Source: Candidatus Hydrogenedentota bacterium
GTDB taxonomy: Bacteria > Hydrogenedentota > Hydrogenedentia > Hydrogenedentales > GCA-2746185
Reading direction: 5' to 3'
Assembly: GCA_030123645.1 (NCBI GenBank)
Contig: JASJYE010000001.1
Span: forward strand, 1 to 30,197
Length of the DNA: 30,197 bases
Shown: positions 1-30,197 of the stretch, piece after piece
Position numbering within the stretch: the stretch's first letter is position 1
How the letters are laid out: the number at the start of each line of letters is the position of its first letter
Notes under the pieces: generated by a model
The model's database searches: none
What the model saw: the letters and a program-made list of their open reading frames with translations, nothing else
Told to the model about the DNA's origin: nothing
Made by a program: the position numbers and the translations under genes

Positions 1-1235
1 TGATGGAAATGCAGGCTCTCGTCCAGGTAGGGATCCTTGAGCGGCACGAGCGGCCACCGGGCGAGCCCCTTGAGGATAACGAGCCCCACGGCGCCAATGG
101 CGCCTACAGTGATGCCGATTTCGGGAATGCCTAAGACGGGGGCGTCGGATGAAATGCTGGGAAATACTTGCAAATAGAGATCCAACCAGCGCCCGAGGAG
201 GACCACCACGGCGACTTTCACCATGAGGTCGTCGCTTCGCTTGACCCCTCTTGGCATAAGAATGATAAACGGCACGAGCCAGTTGAGGACGAGGTTGAAG
301 ACGAAGAGGGGCCCCCACATGCCGCTGACGCGAGTGATGAAATACTCGGTCTCCTCGGGGAGGTTTCCGTACCAAATGAGCAGATACTGGCTGATCCAGA
401 TGTATGCCCAGAAGATGCTGAAACCGAAGAGAAGCTTGCCGAGGTCGTGAAGGTGGTTTTCGTTCACGATGCCGCGCAAGACGCCTTGGCTTCGAAGCCA
501 CACGACGACGATAATGACGCCGGCGAGGGAACTCGTGCAAATGCCGGCAAAGTGGTAGACGCCGAAAATCGTGCTGAACCAGTGGGGCTCGAGGGACATG
601 AGCCAGTCAAAGCTGGACAGCCAGACCGTTAGGGCGAAGAACACCAGGAACGCGGCGGAAAGCGCGACGTTCTTGCGCGTGTGGCTCTGCTTGCCGTCGA
701 TATCTTGCTCGCGCGAATGACGGAGAATAACCGTGGCGAAGGCGATCCAGATGGCCACGTAGACGACGGCCCGGAACAGGAAGAACCCACGGTCCAGCCA
801 CATGGCCTTGAATCCGGTGAAATGGTCTCCCACCTCGCCAAATGCCGGGTAGAGCGAGGGCCGGAAGACGAGGACCAAGCCGATGCCGAGGGCGGCGATG
901 GGCAGCAACCCCGCGAAGGCCTCGGGGATTCTCCGTAATACGACGCCCCAGGCCGCGGTAGTGACATAGAGCGAGGCGACGAGAAAGAGGCCGCCGAGCG
1001 CCAGCCCAATCAGGTAGGTGCTGTTCATGAGCACGCTGCCCCACAGGCGTTGCGGCGCGAGGAAAAGTTCCACCACGAATACCACGGCCCCAATCGCGAC
1101 GAAGGCCTTGTACATGTCGAGCGTGCGTGCCGGCGGACTAAAGTTTCGAATCGAATCGGACGCCAAGCGTCGCGCCACATCGGATTCGTGACGGGCGTCT
1201 TTTCCGTCAAGGCTTTGTAAAGCTGTCTCGCTCAT
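1..1235 (-). CDS. actF: Alternative complex III membrane subunit ActF (3' end just outside window)
   Basis: Absent from the ORF track (no stop in window); translated by hand from ATG 1235, which overlaps the actE stop (ATGA): MSETALQSLD...; open to the window edge (>=411 codons). Contains FDWLMSLEPHWFSTIFG, HDLGKLLFGFSIFWAYIWISQYLLIWYGNLPEET and C-terminal PLKDPYLDESLHFH, typical of ActF; multi-TM. Confidence 0.93.
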   Translation of the reverse strand, partial: MSETALQSLDGKDARHESDVARRLASDSIRNFSPPARTLDMYKAFVAIGAVVFVVELFLAPQRLWGSVLMNSTYLIGLALGGLFLVASLYVTTAAWGVVLRRIPEAFAGLLPIAALGIGLVLVFRPSLYPAFGEVGDHFTGFKAMWLDRGFFLFRAVVYVAIWIAFATVILRHSREQDIDGKQSHTRKNVALSAAFLVFFALTVWLSSFDWLMSLEPHWFSTIFGVYHFAGICTSSLAGVIIVVVWLRSQGVLRGIVNENHLHDLGKLLFGFSIFWAYIWISQYLLIWYGNLPEETEYFITRVSGMWGPLFVFNLVLNWLVPFIILMPRGVKRSDDLMVKVAVVVLLGRWLDLYLQVFPSISSDAPVLGIPEIGITVGAIGAVGLVILKGLARWPLVPLKDPYLDESLHFH

Positions 1236-1888
1236 AATTGACTTTCTTCGCTCCCGGACGCGTTCTGATACGAGGCCGGACCTTCCGGCGCCGTCTCGTT
1301 GGCATTGCGCTCCAGTTTGGCCGCTTCTTTTTCTTGAAGGGACCGAATATGCAGGATAACTTTCCAGCGGTCCTCCGGGGAAACCTGGGCCGCATAGTCG
1401 GGCATGTTTCCCTGACCGTAGGTGATGACATGGAAGATCTGGCCATCCTTCATGTTCAAGCTGTTTTCGGCGAAAAGGGACGGCGGCGGCGGATACCCGC
1501 GTCTCGCCACCGGGCCGTCTCCCCGTCCGCCGGGCCCGTGACAGGGGATGCAGAAGGTGGCATAGACTTTCGCGCCTCTCTGCAAGAAGTCTGCCTCGGC
1601 GGTGAAGAGGTTTTGCAACTCGTTTCCCGCCCGCGCCGCGTCTTCGGGCGTTGCGGCGTAGTGCAGCGGCATGTGGCCCCGCGGAATGGTTCCAGGAATT
1701 GGCGCTTGCAGGGTCTTGCCGTCGGGAAAATGCTCGTTCACCGCGAAGGAATCGTATGGGATGGAGTAGAGCATTCCCGGCAAGAACTCGTAATTGGGCT
1801 CTTCCGTATTGCCTCCGATCATCCAACTCACTACGATGAGAACGACGATGCAGGCCGCCAACATAGGATTAAGAAACGATTTGAGCAT
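1232..1888 (-). CDS. actE: ACIII monohaem cytochrome c subunit ActE
   Basis: Single CIPCH motif, distal Met in GNMP, PIPGTIPRG motif, N-terminal hydrophobic anchor; lies between actD and actF with overlapping stop/start codons. Confidence 0.9.
   Translation of the reverse strand: MLKSFLNPMLAACIVVLIVVSWMIGGNTEEPNYEFLPGMLYSIPYDSFAVNEHFPDGKTLQAPIPGTIPRGHMPLHYAATPEDAARAGNELQNLFTAEADFLQRGAKVYATFCIPCHGPGGRGDGPVARRGYPPPPSLFAENSLNMKDGQIFHVITYGQGNMPDYAAQVSPEDRWKVILHIRSLQEKEAAKLERNANETAPEGPASYQNASGSEESQL
1269..1288 (+). repeat. 20-bp CCGG-N5-CCGG repeat, copy in actE tail
   Basis: TACGAGGCCGGACCTTCCGG, 18/20 to TACGAGACCGGACGTTCCGG. Confidence 0.75.
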
Positions 1889-2415
1889 CAGTCGGTCTCC
1901 ACTTCGCGCTCTTCGATGTGAACTGCGTTAAAGCGTTCGCAAAGCTGTCTTACTTCGCCGGGATCGAAGGTGGCGTCGGATTCTTCGAGCAACAACGCGA
2001 AGCGGTCGTTGGTGATGCCGTCAAAGGGCAGATCGGCCTCTTTGCCCGGCCACAGCCGCGCGCGCGCGAACAGGACAATGACGGTGCCCACGCCCGCGAA
2101 AAGGACGGCGAGTTCGAAAATGACGGGCACAAAAGCCGGAAGCGAATTCCAGGGCTTTCCGCCGACGTTGATGGGCCAGCTAACGGCCGAGGTCCAAAAG
2201 GCGAACCACGTCATGAACGTGGCCCCCGTCAACCCGAGCAGGAAGGCCACGATGGGCAGCCGCGACGTACGGAACCCGACGATGCGCTCCAGGCCGTGGA
2301 TGGCGTAGGGACTGAACACGTCGACGATGGTGAGGCCCTTTTGGCGGGCGGCCCCGACAACGCCGAGGATGTCTTCCTCGTGCTCGTAGACACTCATGAA
2401 TATGCGGCGGTTCAT
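1888..2415 (-). CDS. actD: ACIII subunit ActD (DUF3341)
   Basis: FSPYAIHGL, two TM helices around WPINVGGKP, PAFVPVIFELAVL, terminal D-RF-L motif; position after actC. Confidence 0.92.
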   Translation of the reverse strand: MNRRIFMSVYEHEEDILGVVGAARQKGLTIVDVFSPYAIHGLERIVGFRTSRLPIVAFLLGLTGATFMTWFAFWTSAVSWPINVGGKPWNSLPAFVPVIFELAVLFAGVGTVIVLFARARLWPGKEADLPFDGITNDRFALLLEESDATFDPGEVRQLCERFNAVHIEEREVETD

Positions 2416-2431
2416 GCCTGTGCTCCTTCGG

Positions 2432-3871
2432 TTACGAGACCGGACGTTCCGGCTGGCTGCCTATCGACGCGAGCTCTTCTTCGCCTTTCTCCGGCGTCGC
2501 TGAATCCGCCTTCGGGCGCGGCGGGCGCCCGTAACTCAGAACGCCTTTGAGCTCGGACATGGCGAGGACCGGCAGGAATCGGCAGAACAACAGGAAGGCG
2601 GTAAAAAACAACCCGAACGATCCCATAAGGGTGAGAATCTCGATGATGGTCGGCGAGTAGCCGGCCCAACTCGAGGGCAGGAAATCGCGGTGAAGCGAGG
2701 TCACGATAAGGACGAAACGCTCGAACCACATGCCAATATTGATGACGATTGATATGGCGAAAACGAAGCCAAGGTTGGTGCGCAACTTCTTGAACCAGAA
2801 CAACTGCGGGGAGATGACGTTGCAGGCGATCATGGTCCAGTAGGCCCAGGCAAAGGGCCCCAGTGCGCGGTTCTTGAACACGAAGGCCTCGTAGGGGTTC
2901 CCCGAATACGCCGCGGTAAAGAACTCGGTCAGATACGCCAAACCCACCAGACTGCCCGTCAGGATAATGATTTTACACATGGCTTCGACGTGGCGCACGG
3001 TGAAGTAGTTCTCGAGGGCCATGACCTTGCGTGCGATGAGCATGAGCGTGAGCACCATGGCGAAACCGGAGAAAATGGCCCCGGCGACGAAGTACGGCGG
3101 GAAGATGGTCGTGTGCCAACCAGGAAGGATGGTCGCGGCAAAGTCCATGCTCACGATGGAGTGCACCGACAGGACCAAGGGCGTCGCCAAACCGGCCAGC
3201 ATGAGATAGACGACCTCGTAACGAACCCAAGTGCGGTACGACCCGTTCCATCCGAGGCTGAAGAAGCCGAAGATCTTTCGTCTCAGGCCGCGGGCGCGGT
3301 CGCGGATGGTGGCGAGGTCGGGGATGAGGCCCAGGTACCAGAAAACGAAGCTGATGGTGAAATAGGTCGAGATCGCGAAGGCGTCCCACACCAGAGGCGA
3401 CCGGAAGTTAATCCACAGCGGGCCCCTGAAGTTGGGATAGGGAATGTTGTAGAAGAAGAGCCACCACCGCCCCATGTGGATGAAGGGGAAGAGGGCCGCG
3501 CAGATGACCGCGAACAGGGTCATCGCTTCGGCGGCGCGGTTGATGGAGGTGCGCCAGCGCTGGCGGAAAATGAATAGGACGGCGGAGATGAGGGTGCCCG
3601 CGTGGCCGATCCCGATCCAGAACACGAAGTTGGTGATATCGAAGGCCCAGCCGACGGTTTTGTTGAGGCCCCACGTTCCGATCCCCGTCGCCATCTGATA
3701 GATCACGGCGATAACGCCTATGCCGAGCACGGTGGAAGAGGTTGCAAAGGCCATCCACCATAAGCGAGTGGGTTTCCCCTCAATAATTCCACAGACCTCG
3801 TCGGTCACGTCCGAGAGCGCCTTGTTCCCCAGGATTAGGGGTTCGCGCATGTTGGTATGATGGTCAGGCAT
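2432..3871 (-). CDS. actC: ACIII quinol-binding NrfD/PsrC-family subunit ActC
   Basis: [69 protein letters not shown]; about 10 TM helices. Confidence 0.96.
2433..2452 (+). repeat. 20-bp repeat, copy at actC 3' end
   Basis: TACGAGACCGGACGTTCCGG, identical to 5031-5050 and 5600-5619; encodes PERPVS and part of the TAA stop. Confidence 0.9.
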
Positions 3872-6800
3872 GGTGCTCTGTTCCTTCTCCCTCGCCGGTC
3901 TCCCGAGCCCGATTGCGCACGAGGGTGAGGTAGCCTACGGAAGGCCGTACGTTGAGTTCTTCGAGAACCTTGTAGTGGCGAGGACTCGCGAGAAGTCTTG
4001 CGATCTTAGAGTCGGGATCGTTCATATCGCCCATGACGAGGGCTTGCGCCGGGCAGGACTGTTGACACGCGGGTTGGACGCTTTCGTCCGACACTTTCAC
4101 GCCTTTGCGCCTCGCTTCGAACTTGGCCTCCTGAAGACGCTGGACGCAAAACGAGCACTTCTCCATCACGCCGCGGTCGCGCACGACTACGTCGGGATTC
4201 AGCGCCATGTTCTCCAGGGGATCGCGATTCTTGTTGTAGTTGAACCAGTTGAAGCGCCGCACCTTATACGCGCAGTTGTTCGCGCAGTAGCGCGTGCCCA
4301 CACAGCGGTTGTAGGCCTGCGCGTTCAGGCCTTCTTCCGTATGCACCGTGGCCAGCACCGGGCAAACGTTCTCGCAGGGGGCGTTGTCGCACTGCTGGCA
4401 CATCATGGGCTGGTGAAACACGTCCACGTCGTCGCCTTCCCCGGAGTAGTAACGGTCGATCCGCATCCAATGCATGTCACGGCGGCGGCGGACCTCGTCT
4501 TTGCCCACGACGGGAATGTTGTTCTCGGCCTGGCACGCGATGACACAAGCGCTACAGCCCGTGCACGCGCTGAGATCGACGGCCATGCCCCAGTGATGCC
4601 CCTTGTAGAGGTGATCCTCCGGATAGAGATCCTCGTCAAGGACGAGCGGGTGGAAGCGGCCCGACGACGGGTCTTCCTCGTAGGCGGCCAGTGTCGTTTC
4701 CTGAATAATTTCGCGGCGAAGGCCACCCGCCGGAGCGATATGTTCCGGCACGGTGATAAGGTGATAAGTTTGCGTGCACGCCAGCGGATGTTTCCGGCGC
4801 GTCTTCGCGATCTTGACGCCACTGCGTTCGAATCGCAACGCGCCGTCCTCTAGCGCAAGGAGCGGAGCGGCGTTCGCGCCTACCAGGCCGTCTTTGCCTA
4901 CGCTCGGCCGGGCCTGTATCCACGCCGGGCCGATGTCGGAGAAGCGGCGGGACACCGCGCCGCCGTAACCTAGCGCCACGGACACGACACGGTCGTGTTG
5001 CCCGGGCTGGACGTACACGGGAAGTTCCAATACGAGACCGGACGTTCCGGCGTCGCCGTCGCCGCCGGCGTCGATTCGAATCACGTCTCCTTCGACCACG
5101 CCGAGTTGGTCGGCAGCGGCCACGGAGAGATTCGCGTAATTGTCCCACGTTACCTTGCTGATCGGATCAGGCAGTTCCTGCAGCCACGGGTTGTAGGCGT
5201 GGCGTCCGTCGCCCAGACTGACCTTGGGGTAGAGGACAAGGGTATACGCCGACTCGTCCGATGCGTCGGCGCTGGTGATGAGGCTGACCGCGCTTTCATT
5301 GAAGCTTCGGGCCGGCAGCGGCGCGGACTCGATGGTCGCATATCCGTCGTGAAGCGACTTGTCCCAGAAGGCCACGAACGACGCGCTGCCGCTGCTCGCG
5401 GGATAGACTTCGCGCTCCCAGCGCTGCCGGAGCGCGTCGTAGGCCGATTGCGGCGCGCCTGACCACGTATTGAGGCTCTCAATCAACGCACGCGAATTGT
5501 TAAGCGGGCGGATCACGGGCTGCATAAGGCTGACGCGGCCATGGACCGCTTCCGCGTCGCCCCAGGATTCGAGGAAGTTATGGTCGGGGCACACGTACTT
5601 ACGAGACCGGACGTTCCGGGCGCGGGCGCTCGTTTCGTCGGGCCGCTCCGCAAAACTCACGACGAGGCCAACGCGGTCCAGGGCCTCGCCCATGGCCGCG
5701 CCGCCCGGAAGGTCGTAAACCGGATTGGCGCCGGCCACAAAGACGGCGTCGATCTCTCCTGCCTGGATTTCCTCAAGAAACTCGGCCAACTCGGCATCGT
5801 TTCCTTGTTTCTGATAGGAGGGTCGCTCGATGTCGACGGTTTCTCCGTAGTTTTCCAATAGATGATTCAGGTAGTTGCACAAGATCTGATGCTGAACATC
5901 TTGACTGCCGCAAATGACCAGACTGCGGCCTTTGGCACGCCAGAGTTCCTCGGCCAGCTCCTTGAGGACCACATCCGATACCGGAGGCTCTTCGAATCCC
6001 GAATACCAAACCGGTGGTTCCGGTGCCTCGACGCCGGTTCCCGCCATGCGGGCCACGCGCGCGGCCAAGTGGCTGAGGACCAGCCCTAGTTCCTCCGGCG
6101 CGATGCGGTAACGGTTGTCGGCGTTGGAGCCTGTGAGAGTCATGCGAGACTCGAATTGCACGTGCCGGGAGAAATGACCGGAACCACCGCTTTGGTATAT
6201 GGAATCGCCATCGAGAACGCGGCCCGCGCGGTAGCCTGCGGTATACCCGACGGGGTCGATCCAAGTTCCAAGGAAATCGGCATCGAAGCCGGCAATCACC
6301 TGGGCCTTTGAGAAGTCATAGTGCGGCAAGACGCGCAGACCGTGGGTCTTCTCGTGGGCATCGAGAATCGCCGAGGAGGACAATGCGTCGTATGTGATGT
6401 GCTTTGCGTCCGAAAAGGTATCGAGGAAGCGCGCGATGGCCGCCCGGGTCGTCGGACTGACCACGGTGCCGGTCACGAAACGCACGGAACCGCCCGTGCT
6501 GCGCAGCCCTTCAAGCGACGCCGTCAGGGATTGGTCGATTTCCTCCCAGGTTGCGTCTAGCAAAGCGGAGGTTCCGGCGTCGCCGACTTTAGGGCCCGCG
6601 TACCGGTGGCTGTCGTACAGACCCAGGAGCGCGGCCTGTCCTTTCGCGCACAGGCCGCCTTTGGAAAGGGGATGGCCCGGATTGCCCTCGAGCTTGATAG
6701 GCCGTCCGTCGCGGCTCTTTATCAGCGCACCGCAGGCCGACTCGCACGCGCCGCAAACCGAGGCGTAATAGACGGCGCGTCCAGCCACCACGCCCTCGGG

Positions 6801-7031
6801 CTGAATAATATGCGGAAACGCGTTCCGAATCGGCGCCCTGCTGCAGCCGGCCGCGGCCACGGCGCCCGCGATGGTGAAACCCGCCGCTTTGAGAAAGCTT
6901 CGACGGTCGACGTGACCAGGCGGCTCTTCCATCCATTGCGAAAGGTCGTGCTCATCCGAGGTGGGCGCGCTCGCGCCATCCTTGGGTGGCCGCGAACTCT
7001 GCCAATACTGCTTTGTAGATTCCTTCGACAT
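3864..7031 (-). CDS. actB: ACIII subunit ActB (molybdopterin-oxidoreductase-like domain fused to NrfC-like Fe-S domain)
   Basis: Tat signal DRRSFLK followed by lipobox AAGC; [16 protein letters not shown]; C-terminal Fe-S motifs [40 protein letters not shown]...CQQSCP; 1055 aa. Confidence 0.95.
5031..5050 (+). repeat. 20-bp repeat, copy in actB
   Basis: TACGAGACCGGACGTTCCGG; read as AGTSGLV. Confidence 0.9.
5600..5619 (+). repeat. 20-bp repeat, copy in actB
   Basis: TACGAGACCGGACGTTCCGG; read as ARNVRSRK. Confidence 0.9.
6004..6023 (+). repeat. 20-bp repeat variant, copy in actB
   Basis: TACCAAACCGGTGGTTCCGG (16/20 to the main variant); exact reverse complement of 30170-30189; read as PEPPVWY. 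Confidence 0.85.
6178..6197 (-). repeat. 20-bp repeat variant, inverted copy in actB
   Basis: CCGGAACCACCGCTTTGGTA, 19/20 to the reverse complement of 6004-6023; read as YQSGGSG. Confidence 0.85.
6558..6577 (+). repeat. 20-bp repeat variant, copy in actB
   Basis: TAGCAAAGCGGAGGTTCCGG, 18/20 to the reverse complement of the 6178 copy; read as AGTSALL. Confidence 0.7.
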
Positions 7032-7054
7032 TCTTCGCCGATGCTCCTATATCG

Positions 7055-7738
7055 CTAATAGTGGCACGTGGTGCAATCTATTGGAGCGTGGACCGGCTTG
7101 GCATTCACGCCGATCTCACTGTATTTACGATGGCAATTGACACACCAGCCCATGGCGAGCGTTTCCACCTGACGAATGCGCTCCATCGTCTCGACGTTGC
7201 CGTGACACTTCTGGCATTCCAAGCCCACGTTCACGTGGGGGCGGTGATCGAAATAGACGAAGTCGGGGAGATTGTGGACCTTGACCCAAGGCATGGGTTC
7301 CATAGAATCCGCCTTGGCCGGCGTGACCTCCAAGGGATTCCAGGCGGCGATGGCCTCGGCCCCCTCGAGACCGAGCGTGGCATAGAGCTTCTGGAGTTCA
7401 TCGGAAATGACCGGCTGCACCGGCCGGTCCTCTTCGGTCGCGGTGCGGTCTTCGGCCTGCATGGCGCCGAAGGTCGAGGTGACGAACTTGTGGCAGTTCA
7501 TGCAGACGCTGGTGGCCGGGATGCCCGCGTGGCGGCTGGTCTCAGCGCCGGAGTGGCAGTACTGGCAATCGATGCTCATCTCCCCCGCGTGAAGCCGGTG
7601 CGAAAAGGCGAGGGGTTGTGTTGGCGCATAATCCTGGTGGTTTCCCACGAGATGAAAGGATTGCGCCCTGATGGTGACGCCGAGGACGCCCAAGGCCACG
7701 CCGGTAAGTAGAAGATAAGTCCAGATTTCTTTGGTCAT
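7055..7738 (-). CDS. actA: ACIII pentahaem cytochrome c subunit ActA
   Basis: Five CxxCH motifs (CQYCH, CMNCH, CQKCH, CVNCH, CTTCH), FSHRLHAG, LPDFVYFDH, one N-terminal TM. ATG 7738 preferred over TTG 7753 because GAGG lies upstream of it. Confidence 0.94.
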   Translation of the reverse strand: MTKEIWTYLLLTGVALGVLGVTIRAQSFHLVGNHQDYAPTQPLAFSHRLHAGEMSIDCQYCHSGAETSRHAGIPATSVCMNCHKFVTSTFGAMQAEDRTATEEDRPVQPVISDELQKLYATLGLEGAEAIAAWNPLEVTPAKADSMEPMPWVKVHNLPDFVYFDHRPHVNVGLECQKCHGNVETMERIRQVETLAMGWCVNCHRKYSEIGVNAKPVHAPIDCTTCHY

Positions 7739-7746
7739 GACAACCC

Positions 7747-9360
7747 TCAGCAACTAATTTCCGCGTTCTTGCGGGCGTAGTACCACCAGTTGAGCGCGAG
7801 ACACGTCAGGTAGTAGACAGCGAATCCGTAGAGCGCGTACTGCGGCGTACCGGCTTCGATTTGCGTAGCAAAGATCTTGGGAATCAGAAAAGCGCCGTAA
7901 GCCGCCACCGCCGAGGTCCACCCAAGAACCGGCCCGGCCTGCTTACTGTCGAAAATAACGGCGATCATGCGGAAGGTCGAACCGTTCCCGATTCCCGTCG
8001 TGGCGAAGAGCAAAATGAACAGCCCAAGGAAGGGCAGAAAATACTTCTCAGGGGTTAGCGACACGTTCGCCAAGGCCACGACATATCCGCACGCCACCGC
8101 GGCGCCGATCATGACGATCGTGTCCCAATGGGTCACGCGCGCCCCCCCAAGCTTGTCGGAAAGTAAGCCGCCCAGAGGCCGGATGGCCGCTCCCATGGCC
8201 GCACCCAGGAAGGCGAACTTGAGGATGTCCGGCGCGTTGGGATTAACGATGGCTTCGGCGAGTTCCAGGCCGTTTTCGTCCACGCGGATGTAACCGAAGA
8301 CGTCCTTCAGGAGTTTCGGAAACGCGTTGGAGAACCCGATGAACGATCCGAAGGTCATCACATAGAGATAGGTCATGATCCAGTTGTGCTTGTTGCCGAA
8401 GATGGCGAACTGGCCGACGAGGTTGTCTTTCGTCTCTTTCGGCGTCAGGAAACGCATGAAGAACAGCGTGCAACAAATCGCGATGATGAGGATCACGAAT
8501 ATCTTTATCAACTCGGGGAATCCGCCCCACGGCACTATCAGCAAGGCGATGGCGATGGTGGCGCCCATGTAGCCCAGCAGTTCCAGCCACAGGTACTTGC
8601 CCACGGCCACGGACGTGGGCCCGCACTTGTGCTGGGGCAGGTTGTTCATGAACATCCACGCCAGGACGCAGAAGAACGCTAGGACCGGCACCCAGATAAG
8701 CCCCGCGTTGTGAATGTAGATTTCTTTGTCCCCCAGCGACCGGGGGTCGCCGCCGAAGATCCCGACGGTGATGATGAAGGGGATTGTCAATTGCATCACG
8801 GCGACGCCGAGATTCCCCAGGCCCGCGTTCAGACCGAGCGAGAGCCCCTGAACGCGTTTGGGGAAAAAGAAGCTGATGTTGGACATGGAGGACGCGAAGG
8901 CGCCGCCGCCAATGCCGGACAAGGCCGCCAGCATGATGAACACCAGAAACGGCGTGTCGGGATTCCTCAGCGCCAGCCCCGTCCCCAACGCGGGCAGAAT
9001 CAGCAGCAGCGTCGTCATGCCCTTGACATTGCGCCCTCCGCAGATGGCGATCATGAAGGAATTCGGGATGCGCGTCGTAGCGCCCGCGAGCCCCGCAACG
9101 GCCGGCAGGGTATAAAGCAACGCCTTGTACGCCGCTCCCGTGATCGCTTCGCCGCCGTTCCCGAATGAGAATGCGAACAAACTGCCGTCCACGTCATGGA
9201 GGCCCTGCATCAGGCCGACGATTACGCCCCAATAAATCCAGACGGCAAAGGCAAGCAGCAGGTTCGGGATGGAAATCCAGAGGTTACGGTACGCCACCGA
9301 TTTCCCTGTTTCTTCCCAGAACTGTTCGTCCTCTGGGTCCCACCGTTCAGGTGCTTTCAT
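7747..9360 (-). CDS. narK: NarK2-type nitrate/nitrite MFS transporter
   Basis: FWEETGKSVAYRNLWISIPNLLLAFAVW; nitrate signatures GIGGGAFASSM and GIGNGSTF; conserved Args (TTRIP, AIRPLGG). Confidence 0.92.
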   Translation of the reverse strand: MKAPERWDPEDEQFWEETGKSVAYRNLWISIPNLLLAFAVWIYWGVIVGLMQGLHDVDGSLFAFSFGNGGEAITGAAYKALLYTLPAVAGLAGATTRIPNSFMIAICGGRNVKGMTTLLLILPALGTGLALRNPDTPFLVFIMLAALSGIGGGAFASSMSNISFFFPKRVQGLSLGLNAGLGNLGVAVMQLTIPFIITVGIFGGDPRSLGDKEIYIHNAGLIWVPVLAFFCVLAWMFMNNLPQHKCGPTSVAVGKYLWLELLGYMGATIAIALLIVPWGGFPELIKIFVILIIAICCTLFFMRFLTPKETKDNLVGQFAIFGNKHNWIMTYLYVMTFGSFIGFSNAFPKLLKDVFGYIRVDENGLELAEAIVNPNAPDILKFAFLGAAMGAAIRPLGGLLSDKLGGARVTHWDTIVMIGAAVACGYVVALANVSLTPEKYFLPFLGLFILLFATTGIGNGSTFRMIAVIFDSKQAGPVLGWTSAVAAYGAFLIPKIFATQIEAGTPQYALYGFAVYYLTCLALNWWYYARKNAEISC

Positions 9361-9443
9361 CGTGTTTTCCGCTCTTCGGTTTTACTTCGATCCACATTAG
9401 ACTGCTTACACGCCCACATTTCCCGCGATTTTTCTCATTCCCT

Positions 9444-10946
9444 CTAACGTTCAATCTCTTCGATCTGGCTTACTACCTCGGGCGCCGCTTTGCGCATCAT
9501 CCGTTGAATCACCGCGTGCATCCACCACAGACATACGCAGCTGAGCACGGCGAAGAACATCCAGCACGTGGTCCACAACCCGGTTCCCTCGAGCATGTAG
9601 CCGAAGAGGATCGGACAGAAAAAACCGCCCAGTCCGCCGACGACCCCCACGATGCCGCCGACGACGCCGACCTCATCGGGAAAATACTCGGGGATATGTT
9701 TGTACACCGCCGCCTTGCCGATGCCCATCATGATCCCGATAACGAACACCAGGGCCGTGAACACCCAGACGTTGGCCTGGAAATAGATGTGGGTCACGCC
9801 GCGCGCGATGAGCTGCTTCTTGGCAATCTCCTGGCCCACTTCGACAATGGGCTCTTGCCACGAAGCGCTCTTCGGCCAGATGAGCGTGTCCGAGTTCTTC
9901 TGCTCCTCCGTGAGCGTCGTTCCCGTTGCGCCCCGCACCGCGTAACTCTTGTCGCCCACGACTATTTCCGTGTCTGACACAGACGTGACGGTGCCGCCGG
10001 CCTTGGCCATGATGCCTCGTCCGGGAGATTCCACGTCCATGCGCGGGATAATCAGCAGCGCCGCACTGATGGCGATCGATCCCAGCACCCAGTACATGAC
10101 GCGCCGCGCGCCCAACACGTCCGACATCCAGCCGCCGAGGGCGCGAATAACGCCGGATGGTAGGCTGAATATAGCGGCCATGAGGCCAGCTGTCGCCACG
10201 CTCATTGCGTAGGCGTTCACGTAGTAGGGGATGAGCCACTGGGCCAGCGCGACGAATCCGCCGAACACCAGGAAGTAGTAGAGGCCGAAGCGCCACACGC
10301 GCACATGCCTGAGCGGGGAAAGCCGTTGCGCGAAGTTCGTGATGTGAGAGTCGTCCACCTTCTTCGAATGGGCGAAGACGGCAAACACGATGGCCATGGC
10401 CAGCAACATGCCCGCGTACAGCTTCGGCATGGTCCGCCACGCCTCGATGTTTTCACCATCGTTCGTCAGCCGCGCGAGCAGTTGAGGCGCGAAGATACTC
10501 GTTAACGCAGCCCCCGCGTTGCCGGCGCCGAAAATCCCCAAGGCCGTGCCTTGCCGTTCCCTCGAGAACCACACGGAGGTGTACGCAATACCCACGGCAA
10601 AAGACGTCCCCGCGATGCCGAAGCCGAGGCTGCAGAAGAAAAACGCCCAGTAACTGTCCATCATGCTCATGAGATACATGGGTACGGCCGAGATAAGCAT
10701 CACCCCCGTAAAGACAATGCGGCCGCCGTATTTGTCGGTGAGAATGCCCACTGGAAGGCGAATCAGGGCGCCGCTCAACACGGGTATCCCGATGAGCCAG
10801 CCGATCTGCGATTCGGACCAGGTAAAGACCTGGTTTTCGACAAGGAAGGTGACCAACACCCCGTTGAGCATCCAGCACGCAAAGCACACGGTGAATGCCA
10901 CCGTGTTGAGCGTCAATACGCTAATTGCTCTCGCTTTGTCTTGCAT
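9444..10946 (-). CDS. narK: NarK1-type nitrate MFS transporter with ~90-aa loop insertion
   Basis: LNTVAFTVCFACW, LIRLPVGILTDKYGGR, GIAGTSFAVG, GAGNAG, GIGKAAVYKHIP, GGLGGFF. Confidence 0.92.
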   Translation of the reverse strand: MQDKARAISVLTLNTVAFTVCFACWMLNGVLVTFLVENQVFTWSESQIGWLIGIPVLSGALIRLPVGILTDKYGGRIVFTGVMLISAVPMYLMSMMDSYWAFFFCSLGFGIAGTSFAVGIAYTSVWFSRERQGTALGIFGAGNAGAALTSIFAPQLLARLTNDGENIEAWRTMPKLYAGMLLAMAIVFAVFAHSKKVDDSHITNFAQRLSPLRHVRVWRFGLYYFLVFGGFVALAQWLIPYYVNAYAMSVATAGLMAAIFSLPSGVIRALGGWMSDVLGARRVMYWVLGSIAISAALLIIPRMDVESPGRGIMAKAGGTVTSVSDTEIVVGDKSYAVRGATGTTLTEEQKNSDTLIWPKSASWQEPIVEVGQEIAKKQLIARGVTHIYFQANVWVFTALVFVIGIMMGIGKAAVYKHIPEYFPDEVGVVGGIVGVVGGLGGFFCPILFGYMLEGTGLWTTCWMFFAVLSCVCLWWMHAVIQRMMRKAAPEVVSQIEEIER

Positions 10947-11040
10947 ATGTGACGACCTCCAACCGTCGTCCTGCCGCCTGGGTCTTCGGCCCGATCCGTC
11001 CCCCTACAACTCCTTCAGCGCCGCGCCCTGCTACGCCGCG

Positions 11041-11715
11041 TCACTCGCCATACCAACGCACGACTTGCGGCTTACGCCAGAGGTAGGGGTTGGGGATGAC
11101 TAAGATATGTACGAGCCGCGTAAACGGGAAGAAACCGACAACGAGAAACGCGTTGATGATGTGCAACTTTATCAGCATAGGCATGCCCACGATGTAGCTG
11201 ATGTCGGGGTTGAAAATGAACAAGGAGCGCAAGTACGGCGTGAGCGAAGCCGCGAACCACGACGAGCCCCAGGGGTGAATCACGGCGATGGCAATACCGG
11301 TCACGACCTGGAAAACCAACAGGGCGTACAAGATAACGTCCGCCGGCGTGGACACTACGCGCAATTTCGAGTTCGTGAACCGGCGCACGATCATCGCGAT
11401 CAACCCCACGAGGGTCAGCACGGCGCAGGCCAGCCCGGTCACTTCGAGAAGGTAGAGGCGCATAGGGGCGCTGTTCCACGACAAGATGGCCCGCGGCATG
11501 AGAAAGGCCAACAGATGCCCGGCGAACACCGCGAGTATGCCGTAGTGAAAGGGCACCATGGCCCAGAAATGACGCTTGTTCTCGAGCAATTGCGTCGACA
11601 GACTCGAAAAGGTGAAGCTCTGAGAGCGGTAGCGCTGAATGCTCACGAGCAGCAGTGTGAACACCGCCACGTAGGGAAGCGCCGCAAACATCAATATGTC
11701 GAAATAGCTACTCAT
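11041..11715 (-). CDS. narI: Respiratory nitrate reductase gamma subunit (dihaem cytochrome b)
   Basis: Four haem-b His ligands in FHYGILAVFAGH and KLHI...PFTRLVH; five TM helices; position after narJ. Confidence 0.95.
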   Translation of the reverse strand: MSSYFDILMFAALPYVAVFTLLLVSIQRYRSQSFTFSSLSTQLLENKRHFWAMVPFHYGILAVFAGHLLAFLMPRAILSWNSAPMRLYLLEVTGLACAVLTLVGLIAMIVRRFTNSKLRVVSTPADVILYALLVFQVVTGIAIAVIHPWGSSWFAASLTPYLRSLFIFNPDISYIVGMPMLIKLHIINAFLVVGFFPFTRLVHILVIPNPYLWRKPQVVRWYGE

Positions 11716-12298
11716 GGTTGGCCTCCTTCAGAGCGAATACGCCCGAATAATCCGGTGGGTCCTCCTCGGCGGCCTCTTCGATGTATCGGCCGTACCGTGC
11801 TTCGAGCAAGTTCGCGATTCCCTGAATGAGGGGGCGGTAGGGGTTGCCCTTCTTGACCGCGCCCAGGATCTTGTCCACGGCGGGAACCAGACAACAGACG
11901 GCGAAACTGATTGCGTCCTCTTCGGACATGCGCCCGAGCACGCGCAACACGTTTGTGAGGTGATCGGGCAATTCCGTCGTTTCCGGAATTTTGAGACGCC
12001 GCATCTCGTTCCGTATCTTCACCATGTACAGCCCCCGGTTATACTCCTCGCCGAAGAGTTGCCAACCCGTATCGAGACTGCAAAGAGGATTGAGGTCGAA
12101 GGTTTGGATGTAACGCTCTTCCAGCTCGCTCAGCGACTTCCCCTCGATGCTGGCCATGAAGGCCTCGGCCTGTTCCACGACGGCCGGGGCCTCGACGGCG
12201 GCCATGTCCCGGTAGCGGAGCACCCGCTCGGCGTAGTCGCGTTCTGGGTAGGTCAATACGGCGGCCAGCGCCTCGCACAGTGTGTCGAAATCGCGCAT
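11708..12298 (-). CDS. narJ: Nitrate reductase Mo-cofactor assembly chaperone (delta subunit)
   Basis: Y-QTFD, GEEYNRG, ELPDHL motifs; between narH and narI with overlapping codons. Confidence 0.92.
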   Translation of the reverse strand: MRDFDTLCEALAAVLTYPERDYAERVLRYRDMAAVEAPAVVEQAEAFMASIEGKSLSELEERYIQTFDLNPLCSLDTGWQLFGEEYNRGLYMVKIRNEMRRLKIPETTELPDHLTNVLRVLGRMSEEDAISFAVCCLVPAVDKILGAVKKGNPYRPLIQGIANLLEARYGRYIEEAAEEDPPDYSGVFALKEANHE

Positions 12299-13788
12299 TA
12301 CAGTCCCCTCCTGGGCCCCGAGAGGAACCCGAAGCCCGTGCCCTGTTTGTGCTCCATGGGATCTTTCAGCGCCTCGATGGCCTCCTCACGATGGGCCGGC
12401 GGAATGACGAAGCGTTGATCGAAGGTACAAAGCGACGTGAGTTCGTAAATCGCCTGCGCCTCTTTGACGGTGCAATCGGCCTCTTTGAGCATTCGCTCTG
12501 CCGTTTCCAGATCGACGTCGCCTACCGTGACCGCCCGGCGATACCAACGCACGGACTTCTCCTTGCGCAAAGCGTAGAGCACCTTGCCTTCTTGGCCGCC
12601 GCCAAGCAGATTGCCCAAGAATTTCATCGGCACGCGCGCCTCTTCGATATCGTGGAAGAGGTTTTCGCTAATACTGTCCAGTCCCCCGGCTTTCTGCTGC
12701 GCCATGACCGGCGCCATGGGCGGCACATAAAACAGCATCGGAAGCGTGCGGTATTCGATATGCGGCGGCAGCGCCAGCTTCCATACCTTGACGTATTGAT
12801 AGACGGGCGACTCTTGGGCGGACTTGATGGTCGATTCCGCGATGCCGTTCTTCAGCGCATTCTCGATGACATGGGAATCATTCGGATCGAGAATCATGGA
12901 ACGCTGACCGTCGATAAGTTCCTCTTGCGGTAGATTGCTGACCTCTTCGATACGATCGGCGTCGTAGAGCAAGACGCCCAAATAGCGGATGCGGCCGACG
13001 CAGGAGTGGAAGCAGGCGGGAGCCTGACCCGTTTCAATACGGGGGAAGCATAGAATGCATTTCTCCGACTTCCCCGTGAACCAGTTGAAATATACCTTCT
13101 TATAGGGACAGGCCGCGATGCAGGAACGCCAGGCCCGGCAGCGCTTTTGGTCCACGAGGACGATGCCGTCTTCGCCGCGCTTATACAGTGCCCCCGAAGG
13201 ACATGACGCCACGCAGGCCGGGTTCATGCAATGGTTGCAGATCCGGGGGAAGTAGAAAAAGACCAGTTGTTCGATGGACATTAATTGAAGGCGCTGTTCC
13301 TTTGTGAGTCCTTCAAGGTTTGGATCGTTTGCCGCATAGATCGGCGAGCCGCCAAGGTCATCGTCCCAGTTGGGCCCCGATTCGATGTCGATGTACTCGC
13401 CCGTGACCATGGAGATCGGCTTCGCCGTGGGTTGATCGGGGCCTTCGGGCGCGTTAAAGAGATTCTGATAATCGTAGGTCCACGGTTCGTAGTAGTCGTC
13501 CATGCTGGGCATGTTCGGATTGTGGAAAATGTTCGGGATGATCCGCCCCTTGCCCGTGGATTTCAGGCGGATCTTGCCATTGTGCTTTTCCCATCCGCCT
13601 TTGAACTTGTCCTGGTCTTCCCACAGAGCGGGGAAGCCGGTCCCCGGCTTCGTTTCCACGTTGTTCCACCACATGTAATCGGTGCCTTTGCGGTCCGTCC
13701 AGATGTTCTTGCAGGCAATGCTACAGGTATGGCACCCGATGCATTTGTCAAGATGGAAGACCATGGAGATTTGAGAGCGCACATTCAT
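12298..13788 (-). CDS. narH: Respiratory nitrate reductase beta (Fe-S) subunit
   Basis: LDKCIGCHTCSIACK, WWNNVETKPG, CNHCMNPACVASCPSG, CRAWRSCIAACPYKK, EKCILCFPR...CFHSCVGRIR. Confidence 0.97.
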   Translation of the reverse strand: MNVRSQISMVFHLDKCIGCHTCSIACKNIWTDRKGTDYMWWNNVETKPGTGFPALWEDQDKFKGGWEKHNGKIRLKSTGKGRIIPNIFHNPNMPSMDDYYEPWTYDYQNLFNAPEGPDQPTAKPISMVTGEYIDIESGPNWDDDLGGSPIYAANDPNLEGLTKEQRLQLMSIEQLVFFYFPRICNHCMNPACVASCPSGALYKRGEDGIVLVDQKRCRAWRSCIAACPYKKVYFNWFTGKSEKCILCFPRIETGQAPACFHSCVGRIRYLGVLLYDADRIEEVSNLPQEELIDGQRSMILDPNDSHVIENALKNGIAESTIKSAQESPVYQYVKVWKLALPPHIEYRTLPMLFYVPPMAPVMAQQKAGGLDSISENLFHDIEEARVPMKFLGNLLGGGQEGKVLYALRKEKSVRWYRRAVTVGDVDLETAERMLKEADCTVKEAQAIYELTSLCTFDQRFVIPPAHREEAIEALKDPMEHKQGTGFGFLSGPRRGL

Positions 13789-13806
13789 GGGAAGCGATCC
13801 TTCTCG

Positions 13807-16800
13807 TTACCACTTAAGTTCGGGTAATTTGCGTACCATAATATGGGTGTCGCGGTTGCAGCCGATGGGACCCCAGTAATTGAAGTGATAGGTAAACTGT
13901 CCGTAACCGCCGGCCAGGAAATTGGGTTTGAGACGCGTCCGCGTCAAGCTGTTGTGGCCCCCCGCCCTGCGATTGTTGCGCAAGGGGGACTTGGGCACCG
14001 AGATGGTTCGCTCGGGCGAATGGTACTGAATGCACACCCCGGGAGGAATGCGCGCACTGACGACCGAGCGCGTCACCACCACACCGTGGTCGTTGTAGAT
14101 CTCTACCCAGTCGTTGTCGTTGACGCCGATATCGGCCGCGTCCTTGACGTTCATCCAAAGCGGTTCGACCCCGCGCGACAAGGTCGTCATCCGCTGGTTG
14201 TCGCCATAGGTCGAGTGGATGTGCCACTTTCCGTGAGGCGTCAAATAATTCAGCGTCTTCGTTGGCCCCTCTTCCTTGCTGAACTGCATGTCCGCATATT
14301 GGGTGGGCAACGGCTTAGGTTTGAAGGTGGGGAGATGTTCGCCAAATTGCAGATACATGGGATGATCAAGATAGAAATGCTGGCGCCCGGTGAGCGTTCG
14401 CCAAGGCACGAGCATCTCGACGTTGTAGGTGAAAGGGGAATAGGGACGGCCCTTTTCAATGAGGGCCGACCACATCGGACTGTTGATAAAGCGCTGGGGC
14501 CCGTTCTGCAGGCCCTTGTAAGTGGCGCGGACGGACCGGCTGTTCTCGGCCAGTTGCGCGAGCGGCAGACCGACTTTCTCCTCGATATTCTTGTACGAAC
14601 GGTAAGCCAACTCACCGTTGGTGACACTTGCGAATTCCAGGATGATGTTGCAGACGTCGGCGTCTTCCTTCAGCGAGAGGTAGCGATTATCATCCCATTC
14701 TTGAGTGGGAAGACTCTTCAGGGACTCTTCGTACAAATCGGCCACTTCGTAATGTGTGCCGTGCGCCCCCAGGCCCTTCTCCGAAACCAAGGGCCCCCAG
14801 GAAATGAACTGCTTATACAGATTCTTATAGTCGCGTTCGACGATATTCAGGTTGGGCATGGTCTTGCCCGGAATCGCCTCGCACTCGCCGGCCTGCCAAT
14901 CTTGCAGACTCGGCTGCGAAATCTCGGCGGGCGTGTCGTGGGCCAGGGGCGTGGCCACAAGGTCTTTGACCTTCTCCGGGAAATGGGTCTCGGCCAACTC
15001 GGAGAACTTCTTGGCGATGGCCTGAAAGATCTGCCAGTCGCTCTTCGATTCCCAACACGGCGGCACTGCCTCGGACAGCGGATGAATAAAACTGTGCAAG
15101 TCGGTCGAGTTCAGATCCGCCTTCTCGTACCACGTCGCCGCGGGCAATACGATATCGGAATACAACGCCGAGGTGTCCATCCTGAAATTGAGATCGACGA
15201 CCAGATCCATCTTCCCTTCAGGGGCGTTCTTGTGCCACTCGATCGTCTTGATGGTGTCCTCCGCCATGTCTTTGGCGATCATGTTGGTATGGGTGCCCAG
15301 GTAATGCTTGAGGAAGTATTCATGCCCCTTCGAGCTGGACATCAGGGCGTTGCCACGCCAGATGTACCACACCCGCGGCCAATTCTCCTCCGCGTCCGGA
15401 TCCTCGACGGAAAAGCGCGTCTCTCCAGATTTCAATTGGCCGACGACGTTCTGTATCACCTCCTCGTCGTTCTGAGCGCCGTTGGCTTCGGCTTCGGCGA
15501 CGATATCGATGGGGTTCTTGTTGAACTGCGGATAGAAGGGCATCCATCCGGAACGCACGGAGCGGGATTGCACCTCCATCGTGTGCCCCTTTGCCAGCGT
15601 GTCGGGCGGCTGATGGCGCGGCACCGTGTGATAATCCGTGAAGCTCTTCTCGTAACGCCACTGGTCCGTGTGCACATAGTGCCAACTGGGTGCGTTCTGC
15701 AACCGAGACGGCGGATACCAATCCTTGGCCATGGCCACGCTGCCCCAGGATTCCGCCGGCGCCAGTTTCTCCTGCCCGACGTAGTGGGCGAGCCCGCCGC
15801 CGTTTACGCCGACGCAGCCGCAGAACATCAGCGCGTTCATGCCGGCGCGGTACATCAGATTGCCGTGATACCAGTGGTTGATGCCGGCCCCGATGATGAT
15901 GATGCATTTGCCCTTGGTCAGTTCGGCGGTCTTGCCCCATTCGCGGGCAAAGCGGATGACCATGTCGCGGCTCATGCCCGTGTATTTCTCCGACCATGCG
16001 GGCGTGTACGGCGTATCGTCGTCATAGCTTTCGGGATAGGCGCCCTCGAGCCCGCGCACCACGCCGAACTGAGCCATCAAGAGGTCGTAGACCGTGGCCA
16101 CAAGAACCGTTTCGCCCGAACTCGTCTTGATCTTCTTCACGGGGACGCCGCGGTTTAGTTCGGTACCCTCTCCAAAATCGTCGAAATTGACCTGGACCAC
16201 GCAATCGTTTTCGTTCAGAAATGTCAGCGCCGGCGCAATCTTGCTGCCGTCCAGACCGTCTTCCAGTTTCAGGTTCCACTTGCCTTTTTCTTCGCCCCAG
16301 CGGAATCCGCCGCTCCCCATGGGCATTTTGGGCTTCTTCTCGTCTTCGTCCCACATCAGGAACTTCCAGTCGCCGTTCTCGATGCCGGTGTAGCCGTCGA
16401 GCCGGTTCGCACGAAGCAACTGCTCCGGACGATACACGCCTTTTTCGTCGGTTTCTTTCACCTCAACCAGCAGCGGGGAATCCGTGTAGCGTTTCACGTA
16501 ATCGATGAAATAGGGCACCTGGCGCTCGTGATGAAATTCGGTGAGCAGCACGTGATTGACCGCCATCCACCACGCGCCATCCTGCCCCGCGTTCAGCGAG
16601 ACCCACTCATCGGCATACTTGGCCACCTGGTTGAAGTCGGGCGCGAAAACCCACATCTTCGTTCCGTTGTGGCGTGCTTCCGCCGCGAAATGGCAATCCG
16701 GGGTGCGCGTCATATTGAGATTGGATCCCACGACCGCCAGCAACTTGGCGTTGTACCAATCCGCGGACTCGTGAACGTCGGTCTGCTCGCCCCAGAGTTC

Positions 16801-17454
16801 CGGCGAGGCGGTGGGCAAATCGCAGTACCAATCATAGAACGAGAGCGAGACGCCTCCCATGAGCTGCAGCATCCGCGAGCCGGCGGCGTAGCTAATCATC
16901 GACATGGCTGGAATCGGCGAGAATCCCGCAATACGGTCCGGCCCATGTTTCTTGATGGTATGAATATTCGCCGCCGCCATGATTTCAAGGACCGTGTCCC
17001 AACTGGCCCGGCGGAAGCCGCCCTTGCCGCGCGCCTTCTGCCAACGCTTTCGGGCCTCGGGGTTCTCCACCAGGGAGGTCCACGCGGCAACGGGGTCTTC
17101 ATGCTCCGCGCGTGCCTTTCGCCACAAGTCCAGCATGGCGCCCCGGATGTAGGGGTACTTCACGCGCAACGGGCTGTAGAGATACCAGGAATAGGAGATG
17201 CCGCGCTGGCAACCCCGGGGCTCGTAGGGCGGGAGGCCGGCCTCGAGTTCGGGATAATCGAGTTGCTGCATCTCCCACGTGACGATCCCGTCCTTCACAT
17301 AGATGGCCCAACTGCAGCCGCCCGTGCAGTTTACGCCGTGAGTGCTGCGCACTATTTTGTCGTGTTGCCAGCGATTCCGGTAGAACTCCTCCCAGCCTCT
17401 GAGCTTGGGATCGCATTCGTCTTTTATCCAGCTTATGGCGTTCTTAAATTTCAT
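13807..17454 (-). CDS. narG: Respiratory nitrate reductase alpha subunit (Mo-bisMGD, cytoplasmic NarG/NxrA clade)
   Basis: [13 protein letters not shown] (His/Cys FS0 motif), [10 protein letters not shown] (Asp Mo ligand), [24 protein letters not shown]; no Tat signal. ATG 17454 has GAGG upstream; GTG 17466 is the alternative start. Confidence 0.96.
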
Positions 17455-17462
17455 CGTTCGCC

Positions 17463-18335
17463 TCACAGTTTTTCGCTTTCAACTAAGGGCCGCCGTACGG
17501 CGAGGAAACGCCCCTTCCAAACAAAATCAAAGAACATCAGCGCCAACGCCGCCCCGCCAGCGCCCAGCAGCGCAAAGGTCAGTTGGGCTTGCGACTTTGC
17601 GGGCTTCCCCGCCTGGGCGCGATCCTCGAAAAGCGCCACCAGCGCGTGGATTTCGTCCGATTCCATCGCAGCAGCCTTAAACACAGAATTCATCGTGGGC
17701 GTGGCCGGCGCCATGAGCCATGAACTCAATACCGTGCGGCCCTGGAGCCGTTCGTAGACCAGGGTCAAATCGCCCCGTTCCGGATCGAGATTGCCGCCCC
17801 CCAAGCCCCCAAGGCCCGAAACCGAATGGCACGAATAGCACGCGGGCCCGCCGTTCTTCAGTTTTCGCGATCCCTTGAAAATCGCCAGGCCCCGCGCGAC
17901 GTCGGCGGCCGTAAAGGGCTCGTTCGAGATTTGAACGCCCTTGAATTGAGATTCCTCCAAGGCCGATTCCGCTTCGATGAGATCCAGCAGGTAGTCCGCC
18001 CGTTCGGGCGTTATGCCGGGTGGGATGGGCATCACAACCCCCCGGGCCTCGTCGAGCAGTTGAAGCGCGTACGGATCGCCTGCATCCATCTTGGCCTGCG
18101 GATTCAGTATGTACGACTTCAGCCATTCCCGATCCCTGCGCCCGGTGACGTCCTTGAGGTCCGGACCTGTCAATCGCCCGCCGCCGATGGTGTGACAGCT
18201 CGCACAATTCTGTTGGAAGTAGACAGCGGTTTCCTGGGCATTCGCCGGCATAGCGGCCAGCAGAACCATGACCGCCAAGCCTGCTCCGGCCCGCCCAAAC
18301 GATGTTCGCCGCGCCTTTTCACTCCATTTGTTCAT
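17463..18335 (-). CDS. narC: Periplasmic dihaem cytochrome c with C-terminal membrane anchor (Thermus NarC-like)
   Basis: Signal peptide ending AMPANA, CASCH and CYSCH, candidate distal Mets (VVMP, PTM), C-terminal TM; immediately upstream of narG. ATG 18335 chosen from the AGAGGA RBS; 18377 is the alternative. The symbol rests on architecture and position, not a search. Confidence 0.78.
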
Positions 18336-18390
18336 CGTCCCGATTCCTCTTGACATGATTCTGGTCGTAAATGGCATCCTTTGCCCATGT

Positions 18391-18810
18391 CTATTTCTTC
18401 TTCAGCGGTTTCTTCTTAGCAATCGACGCAATCGTCGTCGTTGTCAAGAAATCTATGTAGGCCAAGCGCACACGGCGGTATTTCACATGCGCGGAGCAAG
18501 CCTCCTCGTCCGAGCAATCATGGTCTTCACCAAGCAGGCATTTCGTCTCCGATTTCACGTTTTCAAACAAGCTCACCACGTCAACGATACAAATCTCACG
18601 GGCAGGTTTGCCCAATCGATATCCGCCGTGTGAGCCCCGAACGGCTTCCACCAATCCCGAGTTTCGCAAGACCAGCATCAGTTTGGACAAATAATTCGCC
18701 GGAATTCGGCACTGGGTCGACAATGTCTGGCCGAAAATCATCTCCTCGCCGGGAAGTTGCGCCAGCTTCACCAAGGCGCGAAGGGCATACTCCGATGTGG
18801 CGGTGAGCAT
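18391..18810 (-). CDS. Rrf2-family transcriptional regulator with Cys3His Fe-S ligand set
   Basis: SEYALRAL, IPANYLSKLMLVLRNSGLVEAVRGSHGGYRL, C-X7-C-X5-C-X2-H (CLLGEDHDCSDEEACSAH). ATG 18810 has GGAG upstream. Confidence 0.92.
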   Translation of the reverse strand: MLTATSEYALRALVKLAQLPGEEMIFGQTLSTQCRIPANYLSKLMLVLRNSGLVEAVRGSHGGYRLGKPAREICIVDVVSLFENVKSETKCLLGEDHDCSDEEACSAHVKYRRVRLAYIDFLTTTTIASIAKKKPLKKK

Positions 18811-18824
18811 AGTTGACTTCTCCA

Positions 18825-18838
18825 TGTAGATGTCTACA
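18825..18838. promoter_or_regulatory. Palindromic candidate operator TGTAGA-N2-TCTACA
   Basis: Perfect 6-2-6 inverted repeat overlapping the -10 element and predicted start site, just upstream of the rrf2 RBS. Confidence 0.55.
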
Positions 18839-18864
18839 ATAGCACATGCCAGCACCACTGTCAA
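18836..18864 (-). promoter_or_regulatory. Sigma70-type promoter for the rrf2-nar-act unit
   Basis: On the minus strand: TTGACA (18864-18859), 17-nt spacer, TATTGT (18841-18836) preceded by TGn (extended -10); about 25 nt upstream of the rrf2 ATG. Confidence 0.7.
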
Positions 18865-19707
18865 CACGAATTTTCACCGTCCTTCGCAAGTACTGCTATG
18901 TATCGGCATCATCGAAGTTGCGGCTTCGACTGTTTAAGGCTCAATGATGCCTGCAGTCATCCTGGCCCGTATCGCTCACTGGATTTCGTAACGAGGGAAT
19001 CGAGACGGCTGATACGACCGTGTCTGTTCGAAGGCTTTGGGATGACAACGTGGAAAGTCATGCCGAGGTCGCAAGAATGCGCGCGAGCCGACGCAAACCA
19101 AACCGTTCCTACCAAAAGAACTGAGACGGCTGTCATACACTGACGTGCTTTTTCATCATCTTCCATCTCTGTATGTGGAACACTTCCGCTGACAGCAGTA
19201 CGCACCTCACAAAACTCACTACTTTCGCTGGAGGCTCCTAAGTCCCTGTGCTTGATGCACTAGTCCAAATTCACACAAGCATAAGGCGCGCCATCTCACC
19301 GAGAGCGGCATTTTTCGCCGCTTCTGGGGCGCGAAAGGGCCTATATGGTGGTGATTGGCGAAACCAAGGCGAAATCGCTTTCCTCACGAAGTCATGCAAT
19401 TTTGCAAGAGATTTCGACGAGAGTCCTGCAAGATTGCAAGACTCGCAGCGATTCTCTCTACCGCGTAGGGCACCAGTTTAAGGGGAACGGTCAAACACCA
19501 AGAATCCCTTCACTCAGGTTGGACCATAGAATGGGGGCAGGCCATATCGGCCGTACCGAAACCGACCCCGATGCTAGAGCGACGGGTCTGGAAGCGGTTG
19601 CGCTCGGATAAATCTTCTCGACGATGTCCCCCCGGGGAGTCATAGTACTCTTCTTCGATGTCAACGCTTTGGTGCTTGGATCGACTGGTAGATCTGAGTG
19701 AATCACG

Positions 19708-20283
19708 ATGAATCTTGACCAAAAACACGTCTATCTTCGCTCGTTGACCGTCCTCGTTGCAGTCCTCGGGATTTCGCTGAGCGCGTCCCCGCAGGGTTTC
19801 GAGCGGACCGCCCTGGACGAATACGTCGCCGTGCCCGACCGGAACTACGAGTATTCGGTCGTGGTGGATGAACTGCTCGACGGCTTCCGCCACGTGGTGG
19901 TCGACATGGTGTCGCAACAGTGGCTCACCGAGGAGGAAGTCGACAAGCCCATCTGGTGACACTGGCTGGTACTGGCGGTTCCCGATGAGATCACGTCGAA
20001 CCGCGCGCTGCTCTACATCAGCCGCGGCGATAACGACGATGGACTGCCTGGCCCTAAGCAGCTGACTTCGTACTTGGCGACAGCCACGAAAACTGTGGTG
20101 GCGGAGTTGCGCATGATCCCGAATCAGCCGCTGGTGTTCACGGACGACGGCAAGCCCCGAAAAGAAGACTCCACGATCGCGTACACTTGGGACAACTACA
20201 TGCGCACGGGCGACGAAAAGTGGCCCCTGCGGCTGCCAATGACGAAGGCTGTGGTGCGCGCGATGCGAAAAAACGACCCTTGA
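19708..20283 (+). pseudogene. PhoPQ-activated pathogenicity-related (PqaA-like) exported protein, pseudogene
   Basis: Signal peptide, TALDEYV, DMVSQQWLT, then in-frame TGA at 19957-19959 inside W*HWL. The same frame continues VAELRMIPNQPL, IAYTW, WPLRLPMTKAVVRAM; similarity stops at 20265 (about 185 codons, so truncated). Confidence 0.75.
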
Positions 20284-20372
20284 ACCCAAAGAACTTAAGG
20301 AGTACTCAAGGGAAACCTGATGCCCTATGGGACGACTGTAGAAGGAAATATGGACTTCATCTTGCGTCCCCG

Positions 20373-20462
20373 GCACGCTTGATGCACAAGCTCGATCTGA
20401 ATAGCACCGCGGAAATCATCCGATTTGCTCTGGAGAACGGCATTGTCGGTCAGATAGCGTAA
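20373..20462 (+). pseudogene. C-terminal remnant of a LuxR/NarL-type HTH response regulator
   Basis: ARLMHKLDLNSTAEIIRFALENGI matches the last helices of LuxR-type HTH domains; no receiver domain or recognition helix upstream. Confidence 0.6.
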
Positions 20463-20709
20463 GCCTATGCACGACAATAACCTACCACGTCGCGGCCATC
20501 CACCTCCCCTTTGATTTGTAGCGAAGCAGCTACAAGAAAATCATGATTCCAGCGACAGACAGCCCGGTGCGTTTCAGTCACAATAACATCTCTGTTGCTG
20601 CGGACAACAATCTGGGGAAGGAGGAATTGCACGGTCGCGCGTGTTGACGGCGTGCATAATTCCGAGTGCGATATCCCCAGTGGCGCCGCCTAAAGGATAG
20701 CGGGTAGTC

Positions 20710-21537
20710 GTGAATAACAGTCACAGGGAACAAAGCAAAGGAAGACCCGGCATCAAGAGCCGGCTTCGCAGCACTGTGCTCGTCGTTCTGGGCCTCCTTG
20801 CCGCCGTTCTTCTCGCCATAGCCGTTAAGACCGCCTGGGGCTATCTGGGGGGCCAATCCGTATTGAGCGCCGCCGCGCGTGGCGAAGCGATTGCCGGGCG
20901 CTTTGGCTGTTTTGCTTGTCACGGTCCAAGGGGAAGCGGCGGTGTGGCCGACCCCGCTTCGCCGTCGGGGAACGTCCCCGGCTGGGATCGTGGAACGATG
21001 GTGATGTACGCGCAGAGTGACACCGACTTACGCGACTGGATCTTACACGGCGCGCTCCAAGGCGAATCGGTGGACAAACACCGCGAAACGAGCGCCGGCA
21101 TCATTCCCATGCCGTCCTACGAGGACGAGCTTTCCAAAGGGGAACTTGAAGCGCTACTTGCCTATCTGAAAGTCGTTTCAAATTGGGGTGACGACATCCC
21201 CGACACGGCCTACGACGGCTGGAAGGTTGCGTCCCGAATGGGGTGCTTTGGTTGCCACGGGCCCGGCGGAACGGGTCGTGTTCCCAATCCGGGCAGTCTG
21301 AAGGGCTATATCCCGCCGTGGGACGGAGATGAATTCGCTGAACTGGTCCGAGACGACGACGAACTGCGTGCCTGGATCCTGGACGGCTTTCCTCCGCGGC
21401 TTGGCAAGAACCCTATCGCGCGATATTTCTTGGAAAAGCAGAAAACACCCATGCCCGCCTACCGCGACTACCTGTCCGACAAAGAGGTGGATAACCTGGT
21501 GGCGTACATTCGCTGGACAAGGAAACCACAACCATGA
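20710..21537 (+). CDS. Membrane-anchored dihaem class I cytochrome c (internally duplicated)
   Basis: N-terminal TM, GCFACHG and GCFGCHG, each followed by P-W...LR-WIL-G...PMP-Y; stop overlaps next start (ATGA). Confidence 0.88.
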   Translation: MNNSHREQSKGRPGIKSRLRSTVLVVLGLLAAVLLAIAVKTAWGYLGGQSVLSAAARGEAIAGRFGCFACHGPRGSGGVADPASPSGNVPGWDRGTMVMYAQSDTDLRDWILHGALQGESVDKHRETSAGIIPMPSYEDELSKGELEALLAYLKVVSNWGDDIPDTAYDGWKVASRMGCFGCHGPGGTGRVPNPGSLKGYIPPWDGDEFAELVRDDDELRAWILDGFPPRLGKNPIARYFLEKQKTPMPAYRDYLSDKEVDNLVAYIRWTRKPQP

Positions 21538-23348
21538 CCGGGCATTTTGAAGCAGCTCGGTGGTTAGTGGTGCTCATCGCCTTCGCGGCCGGTCCGGCGC
21601 TAGCCCCCGCAGCCGCGTCGGAGAATCCAAGCGAAGGGAAGGGCGCGTATCGTTCGCCCATCCACGTCTGCCTCTCGCCCGATCGCTCCCGGGCATACGT
21701 AGTCAACCAGACCTCCGACTCCGTATCGGTATTAGACCTTCGGCAGAGGCGAGTGGTCGATGAGCTATCGGTGGGATCTTTCCCTTCGCATGCCGTCTGC
21801 TCGCCGGACGGTCGCCTGCTCTACGTTACGTGCAACTACGATTCTCAAATTCAGGTCGTCGATCTGGAGGCGATGCGAGTGGTCCGGACCATTCCAGCCG
21901 GCTTTGAACCCTATGGATTGGCGTTGTCATCGAAGGGGGAACGCATCGCCGTTGCGAACGCGTTGTCGAGCACCGTTTCCATGTTCGCGGCGAAAGATGG
22001 CGAGCCGCTATGGGAAACGCGGGTGCAACGCAACCCGAAGTACCTGACCATCACGAGGGACGGAACACGCGTCTTGGTCAGCAACGGGCTGTCGCGCAGC
22101 GTCTCCATTCTCGATGGACGCACCGGTGAAATTATGGAAATCCGCGACCTCGGACGGGCCGGTATTTTGCGGCAGGTCGTCTGTTCCCCCGACGACCGGT
22201 GGGCCTTTGTCGCCCATATCATATCTCGTGACGAGATAACGCCTTTTCAGCTCGAACGCGGGTTTGTCCATGCCAACGGGATCTCGATTTTGGACCTCGA
22301 TCGGACCGGCCACCGGGTAACGGTCCTCCTGGACCGGTTCTTGGCCGGGGCGGCGAACCCGTGGGGCCTTGCCCTGTCGGAGAATGCCGAGCGGCTCTAC
22401 GTTAGCCTGGCCGGCGTGCACGAAGTGGCCATTGTTGACGTGCCGGCCCTCTTATCCCTCGTAGCCGAGACGGATACACCCGAAAAGGTAGCCGCGCTCG
22501 AGCGAGATGTGGAGATCATGGACCGCCGGGGCCTCATGCGACGCGTCGATGCCGGGGGTATCGGCCCGCGAGGCCTGGCGCTGAACGAAGCCACGGGCGA
22601 ATTACTGGTCGCCAACTATTTCAGCGATTCGGTCTCCATCCTCGATGCTGAAACCGGGGCCATTCAGGCAGTGATCCCGCTCGGTCCCCCTCAGGAGATG
22701 AGCACCTGGCGTAAGGGAGAGATGCTTTTCAACGATGCCCGGTTGTGTTTCCAGCAATGGTTCAGTTGCGCGAGCTGCCATCAAGAAGACGCAACCGTCG
22801 ACGGCTTCAACTGGGACCTCCCGAACGACGGTGTGGGCAACGCCAAAAACGTCAAGTCCCTTCACGATATTTACGACACCGCCCCGGCGATGTGGACCGC
22901 CGTGCGTAAGGGCATGGACGTTGCCGTGGCCGCGGGTCAACGCTTTCTCGGCTTTCTGCCGGAACCGGAGAATCACCGGGCGTTAATGACGTTCCTCAAG
23001 TCTCCGAGACGTCCCCCCAACCCCTATAAAACGCGCGACCCCGCGATGGTCGAGCGCGGCGAGCGCGTCTTTTACAAGGCCCGATGCCATGCGTGTCATC
23101 CCGCGCCGGTGTTTTCAGACCTGAAACGGCATGATCTCGGCCTGGCAAGTTCCACCGACCTGCGATTCCGTTTTGACACGCCTTCGTTGCGCGAATGTGT
23201 CCGGACAGGCCCGTACTTGCACGATGGCCGCGCTCAAACGCTCCGTGAGATCTTCACGAAGTACAATCCGAACAACCTGCACGGCCTGACGAGCAACCTT
23301 GCGGATTCAGAGTTGCAAGCGTTGCTGGAATACCTACGGAGCCTCTGA
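21534..23348 (+). CDS. Secreted YVTN/YncE beta-propeller fused to CcP/MauG-like dihaem domain
   Basis: Signal peptide; repeats such as SPDRSRAYVVNQTSDSVSVLD and SPDGRLLYV; SCASCH, RCHACH, TPSLR...GPYLHDGRAQTL, HGLTSNL. Confidence 0.85.
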   Translation: MTGHFEAARWLVVLIAFAAGPALAPAAASENPSEGKGAYRSPIHVCLSPDRSRAYVVNQTSDSVSVLDLRQRRVVDELSVGSFPSHAVCSPDGRLLYVTCNYDSQIQVVDLEAMRVVRTIPAGFEPYGLALSSKGERIAVANALSSTVSMFAAKDGEPLWETRVQRNPKYLTITRDGTRVLVSNGLSRSVSILDGRTGEIMEIRDLGRAGILRQVVCSPDDRWAFVAHIISRDEITPFQLERGFVHANGISILDLDRTGHRVTVLLDRFLAGAANPWGLALSENAERLYVSLAGVHEVAIVDVPALLSLVAETDTPEKVAALERDVEIMDRRGLMRRVDAGGIGPRGLALNEATGELLVANYFSDSVSILDAETGAIQAVIPLGPPQEMSTWRKGEMLFNDARLCFQQWFSCASCHQEDATVDGFNWDLPNDGVGNAKNVKSLHDIYDTAPAMWTAVRKGMDVAVAAGQRFLGFLPEPENHRALMTFLKSPRRPPNPYKTRDPAMVERGERVFYKARCHACHPAPVFSDLKRHDLGLASSTDLRFRFDTPSLRECVRTGPYLHDGRAQTLREIFTKYNPNNLHGLTSNLADSELQALLEYLRSL

Positions 23349-23352
23349 TGGC

Positions 23353-26300
23353 ATGAAAGCCCGTACGCCCAGATGTCTTAGGTCTCGCGCCAAAATAGAT
23401 TTGCTAAGATCGCAAAAAAAGGGGACAGTCCCGTCTACGCTCGTGCCTCGCTTCGCTTGGTACAGTCCCCAATTTTTGCTAACACCCTCGAACAGACTTG
23501 GAAAGGTTATTTCGATCAAATCCTTTAGCACCGGCTTCCTGCTGATGGGAGTCCTGCTCTGCTATGGCATTGACGGAGGCGCGGAGACGATAGAGCGCGC
23601 CGGGGAAAAACGGGGACTGTACCAAGCGCAGCGAGGTACGAGCGGAGACGGGACTGTCCCCGTTTTTCCCGCCACCAACGCAGAAGAAGTCCAACCCATC
23701 TCGCGACCCTCTCGCTTCGGCGTTCTTAGTAGCCGGCGCTGGGCCTATGGCCGGCCCTATGAGCGAGAGAGTCTCGCGCCCGTCAAGAACCCGAATCCCC
23801 GTCCTGAACCACAGCCCACCCGCGACCATCCCTTCGACGTGGCGATCTCCGGCGACGGCAGCAAAGTGTACGTGGGCCTCCAGGGCACGGAACTGCAACC
23901 GGGCAATGAAGTGGCCGTTTACGATGTTGCGAGCGATCGGGTAACGAAACGCATCCGCTTGATACCGCCGGGTGAGAATGGGGCGCCGGGCTTGAGTCCG
24001 TACCGGCTGACGGCTCATCCCGGCGGCAGGTTTCTCCTTGTCACCAATCGCTTTTCGAATTTCGCGAGCGTTATCGATATGCGTAGCGATACGGTCGTGA
24101 GCGAAATCCCTTTAGACTTCTACTGTCAGGGAGTCGCTTTCGATCGAGCCGGCCGCACCCTCTACGTCGCCAACCGATACCTGGACCAAGCCTTCGTGGT
24201 TGACGTACACGCCGAGGGAGAACGCTTCGACGGGTCCATGAGGATTCTCGGCGGCTTGGACGCGGACGCGTTCCTGGGCAATACGACCGGGGCCGGTCTG
24301 CATTCCATGCTGGCGCGCCGTTGCGGCACGATCGGATGCCACGATGCGCTTCGAGGAGGATTCGTTGCAGGCGCGGACCCGCTCGATAGTTTCTCCTCCG
24401 TTATCCCCCACGTGTCGCTCGGCAATCCGGCCAAGAGCCGATTGCTGCGGGCCGTTCTGCGTAGCCGCGACGGCGGATACGCGGACGCGATACCGAAGTT
24501 TCGCAGTCACGCAGCGGGCACGGTGGTGTTCCCGGACCCCCGCAACGACACCGATTACCAATCTATCGCGAGTTGGATTGCCGCGAGCGCCCCCGGCCCC
24601 GGCATCCCCGTAGCGAACGTGCGGAGTAAGCCGAAGGTGTGCGTCCTGTCCACCGATGGGCGGTATCTCTACGTGGGCAATACGGGTACGCAGGACATTT
24701 CGATAGTCGATACCCGTCTCAATCGCGAGGTCGGCGGCATTTACATACAAAATGTCGCAAACGATTTGGGAATCTACCACGATCCCCAAAGCGGCCATGA
24801 CTACCTCATCGTAACGACCCAAGGCATCGGATTCGGAGTGGGCCGGGAACGGGACCCCTACGGTGGCGAGACCTGGGACCGCGAAAATCCGGCGGCGCAA
24901 TTCACGGTCTGGCGCGATCTGGAGACGGCTCGCGCGTTTCCCAGGGAGCGCCAGGAAGTGCTGGGCCCCTTCGACGCCGTGGACGGTACGGCCGCCATCA
25001 AGTTCCGCGACATTCAAAACGACCTTCTATTCTTGGACCTAAGTGCCCTCGAGATCCCGAGCGATCCCCCCTCCGGCCAATTGGACTATGTGCTGCTGGC
25101 AAATAAATACGAATCGCACCGCGACTGGGTGCGGTATACTTCGGACACTGCGGAGTCCACGTATGGGGATATCAAGGGCGACATCCCCCCGGACCTCATG
25201 CGGGTTGTCGGTGCCATGCCCGAAAAACTGGTGATCGTGGGAGACCGCCTGTTTGTGACTATGCAGGCAAGCAATCTGGTCCAGGAACTACAGATAAACC
25301 CCAATGCGCCCGATCCCAGTGACTATCTTATACCCCTGCGCACCTATCCAACAGGTCTTCAGCCCATAGGGATTGTGGCCGGGCCTCCTGGGACGCCCTC
25401 AGAAGGCAAGCTCTTTGTGGCGAACTTCTTAGGGGGGTCAATTTCGGTTATCGATACCAGAAACGGAAGCTCCCGGGAAGTGGTGGTTGACCCCTCGGTC
25501 CTCCGCATACCCGTGCCCGCAACCAATGCGGAACGTGGGGAGGTTTTCGCACACTCCGCCGAGTTCTCTTCGGACGGCGATACGTCGTGTTTCCATTGCC
25601 ATTACCTGGATACGGGAGACGGCCGGCCTTGGGGCGTCAGCCAGGTCGTGGGCCAGGAATTCCTCTCGATCGAGGATGAGGTCGGCCAGTTGGCGATAGG
25701 GGGTACGATGGGGGTGCCTCAGATGCGGGGACTGTTTGCCATTCAACCCTTCTTTTTTGAAGGGGTCATTTCAGCCTTTGAACCGCGATCCATGATCATG
25801 GAACACGCACCCGCCGATGATTTCGCTCGCGCCACGCCGCAGGGAGATTTTACGGCCATCGAGGCCCATTACATTCAGACCGCGGCGGCCGACATCCAGT
25901 CCGGCGTGGATGCCTCGGCCAAATCCCAGGCTACCCATGACGAACGCCGCGACGAAATGTTTCGCCGCCAATCCATGAAGTATTTCGGCAAGTCTTTCAA
26001 TCTTCGAGATTTCCAGCGCTTCGTGGGCGAGTGGCAGATCCACGAACCCCGGCTTCTGCCCAATCCCTTTGACCCAGACCACCCCTCCGTGCGCCGCGGG
26101 AAGAAACTCTTCGAAGACCCGCAAGTCGGTTGCGCGGCGTGCCATGTTTCCCCCCATTTCACCAGAAAGGATTTTCGTGAAAACAAGGAACAGGCCTTCG
26201 AGTCCATGGTTACGTTTACCGTGCGCGACGGGGCATTTACGCTGATAGGAATGAACCGCCTCGATTACATCAATGGATATCTCAGGGATTTGGAACCCTG

Positions 26301-26667
26301 GGACATCGGCCGGGTCGAAGCAAACCAGGGCCACTTCACGACCTTTTCACTCCGGGGCATTTGGGACCGGCCCCCTGTTTTCCTTCACAACGGAATGGCA
26401 CGCACCCTTCGTGAGGTGGTGGCCAAACCGGGCCATCCCGGTCTGGGCACATTCAAATACGAACCACGCATTGGAGGCGTTCCCGAGCGGCCGGGTCGCA
26501 AGGAGGTCGGGTTTAACACCACGTACCTCTTCGCCGAGGCCGTTCCCGCGGTGAAAGCGCACATCAAAGCGGGATCGCGGATCGGCTTCGACACCCACGG
26601 CGGCACCTCGCAGTTGACGCGGCAGCAAATCGATGACCTGGTCAATTTCATAAACACTATAGAATGA
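23353..26667 (+). CDS. Large beta-propeller + CX4CH haem domain + CcP-like dihaem protein (start uncertain)
   Basis: Propeller repeats (ISGDGSKVYV, FDRAGRTLYVANRY, STDGRYLYVGN), CGTIGCH, SCFHCH, GCAACH, SLRGIWDRPPVFLHNG, HGGTSQL. Frame is open from 23299; possible ATGs at 23353 and 23545. Stop overlaps next ATG. Confidence 0.8.
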   Translation: MKARTPRCLRSRAKIDLLRSQKKGTVPSTLVPRFAWYSPQFLLTPSNRLGKVISIKSFSTGFLLMGVLLCYGIDGGAETIERAGEKRGLYQAQRGTSGDGTVPVFPATNAEEVQPISRPSRFGVLSSRRWAYGRPYERESLAPVKNPNPRPEPQPTRDHPFDVAISGDGSKVYVGLQGTELQPGNEVAVYDVASDRVTKRIRLIPPGENGAPGLSPYRLTAHPGGRFLLVTNRFSNFASVIDMRSDTVVSEIPLDFYCQGVAFDRAGRTLYVANRYLDQAFVVDVHAEGERFDGSMRILGGLDADAFLGNTTGAGLHSMLARRCGTIGCHDALRGGFVAGADPLDSFSSVIPHVSLGNPAKSRLLRAVLRSRDGGYADAIPKFRSHAAGTVVFPDPRNDTDYQSIASWIAASAPGPGIPVANVRSKPKVCVLSTDGRYLYVGNTGTQDISIVDTRLNREVGGIYIQNVANDLGIYHDPQSGHDYLIVTTQGIGFGVGRERDPYGGETWDRENPAAQFTVWRDLETARAFPRERQEVLGPFDAVDGTAAIKFRDIQNDLLFLDLSALEIPSDPPSGQLDYVLLANKYESHRDWVRYTSDTAESTYGDIKGDIPPDLMRVVGAMPEKLVIVGDRLFVTMQASNLVQELQINPNAPDPSDYLIPLRTYPTGLQPIGIVAGPPGTPSEGKLFVANFLGGSISVIDTRNGSSREVVVDPSVLRIPVPATNAERGEVFAHSAEFSSDGDTSCFHCHYLDTGDGRPWGVSQVVGQEFLSIEDEVGQLAIGGTMGVPQMRGLFAIQPFFFEGVISAFEPRSMIMEHAPADDFARATPQGDFTAIEAHYIQTAAADIQSGVDASAKSQATHDERRDEMFRRQSMKYFGKSFNLRDFQRFVGEWQIHEPRLLPNPFDPDHPSVRRGKKLFEDPQVGCAACHVSPHFTRKDFRENKEQAFESMVTFTVRDGAFTLIGMNRLDYINGYLRDLEPWDIGRVEANQGHFTTFSLRGIWDRPPVFLHNGMARTLREVVAKPGHPGLGTFKYEPRIGGVPERPGRKEVGFNTTYLFAEAVPAVKAHIKAGSRIGFDTHGGTSQLTRQQIDDLVNFINTIE
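23412..23479. repeat. 68-bp hairpin (REP/MITE-like) element, copy 1
   Basis: Arms GCAAAAAAAGGGGAC / GTCCCCAATTTTTGC (13/15 complementary). The core 23421-23470 is the reverse complement of 23612-23661 at 47/50. Confidence 0.85.
23603..23670. repeat. 68-bp hairpin (REP/MITE-like) element, copy 2, inverted relative to copy 1
   Basis: Perfect 15-bp arms GGGAAAAACGGGGAC / GTCCCCGTTTTTCCC; read in frame as EKRGLYQAQRGTSGDGTVPVFP. Confidence 0.85.
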
Positions 26668-27707
26668 AAATGAACAAACTCATTGGAAATCTTTCGTGTA
26701 GGCGCGCCGCTCCCGCACTCGCGGTCTGTGCAATCCTGGCATCCGGGCTGGCCGGGGCGCAGGCCTTGCGATACGAAGAGATCGTCCACGAAAAGGATGA
26801 ATCCGTCATGCTGATTGTTCCGGCGTCGGAGTTTCTTATGGGAACCGGCGAGCAGCATCCGGATCTCCCGGAAGATTTTTCCACGGAGGGTTCCCTTTCA
26901 CCTCGGGACGTGCTGATCGTCCGCGCGGCGCCCGCTTGGCGACACGCCGACGAACGCCCCGCTCGACGGGTGAGGCTCGATGCCTTTGCCATCGACCGCT
27001 ACGAAGTGACGAACGCCCAGTATCGTACGTTTCTGAAAGTGATTCGCGAAACGAAGGACCACGGGCGGTGCCACCCCGGCGAGCCGGCCGGGAAAGATCA
27101 CACACCTCGCTACTGGGGACACTACAATCCCTTACTCGAAGACCCCGCCTACCGAAAGACCGCGCCCTTTGGGCCGGATACGTTTACGCGGGAAGACAGG
27201 CCGGTCGTGGGCGTTGACTGGTTCGACGCCTACGCCTATGCGGCGTGGGCCGGCAAGCGATTGCCTTCCGAAGCCGAATGGGAACGGGCTGCCCGTGGGC
27301 AAGATGGACGCCGCTGGCCCTGGGGCGATGCGTGGCAATGGCGACTGGCCAACGGGGGCGGTGAGAAGAAGGGGCAGGACATTCAGGACACGGGCACCGA
27401 GAAGGACGGGTACATTTATGCCGCGCCCGTGGGCAGCTACCCGAAAGGGCGTAGCCCCGTCGGATCCGATGACATGGCCGGCAACGTGGCGGAATGGTGC
27501 GCCGACTGGTACCAGGGCGACTATTACGCCTCGGCGCCGGAAGAGAACCCAAGCGGGCCGGGCCGTGGCACATATCGGGTCGTGCGTGGCGGCAGTTCCC
27601 GGAACGCCCCCAGTAACATGCGTTGCGCGGTTCGCGGCTATCACGAACCGGAGTTCAAGACCTTTACGCTCGGATTTCGCTGCGCAAAGGATTGGGAGGG
27701 GCATTAA
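26664..27707 (+). CDS. Secreted FGE-sulfatase (SUMF1/PvdO/NirV-like) fold protein
   Basis: Signal peptide; FLMG, YEVTNAQY, PVVGVDWFDA, RLPSEAEWERAARG, DMAGNVAEW, RVVRGGS, GFRCA; no CxxxxC after RGGS. Confidence 0.88.
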   Translation: MKMNKLIGNLSCRRAAPALAVCAILASGLAGAQALRYEEIVHEKDESVMLIVPASEFLMGTGEQHPDLPEDFSTEGSLSPRDVLIVRAAPAWRHADERPARRVRLDAFAIDRYEVTNAQYRTFLKVIRETKDHGRCHPGEPAGKDHTPRYWGHYNPLLEDPAYRKTAPFGPDTFTREDRPVVGVDWFDAYAYAAWAGKRLPSEAEWERAARGQDGRRWPWGDAWQWRLANGGGEKKGQDIQDTGTEKDGYIYAAPVGSYPKGRSPVGSDDMAGNVAEWCADWYQGDYYASAPEENPSGPGRGTYRVVRGGSSRNAPSNMRCAVRGYHEPEFKTFTLGFRCAKDWEGH

Positions 27708-28757
27708 GTGTTGCTGCTCGCATTGCATCTGTTGATCCAGCCCTTGGCGGGCCTGGAGGCGCCGGAGGGTATGGTCTTCGTGCCGGCCGGACCGTTCTTC
27801 ATGGGTTCGAGCGAAGGGGGCGCCGATGAGGCGCCGCCCCGCCGGGTTGATGTATCCGCGTTCTTTATCGACATGCGCGAAGTAACGAACGCAGCCTTCG
27901 CCGATTTCGTTCTAGAGACGGAATTCTTCGACCGGATCGAGGGGCCCTGGTTCCGGTATTCGGCGGAGGGCTGCCTGGCTTTGATGCGCCATTACGAGCG
28001 AAGGGGCGGTGACTTTCCGGCTGCCGCTTCCGCCGGCAGACTCGAGGACGATCGCATTTCGGAATCGGACTTGGCCCGTTGGCGTTCGGCCGTCACCGCG
28101 TTAAAAGCCATGCTGCCTGAGGAGGAAATGGTCCCCGACGGTGCAACCGTTTCTCAGTTTGAAAGACTACCCGCCGTGCTAAACTTAGTAGAAGAGCAGG
28201 CCCTACTGCCGGTGCGTGGCGTCACGTGGCGGGACGCCACGGCCTACGCCGAATGGGCCGGGAAGCGGCTGCCCACGGAAGCCGAATGGGAGAAAGCGGC
28301 CAGGGGCGTTGACAGCCGCCTTTATCCCTGGGGGAATGCGTGGGATTCGCGGCGCTGCTCAGGGGACTCGCCACGGAGAGACGGACCCGCGCGGGTCGGA
28401 AGTTTTCCTGACGGCGCGAGTCCCTACGGCTGTCTCGATATGGCGGGAAACGTCTGGGAATGGGTTGCGGACTGGTACGGCGAGTCGTATTACGCCCAAG
28501 CGCCGGTCGTCGCCGATCCCAAGGGTCCTAAGGGATTGCCGAACGGGCAGTTGCCCATGCCGGCCGAAAACGTTGACAAATTGCGCTCGACCGAACAGGG
28601 GCGGGAAACCGATACACGCAAGGTTATTCGGGGAGGAGGTTGGACGGGTCCCAAACACCAGACGCGTTTCAATCTCCGGTGTTCCAGACGGTTCTGGAGC
28701 AACCCCTCATACTGGCACGAAGACGTGGGTTTTCGTTGCGTAAAGGAGGTGACATGA
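27708..28757 (+). CDS. Second FGE-sulfatase fold protein
   Basis: GMVFVPAGPFFMGS, EVTNAAF, PVRGVTWRDA, RLPTEAEWEKAARG, DMAGNVWEW, KVIRGGGW, GFRCV; hydrophobic N-terminus; GTG directly follows the previous TAA. Confidence 0.88.
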   Translation: MLLLALHLLIQPLAGLEAPEGMVFVPAGPFFMGSSEGGADEAPPRRVDVSAFFIDMREVTNAAFADFVLETEFFDRIEGPWFRYSAEGCLALMRHYERRGGDFPAAASAGRLEDDRISESDLARWRSAVTALKAMLPEEEMVPDGATVSQFERLPAVLNLVEEQALLPVRGVTWRDATAYAEWAGKRLPTEAEWEKAARGVDSRLYPWGNAWDSRRCSGDSPRRDGPARVGSFPDGASPYGCLDMAGNVWEWVADWYGESYYAQAPVVADPKGPKGLPNGQLPMPAENVDKLRSTEQGRETDTRKVIRGGGWTGPKHQTRFNLRCSRRFWSNPSYWHEDVGFRCVKEVT

Positions 28758-28758
28758 A

Positions 28759-29937
28759 ATGAAAGTATTAGATACCGAAACAGCGGCACGCACAGGAGTG
28801 GACGTGTCGGAAGTAGAGCGAGATTCTTGTACGGAATTCTATCTAACGGGCTCGATAGCTATGGACTATGCCAAGGATTCGTCGACGAACGCCCTTTTCT
28901 CTGAATTGGCCGATATCCTCGCCCGCGACGGAATTCAAGTGATCCAGGAAAAGGTGTACGGACTTCGCACCGCGAAGGAGGCCATCATGAAAGCCCGTGA
29001 TGCCGCCTTGGCGGAGCATGGCCTGGACCCGGCGCTGCCCGTGACTTTTCTAGAGGGGAAGCCGGCACGGCACGGGGACTTCGCGGGCTTCCAGTTGTGG
29101 GGCGTCGTCCCGAACCCGGGAAAAGACGTGCAGGTCACGACGGTCAAGAACTCCCTGGGAGGCAGTGGGCGTTGTCTGGCGGGCGAAGGCTTCCGCTTGT
29201 TCTATTTCCCCATGATTAACGGCGCGCGAAGCGACGGCGCCCTGCCTGATTGCGTTACCGGGCAGACCGACCAAATGTTCCAAAACGCCAGCGCCACGCT
29301 ATCCGCCCATAACCTCACGTTCAAAGACGTGCCTCGGACCTGGATCTATTTGGCGAGGATTCTGGACTGGTATGGCGAATTCAACCGGGTCCGCACCGAA
29401 CACTTTGAAAAAGTGGGGCTGCGGCGCGGAGATCCTGAGACGGTGTTCCCCGCCAGCACGGGAATTCAAGGCCAATCCCACGATGAAGAATGCGTCATGG
29501 ACATATTGGCCTTAGAAAACCTGGAAGAGGGCGCCGTGGAGCTAACGCCCATCCGCGAGACCTCGCGTCAGAACCAGGCCTTTGCCTACGGGTCGGCTTT
29601 TTCGCGCGCCATGTCCGTCAAGCGCGAAGGAGTCAACACCGTGTACGTCTCAGGTACGGCAAGCATCAACGCAAAGGGCGAAACACTGTATCAAGGCGAC
29701 GCGGAAGCTCAGAGCGTCGAGACACTCCTGAGTATCGGAGCGCTACTCGAAGACCAAGGCGGCAGCCTGCAAAACATCTGCCAGGCCACCCTGTTCTGCA
29801 AGGACCGCGAGTCGTTCGAGGCCTACGAACGCGTAGCCCGGCAACTCAACGTGCCCCATTTTCCCACGGTCAGCGTCATCGCGGACGTCTGCCGCCACGA
29901 CCTGTCAATCGAGATTGAAGCCACGGCCGTTATCTAA
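28759..29937 (+). CDS. Rid (YjgF/YER057c/UK114)-fold enzyme, FkbO/Hyg5 chorismatase-like, cytoplasmic
   Basis: RTWIYL, FNRVR, FPASTGI, SAFSRA, YVSGTASI, ADVCRHDLSIEIEA; strong RBS AAGGAGG; no signal peptide. Confidence 0.75.
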   Translation: MKVLDTETAARTGVDVSEVERDSCTEFYLTGSIAMDYAKDSSTNALFSELADILARDGIQVIQEKVYGLRTAKEAIMKARDAALAEHGLDPALPVTFLEGKPARHGDFAGFQLWGVVPNPGKDVQVTTVKNSLGGSGRCLAGEGFRLFYFPMINGARSDGALPDCVTGQTDQMFQNASATLSAHNLTFKDVPRTWIYLARILDWYGEFNRVRTEHFEKVGLRRGDPETVFPASTGIQGQSHDEECVMDILALENLEEGAVELTPIRETSRQNQAFAYGSAFSRAMSVKREGVNTVYVSGTASINAKGETLYQGDAEAQSVETLLSIGALLEDQGGSLQNICQATLFCKDRESFEAYERVARQLNVPHFPTVSVIADVCRHDLSIEIEATAVI

Positions 29938-30169
29938 GAAACAAATTGGCGCAGCATAACATCGCCCCCGATGCTACGTGCCTGCGAGGGTGCGAAAACA
30001 TATCCGCGCCGGGTTCATTATGATTGTGAGGATAATCTTCTCAAAGTTAATCACAAACTGGTAGGTCATCGAAGTACTCACCTTGATTAGCCCGCATCGC
30101 TCACAGCCCATTAGTGATTCGCCGCGCTTGCTAAGTTGTTCGGCGACAGTACATTAGGCAGAGGAATAG

Positions 30170-30189
30170 CCGGAACCACCGGTTTGGTA
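30170..30189 (-). repeat. 20-bp repeat variant, copy in right-edge intergenic region
   Basis: CCGGAACCACCGGTTTGGTA, exact reverse complement of 6004-6023 (21 bp including the flanking base). Confidence 0.85.
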
Positions 30190-30197
30190 TTAACGAT

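Follow-up and report, generated by a model that had tools for sequence, protein, structure and literature searches.

Gene organization of the nar-act locus

The window analyzed here is the entire contig JASJYE010000001.1 (30,197 nt) of a Candidatus Hydrogenedentota bacterium. From position 18810 to the contig end, its minus strand carries 14 consecutive genes in the order Rrf2, narC, narGHJI, narK1, narK2, and actABCDEF, as determined from the ORF listing and from Pfam, NCBIfam, and PDB searches (Table 1). The stop codon of actF is located one codon past the contig start, and the complete 412-aa gene is present on a 99.3%-identical contig (L086). Seven gene junctions overlap by 1 to 8 nt each; the widest gaps are those between narI and narK1 (94 bp) and between narK1 and narK2 (83 bp), and the TGA of narK2 is separated from the ATG of actA by 8 nt, with a GAGGG Shine-Dalgarno-like stretch. 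The ORF listing thus confirmed the co-orientation and the tight spacing described in the original prediction. The absence of an obvious terminator was also borne out by the operon scan, in which terminator-like matches occurred at chance level (22 against 19.3 expected) and none fell inside an intergenic gap, and the promoter placed at the top of the operon corresponds to a candidate, a pattern match only, upstream of Rrf2. As for a separate promoter of actA, the 8-bp gap offers neither a promoter-like site nor the space for one, and the sequence would allow one within narK2. It is the spacing that leads us to infer co-transcription across narK2-actA. A cytochrome-rich operon adjoins the nar-act operon, and propeller-heme proteins are encoded in the neighborhood.

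Table 1. Predicted features of the nar-act locus, in order of transcription
Feature	Position	Strand	Evidence
Sigma-70-like promoter candidate, upstream of Rrf2 ATG	18836..18864	-	TTGACA-17-TATTGT, TG-extended -10; consensus scan 10/12 matches; pattern match only
Rrf2-family transcription regulator, 139 aa	18391..18810	-	PF02082 E 4e-30; TIGR00738 over cut-off
NarC, periplasmic diheme cytochrome c, signal peptide and C-terminal membrane anchor	17463..18377	-	PF00034
NarG	13807..17466	-	PF00384 + PF01568; 74-86% identity to NarG at other nar-act loci
NarH, iron-sulfur subunit	12298..13788	-	PF13247 + PF14711
NarJ, assembly chaperone	11708..12298	-	PF02613 E 2.5e-4, slightly below cut-off; between narH and narI
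NarI, diheme cytochrome b membrane subunit	11041..11715	-	PF02665 E 7e-60
NarK1-type MFS nitrate/nitrite transporter	9444..10946	-	PF07690; TIGR00886 186 bits, under cut-off
NarK2-type MFS nitrate/nitrite transporter	7747..9360	-	NarU/NarK NCBIfam models 262-275 bits, under cut-offs
ActA, pentaheme cytochrome c, N-terminal TM helix	7055..7738	-	PF14522; CxxCH x5; TM 5-23
ActB, Tat-signal MopB-like domain fused to 4-cluster ferredoxin domain	3864..7031	-	6BTM_B E 2e-181, 6F0K_B E 1e-171; PF04879
FS0 motif of ActB (residues 93-128)	6648..6755	-	C-x2-C-x3-C-x27-C
ActC, NrfD-like quinol-site membrane subunit	2432..3871	-	6F0K_C E 1e-184, 6BTM_C E 2e-182
ActD	1888..2415	-	PF11821 E 8e-49
ActE, monoheme cytochrome c, N-terminal anchor	1232..1888	-	PF13442; CxxCH at residue 113; TM 6-24
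ActF, second NrfD-like membrane subunit	1..1235	-	6BTM_F E 2e-56, 6F0K_F E 6e-54; 411/412 codons in window; ORF 3-1235

The translated Rrf2 protein has an Fe-S ligand pattern (C-x7-C-x5-C-x2-H) and scores under the NCBIfam cut-offs for NsrR, IscR, and RirA; it is probably a redox- or NO-type sensor that controls the operon. An Rrf2 gene is also the first gene of the same operon at eight other loci (L005, L006, L013, L028, L050, L075, G055, and L119). In NarC, CxxCH occurs twice, at residues 58 and 180, and a TM segment spans residues 268-286; the protein is a distant homolog of the cytochrome c encoded directly upstream of narG on Thermus thermophilus plasmids (27% identity over 208 aa, E 3e-5). 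NarJ shares 36-53% identity with the NarJ of related loci, and NarK1 shares 60-75% with the product of the gene in the same position in L018, L026, L027, and G055. Alignment of NarI to the E. coli subunit (3EGW/1Q16 chain C) showed that all four heme ligands (H57, H67, H185, and H203) are kept and that Arg86 occupies the position of Lys86, the basic residue of the E. coli Q site. Judging from these residues, NarI can probably oxidize quinol itself. Quinol would then feed Nar directly, and nitrate reduction as such would not need the alternative complex III (ACIII).

Conservation of the nar-act junction

The junction is not confined to one genome: in the survey for nar-act synteny, about 28 loci spread over at least five phyla had nar genes immediately 5' of actA. 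Of the 80 best ActB loci, 24 show the arrangement nar(C)GHJI-actA, and so do G041, G055, and L119, the last with a transposase fragment directly upstream of the module. These loci span Acidobacteriota, Planctomycetota, Verrucomicrobiota, Binatota, and Zixibacteria, and a partial locus was found in Elusimicrobiota. Within the order of the genome studied here, the distribution is patchy (3 of 40 relatives). In L005, L006, L016, L028, and L050, narK and moeA lie 3' of actF, so the act genes are embedded in a nar gene set. The original prediction had allowed for an oxidase operon beyond actF; none follows it in the near relatives, and the next gene is convergent in a sister species.

The nar-linked ACIII is a distinct lineage, as judged from the ActB phylogeny. 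Of the 24 nar-linked copies, 20, belonging to different phyla, fall in one clade of 30 rows (SH-aLRT 99), to which the Geothrix copies attach at SH-aLRT 83; the nar-linked copy of a Blastocatellia genome (L028) falls outside. The cox-linked paralogs from these genomes group in a clade of their own (SH-aLRT 99), which includes the second copy of the Hydrogenedentota genome. This second ACIII adjoins a Nitrospira-like 'bd-like' CydA homolog. Sequence identity of ActB is 45-60% across phyla inside the nar group, against 31-44% to the paralogs of the same genome. At least two ActD copies are held by 17 of 20 nar-act genomes, and in 14 of these COX1 is found about 5 kb past the other copy, with no such gene after the nar-linked copy. 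Distances of NarH and ActB are correlated (Mantel r = 0.84, inflated by the shared ancestry of the loci) to the same degree as those within each complex (NarH-NarI, 0.83; ActB-ActC, 0.74). The four Cys of FS0 are present in all 24 nar-linked ActB and missing in 18 of 19 cox-linked ones. Because a deep-branching oxidase-linked copy (L104) also carries FS0, the motif looks ancestral and not like a new catalytic feature.

NarI::ActA fusion proteins

A family of fusion proteins, new here, points to physical cooperation of the Nar cytochromes and ACIII. In a Gemmataceae locus (L015), NarI is joined in frame to ActA in a protein of 433 aa, and clustering at 90% identity gave at least 96 protein clusters with the same architecture. 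The operons have the order NarC-like cytochrome, NarI::ActA, ActB (with FS0), ActC, ActD, ActE, and ActF, with no narGHJ and no oxidase gene within 10 kb. The predicted topology is coherent, with the NarI terminus in the cytoplasm, followed by a TM helix and then the heme domain. Ligand conservation was scored on 93 full-length fusions: the heme bD ligands (H67 in 93 and H185 in 92) and the Q-site Arg86 (in all 93) are retained, whereas the heme bP ligands are lost (H57 in none and H203 in seven). Myxococcus sp. CA023 has the same ligand pattern in an unfused NarI-like gene; in Myxococcus, a cytochrome c peroxidase gene lies upstream of the NarC/NarI/ACIII genes. L015 is nested in the nar-linked ActB clade, which suggests that the loss of narGHJ was secondary. 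As Rosetta-stone evidence, the fusions argue for the NarC/NarI cytochromes and ACIII being in one assembly. What they prove is that a NarI-type domain associates with ACIII, not that the whole NarGHI does, since their operons are without narGHJ.

Proposed electron transfer and alternative explanations

We suggest that the window holds a single respiratory operon under Rrf2 control for a Thermus-type nitrate reductase of four subunits (NarC, NarG, NarH, and NarI, with NarJ as chaperone), two NarK transporters, and a complete, dedicated ACIII that works with Nar in a joint assembly, and we assign this explanation as a whole a probability of about 0.55. The original prediction was of a possible Nar-ACIII respiratory supercomplex. 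Its operon, its nitrate-respiration context, and the functional link are strongly supported, the last by the cross-phylum synteny, the dedicated clade, the co-divergence, the missing oxidase after actF, and the NarI::ActA fusions, whereas the physical supercomplex and the direction of electron flow are what we infer from this. For a physical complex of Nar and ACIII in this organism, we consider the odds about even; electron transfer from ACIII to Nar is a more tentative proposal.

Most likely, NarC (two c hemes), NarI (b hemes), and ACIII would share one membrane assembly, in which the periplasmic c-heme network (five hemes in ActA, one in ActE, and two in NarC) would be electronically linked to heme bD of NarI. 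Such an assembly would have two quinol-oxidizing sites, ActC and the Q site of NarI, and two electron sinks, the cytoplasmic NarGH reached via heme bP and periplasmic cytochrome-c-dependent acceptors. In the presence of nitrate, electrons could pass from quinol through ACIII, ActA/NarC, and NarI to NarGH, and this route would add the reported proton translocation of ACIII to the ordinary redox loop of Nar. The step from high-potential c hemes to heme bD would be locally uphill, judging by the potentials of E. coli NarI, and to our knowledge there is no precedent for electron entry from c hemes into heme bD. In Thermus NarC and the Nitrobacter nitrite oxidoreductase (NXR), electrons leave NarI towards cytochrome c (PMC7694296). 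Under nitrate scarcity, this network might send electrons out to periplasmic enzymes, as Thermus NarC does.

It is also possible, but in our view rather unlikely, that ACIII is co-regulated with Nar and physically separate, working as a quinol:cytochrome c oxidoreductase that feeds periplasmic enzymes while NarGHI draws on quinol via NarI. The view that ACIII stands in for bc1 during denitrification is accepted (PMC9270275), and NarI appears canonical and Q-site competent. Candidate acceptors would be NirK, cNor, NosZ, peroxidases, and the neighboring propeller-heme proteins. The presence of nirK within the same extended cluster of three genomes (G001, G002, and G016) fits a complex III role for periplasmic reductases, and the cytochrome-rich operon beside the nar-act operon and the Myxococcus peroxidase gene point the same way. 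However, no periplasmic N-oxide reductase consistently accompanies the module: among 24 nar-act genomes, NirS was found in none, NirK in three, NrfA in seven, and clade-II NosZ in seven, and nine genomes have none of these. The assembled 83% of the Hydrogenedentota genome yielded no heme-copper oxidase, NOR, NirS, NirK, or NrfA, absences which are weak evidence in a MAG of 531 contigs and 83% completeness. Moreover, NrfA and clade-II NosZ usually bring their own quinol modules, and a separate ACIII leaves unexplained both the co-divergence of its lineage with Nar and the retention of NarC/NarI and fusion of NarI to ActA after the loss of narGHJ.

Reverse operation, in which the NarG-type enzyme would be a nitrite oxidoreductase passing electrons via NarI and NarC to cytochrome c and ACIII would run backwards to quinone, is highly improbable. 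Nitrobacter nxr clusters do resemble narCGHJI, including the upstream cytochrome c (PMC7694296), the direction of such enzymes was left unassigned in a 2023 MAG paper (PMC10732223), and the CydA homolog beside the second ACIII is Nitrospira-like. However, the hosts are Acidobacteriota, Geothrix, Verrucomicrobiota, and Planctomycetota, with no known nitrite oxidizers among them, and the Fe-S Rrf2 regulator, the two NarK, and moeA suit a nitrate-respiration regulon. A heme-copper oxidase to accept the electrons was not found in the assembled part of the genome, an absence that is again weak evidence.

We give equally little credence to a catalytic ActB, in which FS0 would feed a MopB-like active site and the product of the six act genes would be a new reductase in the periplasm, with nitrite as one conceivable substrate. 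An NrfAH-like nitrite reductase was suggested previously (PMC10732223), the four Cys of FS0 are strictly retained in the nar-linked clade, and relatives have faint matches to the Molybdopterin and Molydop_binding Pfam models. However, each of the six subunits has a match among the solved ACIII chains (E 1e-54 to 1e-184), and FS0 also occurs in the oxidase-linked L104. The part shared with true molybdoenzymes, the Tat signal and FS0 domain, ends at about 150 residues, past which ActB is similar to ActB alone, and the Pfam search did not detect PF00384 in the ActB of the window. Mere adjacency of two functionally unlinked gene sets, joined accidentally or through a mobile element as the transposase fragment at L119 and the patchy occurrence within the order might suggest, is hardly credible and already contradicted by the junction in at least five phyla, the dedicated clade, the co-divergence, the act genes lying between nar genes in several genomes, and the fusions.

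Comparison with known systems

The reading of Nar with a dedicated ACIII points to an unstudied wiring of nitrate respiration. Haloarchaeal pNar likewise links nitrate reductase genetically to a quinol-oxidizing module that resembles complex III, in its case NarB/NarC (Rieske/cytochrome b); its NarG is Tat-exported and outward facing, and it is without NarI. In contrast, the window has a cytoplasmic-type NarG, a canonical NarI, and ACIII as the coupled module instead of Rieske/cytochrome b.

The narCGHJIKT operon of T. thermophilus resembles the window in gene order, with two MFS nitrate/nitrite transporter genes after narC-G-H-J-I (L110), and both NarC are membrane-anchored periplasmic diheme cytochromes c. 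Two-hybrid assays showed binding of Thermus NarC to NarI, and this NarC serves as an electron bridge to Nir and Nor (PMC7694296). However, no act genes follow narT as they follow narK2 in the window, and the regulators are DnrS/DnrT and DrpAB instead of Rrf2. The role ascribed to Thermus NarC is to take the place of a complex III that is repressed, whereas the operon studied here brings its own complex III analog. NarC has been described as absent in mesophiles (PMC7694296), but the nar-act module occurs widely among mesophilic phyla.

Oxidase-linked or photosynthetic ACIII (Flavobacterium johnsoniae with aa3, 6BTM; Rhodothermus marinus, 6F0K; Roseiflexus, 6LOD; Chloroflexus, 8K9E) has the same ActA-ActF subunits and cofactor motifs, with five hemes in ActA and one in ActE. 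Its partner is a caa3/aa3 oxidase or the photosynthetic chain, whereas that in the window is encoded by nar genes, with NarC and NarI as accessory cytochromes and, in one sub-lineage, NarI fused to ActA.

The nar-act arrangement itself is already in the literature, where ACIII was not recognized. Suarez et al. (2023; PMC10732223) described Planctomycetota MAG clusters of nar with '5MHC / mbd-4Fe4S / nrfD / actD / ccoP / ccoII', evidently the same arrangement, in 13 instances, with oxidase genes downstream in five cases. The six genes were not named ACIII and were proposed to encode either a novel nitrite reductase resembling NrfAH or a generic complex for electron transport; the phylogeny, the FS0 observation, and the NarI::ActA fusions are contributed by the present analysis.

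Qrc (QrcABCD) of sulfate reducers shares with ACIII the architecture of multiheme cytochrome, MopB-like, FeS, and NrfD subunits. ActA and ActB of the window match the QrcA, QrcB, and QrcC NCBIfam models, all far under the Qrc cut-offs. Qrc, whose function is that of a cytochrome c3:menaquinone reductase, is without ActD, ActE, and ActF.

Organization of the putative nar-act operon

The window is an entire 30,197-bp contig from a MAG that is 83% complete, consists of 531 contigs, and has 59% GC. ORF listing and profile searches identified 14 successive minus-strand genes, which encode an Rrf2 regulator, NarC, NarG, NarH, NarJ, NarI, two NarK-type transporters, and ActA to ActF. Overlaps occur at seven junctions, the two gaps that flank narK1 (94 and 83 bp) are the widest, and 8 nt separate the narK2 stop from the actA ATG. 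A promoter-like pattern (TTGACA-17-TATTGT with an extended −10) lies immediately 5′ of the Rrf2 start. Terminator-like hairpins occurred only at chance frequency, and none fell within the intergenic gaps of the operon. The description of this putative operon in the original prediction was accurate when compared with the ORF listing and the profile and pattern scans. The possibility that actA has an independent promoter was also considered and was not borne out at the junction, since no promoter- or terminator-like site is present in the 8-nt gap; two weak 9/12 promoter matches inside narK1 and narK2 are at chance frequency, and a promoter there is possible.

It had also been noted that the genes after actF could encode an oxidase. 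In a contig 99.3% identical to the window (L086), actF ends one codon past the window edge, no same-strand ORF is found in the 464 bp 3′ of actF, and the only match of the tail in the rest of the assembly is one repeat. In a sister species (87% nucleotide identity; L116 to L118), a convergent GH94-type gene of 2863 aa starts 80 bp after actF; this gene was not found in the assembly of the window. The gene after actF is on the opposite strand in many nar-act loci, unrelated genes follow actF in G041, G049, and G055, and no conserved oxidase cluster is present 3′ of actF in 19 nar-act loci. An oxidase after actF was therefore rejected on the basis of the L086 sequence, the convergent gene of the sister species, and the relatives.

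Positions of the features discussed in the text
Feature	Sequence	Position	Strand	Remarks
Rrf2 regulator, ATG	Window	18810	-	139 aa; C-x7-C-x5-C-x2-H Fe-S ligand pattern
FS0 motif of ActB	Window	6648-6755		Residues 93-128; C-x2-C-x3-C-x27-C
Six-gene operon	Window	20710-29937	+	Adjoins the nar-act operon
REP-like element	Window	1268-1288, 2432-2452, 5030-5050, 5599-5619, 6003-6023, 6177-6205, 6564-6577, 30170-30183
REP-like element	L086	3874-3907
Second ACIII-like cluster	L003 (contig C378)	2888-16252		Order actC, actD, actF, actA, actB
MFS ORF and porin gene after actF	L016 (Verrucomicrobiia MAG)	18370-21985		MFS ORF of 700 aa
rve_3 integrase/transposase fragment	L119 (620-kb contig)	4464-4808		Directly 5′ of the Rrf2 gene
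ACIII locus without narGHJ	L037 (Myxococcus sp. CA023)	5950-9874		NarI-like gene unfused
NirK	G002:C3	398308-399195
NirK	G001:C96	5935-6859
NirK	G016:C35	59705-60505

Subunits of the nitrate reductase and ACIII

The product of narC, the first structural gene, is a dihaem cytochrome c: it has two CxxCH motifs, a signal peptide, and a TM helix at the C-terminus. It shows weak but specific similarity (27% identity, E 3e-5, tblastn) to the cytochrome c gene preceding narG on Thermus thermophilus plasmids. The gene order there, narC-G-H-J-I-K-T, matches that of the window, but act genes are absent from the Thermus operon. NarI and its E. coli counterpart could be aligned from end to end; the haem ligands H57, H67, H185, and H203 are kept, and the quinol-site residue Lys86 is replaced by Arg. 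The Pfam matches of NarGHJI are canonical, NarI having the ligands for two b haems, and no twin-arginine motif is visible by eye in the 30 N-terminal residues of NarG. With a dihaem narC in first place and a canonical, cytoplasm-facing NarGHJI, the nitrate reductase is predicted to be a NarCGHI of the Thermus type.

ActA contains five CxxCH motifs (pentahaem), a TM segment at residues 5-23, and PF14522. ActB combines a Tat-signal MopB-like domain, which carries an RRSFLK motif, with a poly-ferredoxin domain, and almost the entire protein matches 6BTM_B (E 2e-181) and 6F0K_B (E 1e-171). The NrfD-like membrane subunits ActC and ActF match 6F0K_C (E 1e-184) and 6BTM_F (E 2e-56), respectively, ActD corresponds to PF11821, and ActE is a monohaem protein with one CxxCH. 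Compared with the solved structures 6BTM, 6F0K, 6LOD, and 8K9E, the E values of ActB, ActC, and ActF range from 1e-54 to 1e-184. Judged by these subunit matches, the act genes encode an ACIII, for which a role as quinol:cytochrome c oxidoreductase is predicted.

In the solved ACIII structures, the MopB-like domain of ActB is cofactor-free, with neither FS0 nor Mo-bisPGD, whereas the ActB of the window keeps the four-Cys FS0 motif intact in this domain. The ACIII of the window is therefore a variant and not the textbook form. The motif is present in all 24 nar-linked ActB and in all other members of the nar-linked ActB clade, and it is missing in 18 of 19 oxidase-linked ActB, the exception being the third copy of a Binatia genome, which branches deeply. 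Mo-bisPGD has likely been lost from the window protein, to judge from its sequence.

Distribution and phylogeny of the nar-linked ACIII

The nar-act arrangement has been described once, in 13 Planctomycetota MAGs, without recognition of ACIII and with a different functional guess (PMC10732223). Our search of the literature on NarC/NarI with ACIII and on actABCDEF with nitrate found a Nar-ACIII link or fusion nowhere besides that report. The "ACIII-like" complex of Ferrigenium was considered as the same thing and rejected, as it is a different three-subunit system.

With ActB as the query and one genome per species, the best 80 loci were retained, and each was compared by tblastn with all 14 window proteins. 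nar(C)GHJI lies immediately 5′ of actA in 24 of these 80 loci, and the junction is thus not unique to this genome, as it might have been when first noticed. The 24 loci, which come from MAGs like all other nar-act carriers in this survey, belong to Acidobacteriota (Terriglobia, Vicinamibacterales, Blastocatellia, Geothrix, and Thermoanaerobaculia), Planctomycetota, Verrucomicrobiota, Binatota, and Zixibacteria; an Elusimicrobiota contig carries narK-actA and then ends. narC is present in all 11 nar-act loci with enough flank. narI adjoins actA directly in, for example, L005, L013, and L016, and the order narI-narK-actA is found in the window, L018, L026, L027, and L047. In five loci (L005, L006, L016, L028, and L050), actF is followed by narK, a SLAC1/TehA-type channel, moeA, and a porin, which indicates that act is embedded among nar accessory genes. 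The MFS ORF after actF in L016 has a NarK2-like and then a NarK1-like segment, seen as two adjacent tblastn matches, and precedes a gene for an alginate-export-type outer-membrane porin.

Within the same family or order, only 3 of 40 genomes carry the nar-type ACIII, one of them with the exact window architecture; in each of them actF is followed by unrelated genes. The occurrence of the module is thus patchy, its lateral acquisition is probable, and the flanks differ. All 14 genes are laid out in the same way on L119, the 620-kb contig of a relative, where sulfatase genes and a transposase fragment precede them. The fragment, which lies beside three sulfatase genes, hints at mobility of the module.

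An unrooted ActB tree of 60 rows was calculated by a quick search with LG+G4 and SH-aLRT. Of the 24 nar-linked copies, 20, drawn from different phyla, fall in a 30-row clade (SH-aLRT 99); the nar-linked ActB of Geothrix join it at SH-aLRT 83, and that of Blastocatellia (L028) falls outside. The oxidase-linked paralogues from nar-act genomes form their own clade (SH-aLRT 99). At least two ActD genes are present in 17 of 20 nar-act genomes, and in 14 of the 17 a COX1 gene lies 4-6 kb 3′ of the other copy, whereas no such gene follows the nar-linked one. The pairwise distances of NarH and ActB are correlated with r = 0.84, a value inflated by the shared ancestry of the loci, compared with 0.83 for NarH-NarI and 0.74 for ActB-ActC. 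The correlation is as strong as within one complex, which suggests that the nar and act halves have travelled together.

The genome of the window also has a second ACIII-like cluster, on contig C378, whose ActB lies within the oxidase-linked clade. The gene order of this cluster is unusual, and its ActB is without FS0. Downstream of the cluster, in place of a haem-copper oxidase, are a "bd-like" CydA homologue, several cytochromes c, and a protein that combines a cytochrome c domain with an EB_dh (haem b) domain.

NarI::ActA fusions and operons without narGHJ

Two loci in or beside the nar-linked clade are without narGHJ and have a NarC-like cytochrome and a NarI-family gene directly before actA. 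The locus of Myxococcus sp. CA023 consists of separate genes, in the order cytochrome c peroxidase (dihaem), NarC-like cytochrome c, NarI-like cytochrome b, and actA to actF. As a cultured isolate, this strain is a tractable model for the accessory cytochromes. In a Gemmataceae MAG, one ORF of 433 aa links a NarI domain (PF02665, residues 11-203) in frame to pentahaem ActA, with a TM helix in between. The Gemmataceae ActB is nested inside the nar-linked clade of the tree, and the loss of narGHJ therefore looks secondary at this locus.

At least 96 clusters (90% identity) with the NarI::ActA architecture were found in a large protein collection, with identity down to 55% and on many independent contigs. 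Three long contigs share the same seven genes, for a NarC-like cytochrome, NarI::ActA, ActB with the FS0 domain, ActC, ActD, ActE, and ActF, and neither narGHJ nor an oxidase is present within 10 kb of the fusion operon on them. No earlier mention of this fusion family, or of the selective loss of haem bP ligands described below, was found in the searchable literature.

Haem bP is the haem that passes electrons to NarH. Among 93 full-length NarI::ActA proteins, its ligands H57 and H203 are kept in 0 and 7, respectively, and the haem bD ligands H67 and H185 in 93 and 92; Arg86 of the Q site is kept in all 93. The NarI-like protein of Myxococcus sp. CA023 likewise keeps only the haem bD ligands. 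Unlike the fusions, all 24 nar-linked NarI keep the four His. Since haem bP was lost along with NarGH while haem bD and the quinol site became joined to ActA, the NarI-type cytochrome appears to be a working partner of the nar-linked ACIII, and the retained haem bD and quinol site point to contact with ACIII on the periplasmic, haem-bD side. The C-terminus of NarI is cytoplasmic in the E. coli structure, and the anchor helix of ActA would lead the chain back out, so that the fusion is topologically coherent.

Proposed electron flow through the nar-act module

On the best-supported reading, all of nar-act is one module for nitrate respiration, and its NarC/NarI and ACIII would form a single electron-transfer assembly. 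We put the probability of a functional link between Nar and ACIII at about 0.8. Whether NarC/NarI and ACIII also form a physical complex appears evenly balanced; such an association is supported indirectly by the NarI::ActA fusions and by the interaction of Thermus NarC with NarI in a two-hybrid assay (PMC7694296).

Two routes may be proposed, and it is possible that they coexist. In the first, the main proposal of the original prediction, quinol would be oxidized at ActC, and electrons would reach NarI haem bD by way of the FeS chain and the haems of ActA/NarC, moving on from there to bP, NarH, and NarG. The charge separation of the Nar loop would be retained, and proton translocation by ACIII would be added. 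We know of no precedent for this route, and it requires electron transfer from c haems to haem bD, a locally uphill step with the potentials of E. coli NarI; its energetic rationale is clear, and we regard it as tentative. Proton translocation by ACIII has been reported (PMC7439408). In the second route, ActC and the NarI Q site would both oxidize quinol, and electrons would leave via NarC and ActE to periplasmic acceptors. Electron export by Thermus NarC to periplasmic acceptors has been shown genetically (PMC7694296), and for the fusion operons without narGHJ this route is the only option. A further reading is a hybrid "b-c" ACIII with the NarI-type cytochrome b and NarC as genuine subunits, docked via NarI haem bD to NarGH as a nitrate "respirasome" in which quinol at ActC would reduce nitrate across the membrane. 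This arrangement is doubtful; if it were true, nitrate respiration would exceed the classical NarGHI redox loop in its H+/e− ratio, and ACIII would have an FS0-bearing anaerobic form, which may be ancestral.

The leading alternative holds that ACIII and Nar are separate complexes that are only co-regulated. In its favour, the nar-linked NarI has both b haem sites; on the other side stand the fusions of NarI to ActA, and we consider this explanation unlikely. Nitrite oxidation by the NarG-type enzyme with reversed electron flow, as with a Nitrobacter-type NXR in an aerobic nitrite oxidizer that has a terminal oxidase, is highly improbable; no haem-copper oxidase was found in this 83%-complete genome. 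A catalytic ActB, as guessed in PMC10732223, is equally improbable, although the FS0 motif is intact; outside the FS0 domain ActB is similar only to cofactor-free ActB. The reading of ActB as a true molybdoenzyme was rejected as the main one because its similarity to FdhA, PsrA, ArrA, and NapA is limited to the first ~150 residues. Chance adjacency of nar and act can practically be dismissed beside the recurrence of the junction across phyla.

In the literature, ACIII is the partner of oxygen reductases or photosynthetic chains, and NarGHI is the textbook self-sufficient, quinol-driven redox loop. A single nar-act module would revise the pictures of both ACIII and NarGHI; it is widespread and probably laterally mobile, and it would hard-wire the two complexes to each other, with NarI in some cases even fused to ActA. 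One survey placed ActB "exclusively in aerobic respiration" (PMC10100899), and ACIII is widely seen as an aerobic invention. The parts of the module are known, and a dedicated ACIII that is equipped with cytochromes b and c, bears FS0, and is wired to Nar is uncharacterized. The module suggests a more energy-efficient or branched nitrate respiration in abundant phyla of soil, sediment, and groundwater (Acidobacteriota, Planctomycetota, Verrucomicrobiota, and Binatota) and bears on how nitrate reduction by these phyla is read from metagenomes. The retained FS0 cluster and the accessory cytochrome b give a concrete handle on the evolution of ACIII.

Possible electron acceptors

Only NarC and NarI are invariant partners of the nar-linked ACIII lineage, NarGHJ being usual. 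Acceptors were counted over 24 nar-act genomes, in which absences from MAGs are weak evidence: cd1 NirS was found in none, NirK in 3, NrfA in 7, and clade-II NosZ in 7, and none of the four in 9, one of which is a 95%-complete relative. The three genomes with NirK, a copper nitrite reductase, are of Acidobacteriaceae type (G001, G002, and G016); in each, its gene lies on the same strand ~10 kb 3′ of the nar-linked actD and lengthens the same extended cluster, narCGHJI-actABCDEF-channel-narK-moeA-multihaem cytochrome.

In the genome of the window, assembled to 83%, no COX1-family protein (haem-copper oxidase/NOR), NirS, NirK-type copper protein, or NrfA was found, and the sole relative of cytochrome bd is the "bd-like" gene beside the second ACIII. 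ACIII-caa3 clusters do occur in other members of the family. The organism is either an unusual anaerobe or one in which the missing genes were left unassembled.

The six-gene operon encodes a dihaem cytochrome c, two beta-propeller proteins (604 and 1122 aa) with CCP/MauG-like and cytochrome c domains, two FGE-sulfatase-fold proteins, and a RidA/L-PSP-domain protein. Its product could be a periplasmic acceptor of cytochrome c electrons; the operon is not conserved beside nar-act in L119.

REP-like elements in the act genes

Copies of a 21-nt palindromic REP-like element with the core ACCGGACGTTCCGG lie in frame within actB, and others are found in the spacer that follows actF and at the 3′ end of both actC and actE. 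With ≤2 mismatches to the core allowed, the genome has about 217 copies. Only a single copy is present in the act genes of the sister species (87% identity), so the insertions in the window look recent and appear to be tolerated in coding sequence.

Follow-up and report, generated by a model that had tools for sequence, protein, structure and literature searches.

A near-identical DNA sequence of 20 nt recurs inside three act genes of a Candidatus Hydrogenedentota bacterium, where its copies are read in four different frames. The window analyzed here is the whole stretch of 30,197 nt at positions 1 to 30,197 of contig JASJYE010000001.1 (assembly GCA_030123645.1). Eight copies of the repeat, whose consensus is the 20-mer TAC[G/C]A[G/A]ACCGG[A/T][C/G]GTTCCGG, were located in the window, seven of them inside actB, actC and actE, whereas a search for the A-type 20-mer is expected to return 0.01 matches in shuffled sequence. 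The 7-nt head of the repeat, TAC-S-A-R-A, is conserved; the remaining 13 nt make up a mini hairpin, CCGG-N5-CCGG, a pattern that occurs nine times in the window against 2.1 expected. Its subfamilies differ by covarying positions 4 and 13 (G-C in A, C-G in B and C); the B-type variant is TACCAAACCGGTGGTTCCGG. All seven act copies listed in the initial annotation (exact 20-mers at 2433, 5031 and 5600; variants at 1269, 6004, 6178, which is inverted, and 6558) were found again, with the peptide readings it gave for them in four frames, and an eighth copy, near the end of the window, had escaped it. Host genes and copies are as follows (coordinates within the window):

1232..1888, minus strand: actE, host gene, monohaem cytochrome c
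1269..1288, plus strand: A-type copy with 2 mismatches, in the actE C-terminal tail, antisense reading PEGPASY; net insertion 21 nt
2432..3871, minus strand: actC, host gene, NrfD-like
2433..2452, plus strand: exact A copy at the actC 3' end, reading PERPVS*; out-of-frame change of 29 nt in the tail relative to the orthologue
3864..7031, minus strand: actB, host gene, 1055 aa; QrcB/molybdopterin-like part aa 152-666, Fe-S part aa 814-1036
5031..5050, plus strand: exact A copy in actB, reading AGTSGLV; net insertion 18 nt
5600..5619, plus strand: exact A copy in actB, reading RNVRSR; net insertion 18 nt
6004..6023, plus strand: exact B copy in actB, reading PEPPVWY; net insertion 21 nt
6178..6197, minus strand: B copy with 1 mismatch, in opposite orientation, in actB, reading YQSGGSG; net insertion 21 nt
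6558..6577, plus strand: degenerate B-like copy with 3 mismatches in actB, reading AGTSAL(L); net insertion 18 nt
30170..30189, minus strand: exact B copy, beyond the range first annotated, within a larger repeat that has 5 genome copies

The coding copies in the window use four of the six reading frames, and those in the genome as a whole use all six, which bears out the earlier proposal that conservation is at the DNA and not the protein level. As had also been recognized, one copy contributes to a stop codon: the TA of the actC TAA (2432-2434) is supplied by the first two bases of the repeat.

To establish whether these sequences arrived as insertions, filled sites were compared with empty ones. 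A syntenic orthologous act locus (82.7% nucleotide identity) holds no repeat copy and shows gaps of 18 or 21 nt opposite the six in-frame act copies and of 29 nt opposite the copy in the actC tail; at 82 to 87% identity, insertion junctions are not assignable to the exact base, and all such lengths are net inserts. The five ActB inserts were likewise missing from 15 of 15 more distant ActB homologues aligned. Repeat-free homologues thus lack the same residues at the ActB and ActE sites, and the clean 6- to 7-codon gaps found in homologues at every ActB and ActE copy uphold the likeness, drawn at the outset, to a miniature Rickettsia palindromic element invading open reading frames. All five ActB copies fall in the QrcB/molybdopterin-like part of this respiratory-complex protein and none in the Fe-S part. 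In a structure model of ActB, whose overall confidence is low (mean pLDDT 54) and which was used solely for loop/non-loop assignment, the insert sites lie in non-regular segments, and three coincide with local minima of pLDDT (the 5031 copy is in a loop between two strands with local pLDDT below 50, the 6004 copy in a low-confidence loop). With dN/dS values of 0.21 and 0.14, the ActB sequence indicates a host protein that remains functional and under purifying selection.

Similar inserts were found in other genes. MurD carries an insert of 7 aa and an ABC ATPase inserts of 7 and 13 aa, all missing from the relatives compared (5-6), and 21 nt are inserted at a repeat copy in an acyl-CoA synthetase gene. 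Across the coding inserts checked against orthologues (five in ActB, one in ActE, one in MurD, two in the ABC ATPase and one in the acyl-CoA synthetase), lengths were 18, 21 or 39 nt. Further genes containing copies include DnaK, E2, E3, ADH, GH3 and others, and all host reading frames stay open despite the copies.

The source genome (G000) is a Hydrogenedentes MAG of 2.9 Mb in 531 contigs, 83% complete. It contains about 235 copies at ≤3 mismatches, many of them exact, compared to one match for a reversed-pattern control. By our own crude gene caller, 184 of the 235 copies (78%) are intergenic though coding sequence makes up 84% of the assembly, leaving about 20% intragenic and an 8-fold depletion of copies per base in coding sequence. 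Some copies are solitary, some form tandem arrays and some are nested in two other repeat families, one MITE-like and one REP-like. The family is narrowly distributed: a 14-nt core of the repeat occurs 130 times in G000 and 0 to 3 times in each of 40 related genomes searched, which is the control level, and among 185,579 species genomes scanned all matches were at chance level. In metagenome contigs from several other projects, which match G000 at 78 to 88% identity, the family is present at orthologous sites. Between these contigs and G000, three orthologous copies are common to both, three insertions are specific to G000 and one is specific to a metagenome contig, each of 20 nt; from these sequence comparisons, the repeat appears to have been mobile after speciation.

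The MAG is very fragmented, and 72 of the 235 copies lie ≤150 nt from contig ends, as might be expected if the intragenic copies came from misassembly or misbinning of a metagenome rich in repeats. Against this, a contig of an independently assembled MAG (99.2% identical; 44 SNPs and no indels relative to the window across 5,654 nt) shows the same copies at all five ActB sites, the family sits at orthologous sites in the metagenome contigs of those other projects, and the host frames are open, with ActB constrained as described above. We give an artefactual origin practically no chance.

A second alternative, that of a protein-binding or uptake signal tolerated in loops, had been raised in the initial annotation and can be widened to any selected genomic signal, for example an RNA hairpin, a sequence for DNA uptake or the binding site of a nucleoid or segregation protein. 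Two copies (C430:3497 and C504:17949) are identical over 20 nt to the orthologous copies of relatives (81 to 89% identity) while their flanks differ, and orientation is biased relative to transcription (30:11 with respect to gene direction in coding sequences, P = 0.004; 58:33 measured on local gene majority), both of which would suit such a signal. However, copies appear as whole insertions of 18 to 21 nt and not by substitution, and their density, about 1 per 12 kb, is clustered (chi2/df 2.5) rather than high and even. Tandem arrays, nesting in other repeats, the coding depletion and the absence of the family from all 40 relatives also speak against it, as does the hairpin, which is weak (stem of 4 to 5 bp, about -4 to -4.6 kcal/mol) and does not surpass shuffled sequence in folding energy (z-scores -0.9 to -1.6). 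Because copies arise by insertion, at low density and read in six frames, a binding or uptake signal is unsupported, and we consider a selected signal of any kind very improbable. The element is probably selfish, or neutral to slightly harmful, rather than functional.

The length of the repeat unit differs between coding and non-coding sequence. Four non-coding insertions, compared with empty sites, are all 20 nt, which sets the basic unit at 20 nt, whereas coding inserts add a net 18 or 21 nt. A 20-nt period was seen in 26 tandem pairs between genes but in none inside genes, where periods are 18 or 21 nt. With coding copies at 18 or 21 nt and the intergenic unit at 20 nt, a reading-frame filter is directly visible. 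The initial description of a 21-bp frame-preserving unit needs correction: the unit has 20 nt, and in-frame copies have 18 or 21 nt. No target-site duplication was detected at the nine empty sites compared. The flanks of 91 solitary copies revealed a preferred target, C-N-W-A|Y-G (enrichment of C at -4, P = 3 × 10−14; A at -1, P = 9 × 10−25; Y at +21, P = 3.5 × 10−10), of which the left part is preferred and not strict (C 67%, A 64%); C-N-W-A was already in place at several empty sites. A model of TA duplication (IS630-like) was rejected because the right flank has no TA.

Taken together, the repeat is very probably a family of non-autonomous mobile DNA elements at genus level, very small in size, with a 20-nt unit and additional 18- and 21-nt forms. 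New copies enter as clean insertions without target-site duplication, preferably at C-N-W-A|Y-G. Between genes the insert is 20 nt; inside genes, copies persist if they give a net gain of 18 or 21 nt, or else if they sit at the extreme 3' end with a stop codon borne by the element, as in the ActC tail, whose 29-nt out-of-frame change is closed by the stop that the element brings. With persistence inside genes limited in this way, the act copies lengthen loops and tails by 6 to 7 residues, small or polar, in proteins that are still under purifying selection. We consider it unlikely that these inserts in essential genes are lone 20-mer footprints left by a larger element on excision.

How such mobile elements would move is less certain, and we infer that two routes are about equally likely, neither of them more than tentative. 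In the first, the repeat is a minimal REP-like substrate moved in trans as single-stranded DNA by a Y1/HUH transposase (RAYT or IS200/IS605 TnpA) through peel-and-paste, with insertion 3' of a preferred tetranucleotide and without duplication. The head-plus-hairpin architecture, the conserved C-N-W-A left flank, the lack of target duplication, the 20-nt non-coding inserts and the orientation bias with respect to genes are consistent with this route, and the covariation of positions 4 and 13 is as guide-target pairing would give. G000 also has three Y1-family genes; the bit scores of its RAYT-like genes, 73.7 and 71.2, are under the cut-off of 80. Yet none of the three Y1-family genes adjoins a 20-mer in this assembly (83% complete), so that the RAYT/HUH transposase flanked by the motif suggested at the outset was not found in G000. 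The RAYT-like gene on contig C122, the only one with both flanks assembled, is bordered by another repeat family (GGGGACAGTC), and 24 of 40 relatives, all without the 20-mer, have RAYT-like homologues. Genes bracketed by 20-mers are ordinary (DUF72, DnaJ, aldolase, DUF456, GH2, ferredoxin, acyltransferase); one protein of 547 aa, with copies on both sides on contig C504, matches no family above noise and resembles SMC-like coiled coils weakly. Searches of the metagenome loci with RAYT/IS200 proteins (tblastn) gave no match, and no mobilizing enzyme was identified by these searches. The variable unit length (18, 20 or 21 nt) and conserved right flank are also not predicted by precise peel-and-paste, REPIN-type doublets are rare, and orientation showed no signal against GC skew as a proxy for the replication strand (45:41).

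In the second route, existing copies serve as donors for microhomology-guided template switching or templated break repair, with the hairpin stalling the polymerase and junctions forming where 1 to 4 bases match the donor flanks. Targets at empty sites already hold bases matching the donor flank or element end: CCAA to the left and GG to the right at site 5031, and one or two shared bases at site 5600, so that the net gain is 18 nt in both cases. The flank consensus C-N-W-A...Y-G is similar to the flanks of the commonest donor copies (CCAA...CG). Variable net insert length and local clustering (seven coding events within 6 kb compared to a simulated maximum of three) point the same way. On the other side, all four non-coding events fit 20 nt, and nothing found pointed directly to a switching intermediate. 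We know of no demonstration that template switching or templated break repair can carry a sequence of 20 nt to sites in their hundreds.

Selfish repeats within genes have precedents in Rickettsia and Wolbachia, as have mobile repeats of very small size in cyanobacteria. The small dispersed repeats (SDR) of Nostoc and related cyanobacteria, reportedly described by Elhai et al. (2008, Genome Res 18:1484), are dispersed, near-identical units of 21 to 27 nt in several subfamilies, nested in larger repeats, hairpin-capable and with no known transposase. They resemble the 20-mer in size (about 20 to 27 nt for both), near-identity, subfamilies, dispersal, nesting and hairpin, a likeness of behavior only; sequence and phylum differ, and the 20-nt unit is slightly smaller. 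Relative to SDR, what the 20-mer shows is frequent in-frame insertion into essential genes together with a visible frame filter. Rickettsia palindromic elements (RPE; Ogata et al. 2000, 2002, summarized in PMC10969869) are about 100 to 150 bp with one conserved peptide in one frame. RPE and Wolbachia palindromic elements are similarly dispersed selfish repeats lying in frame inside unrelated housekeeping genes, where they add surface peptides to hosts that stay functional, but RPE differ from the present repeat, with its 20 nt, not a multiple of three, and six frames. They share no sequence with the 20-mer and belong to another phylum. REP/REPIN sequences with RAYT (TnpA-REP; Bertels and Rainey 2011, PMC3116915; PMC6006769) are imperfect palindromes of 20 to 40 nt with a conserved 5' head, in hundreds of lineage-specific copies. 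The 20-mer, with its own conserved head and small hairpin, may be of similar design, and as in those systems it is mostly extragenic in a genome that has RAYT-like genes. The 20-mer departs from them in its short stem, its intragenic fraction and the other repeat bordering the RAYT-like gene; doublets at fixed spacing are absent, the 10 inverted neighbor pairs within 400 nt being spaced 34 to 380 nt apart. Elements of the IS200/IS605 type and their miniature derivatives likewise have a hairpin and strand bias and insert without target duplication beside a short target, which is a fixed oligonucleotide 5' of the element there and a preferred one here, but they carry hairpins at both ends and far exceed 20 nt, unlike the single hairpin, variable length and right-flank preference seen here. 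A search for literature on Hydrogenedentes repeats found nothing relevant.

Selfish DNA within proteins is an already known phenomenon, and repeats of this kind have been described (RPE, REP, cyanobacterial SDR); new here are the element size and a unit length not divisible by three. To our knowledge, 20 nt is about the smallest size of any selfish DNA inside proteins. The family offers a clean system for studying how elements about 20 nt long move, with hundreds of near-identical copies in one lineage, empty and filled sites in relatives, a measurable target preference and a frame filter that can be seen directly. Essential proteins (DnaK, MurD, ActB) can evidently gain 6- to 7-residue loops in a single step, which bears on the origin of indels in protein loops. 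More speculatively, the repeat might exemplify an undescribed kind of "nano-transposon": with 20 nt the unit cannot accommodate two ends, and it would be copied to C-N-W-A|Y-G without any element-encoded function, by a host Y1/HUH enzyme acting on a single hairpin or by hairpin-driven template switching, often and locally enough to add seven loops or tails in one respiratory operon. If this were true, short loop insertions in bacterial proteins would quite generally have a source, nano-transposons, that has been overlooked so far. At the level of the assembly, the repeat accounts for the high fragmentation of the Hydrogenedentes MAG. The repeat analysis also revealed one mis-binned contig.

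All repeat copies that the initial annotation had reported from the window were found again, and its translations were right, with four frames used by the act copies; its list had missed the exact, inverted B-type copy at 30170. Matches to the exact A-type 20-mer compare with 0.01 expected in shuffled sequence. Copies and act genes in the window are as follows:

2433, 5031 and 5600: A-type 20-mer TACGAGACCGGACGTTCCGG, exact
1269: A-type copy, 2 mismatches
6004: B-type 20-mer TACCAAACCGGTGGTTCCGG
6178: B-type copy, inverted, one mismatch
6558: B-type copy, degenerate
30170: B-type copy, exact and inverted
7055-7753, minus strand: actA
3864-7031, minus strand: actB
2432-3871, minus strand: actC
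1888-2415, minus strand: actD
1232-1888, minus strand: actE

The nearest ActB outside the species (P0003; 76% BLASTP identity, 83% aligned amino acid identity) is encoded on a contig of 620 kb whose gene order (nar-narK-narK-actABCDEF) matches that of the window, and its 15-kb locus (L001) contains no repeat copies. DNA alignment of actB-actE from the window and L001 (82.7% identity) gave one gap in L001 for each window copy:

6576, actB: 18 nt
6197, actB: 21 nt
6023, actB: 21 nt
5618, actB: 18 nt
5048, actB: 18 nt
2468, actC tail: 29 nt
1284, actE: 21 nt

The remaining gaps were insertions of L001 itself (9, 15 and 165 nt), none of which coincided with a copy. In P0003, a private 55-residue insertion rich in Glu, Ala and Lys (L001:8300-8470, alignment columns 797-851) occurs in no other homologue and is unrelated to the 20-mer. 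The five ActB inserts were missing from 15 of 15 further homologues (55-67% BLASTP identity), and the earlier proposal of true insertion is borne out by clean gaps at the ActB and ActE copies in homologues without the repeat. The change in the actC tail is out of frame, but harmless because translation ends at a TAA brought by the element, 17 nt ahead of the actD start. The same five ActB copies, identical at every base, were present in L005 (GCA_022563875.1), a MAG contig from an independent assembly with 44 substitutions and 0 indels relative to the window over 5654 nt, and an assembly artefact is therefore ruled out. The ActB insertions arose between divergences of dS 0.74 and dS 0.027, and dN/dS values of 0.14 and 0.21 indicate that ActB has remained under purifying selection. 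All five copies lie within the QrcB/molybdopterin-like part (aa 152-666) and none in the Fe-S part (aa 814-1036). In an AlphaFold model that was poor overall (mean pLDDT 54), five of five inserts fell in segments without regular secondary structure, and three coincided with local pLDDT of <50 (residues 253-286, 335-344 and 658-664).

The order narGHJI-narK-narK-actABCDEF is identical between window positions 7055-17466 and L001:1-6000 (83% identical, repeat-free), and the nar genes therefore adjoined act before the insertions. This synteny speaks against both late arrival of the nar genes as the reason for their lack of copies and a recent-mosaic reading of the locus. The act cluster is the densest in the genome, with seven coding events in 6 kb (maximum of 3 in 500 runs of random placement of 41 coding events). 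Contigs C307 and C504 are likewise copy-rich, which together with the act clustering suggests local spread or regional susceptibility.

Across the Candidatus Hydrogenedentes MAG (G000; 2.93 Mb in 531 contigs, 83% complete, the window being contig C300), 235 copies (≤3 mismatches to any of four consensus forms) were counted (B, 130; A, 88; A2, 9; C, 8), versus one match for a reversed-pattern control. Of these copies, 78 are arranged in tandem, with 15 pairs repeating every 18 nt, 27 every 20 nt and 4 every 21 nt. Copies at most 150 nt from contig ends (72) probably account for assembly fragmentation. Using our own simple codon-usage gene caller, 184 copies were intergenic, 47 within genes and 4 on gene edges; by the same caller, per-base copy density was ∼8-fold lower in genes, the assembly being 84% coding. 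The genes that carry copies are of everyday kinds, many of them essential, and include those for DnaK, a MurD-like ligase, 2-oxoacid dehydrogenase E2 and E3, acyl-CoA synthetase, an ABC ATPase, zinc alcohol dehydrogenase, a GH3 enzyme and a histidine kinase. The MurD insert (7 residues, AGTCGLV) was missing in six relatives, and the 7- and 13-residue ABC ATPase inserts in five. This ABC-transporter ATPase gene (C504:1906-2658) retains an intact frame with three copies; the 13-residue double insert directly precedes the Q-loop strand IGMVFQ, and the 7-residue insert lies ∼20 residues ahead of this strand. In the E3 (dihydrolipoyl dehydrogenase) gene (C64:3-1016), in-frame arrays of 18-nt period read (PTGGSG)x4 and (QTGGSG)x2-3, the second reaching the contig end. 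Genome-wide, the 20-mer is read in all six frames, with a stop codon in none, consistent with the earlier view that it is conserved as DNA and not as protein.

The 14-nt core occurred 130 times in G000; in 40 genomes from its family or order, counts were 0-3 each, on a par with the reversed-pattern control. Among 185,579 species (one genome each), 35 contigs had a single match, with ∼35 expected by chance (32 variants of the 20-mer, 596 Gb, both strands, uniform base composition), and one contig had three (L031, JADFMZ010000425.1). This 2.8-kb contig probably comes from a sister Hydrogenedentes species and was binned wrongly, since it is 92% identical to C217 of G000 and is the sole contig of its “Planctomycetota” MAG with the repeat. 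Metagenome contigs carrying the family were 78-88% identical to G000, which places the family in a small clade of related species. Three repeat loci are common to G000 and metagenome relatives by descent, three copies (C430:4129, C138:352 and C138:4143) are missing in a metagenome relative, and one copy in a relative (L118:4230) is missing in G000; the family thus predates the species split and has been active since on both sides.

These four non-coding differential insertions each correspond to a 20-nt gap (one aligned as 19 + 1); a further insertion, within the gene for acyl-CoA synthetase, measures 21 nt. With an empty-site reference, net coding insertions were 18 nt (three), 21 nt (six) or 39 nt (one), versus 20 nt for four of four non-coding insertions, making a reading-frame filter directly visible. 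Tandem pairs of 20-nt period numbered 26 between genes and 0 within them, where 4 pairs had a period of 18 nt and 1 pair a period of 21 nt, with one 17-nt overlap besides. The basic unit is thus 20 nt long, and the 21-bp unit proposed initially is one of the two in-frame forms of it that survive.

No target-site duplication was visible at about nine empty sites. Outside the 20-mer, the 91 solitary copies whose flanks are unique were conserved at a few positions only:

-4: C, 67%, P = 3 × 10−14
-2: A or T, 68%, P = 1.5 × 10−6
-1: A, 64%, P = 9 × 10−25
+21: C or T, 86%, P = 3.5 × 10−10
+22: G, 48%, P = 1 × 10−4

Preferred bases pre-exist at several empty sites (TTCCAA/GG at 5031, TTCCATA/CA at 6197, CGTA/G in L118), and the element thus does not extend to them; they reflect target preference or junction microhomology. 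As single-stranded DNA, the 20-mer is predicted to pair into a hairpin of 4-5 bp, leaving a tail of 7 nt at the 5′ end, and its folding energy (−4.1 to −4.6 kcal/mol) was not significantly lower than that of shuffled sequences. The TAC...CCGG strand was antisense in 30 and sense in 11 events within genes (P = 0.004), with ratios of 16:9 between co-directional genes and 58:33 relative to the local gene majority (P = 0.011); no bias was found relative to GC skew (45:41). Absent duplication, left-flank preference, head-plus-hairpin form, strand bias and the way positions 4 and 13 covary from one subfamily to another would fit mobilization in trans by a Y1/HUH enzyme, a tentative reading. G000 has two RAYT-like genes that score slightly below the NCBIfam cut-off, together with one partial IS200-like gene. 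However, no nuclease or transposase gene bracketed by 20-mers was found, and the RAYT-like gene with assembled flanks (on C122) has a different REP-like family, GGGGACAGTC, on both sides; RAYT-like homologues also occur in 24 of 40 relatives without the 20-mer. We give about equal weight to the possibility of microhomology-guided template switching from existing copies, for which bases shared at junctions, conservation of both flanks, variable unit length and local clustering speak. A selected uptake or protein-binding signal, the alternative raised initially, is unlikely, as copies come by insertion and are sparse, clustered, tandem and nested in other repeats.

In size and nesting, the 20-mer is like the cyanobacterial small dispersed repeats reportedly described by Elhai et al. 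in 2008, a paper cited in PMC3116915. It differs from REP/REPIN-RAYT systems, which are defined by doublets and a flanked RAYT gene. New here are its size (20 nt), a length that is no multiple of three together with a reading-frame filter seen directly, target preference without duplication and copy density in one respiratory operon. Its behaviour is like that of Rickettsia palindromic elements, as summarized in PMC10969869, but it lacks their defining size and single coding frame.

The GGGGACAGTC family (∼30-35 copies) has 62-nt inverted arms at window positions 23415-23476 and 23606-23667, and its copies around the C122 RAYT-like gene (C122:3640-3815 and 4545-4575) are arranged as in classical REP-RAYT systems. 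A B-type 20-mer is nested in seven of the family's copies. A MITE-like composite repeat of ∼140-250 nt (for example, C14:1225-1475, C158:5306-5551 and C294:2957-3174) ends in TAGAGC[G/A]CTTTAAGT and has a long hairpin in its interior; it carries one to several internal 20-mers, their number differing among copies.

What the first reader, a model, noticed from the sequence alone, without database searches (positions are those of the whole stretch)
20710..29937. Uncharacterised six-gene periplasmic redox system: dihaem cyt c + two propeller-peroxidase paralogues + two non-catalytic FGE-fold proteins + Rid/chorismatase-like enzyme
Seen: six co-oriented genes joined by ATGA overlaps or 0-4-nt gaps (taking ATG 23353 for gene 3), with seven predicted c-haem sites and signal or anchor sequences on five products. 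Known: propeller + CcP-like dihaem chemistry underlies hydrazine synthase (HzsB/HzsC) and MauB/MauG; FGE-fold proteins accompany redox enzymes (NirV with nirK, PvdO); FkbO/Hyg5 act on chorismate. I know of no described pathway with this combination. Inference: the membrane cytochrome feeds or drains electrons for a heteromeric propeller-haem enzyme doing N-oxide, N-N or aromatic oxidation chemistry, with FGE-fold accessory subunits and a cytoplasmic substrate-supplying enzyme. Its head-to-head position with a nitrate reductase operon makes nitrogen-oxide chemistry the first hypothesis to test.
Basis: partly seen in the sequence, partly recalled or inferred. Interest (0 to 1): 0.9.

Follow-up and report, generated by a model that had tools for sequence, protein, structure and literature searches.

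The report
Conserved hydrazine-synthase-like haem operon with chorismatase
The six genes form a real operon, conserved and horizontally spread across several phyla, for a membrane-tethered periplasmic seven-haem complex distantly related to anammox hydrazine synthase, joined to two FGE-fold proteins and a cytoplasmic chorismatase; its function is unknown and its position beside nitrate reductase is not conserved.

Summary
Six co-oriented, tightly packed genes encode:
- a membrane-anchored dihaem cytochrome c (g1);
- an HzsB+HzsC-like propeller-dihaem protein (g2);
- a larger three-haem paralogue (g3);
- two exported FGE-fold proteins without the catalytic cysteines (g4, g5);
- a cytoplasmic chorismatase-fold enzyme (g6).

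**Conservation.** The order g1-g2-g3-g4-g5 recurs in 29 species-level genomes of Planctomycetota, Verrucomicrobiota, Elusimicrobiota, Myxococcota and Nitrospirota. g6 follows in 14 of 24 loci with enough DNA. An extra DAHP synthase follows g6 in six.

**Sister clade.** There, HzsBC-like genes sit beside HZS_alpha-domain proteins. Seven of these carry a fused FGE domain, and nine loci hold a chorismatase-like gene. The haem-FGE-chorismatase link is therefore recurrent, and I found no paper describing it.

- No other locus has nar genes nearby.
- NarG was found in 0 of 5 carrier genomes and NirK in 1 of 5.
- g3 occurs in no other genome of the window's phylum, so the cluster arrived by transfer.
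- g2 lacks hydrazine synthase's signature His and Cys.

**Best reading.** A CcP/MauG-like periplasmic haem oxidoreductase acts with or on a chorismate-derived hydroxybenzoate. The substrate is unproven.

This scan had noted alpha/beta-gamma HZS-like pairs before, on other DNA (e1-2423250).

The parts
20710..21537 (+). g1: membrane-anchored dihaem cytochrome c (275 aa). One N-terminal hydrophobic helix at about residues 22-40; haem sites C67xxCH and C179xxCH.
   Evidence: Pfam Cytochrom_C and Cytochrome_CBB3, two stretches. Sequence. Present upstream of g2 in 21 of 29 related loci. Fused to the N-terminus of the g2 orthologue in Lacunisphaera limnophila, 47% identity over residues 27-275.
21534..23348 (+). 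g2: exported HzsB-like seven-blade YVTN propeller fused to an HzsC-like (CcP/MauG-fold) dihaem domain (604 aa).
   Evidence: PDB hits 5c2v_B at 4e-40 (residues 41-370) and 5c2v_C at 2e-23 to 5e-25. NCBIfam hydrazine_BC scores 208.8 bits against a cut-off of 1250. C412xxCH, C518xxCH, W454 and H583 are invariant in 20 orthologues. More than 1300 homologues exist.
23353..26667 (+). g3: large three-haem paralogue of g2. An HzsB-like propeller carries an inserted CX4CH haem module (nt 24322-24342), followed by a divergent dihaem domain. The start codon is uncertain; conserved sequence begins near nt 23710.
   Evidence: Colinear BLASTP match to g2. All three haem motifs and FLHxG are invariant in 28 orthologues. 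In the AF2 model the propeller is confident and its best PDB match is HzsB 5c2v_B (TM 0.72 on the target); no HzsA appears in the top 50. No HZS_alpha Pfam hit. Only 64 representatives reach E<=1e-30 among 1.84 billion proteins.
23415..23667 (.). Two inverted copies (23415-23476 and 23606-23667) of a dispersed palindromic repeat, lying in the non-conserved 5' part of g3.
   Evidence: Arms of 62 nt, 90% complementary. The two copies give 76 and 55 BLAST hits across the genome's contigs.
26664..27707 (+). g4: exported FGE-fold protein without the catalytic Cys pair (347 aa). Family signature K144-D-H-T-P-R-Y-W ... N155-P-L.
   Evidence: Pfam FGE-sulfatase 3e-58. In the alignment to S. coelicolor FGE (2q17/6muj), the enzyme's two Cys face a gap and non-Cys residues. 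Present after g3 in 25 of 25 loci with enough DNA. Signature columns.
27708..28757 (+). g5: second FGE-fold protein (349 aa) with a ~100-residue insertion. It has no Cys pair in the RGGxW...LRC region.
   Evidence: Pfam FGE-sulfatase 1e-55. Sequence. Present in 24 of 25 loci.
28759..29937 (+). g6: cytoplasmic chorismatase-fold enzyme (392 aa, no signal peptide). Hyg5-like motif DVC378RxDLxIE385IE.
   Evidence: A profile of 18 orthologues hits Hyg5 5ag3 (8e-18) and FkbO 4bps (1.5e-14) ahead of all RidA proteins. The AF2 model (pLDDT 88.5) has the three chorismatase structures as its best Foldseek matches over the whole chain, TM 0.55-0.69. g6 follows g5 in 14 of 24 loci.
19702..20462 (+). Junction between the nar operon and the cluster, made of gene remnants: a PqaA-like fragment with an in-frame TGA, and a LuxR-like C-terminal tail.
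   Evidence: PF10142 hit on 19708-19959. The same frame continues after TGA 19957-19959 up to 20283. The tail '...LNSTAEIIRFALENGIVGQIA' ends at 20462.

Best explanation
**What is shown.** The six genes are one horizontally mobile operon.
- g2 and g3 are paralogous subunits, each a propeller plus a CcP/MauG-fold dihaem domain, of the hydrazine-synthase-like (HzsBC-like) family.
- g1 is a dedicated dihaem cytochrome c anchored in the membrane.
- g4 and g5 are FGE-fold proteins without the copper cysteines.
- g6 is a cytoplasmic chorismatase with the Hyg5-type catalytic Glu and signature Cys.
- In many hosts an extra DAHP synthase follows g6.

**What is inferred.**
- g1 to g5 form a membrane-tethered periplasmic seven-haem complex.
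- g1 exchanges electrons between the respiratory chain (bc1 or ACIII) and the electron-transfer haems of g2 and g3.
- The open, five-coordinate-type haems of g2 and g3 perform a two-site redox reaction in the manner of CcP, MauG or MbnH, using the conserved inter-haem Trp.
- g4 and g5 act as substrate-binding or scaffold subunits.
- g6 turns chorismate into pyruvate plus a hydroxybenzoate-type aromatic, and that aromatic is the organic substrate or precursor handled by the periplasmic complex.

The position next to nitrate reductase is an accident of insertion. It is not a functional link.
For: - **Conserved order.** g1-g5 recurs in 29 loci from at least five phyla, and g6 follows in 14 of 24 with enough DNA.
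- **A distinct clade with transfer.** The tier-1 clade has 100/100 support and phyla are intermixed inside it. g3 is in 1 of 135 genomes of the window's phylum.
- **g1-g2 fusion** in an Opitutaceae isolate.
- **g2 equals HzsB plus HzsC**, but Trp sits where HZS has His, and the 7-residue insertion that carries HZS's third haem-binding Cys is missing. PMC12758564 reports the same Trp in other homologues.
- **g3** is a beta-gamma-type paralogue with three invariant haem sites.
- **FGE domains** are fused to HZS_alpha-domain proteins in 7 sister-clade loci, again without the Cys pair.
- **Small-molecule FGE-fold relatives.** g4's PDB relatives include CalU17, ToxD and PvdO.
- **g6 is a chorismatase by profile and by fold**. 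Its catalytic Glu and the CH-II Cys are spaced as in Hyg5 (PMC7170507).
- **DAHP synthase** directly follows g6 in 6 loci of two phyla. It is an additional paralogue in 4 of 5 of those genomes.
- **Chorismatase-like genes** also lie within 10 kb in 9 sister-clade loci.
Against: - No substrate, product or expression data exist.
- No exporter, ligase or other tailoring gene is conserved in the cluster, so it is unexplained how a cytoplasmic aromatic would reach the periplasmic complex.
- g6 is absent next to the cluster in 10 of 24 loci. In four of five such genomes only a 33-38% relative was found elsewhere, so the aromatic may be dispensable.
- Complex formation by g2-g5 is inferred from synteny and fusions, not modelled.
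- The haem domain of the g3 model is unreliable (pLDDT below 50).
- The closest solved relative is an N-N bond-forming enzyme, and the window's own genome shows Nar but no NirK, NirS or NrfA in its assembled 83%. That leaves room for nitrogen chemistry here.
Confidence: 0.45

Rival explanations
1. Nitrogen-oxide or hydroxylamine enzyme. As in hydrazine synthase, the HzsC-like haem of g2 reduces NO (or a nitrite-derived species) to a hydroxylamine-level intermediate with electrons from g1. The second subunit, g3, then reduces it further or condenses it with an amine. In this genome the cluster would complement Nar.
For: - g2's best solved relatives are HzsB and HzsC, with strong conservation around the first haem (WDLxxxGxGxxKN).
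- In this window the cluster lies beside rrf2-narGHJI-narK-ACIII.
- No NirK, NirS or NrfA was found in the own genome, which is 83% complete.
- One orthologous locus has a Crp/Fnr regulator directly upstream (L026).
Against: - No nar, nir or Rrf2 gene lies near any of 80 related loci.
- NarG was found in 0 of 5 carrier genomes and NirK in 1 of 5.
- The HZS signature His and the Cys-bearing insertion are absent.
- No HZS_alpha protein exists in the cluster or the genome.
- Carriers include aerobic heterotroph lineages.
- This reading does not explain the chorismatase or the DAHP synthase.
Confidence: 0.2
2. Protein-cofactor maturation system. The MauG/MbnH-like dihaem domains of g2 and g3 oxidise residues of the FGE-fold proteins g4 and g5, as MauG does on pre-MADH or MbnH on MbnP. 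This would create a quinone-type or otherwise modified residue, and the FGE-fold proteins would be the real catalysts.
For: - The inter-haem Trp and CcP/MauG fold of g2, with weak hits to MauG, MbnH and BthA.
- FGE-fold proteins always accompany the haem subunits and are sometimes fused to them.
- g4 has its own invariant His/Tyr/Trp-rich signature.
Against: - No target residue has been identified.
- It does not explain g6 or the DAHP synthase, nor why there are two haem paralogues with propellers.
- A permanent fusion of FGE to an HZS-alpha-like subunit suggests a structural partner more than a transient substrate.
Confidence: 0.12
3. Respiratory peroxide or oxygen-species detoxification. The complex is an elaborate membrane-tethered cytochrome c peroxidase that reduces H2O2 with electrons from the quinol pool through g1. 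g4 to g6 would be unrelated passengers.
For: - CCP_MauG Pfam hit above the cut-off in g2 (34.3 against 25.6 bits).
- A membrane dihaem cytochrome as donor, with a CcoP-like weak hit.
- Occurrence in aerobes and microaerophiles.
Against: - The strict co-conservation of g3, g4 and g5, and the recurrence of chorismatase and FGE in two distant clades, argue against passengers.
- g2 has no His 16 residues after the first CxxCH, where bacterial CcP has its distal His (position from memory; the g2 residue).
Confidence: 0.1

Closest known systems
Anammox hydrazine synthase HZS (HzsA/HzsB/HzsC, PDB 5C2V; HzsBC fused in 'Ca. Scalindua')
   Same: g2 has the HzsB propeller followed by the HzsC dihaem domain, as in the fused HzsBC. 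The sequence around both haems and the C-terminal HGxTSxL...YLxxL tail is conserved. A second haem-bearing subunit is encoded next to it, and electrons come from a c-type cytochrome.
   Different: - The partner g3 is a beta-gamma-type paralogue, not an HzsA homologue. It has no HZS_alpha domain, and the fold search finds HzsB rather than HzsA.
- HZS gamma-His is replaced by Trp, and the insertion carrying the third haem-binding Cys is missing.
- The NCBIfam score is far below the cut-off.
- The hosts are not anammox bacteria.
- FGE-fold and chorismatase genes are not part of HZS.
HZS-like alpha + beta-gamma gene pairs of non-anammox bacteria (Hagglund et al. 2025, PMC12758564, clades I-IV; Suarez et al. 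2023, PMC10732223)
   Same: The same superfamily of fused HzsBC-like proteins with Trp instead of the HZS His. Function is unknown, distribution is patchy in Planctomycetota, Verrucomicrobiota and other phyla, and FG-GAP/CRTAC1-like neighbours occur in some loci.
   Different: - Those pairs have an HZS_alpha-domain partner. Here the partner is a second beta-gamma paralogue with an inserted CX4CH module.
- The clade is well separated (100/100; g2 identity 33-41% to the sister clade).
- It has a fixed g1-g5 order.
- The papers do not mention FGE-fold or chorismatase genes.
Bacterial dihaem cytochrome c peroxidase / MauG / MbnH / BthA family (Pfam PF03150)
   Same: Two c haems with a conserved Trp between them, the PYxHDG motif, and weak but significant sequence hits.
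   Different: Fused to a propeller. Two paralogues occur in one operon. The scores to MauG, MbnH and CcP equivalog models are far below their cut-offs.
FGE-fold proteins outside sulfatase maturation: PvdO (5hha), ToxD (7spq), CalU17 (7ml6), SUMF2
   Same: FGE-sulfatase fold without the Cu-binding Cys pair. PvdO, like g4, is periplasmic and takes part in the oxidative maturation of an aromatic chromophore (from memory). All appear among g4's PDB hits.
   Different: g4 is closer in score to true FGEs (5e-36) than to PvdO (2e-10) or ToxD (5e-21). It has its own signature insertion, and none of the NCBIfam equivalog cut-offs is reached.
Chorismatases FkbO (4bps), Hyg5 (5ag3), XanB2
   Same: A pseudo-trimeric Rid fold in one chain. 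The motifs RTWxY, FPA(S/A)TGI, SGTAS and DVCRxDLLxEIE are shared, with the catalytic Glu and the Hyg5-type Cys (PMC7170507). Pairing with a pathway-specific DAHP synthase is usual for dedicated aromatic supply.
   Different: Only about 20% identity. TIGR04444 scores 51 bits against a cut-off of 325. g6 is about 50 residues longer. The other subfamily-defining residues were not assigned, so the product (3-HBA, 4-HBA or the dihydroxy-cyclohexadiene acid) is open. No PKS, NRPS or pigment genes lie nearby.

Membership tests
Hydrazine synthase (HZS) | An alpha subunit with the HZS_alpha middle domain (PF18582) encoded with the beta and gamma subunits | tested here: not met
   No PF18582 hit in g3 or any cluster protein. 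None in the whole genome, which is 83% complete. The g3 model matches HzsB, not HzsA.
Hydrazine synthase (HZS) | Beta propeller plus gamma dihaem domain (fused in Scalindua) | tested here: met
   g2 residues 41-370 match 5c2v_B (4e-40) and residues 390-604 match 5c2v_C (5e-25).
Hydrazine synthase (HZS) | The gamma-subunit His between the haems (gamma-His144) and the third covalent haem link through gamma-Cys165 | tested here: not met
   In the HMMER alignment, HzsC's His ('frHeg') faces g2's invariant W454. HzsC's Cys ('drvCgrd') lies in a 7-residue insertion that g2 lacks. The meaning of these residues is taken from PMC12758564.
Hydrazine synthase (HZS) | NCBIfam equivalog scores (hydrazine_BC 1250 bits, hydrazine_beta 560, hydrazine_gamma 625) | tested here: not met
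   g2 scores 208.8, 154.8 and 85 bits. g3 scores 53.8, 50 and 29.6 bits.
Bacterial dihaem CcP/MauG superfamily (PF03150) | Two CxxCH sites, a conserved inter-haem Trp, and a Pfam score above the gathering threshold | tested here: met
   g2 scores 34.3 bits on PF03150 against a cut-off of 25.6. C412xxCH, W454 and C518xxCH are invariant. For g3 only the motifs and colinearity with g2 are shown.
Formylglycine-generating enzyme (true FGE) | The two catalytic, Cu-binding cysteines (CxxxxC after RGGS) | tested here: not met
   In the g4 alignment to 2q17/6muj, both Cys face a gap or non-Cys residues. g5 has no such pair by inspection. The fused domains of the sister clade read RGGSxYDRPKR... with no such pair.
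FGE-sulfatase fold (PF03781) | Pfam domain over its full length | tested here: met
   g4 3e-58 over profile positions 18-255. g5 1e-55 over positions 3-255.
Chorismatase (FkbO/Hyg5/XanB2) | Single-chain pseudo-trimeric Rid fold | tested here: met
   AF2 model with pLDDT 88.5. The top seven Foldseek PDB hits are 5ag3, 5a3k and 4bps over about 400 columns, TM 0.55-0.69. Single-domain RidA proteins follow at TMq 0.27.
Chorismatase (FkbO/Hyg5/XanB2) | Catalytic Glu (Hyg5 Glu334), and for the CH-II/Hyg5 type a Cys seven residues before it | tested here: met
   g6 DVC378RHDLSIE385IE aligns with Hyg5 DVC327RSDLLVE334IE. Both residues are invariant in 18 sequences. Their roles are taken from PMC7170507. 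The two Gly signature positions were not assigned.
Chorismatase (FkbO/Hyg5/XanB2) | NCBIfam TIGR04444 cut-off (325 bits) | tested here: not met
   51.1 bits. g6 is therefore a distant, unclassified branch, and its activity on chorismate is inferred.
RidA imine/enamine deaminase | The conserved Arg of the PAR motif | tested here: not met
   In the alignments to YabJ and RidA, 'kPARs' faces g6 'fPTVs'.

The most novel reading that the evidence does not exclude
A non-anammox relative of hydrazine synthase that joins inorganic nitrogen or oxygen chemistry to an organic substrate. The two propeller-haem subunits would activate NO, hydroxylamine or O2/H2O2 at one haem and transfer the intermediate to a chorismate-derived hydroxybenzoate held by the FGE-fold subunits. 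The result would be an N- or O-functionalised aromatic, such as a nitroso, amino, hydrazino or quinone compound, made in the periplasm. This would be a new class of respiratory-chain-coupled biosynthetic enzyme, spread by horizontal transfer.
Probability: 0.12. Interest if true: 0.9.

Novelty: new variant of a known kind. Interest (0 to 1): 0.62.

Why it matters
- **Origin of anammox.** Hydrazine synthase was long thought to have no relatives, and its origin is an open question. This operon defines a compact, well-conserved and easily recognised clade of HZS-like enzymes. It has a different subunit logic: two beta-gamma paralogues instead of alpha plus beta-gamma.
- **First contextual clues to substrate.** FGE-fold subunits, which are fused to the alpha-like subunit in a sister clade, and a dedicated chorismatase with DAHP synthase accompany the haem genes. 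The published surveys do not mention either link.
- **Directly testable.** The cluster occurs in cultured Opitutaceae and Pelagicoccus isolates, so the function of the HZS-like superfamily can be approached by experiment.
- **A caution for annotation.** HZS-like genes next to nar genes in a metagenome-assembled genome should not be read as nitrogen-cycle potential.

Tried and rejected
- **Single-sequence locus scan.** A scan with g2 alone found nothing. The alignment-based scan worked.
- **Nar linkage.** I looked for narG, narH, narI, narK, Rrf2 and act genes in all 80 loci and found none. NarG and NirK were searched in five carrier genomes. An empty NarG result has no positive control other than the window itself.
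- **g3 as an HzsA analogue.** Rejected by Pfam, the PDB sequence search and the fold search.
- **g6 as a RidA deaminase.** Rejected, because the Arg is absent and chorismatases score higher.
- **A conserved function downstream of g5 in loci without g6.** The neighbouring genes are unrelated: a kinase, a PT-HINT protein, a PcRGLX-like protein and a multihaem cytochrome.
- **A promoter upstream of g1.** The consensus scan found no + strand site.
- **The 288-aa minus-strand ORF at 19510-20376.** It has no Pfam hit, it has lower GC3 than the opposite frame, and it is antisense to a PqaA-like remnant. It is probably not a gene.
- **g3 model.** Only the propeller is usable.
- **ToxC/ToxD.** The resemblance of the toxoflavin enzymes (a propeller protein plus an FGE-like protein, from memory; ToxD's PDB hit; roles from PMC13755311) was only named and not pursued.
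- **Limits of the method.** ORF calling in the loci was a simple longest-ORF procedure, and antisense shadows appear in high-GC loci. Some MAG taxon labels are plainly unreliable ('Rickettsiales', 'Bifidobacterium', 'Akkermansia').

Full report
**1. The observation**

The window is one whole contig (C300) of a 2.93-Mb, 531-contig genome that is 83% complete.

On the minus strand it carries alternative complex III genes, two NarK-type transporters, narIJHG, a cytochrome c and an Rrf2 regulator.

On the plus strand, from 20710 to 29937, lie six genes. They are separated by ATGA overlaps or by gaps of 0, 1 and 4 nt. Pfam and NCBIfam give these assignments:

| Gene | Assignment |
|---|---|
| g1 | dihaem cytochrome c with one N-terminal helix |
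| g2 | YVTN propeller plus CCP_MauG dihaem domain |
| g3 | propeller protein of about 1100 aa with haem motifs |
| g4, g5 | FGE-sulfatase fold |
| g6 | two Rid-like stretches |

- All seven haem motifs exist. All five in g2 and g3 are invariant in orthologues.
- The CX4CH of g3 is a plain CxxCH in five orthologues. That supports reading it as a haem site.
- The only weak point is the start of g3. Its first ~120 residues are not conserved. That stretch holds two inverted copies of a short palindromic repeat that gives 76 and 55 BLAST hits across the genome's contigs. Orthologues have ordinary signal peptides shortly before the conserved PSRFGxLTSRRWAYG.

**2. What the proteins are**

*g2.* It matches the solved hydrazine synthase beta subunit (5c2v_B, 4e-40) and gamma subunit (5c2v_C, 5e-25) in that order. 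This is the fused HzsBC architecture.
- It falls far below NCBI's HZS cut-offs (208.8 against 1250 bits).
- In the alignment, the HZS-specific His faces g2's invariant Trp454.
- The Cys that gives HZS its third haem link lies in an insertion that g2 lacks.
- The same Trp was reported for other non-anammox homologues (PMC12758564).

*g3.* It is colinear with g2: propeller, first CxxCH, second CxxCH, then FLHxG for PYLHDG.
- It has no HZS_alpha domain.
- In its AF2 model the propeller is confident, and the best PDB match is HzsB. HzsA is not among the top 50.
- g3 is therefore a second beta-gamma-type subunit, not an alpha analogue.

*g4 and g5.* g4 aligns to bacterial FGE, but both catalytic Cys are missing. 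g5 also lacks them.

*g6.* A profile of 18 g6 orthologues finds the chorismatases Hyg5 and FkbO ahead of every RidA protein.
- It shares the motif DVCRxDLLxEIE with them.
- The model (pLDDT 88.5) matches the three solved chorismatase entries over the whole chain.
- Glu385 and Cys378 correspond to Hyg5's catalytic Glu334 and its type-II signature Cys327 (PMC7170507).
- The RidA Arg is absent.

**3. Conservation**

An alignment-based scan of one genome per species found relatives of g2 in 419 stretches. Of the 80 loci fetched, the 29 in which g2 identity is at least 49% all show the same neighbourhood:

| Feature | Count |
|---|---|
| g2-g3 adjacent | 27 of 27 loci where the DNA allows |
| g4 present | 25 of 25 loci with enough DNA |
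| g5 present | 24 of 25 |
| g1 upstream | 21 loci |
| g6 after g5 | 14 of 24 loci with at least 3.5 kb downstream |

- The hosts are labelled Planctomycetota, Verrucomicrobiota (including the isolates DG1235, Pelagicoccus sp. SDUM812002 and Opitutaceae bacterium MBA3-11), Elusimicrobiota, Myxococcota and Nitrospirota.
- In the g2 tree this clade has 100/100 support and phyla are intermixed inside it.
- g3 was found in none of the other 134 genomes of the window's phylum.
- In a library of 1.84 billion representatives, only 64 reach E<=1e-30 against g3.
- The cluster is therefore a rare, coherent and horizontally moving unit.
- In Lacunisphaera limnophila, g1 is fused to the N-terminus of g2. 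That ties the cytochrome to the enzyme.

**4. The chorismate link**

- Directly after g6, on the same strand, six loci of two phyla encode a DAHP synthase.
- In four of five of those genomes it is an extra copy, beside a 50-52% identical paralogue and a KdsA-like gene. This is the usual sign of a dedicated supply of chorismate.
- Where g6 is not adjacent, a homologue exists elsewhere in the genome in 5 of 5 cases. Only one of these is at orthologue level (51% identity).

**5. The sister clade**

- The loci with 33-41% identity to g2 lack g1 and g3. In 25 of them the g2-like gene sits next to proteins with the HZS_alpha domain. These are the alpha/beta-gamma pairs of PMC12758564 and PMC10732223.
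- Seven of the 46 alpha-like proteins carry a C-terminal FGE-sulfatase domain, again without the Cys pair.
- Nine loci have a chorismatase-like gene within 10 kb. Four show the order alpha(-FGE), beta-gamma, chorismatase-like.
- Their chorismatase-like proteins keep the invariant Cys-Arg...Glu motif.
- Haem complex, FGE fold and chorismatase thus co-occur in two clades that are only about 37% identical. This is hard to ascribe to chance.
- No paper in the searchable library contains 'hydrazine synthase' together with formylglycine-generating enzyme, sulfatase-modifying factor, chorismatase or FkbO.

**6. The nitrate-reductase neighbourhood**

- None of the 80 loci has a nar, Rrf2 or ACIII gene within 10 kb.
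- NarG was not found in five carrier genomes, and NirK in one of five.
- In the window, the 1.8 kb between rrf2 and g1 holds no sound gene. It contains a PqaA-like fragment with an in-frame TGA that stops short, a LuxR-like C-terminal tail, and a minus-strand ORF without family and with lower GC3 than the opposite frame.
- With the phylum result, this looks like an insertion junction and not a divergent regulon.
- In fairness, the window's genome shows no NirK, NirS or NrfA in its assembled part. A role downstream of nitrate in this particular host is therefore not excluded.

**7. Mechanism**

*Shown:* the domain content, the haem sites, the co-conservation, the fusions and the chorismatase fold with its catalytic residues.

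*Inferred:*
- g1-g5 form one membrane-tethered periplasmic complex.
- g1 links it to the respiratory chain.
- g2 and g3 work like CcP, MauG or MbnH enzymes, given the Trp between the haems. No His stands where CcP has its distal ligand; that position is from memory.
- The FGE-fold proteins bind the substrate or scaffold the complex.
- The g6 product, a hydroxybenzoate-type aromatic, is what the complex handles.

*Basis for preferring this over nitrogen-oxide chemistry:*
- the context evidence in sections 4 to 6;
- the loss of the HZS signature residues;
- the existence of FGE-fold proteins that process small aromatic or heterocyclic molecules. PvdO, ToxD and CalU17 are all among g4's PDB hits.

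*Weak points:* the lack of any exporter or further tailoring gene, the absence of g6 in 10 of 24 loci, and the total lack of experimental data.

**8. Verdict**

The family is a new, well-defined variant within the already reported but uncharacterised HZS-like superfamily. The FGE and chorismatase connection is new information and gives concrete experiments in cultured hosts.

Noticed in passing
window 19702-20462 (+), and ORF 19510-20376 (-): A PqaA-like (PF10142) fragment is interrupted by an in-frame TGA at 19957-19959 and ends at 20283. A LuxR/GerE-like C-terminal tail in another frame ends at 20462. The 288-aa minus-strand ORF over this stretch has no family and lower GC3 (0.60 against 0.79), so it is probably not a gene.
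   Followed up: partly
window 30085-30197: The last ~110 nt of the contig belong to a repeat found at 27 other places in the genome, several of them at contig ends. It is probably the end of a mobile element that broke the assembly just after g6, so what follows g6 in this genome is unknown.
   Followed up: partly
window 23415-23476 and 23606-23667: A short palindromic REP/MITE-like element that gives 76 and 55 BLAST hits across the genome's contigs. Two inverted copies sit inside or just before the 5' end of g3 without closing the frame.
   Followed up: partly
L071:1705-5721, L036:4855-9063, L065:6231-9890 and four more loci: Proteins of 1150-1400 aa that fuse an HZS_alpha-domain haem protein to a C-terminal FGE-sulfatase domain lacking the Cys pair. 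An HzsBC-like gene and, in three of the loci, a chorismatase-like gene follow.
   Followed up: partly
L036:9060-9917: A thioredoxin/AhpC-TSA-like protein is encoded between the alpha-FGE fusion and the HzsBC-like gene in a Phycisphaerae locus.
   Followed up: no
L026:4992-5786: A Crp/Fnr-family regulator lies directly upstream of, and co-oriented with, the g2 orthologue in an Elusimicrobia locus that lacks g1.
   Followed up: no
L007, L008, L009, L011, L012, L015, L022, L024 (for example L022:2897-6511): Large FG-GAP/ASPIC-UnbV (CRTAC1-like) proteins lie next to the cluster in eight loci. The same family is reported between the alpha-like and beta-gamma-like genes in PMC12758564.
   Followed up: partly
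L001:16017-17936: In the Oslofjord-tunnel MAG locus, g5 and g6 are missing after g4. A multihaem (c554-like) cytochrome follows instead, and a DAHP synthase lies on the opposite strand.
   Followed up: no
whole genome G000: The genome has narGHJI with two NarK genes and ACIII. No NirK, NirS or NrfA was found in the assembled 83%, and there is a single DAHP synthase, on contig C114.
   Followed up: partly
window 27060-27140 (g4 residues 132-157): A g4-specific insertion has invariant K144, H146, P148-R-Y-W151 and N155-P-L, with near-invariant H137, in 26 sequences. It may be a binding or metal site that true FGEs do not have.
   Followed up: no

What the first reader, a model, noticed from the sequence alone, without database searches (positions are those of the whole stretch)
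21534..23348. Hydrazine-synthase beta-gamma-like architecture in a non-anammox-looking context
Seen: YVTN propeller followed by a CcP-like dihaem domain. The Trp in APAMW sits where bCcP/MauG have the inter-haem Trp (manual alignment). A Tyr (TKY) falls at the position of the bCcP distal Met / MauG Tyr294, 17 residues after the P of PYLHDG. A C-terminal HGLTSNL is shared with the paralogue (HGGTSQL) and offers a His alternative. Known: HzsB is a propeller, HzsC a CcP-like dihaem, and they are fused in Scalindua; His/Tyr ligation enables MauG bis-Fe(IV). Inference: a non-classical peroxidase-family catalyst; the haem-2 ligand (His vs Tyr) decides the chemistry.
Basis: partly seen in the sequence, partly recalled or inferred. 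Interest (0 to 1): 0.7.

Follow-up and report, generated by a model that had tools for sequence, protein, structure and literature searches.

The report
Hydrazine-synthase-like dihaem propeller protein

Summary
ORF 21534-23348 (+) encodes a 604-aa exported protein: a 7-bladed YVTN propeller followed by a dihaem CcP/MauG/HzsC-type domain. Its nearest solved structures are HzsB and HzsC (5C2V). Trp454 sits at the inter-haem Trp position. Tyr577 sits at the bCcP-Met / MauG-Tyr294 position. The motif HGLTSNL is shared with the downstream paralogue.

- **Haem 2 ligand.** His583 aligns with HzsC His332, the crystallographic distal ligand of bis-His haem gammaII, and is conserved. Position 577 is His/Tyr/Phe/Gln/Asn/Arg in orthologues and hypervariable in the wider family. 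Bis-His ligation is therefore the likely state, and MauG-type His/Tyr chemistry is unlikely.
- **Not a hydrazine synthase.** The score is 209 bits against a cut-off of 1250. The equivalents of gammaCys165, gammaAsp168 and gammaHis144 are missing, and no HzsA homologue was found.
- **Prior publication.** Fused beta-gamma homologues outside anammox bacteria were published in 2025 (PMC12758564). That paper lists an orthologue of this protein.

Two things are new here. First, a six-gene cassette (dihaem cytochrome c, this protein, a ~1040-aa paralogue, two Cys-less FGE-fold proteins, an FkbO/Rid-like protein) is conserved in at least five phyla. Second, the cytochrome c is fused to the protein in some orthologues, including Lacunisphaera. 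The substrate is unknown.

The parts
20710..21537 (+). Membrane-anchored dihaem class-I cytochrome c (275 aa; CFACH, CFGCH). Its stop overlaps the start of the next gene (ATGA). Proposed electron partner.
   Evidence: Pfam Cytochrom_C/Cytochrome_CBB3; N-terminal hydrophobic stretch and haem motifs. Found directly upstream in orthologous loci. Fused to the N-terminus of the orthologue in the ~845-aa forms, e.g. Lacunisphaera limnophila.
21534..23348 (+). The finding: a 604-aa exported YVTN propeller + dihaem HzsC/CcP/MauG-type protein (P0001).
21534..21617 (+). Sec-type signal peptide (residues 1-28, ending in an Ala-rich cleavage region).
   Evidence: Read from the sequence. Residues 7-23 are modelled as a helix and residues 19-36 have low pLDDT.
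21645..22685 (+). Seven-bladed YVTN beta-propeller (residues ~38-384) with a helical insertion at 303-331.
   Evidence: pLDDT above 90 for most of it, 28 strands. Best Foldseek hit is HzsB 5c2v_B, E 1.7e-27, TM 0.89 normalised by the target, rmsd 2.5 A. phmmer E 4e-40.
22215..22277 (+). Conserved propeller loop (residues 228-248, Q-L-E-R-G core). It aligns with the HzsB segment containing CEAENGQ, which by my estimated numbering offset (not verified) is the loop that approaches the substrate tunnel in HZS.
   Evidence: Family-wide conservation: Q239 74/93, E/D241 77/93, G243 91/93. Alignment to HzsB. Residues 234-244 have low pLDDT. The tunnel-loop role in HZS is quoted from PMC12607021.
22686..23345 (+). 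Dihaem domain (residues 385-604).
   Evidence: Domain model pLDDT 88.8. VIA-align Z 19.5 to HzsC against 14.9-13.0 for MbnH, YhjA, BccP, MauG and BthA. Profile E 2.9e-46 to HzsC.
22767..22781 (+). Haem 1 attachment motif CASCH (C412, C415, proximal H416). Presumed catalytic haem.
   Evidence: Invariant in 145 representatives. Aligns with HzsC C102/C105/H106.
22893..22895 (+). Trp454, at the inter-haem position of bCcP/MauG Trp and HzsC His144.
   Evidence: W in 121/121 orthologues but only 34/145 in the wider family.
23085..23099 (+). Haem 2 attachment motif CHACH (C518, C521, proximal H522).
   Evidence: Aligns with the HzsC motif that holds His229.
23262..23264 (+). Tyr577 (TAC), at the bCcP Met / MauG Tyr294 position. 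Probably second-sphere and not a ligand.
23280..23282 (+). His583 (first residue of HGLTSNL). Proposed distal ligand of haem 2, equivalent to HzsC His332.
23545..26667 (+). Large paralogue (about 1040 aa from ATG 23545; the open frame begins at TTG 23299). It has propeller repeats, a CX4CH insert, and a divergent dihaem domain ending in HGGTSQL. It is always the next gene in orthologous loci.
   Evidence: Not HzsA-like.
26664..27707 (+). FGE-sulfatase-fold protein 1 (exported; lacks the FGE catalytic Cys pair).
   Evidence: Pfam PF03781 E 3e-58. Sequence and orthologue alignment. Conserved in the cassette.
27708..28757 (+). FGE-sulfatase-fold protein 2 (exported; lacks the FGE catalytic Cys pair).
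   Evidence: Pfam PF03781 E 1.4e-55
28759..29937 (+). FkbO/Hyg5-like double Rid-fold protein with no signal peptide. Last gene of the cassette.
   Evidence: Pfam Ribonuc_L-PSP and NCBIfam TIGR04444 at 51 bits against a cut-off of 325. Conserved in the cassette.

Best explanation
The protein is a periplasmic enzyme of the hydrazine-synthase beta-gamma type. It is a member of a very large, uncharacterised family related to HzsBC, and it is not a hydrazine synthase.

Proposed mechanism:
1. The membrane-anchored dihaem cytochrome c encoded just upstream exchanges electrons with haem 2. That cytochrome is translationally coupled here and fused to the enzyme in some orthologues, including that of Lacunisphaera.
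2. Haem 2 is a low-spin bis-His haem (His522/His583), as in HzsC haem gammaII.
3. Electrons pass, probably via the subfamily-invariant Trp454, to haem 1 (proximal His416).
4. Haem 1 has no conserved protein distal ligand and is the catalytic site. A strongly conserved propeller loop (residues 228-248, Gln239/Glu241/Arg242) probably caps it, as the HzsB loop does in HZS.
5. My committed guess for the chemistry is reduction of a small oxidant (peroxide or an N-oxide such as NO) at haem 1.

The enzyme acts within a horizontally mobile six-gene cassette that also holds a large paralogue, two non-catalytic-type FGE-fold proteins and an FkbO/Rid-like protein.

Shown here: fold, homology, haem motifs, residue equivalences, conservation, cassette synteny and the fusion. 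Inferred: ligand identity, electron path, role of the loop. Speculative: the substrate.
For: - **Homology and fold.** NCBIfam hydrazine_BC E 1.2e-61. phmmer to 5c2v_B 4e-40 and to 5c2v_C 2e-23. For the propeller, Foldseek gives E 1.7e-27 and TM 0.89 to HzsB. For the dihaem domain, Foldseek gives E 1.3e-11 and VIA-align gives Z 19.5 to HzsC, against Z <= 14.9 for MbnH, CcP and MauG.
- **Haem 2 ligand.** HzsC gammaII is ligated by His229 and His332 (PMC12607021). With the chain-to-paper offset of 39, fixed by C102/C105/H106, His332 is the H of DMHGRTSHL. That His aligns with His583 in both a pairwise and a profile alignment. His583 is invariant in the 30 aligned orthologues, present in 113/145 diverse representatives, and invariant in the paralogue family.
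- **Position 577.** It tolerates Phe, Gln, Asn and Arg in orthologues.
- **Trp454.** W in 121/121 orthologues.
- **Electron partner.** The cytochrome c gene overlaps the start codon. It is conserved upstream in 6 of 8 orthologous loci by tblastn. It is fused N-terminally in the ~845-aa forms such as AOS45601.1.
- **Cassette.** The paralogue follows this gene in 8 of 8 orthologous loci, FGE genes are present in 7, and an FkbO-like gene in 5. These loci come from Cloacimonadota, Planctomycetota, Verrucomicrobiota, Myxococcales and Elusimicrobia, plus the Lacunisphaera locus and one more.
- **Horizontal transfer.** None of 120 other genomes of the same phylum has a copy above about 46% identity.
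- **Propeller loop.** Its conservation is shown.
Against: - No coordinates could be inspected, so haem ligation rests on alignment and conservation alone.
- His at position 577 can ligate haem in this fold: the Y294H-MauG structure 3ORV exists (it appears in the lists), and its bis-His ligation is from my recollection of the literature. His577 in most orthologues, or Tyr577 here, therefore remains physically possible.
- The HZS gammaI catalytic residues (Cys165 thioether, Asp168) are not conserved, so HZS-like NO reduction is not specifically supported.
- The bCcP catalytic region also aligns poorly.
- The nar/Rrf2 neighbourhood that hints at N-oxides is not conserved elsewhere.
- A cytoplasmic FkbO-like enzyme in the cassette, and DAHP synthase genes beside it in some loci, fit a biosynthetic or oxidative-maturation role better than simple detoxification.
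Confidence: 0.5

Rival explanations
1. MauG/BthA/MbnH-like oxidative enzyme. Tyr577 is the distal ligand of haem 2, and with Trp454 between the haems the enzyme reaches a bis-Fe(IV) state. It then oxidises a partner protein (the large paralogue or an FGE-fold protein) or an organic substrate.
For: Tyr577 occupies the MauG Tyr294 / bCcP Met column. Trp454 is invariant in orthologues. Co-conserved partner proteins recall MauG-preMADH and MbnH-MbnP. MbnH and MauG are clear structural relatives (Z 14.9 and 14.7).
Against: Only 11 of 119 orthologues have Tyr at 577; 99 have His, 6 have Phe, and Gln, Asn and Arg occur once each. The wider family is hypervariable at this position. The conserved His583 matches the crystallographic His332 ligand of HzsC. 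NCBIfam MauG and MbnH scores of 48-49 bits are far below their cut-offs of 444 and 363. From my recollection of the literature, replacing MauG Tyr294 by His abolishes the bis-Fe(IV) state, so most orthologues could not use this chemistry.
Confidence: 0.12
2. Oxidative maturation or biosynthetic enzyme without Tyr ligation. The cassette makes or modifies a metabolite or cofactor (for example one derived from chorismate through the FkbO-like enzyme). The two propeller-dihaem proteins and the FGE-fold proteins carry out periplasmic oxidative steps, with the cytochrome c carrying electrons away.
For: The FkbO/Hyg5-like gene is a constant cassette member. DAHP synthase genes lie beside the cassette in L004 and L011, and the same protein cluster lies next to a family member in L075. 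FGE-fold proteins without the FGE cysteines include periplasmic maturation factors such as PvdO (NCBIfam weak hit). Across the wider family an FGE-fold domain is fused to the HzsA-like neighbour.
Against: The FkbO assignment is weak (51 bits against a cut-off of 325). No transporter or carrier gene is conserved in the cassette. A low-potential bis-His haem is typical of reductive enzymes (HZS gammaII about -330 mV).
Confidence: 0.22
3. Ordinary bacterial cytochrome c peroxidase that merely carries an extra propeller: H2O2 detoxification with classical geometry.
For: PF03150 CCP_MauG is above its cut-off (34.3 against 25.6 bits). The inter-haem Trp is present. bCcPs are structural relatives (Z 14.7).
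Against: There is no Met at the ligand position, in this protein or in the family. HzsC is clearly the closer relative. The obligate propeller, paralogue and FGE partners are unlike ccp loci.
Confidence: 0.1
4. A true or cryptic hydrazine synthase, or anammox-like N-N bond chemistry.
For: Best database and structural matches are HzsB and HzsC. A nitrate reductase lies next door in this genome.
Against: 209 bits against a cut-off of 1250. gammaCys165, gammaAsp168 and gammaHis144 are not conserved. No HzsA or HZS_alpha match in the genome. The downstream partner is not HzsA-like. PMC12758564 reaches the same conclusion for such homologues.
Confidence: 0.02

Closest known systems
Hydrazine synthase beta-gamma (HzsB + HzsC of Kuenenia stuttgartiensis, PDB 5C2V; fused HzsBC of Scalindua, NCBIfam NF052342)
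   Same: Same domain order as the fused form. The 7-bladed YVTN propeller superposes on HzsB (TM 0.89 normalised by the target). The dihaem domain is closest to HzsC (Z 19.5, 32% identity over 216 residues). Both CxxCH motifs are present. The WDL-x-(N/D)-(D/E)-G motif and the C-terminal HG-x-TS-x-L motif, which holds the distal His of the bis-His haem, are shared. The conserved propeller loop has an acidic residue.
   Different: Far below the family cut-off. No third thioether Cys (gammaCys165). No gammaAsp168. Trp in place of gammaHis144. No alpha subunit. Different partner genes (dihaem cytochrome c, large paralogue, FGE-fold proteins, FkbO-like protein). Non-anammox host.
Non-anammox HZS beta-gamma homologues described by Hagglund et al. 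2025 (PMC12758564), clades I-IV
   Same: Fused beta-gamma architecture, two canonical haem motifs, Trp in place of gammaHis144, key HZS residues lost. The Lacunisphaera orthologue AOS45601.1 is listed in that paper's supplementary table.
   Different: Those clades were defined by co-location with an HzsA homologue, often with a CRTAC1/FG-GAP gene and ABC-transporter genes. This subfamily has no HzsA-like neighbour and instead has the cassette of cytochrome c, paralogue, two FGE-fold genes and an FkbO-like gene. A text search of that paper found no mention of sulfatase or formylglycine.
MauG / MbnH / BthA (His/Tyr dihaem enzymes)
   Same: Same dihaem fold (Z 13-15). Inter-haem Trp. A Tyr in this particular protein at the Tyr294 column. 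Co-encoded candidate partner proteins.
   Different: The Tyr is not conserved in orthologues (mostly His, also Phe). A conserved His six residues downstream matches the HzsC ligand. Scores are far below family cut-offs. An N-terminal propeller is present.
Bacterial dihaem cytochrome c peroxidase (e.g. P. aeruginosa CcP, Shewanella BccP 3O5C)
   Same: Fold, two haems, inter-haem Trp, PY-x-HDG motif.
   Different: No Met ligand. The family has three more residues than bCcPs in the segment that ends at the HG motif. Fused propeller.

Membership tests
Hydrazine synthase beta-gamma (NF052342 / NF052340 / NF052341) | Score at or above the curated NCBIfam cut-off | tested here: not met
   208.8 bits against 1250 (BC fusion), 154.8 against 560 (beta), 85 against 625 (gamma).
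Hydrazine synthase beta-gamma (NF052342 / NF052340 / NF052341) | Seven-bladed YVTN propeller followed by, or partnered with, a CcP-like dihaem subunit | tested here: met
Hydrazine synthase beta-gamma (NF052342 / NF052340 / NF052341) | Third covalent haem link through gammaCys165, and proton-donor gammaAsp168 at haem gammaI | tested here: not met
   Cys165 lies in an HzsC insertion that is absent here. Asp168 aligns with Phe471 or falls in the same insertion.
Hydrazine synthase beta-gamma (NF052342 / NF052340 / NF052341) | gammaHis144 at the inter-haem position | tested here: not met
   Trp454 aligns there.
Hydrazine synthase beta-gamma (NF052342 / NF052340 / NF052341) | Bis-His haem gammaII (His229/His332) | tested here: met
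   Sequence equivalents His522 and His583 are present and conserved. Actual ligation was not observed.
Hydrazine synthase beta-gamma (NF052342 / NF052340 / NF052341) | Alpha subunit (HzsA) encoded with it | tested here: not met
   No PF18582 or NF052339 match in the own genome, which is 83% complete, so absence is not proven. The downstream gene is not HzsA-like: BLASTP gave nothing and hhalign gave probability 2%. tblastn with the window's proteins accounted for the cassette genes in the 8 orthologous loci; their other neighbours were not scanned for the HZS_alpha domain.
MauG-type His/Tyr dihaem enzymes (TIGR03791, TIGR04039 and relatives) | Conserved Tyr axial ligand of the C-terminal haem (MauG Tyr294 column) | tested here: inconclusive
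   Tyr577 is present in this protein, but orthologues have H 99, Y 11, F 6, Q 1, N 1, R 1. Ligation cannot be read from sequence.
MauG-type His/Tyr dihaem enzymes (TIGR03791, TIGR04039 and relatives) | Score at or above the curated cut-off | tested here: not met
   MauG 48.3 against 443.85; MbnH family 49.4 against 362.85.
MauG-type His/Tyr dihaem enzymes (TIGR03791, TIGR04039 and relatives) | Inter-haem Trp | tested here: met
   Trp454.
MauG-type His/Tyr dihaem enzymes (TIGR03791, TIGR04039 and relatives) | Formation of a bis-Fe(IV) state | not testable with these tools
   Needs spectroscopy after H2O2 treatment.
Bacterial dihaem cytochrome c peroxidase (PF03150) | Pfam CCP_MauG domain above the gathering score | tested here: met
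   34.3 against 25.6 bits, but only residues 395-424 match. The fold match is Z 14.7.
Bacterial dihaem cytochrome c peroxidase (PF03150) | His/Met high-potential haem (Met 17 residues after the P of PY-x-HDG) | tested here: not met
   Tyr here. In the family the position is His, Phe and other residues; only 1 Met among the 145 representatives.

The most novel reading that the evidence does not exclude
The six-gene cassette (cytochrome c, HzsBC-like enzyme, giant paralogue, two Cys-less FGE-fold proteins, FkbO/Rid-like enzyme) is a horizontally mobile periplasmic redox pathway with chemistry not yet described. It would belong to the pool of pre-existing haem proteins from which hydrazine synthase evolved. 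In this reading the propeller loop and haem 1 form a new kind of active site, and the FGE-fold proteins take the place that the HzsA-like/FGE fusion occupies in the wider family.
Probability: 0.15. Interest if true: 0.8.

Novelty: new variant of a known kind. Interest (0 to 1): 0.45.

Why it matters
Hydrazine synthase is one of the most unusual enzymes of the nitrogen cycle, and its origin is debated. The uncharacterised homologues outside anammox bacteria are the only handle on what the ancestral scaffold did.

This locus gives a well-defined subfamily to test:
- a clear prediction for haem ligation (bis-His, with position 577 in the second sphere);
- a named electron partner, supported by a gene fusion;
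- a conserved set of partner genes;
- cultured carriers (Lacunisphaera limnophila, Pelagicoccus sp.).

Against that, the existence of such homologues and the loss of the HZS key residues are already published, so the surprise is moderate.

Tried and rejected
- **Complex prediction** of P0001 (residues 38-604) with FGE-fold protein 1: no verdict (score 0.01, mark 0.32). It says nothing either way.
- **Is the 1122-aa paralogue an HzsA-like alpha subunit?** Pfam gave no HZS_alpha match. phmmer against PDB hit only propeller and gamma-like pieces. BLASTP against an HzsA-like/FGE protein found nothing. hhalign gave probability 2%, a 28-column match around a haem motif. Rejected.
- **N-oxide role from the nar/narK/Rrf2 neighbourhood.** tblastn with NarG, the Nar-linked cytochrome and Rrf2 found no match in any of the 80 related loci. 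This is kept only as a weak hint for this genome.
- **FGE-fold genes as true sulfatase-maturing enzymes.** The catalytic Cys pair is missing in both proteins, in their orthologues and in the fused forms. Rejected.
- **Full-length AlphaFold model with a 30-sequence alignment.** The haem regions came out below pLDDT 50. The domain was re-folded with 127 sequences. No tool returned coordinates, so Fe-ligand geometry could not be measured.
- **Literature and database look-ups.** The Dietl et al. 2015 structure paper is not held, so ligand numbers were taken from PMC12607021. The protein atlas returned only generic names (first attempt failed). Earlier scan notes hold no look-alike of this protein.


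Full report
**What is there.** ORF 21534-23348 (+) encodes a 604-aa protein, P0001.
- It has a Sec-type signal peptide (residues 1-28).
- It has two CxxCH motifs: CASCH at 412-416 and CHACH at 518-522.
- Pfam and NCBIfam give YVTN/lactonase propeller matches over about residues 38-380, followed by CCP_MauG and Cytochrom_C.
- The top NCBIfam hit is the hydrazine synthase beta-gamma fusion model: E 1.2e-61, 208.8 bits, against a cut-off of 1250.
- phmmer against PDB sequences puts HzsB (5c2v_B, 4e-40) and HzsC (5c2v_C, 2e-23) on top.

**Fold.**
- The full-length model has a confident seven-bladed propeller (28 strands) with a helical insertion at 303-331. Its best Foldseek match is HzsB: E 1.7e-27, TM 0.89 normalised by the target, rmsd 2.5 A.
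- The haem domain was poorly modelled with 30 sequences. Re-folded alone with a 127-sequence alignment it reached pLDDT 88.8.
- Its best match is HzsC: Foldseek E 1.3e-11, and VIA-align Z 19.5 with 216 residues aligned at 32% identity.
- The other relatives score lower: MbnH 14.9, YhjA 14.8, BccP 14.7, MauG 14.7, BthA 13.0, RoxA 10.4.
- A family profile gives E 2.9e-46 to HzsC, against 8e-19 for the best bCcP, 4e-17 for MbnH and 6e-10 for MauG.

**The three residue claims.**
- *Trp454.* It aligns with the W of FWDGR in the Nitrosomonas and Paracoccus bCcPs. It also aligns with HzsC gammaHis144, which PMC12758564 equates with the CcP/MauG Trp. It is W in 121 of 121 close homologues but only 34 of 145 diverse family representatives.
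- *Tyr577.* It lies 17 residues after the P of PYLHDG. The same profile column holds the bCcP Met (3o5c). Through an ungapped 40-residue stretch it also holds MauG chain residue 294. This agrees with the known Pro258/Met275 spacing in P. aeruginosa CcP and Pro277/Tyr294 in MauG (established knowledge).
- *His583.* HGLTSNL begins with His583, and the paralogue ends with HGGTSQL.

**Which residue binds haem 2?** Four lines of evidence bear on this.
- PMC12607021 states that HzsC haem gammaII is coordinated by His229 and His332.
- The PDB chain index differs from the paper's numbering by 39. This offset is fixed by C102/C105/H106, which are chain residues 63/66/67. It makes chain His190 equal to His229, the CxxCH histidine. 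It makes chain His293, in DMHGRTSHL, equal to His332.
- That histidine aligns with His583 in both the pairwise and the profile alignments. HzsC has Thr/Val around the 577 column.
- His583 is invariant in the 30 aligned orthologues, present in 113 of 145 representatives, and invariant in the paralogue family. Position 577 is H 99, Y 11, F 6, Q 1, N 1, R 1 in orthologues and H 29, F 21, G 20, R 17, Y 15 and others in the wider family.

A position that accepts Phe, Gly and Arg is not an obligatory axial ligand. My best inference is bis-His haem 2 (His522/His583), with residue 577 packing nearby. I put this at about 70-75%, Tyr577 ligation at about 15%, and the rest on something else. No coordinates were available, so this is inference from homology.

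**Not a hydrazine synthase.**
- gammaCys165, the third thioether, lies in an HzsC insertion that is missing here.
- gammaAsp168, the proposed proton donor, aligns with Phe471 or falls in the same insertion.
- gammaHis144 is replaced by Trp.
- No HZS_alpha domain or HzsA family match exists in the 83%-complete genome.

One feature is shared. A propeller loop (residues 228-248) aligns with an HzsB segment containing CEAENGQ. The loop is strongly conserved family-wide: Gln239 in 74/93, Glu/Asp241 in 77/93, Gly243 in 91/93. By my estimated numbering offset this corresponds to the beta 245-260 loop that approaches the HZS tunnel. I infer that the loop helps to form the haem 1 pocket.

**Family and context.**
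- The family is very large. There were 1314 hits among the 8000 scored candidates and 8010 representative clusters at E <= 1e-3 for the haem domain. Relatives were found in at least 567 contig stretches of the collection that holds one genome per species.
- Two tiers appear: an orthologous group at 50-68% identity and a broad group at 34-41%.
- All eight orthologous loci carry the large paralogue directly downstream. They come from Cloacimonadota, Planctomycetota, Verrucomicrobiota including Pelagicoccus sp., Myxococcales and Elusimicrobia. Seven carry FGE-fold genes, six carry the dihaem cytochrome c upstream, and five carry the FkbO-like gene.
- Lacunisphaera limnophila and one further locus show the same set.
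- In the ~845-aa forms the cytochrome c is fused to the N-terminus.
- In the window the genes overlap or abut: ATGA at 21534 and at 26664.
- None of 120 other genomes of the same phylum has a copy above about 46% identity. The cassette was therefore most likely acquired horizontally.
- The nar/ACIII neighbourhood is not conserved elsewhere.

**Wider family.**
- In the 34-41% tier the usual same-strand neighbour is an 850-1280-aa protein carrying the Pfam HZS_alpha middle domain, often fused to a C-terminal FGE-sulfatase fold. This is the alpha/beta-gamma pairing reported in PMC12758564.
- An FkbO/Rid-like gene often follows. Sulfatase and malectin genes follow in some Pirellulales loci.
- Neither the FGE-fold proteins of the window nor the fused ones have the FGE catalytic Cys pair.
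- The window's large paralogue is not HzsA-like.
- DAHP synthase genes lie beside the cassette in two loci.

**Prior knowledge.**
- Hagglund et al. 2025 (PMC12758564) searched for HZS homologues and found more than 100 RefSeq hits to a fused beta-gamma query in diverse phyla. They noted the conserved Trp in place of gammaHis144 and concluded that key residues are not conserved.
- Their supplementary table lists AOS45601.1 of Lacunisphaera limnophila as the HZS-B/C hit. That protein is P0090, an orthologue about 51-53% identical to P0001 with the same cassette.
- The paper's text does not mention sulfatase or formylglycine.
- Earlier notes of this scan describe HzsA-like/FGE fusions in other genomes. 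None holds a look-alike of this protein.

**Verdict.**
- The protein is a member of a published but functionally uncharacterised group of HZS beta-gamma homologues. Within that group it belongs to a subfamily with its own conserved, mobile six-gene cassette.
- The likely mechanism is cytochrome-c-linked redox catalysis at an open haem 1, with a bis-His haem 2 and Trp454 as relay.
- The substrate is unknown. My committed guess is reduction of a small oxidant, and an oxidative maturation role is the main rival.
- Interest is moderate at 0.45: the family is relevant to the origin of hydrazine synthase, but the surprise is reduced by prior publication and by the weak case for His/Tyr chemistry.

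Noticed in passing
window 19702-20462 (+): The spacer between the Rrf2-nar operon and the cassette holds two same-frame ORF pieces (19702-19959 and 19960-20283) separated by a single stop codon. A short frame follows that ends in a LuxR-type helix-turn-helix-like tail (20380-20462). They look like gene remnants.
   Followed up: no
L023:6366-9833, L024:3129-6536, L055:3027-6863, L076:5964-9299: Next to the 34-41%-identity relatives lie 1100-1280-aa proteins that combine the Pfam HZS_alpha middle domain, two CxxCH motifs and a C-terminal FGE-sulfatase fold without the FGE cysteine pair. The FGE fold is thus a recurrent partner of HZS-like proteins, either fused or stand-alone.
   Followed up: partly
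L004:18038-19243 (-), L011:13835-14893 (+), L075 gene just upstream of the family member: A class-I DAHP synthase gene lies beside the cassette or the family member. Together with the FkbO/Hyg5-like gene this hints at a dedicated chorismate branch.
   Followed up: partly
L084:10001-12538 (Lacunisphaera limnophila CP016094) and other ~845-aa forms: The upstream dihaem cytochrome c is fused to the N-terminus of the propeller-dihaem protein. In Lacunisphaera the FkbO-like region appears to be split into three short genes.
   Followed up: partly
L055:11992-16561 and L076:11431-15067: In Kiritimatiellae and Lentisphaerae MAGs, three tandem FkbO/Rid-like genes follow the family member. In L055 a NirD/L-type (sirohaem decarboxylase-like) gene comes next.
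   Followed up: no
window 24322-24342 (CX4CH motif of the large paralogue): hhalign aligned the segment around the CGTIGCH motif with the second haem motif of the HzsA-like/FGE proteins (V-L-D-K-x-C-x-x-C-H). The match is 28 columns with E 0.025 and probability 2%, so it is not significant.
   Followed up: partly
own phylum, 120 other genomes: 67 of the 120 other genomes carry a broad-family member at 35-46% identity. None carries the orthologous type, and only 1 of 12 genomes in the window's own family has any match. The distribution is patchy and suggests gene transfer.
   Followed up: partly
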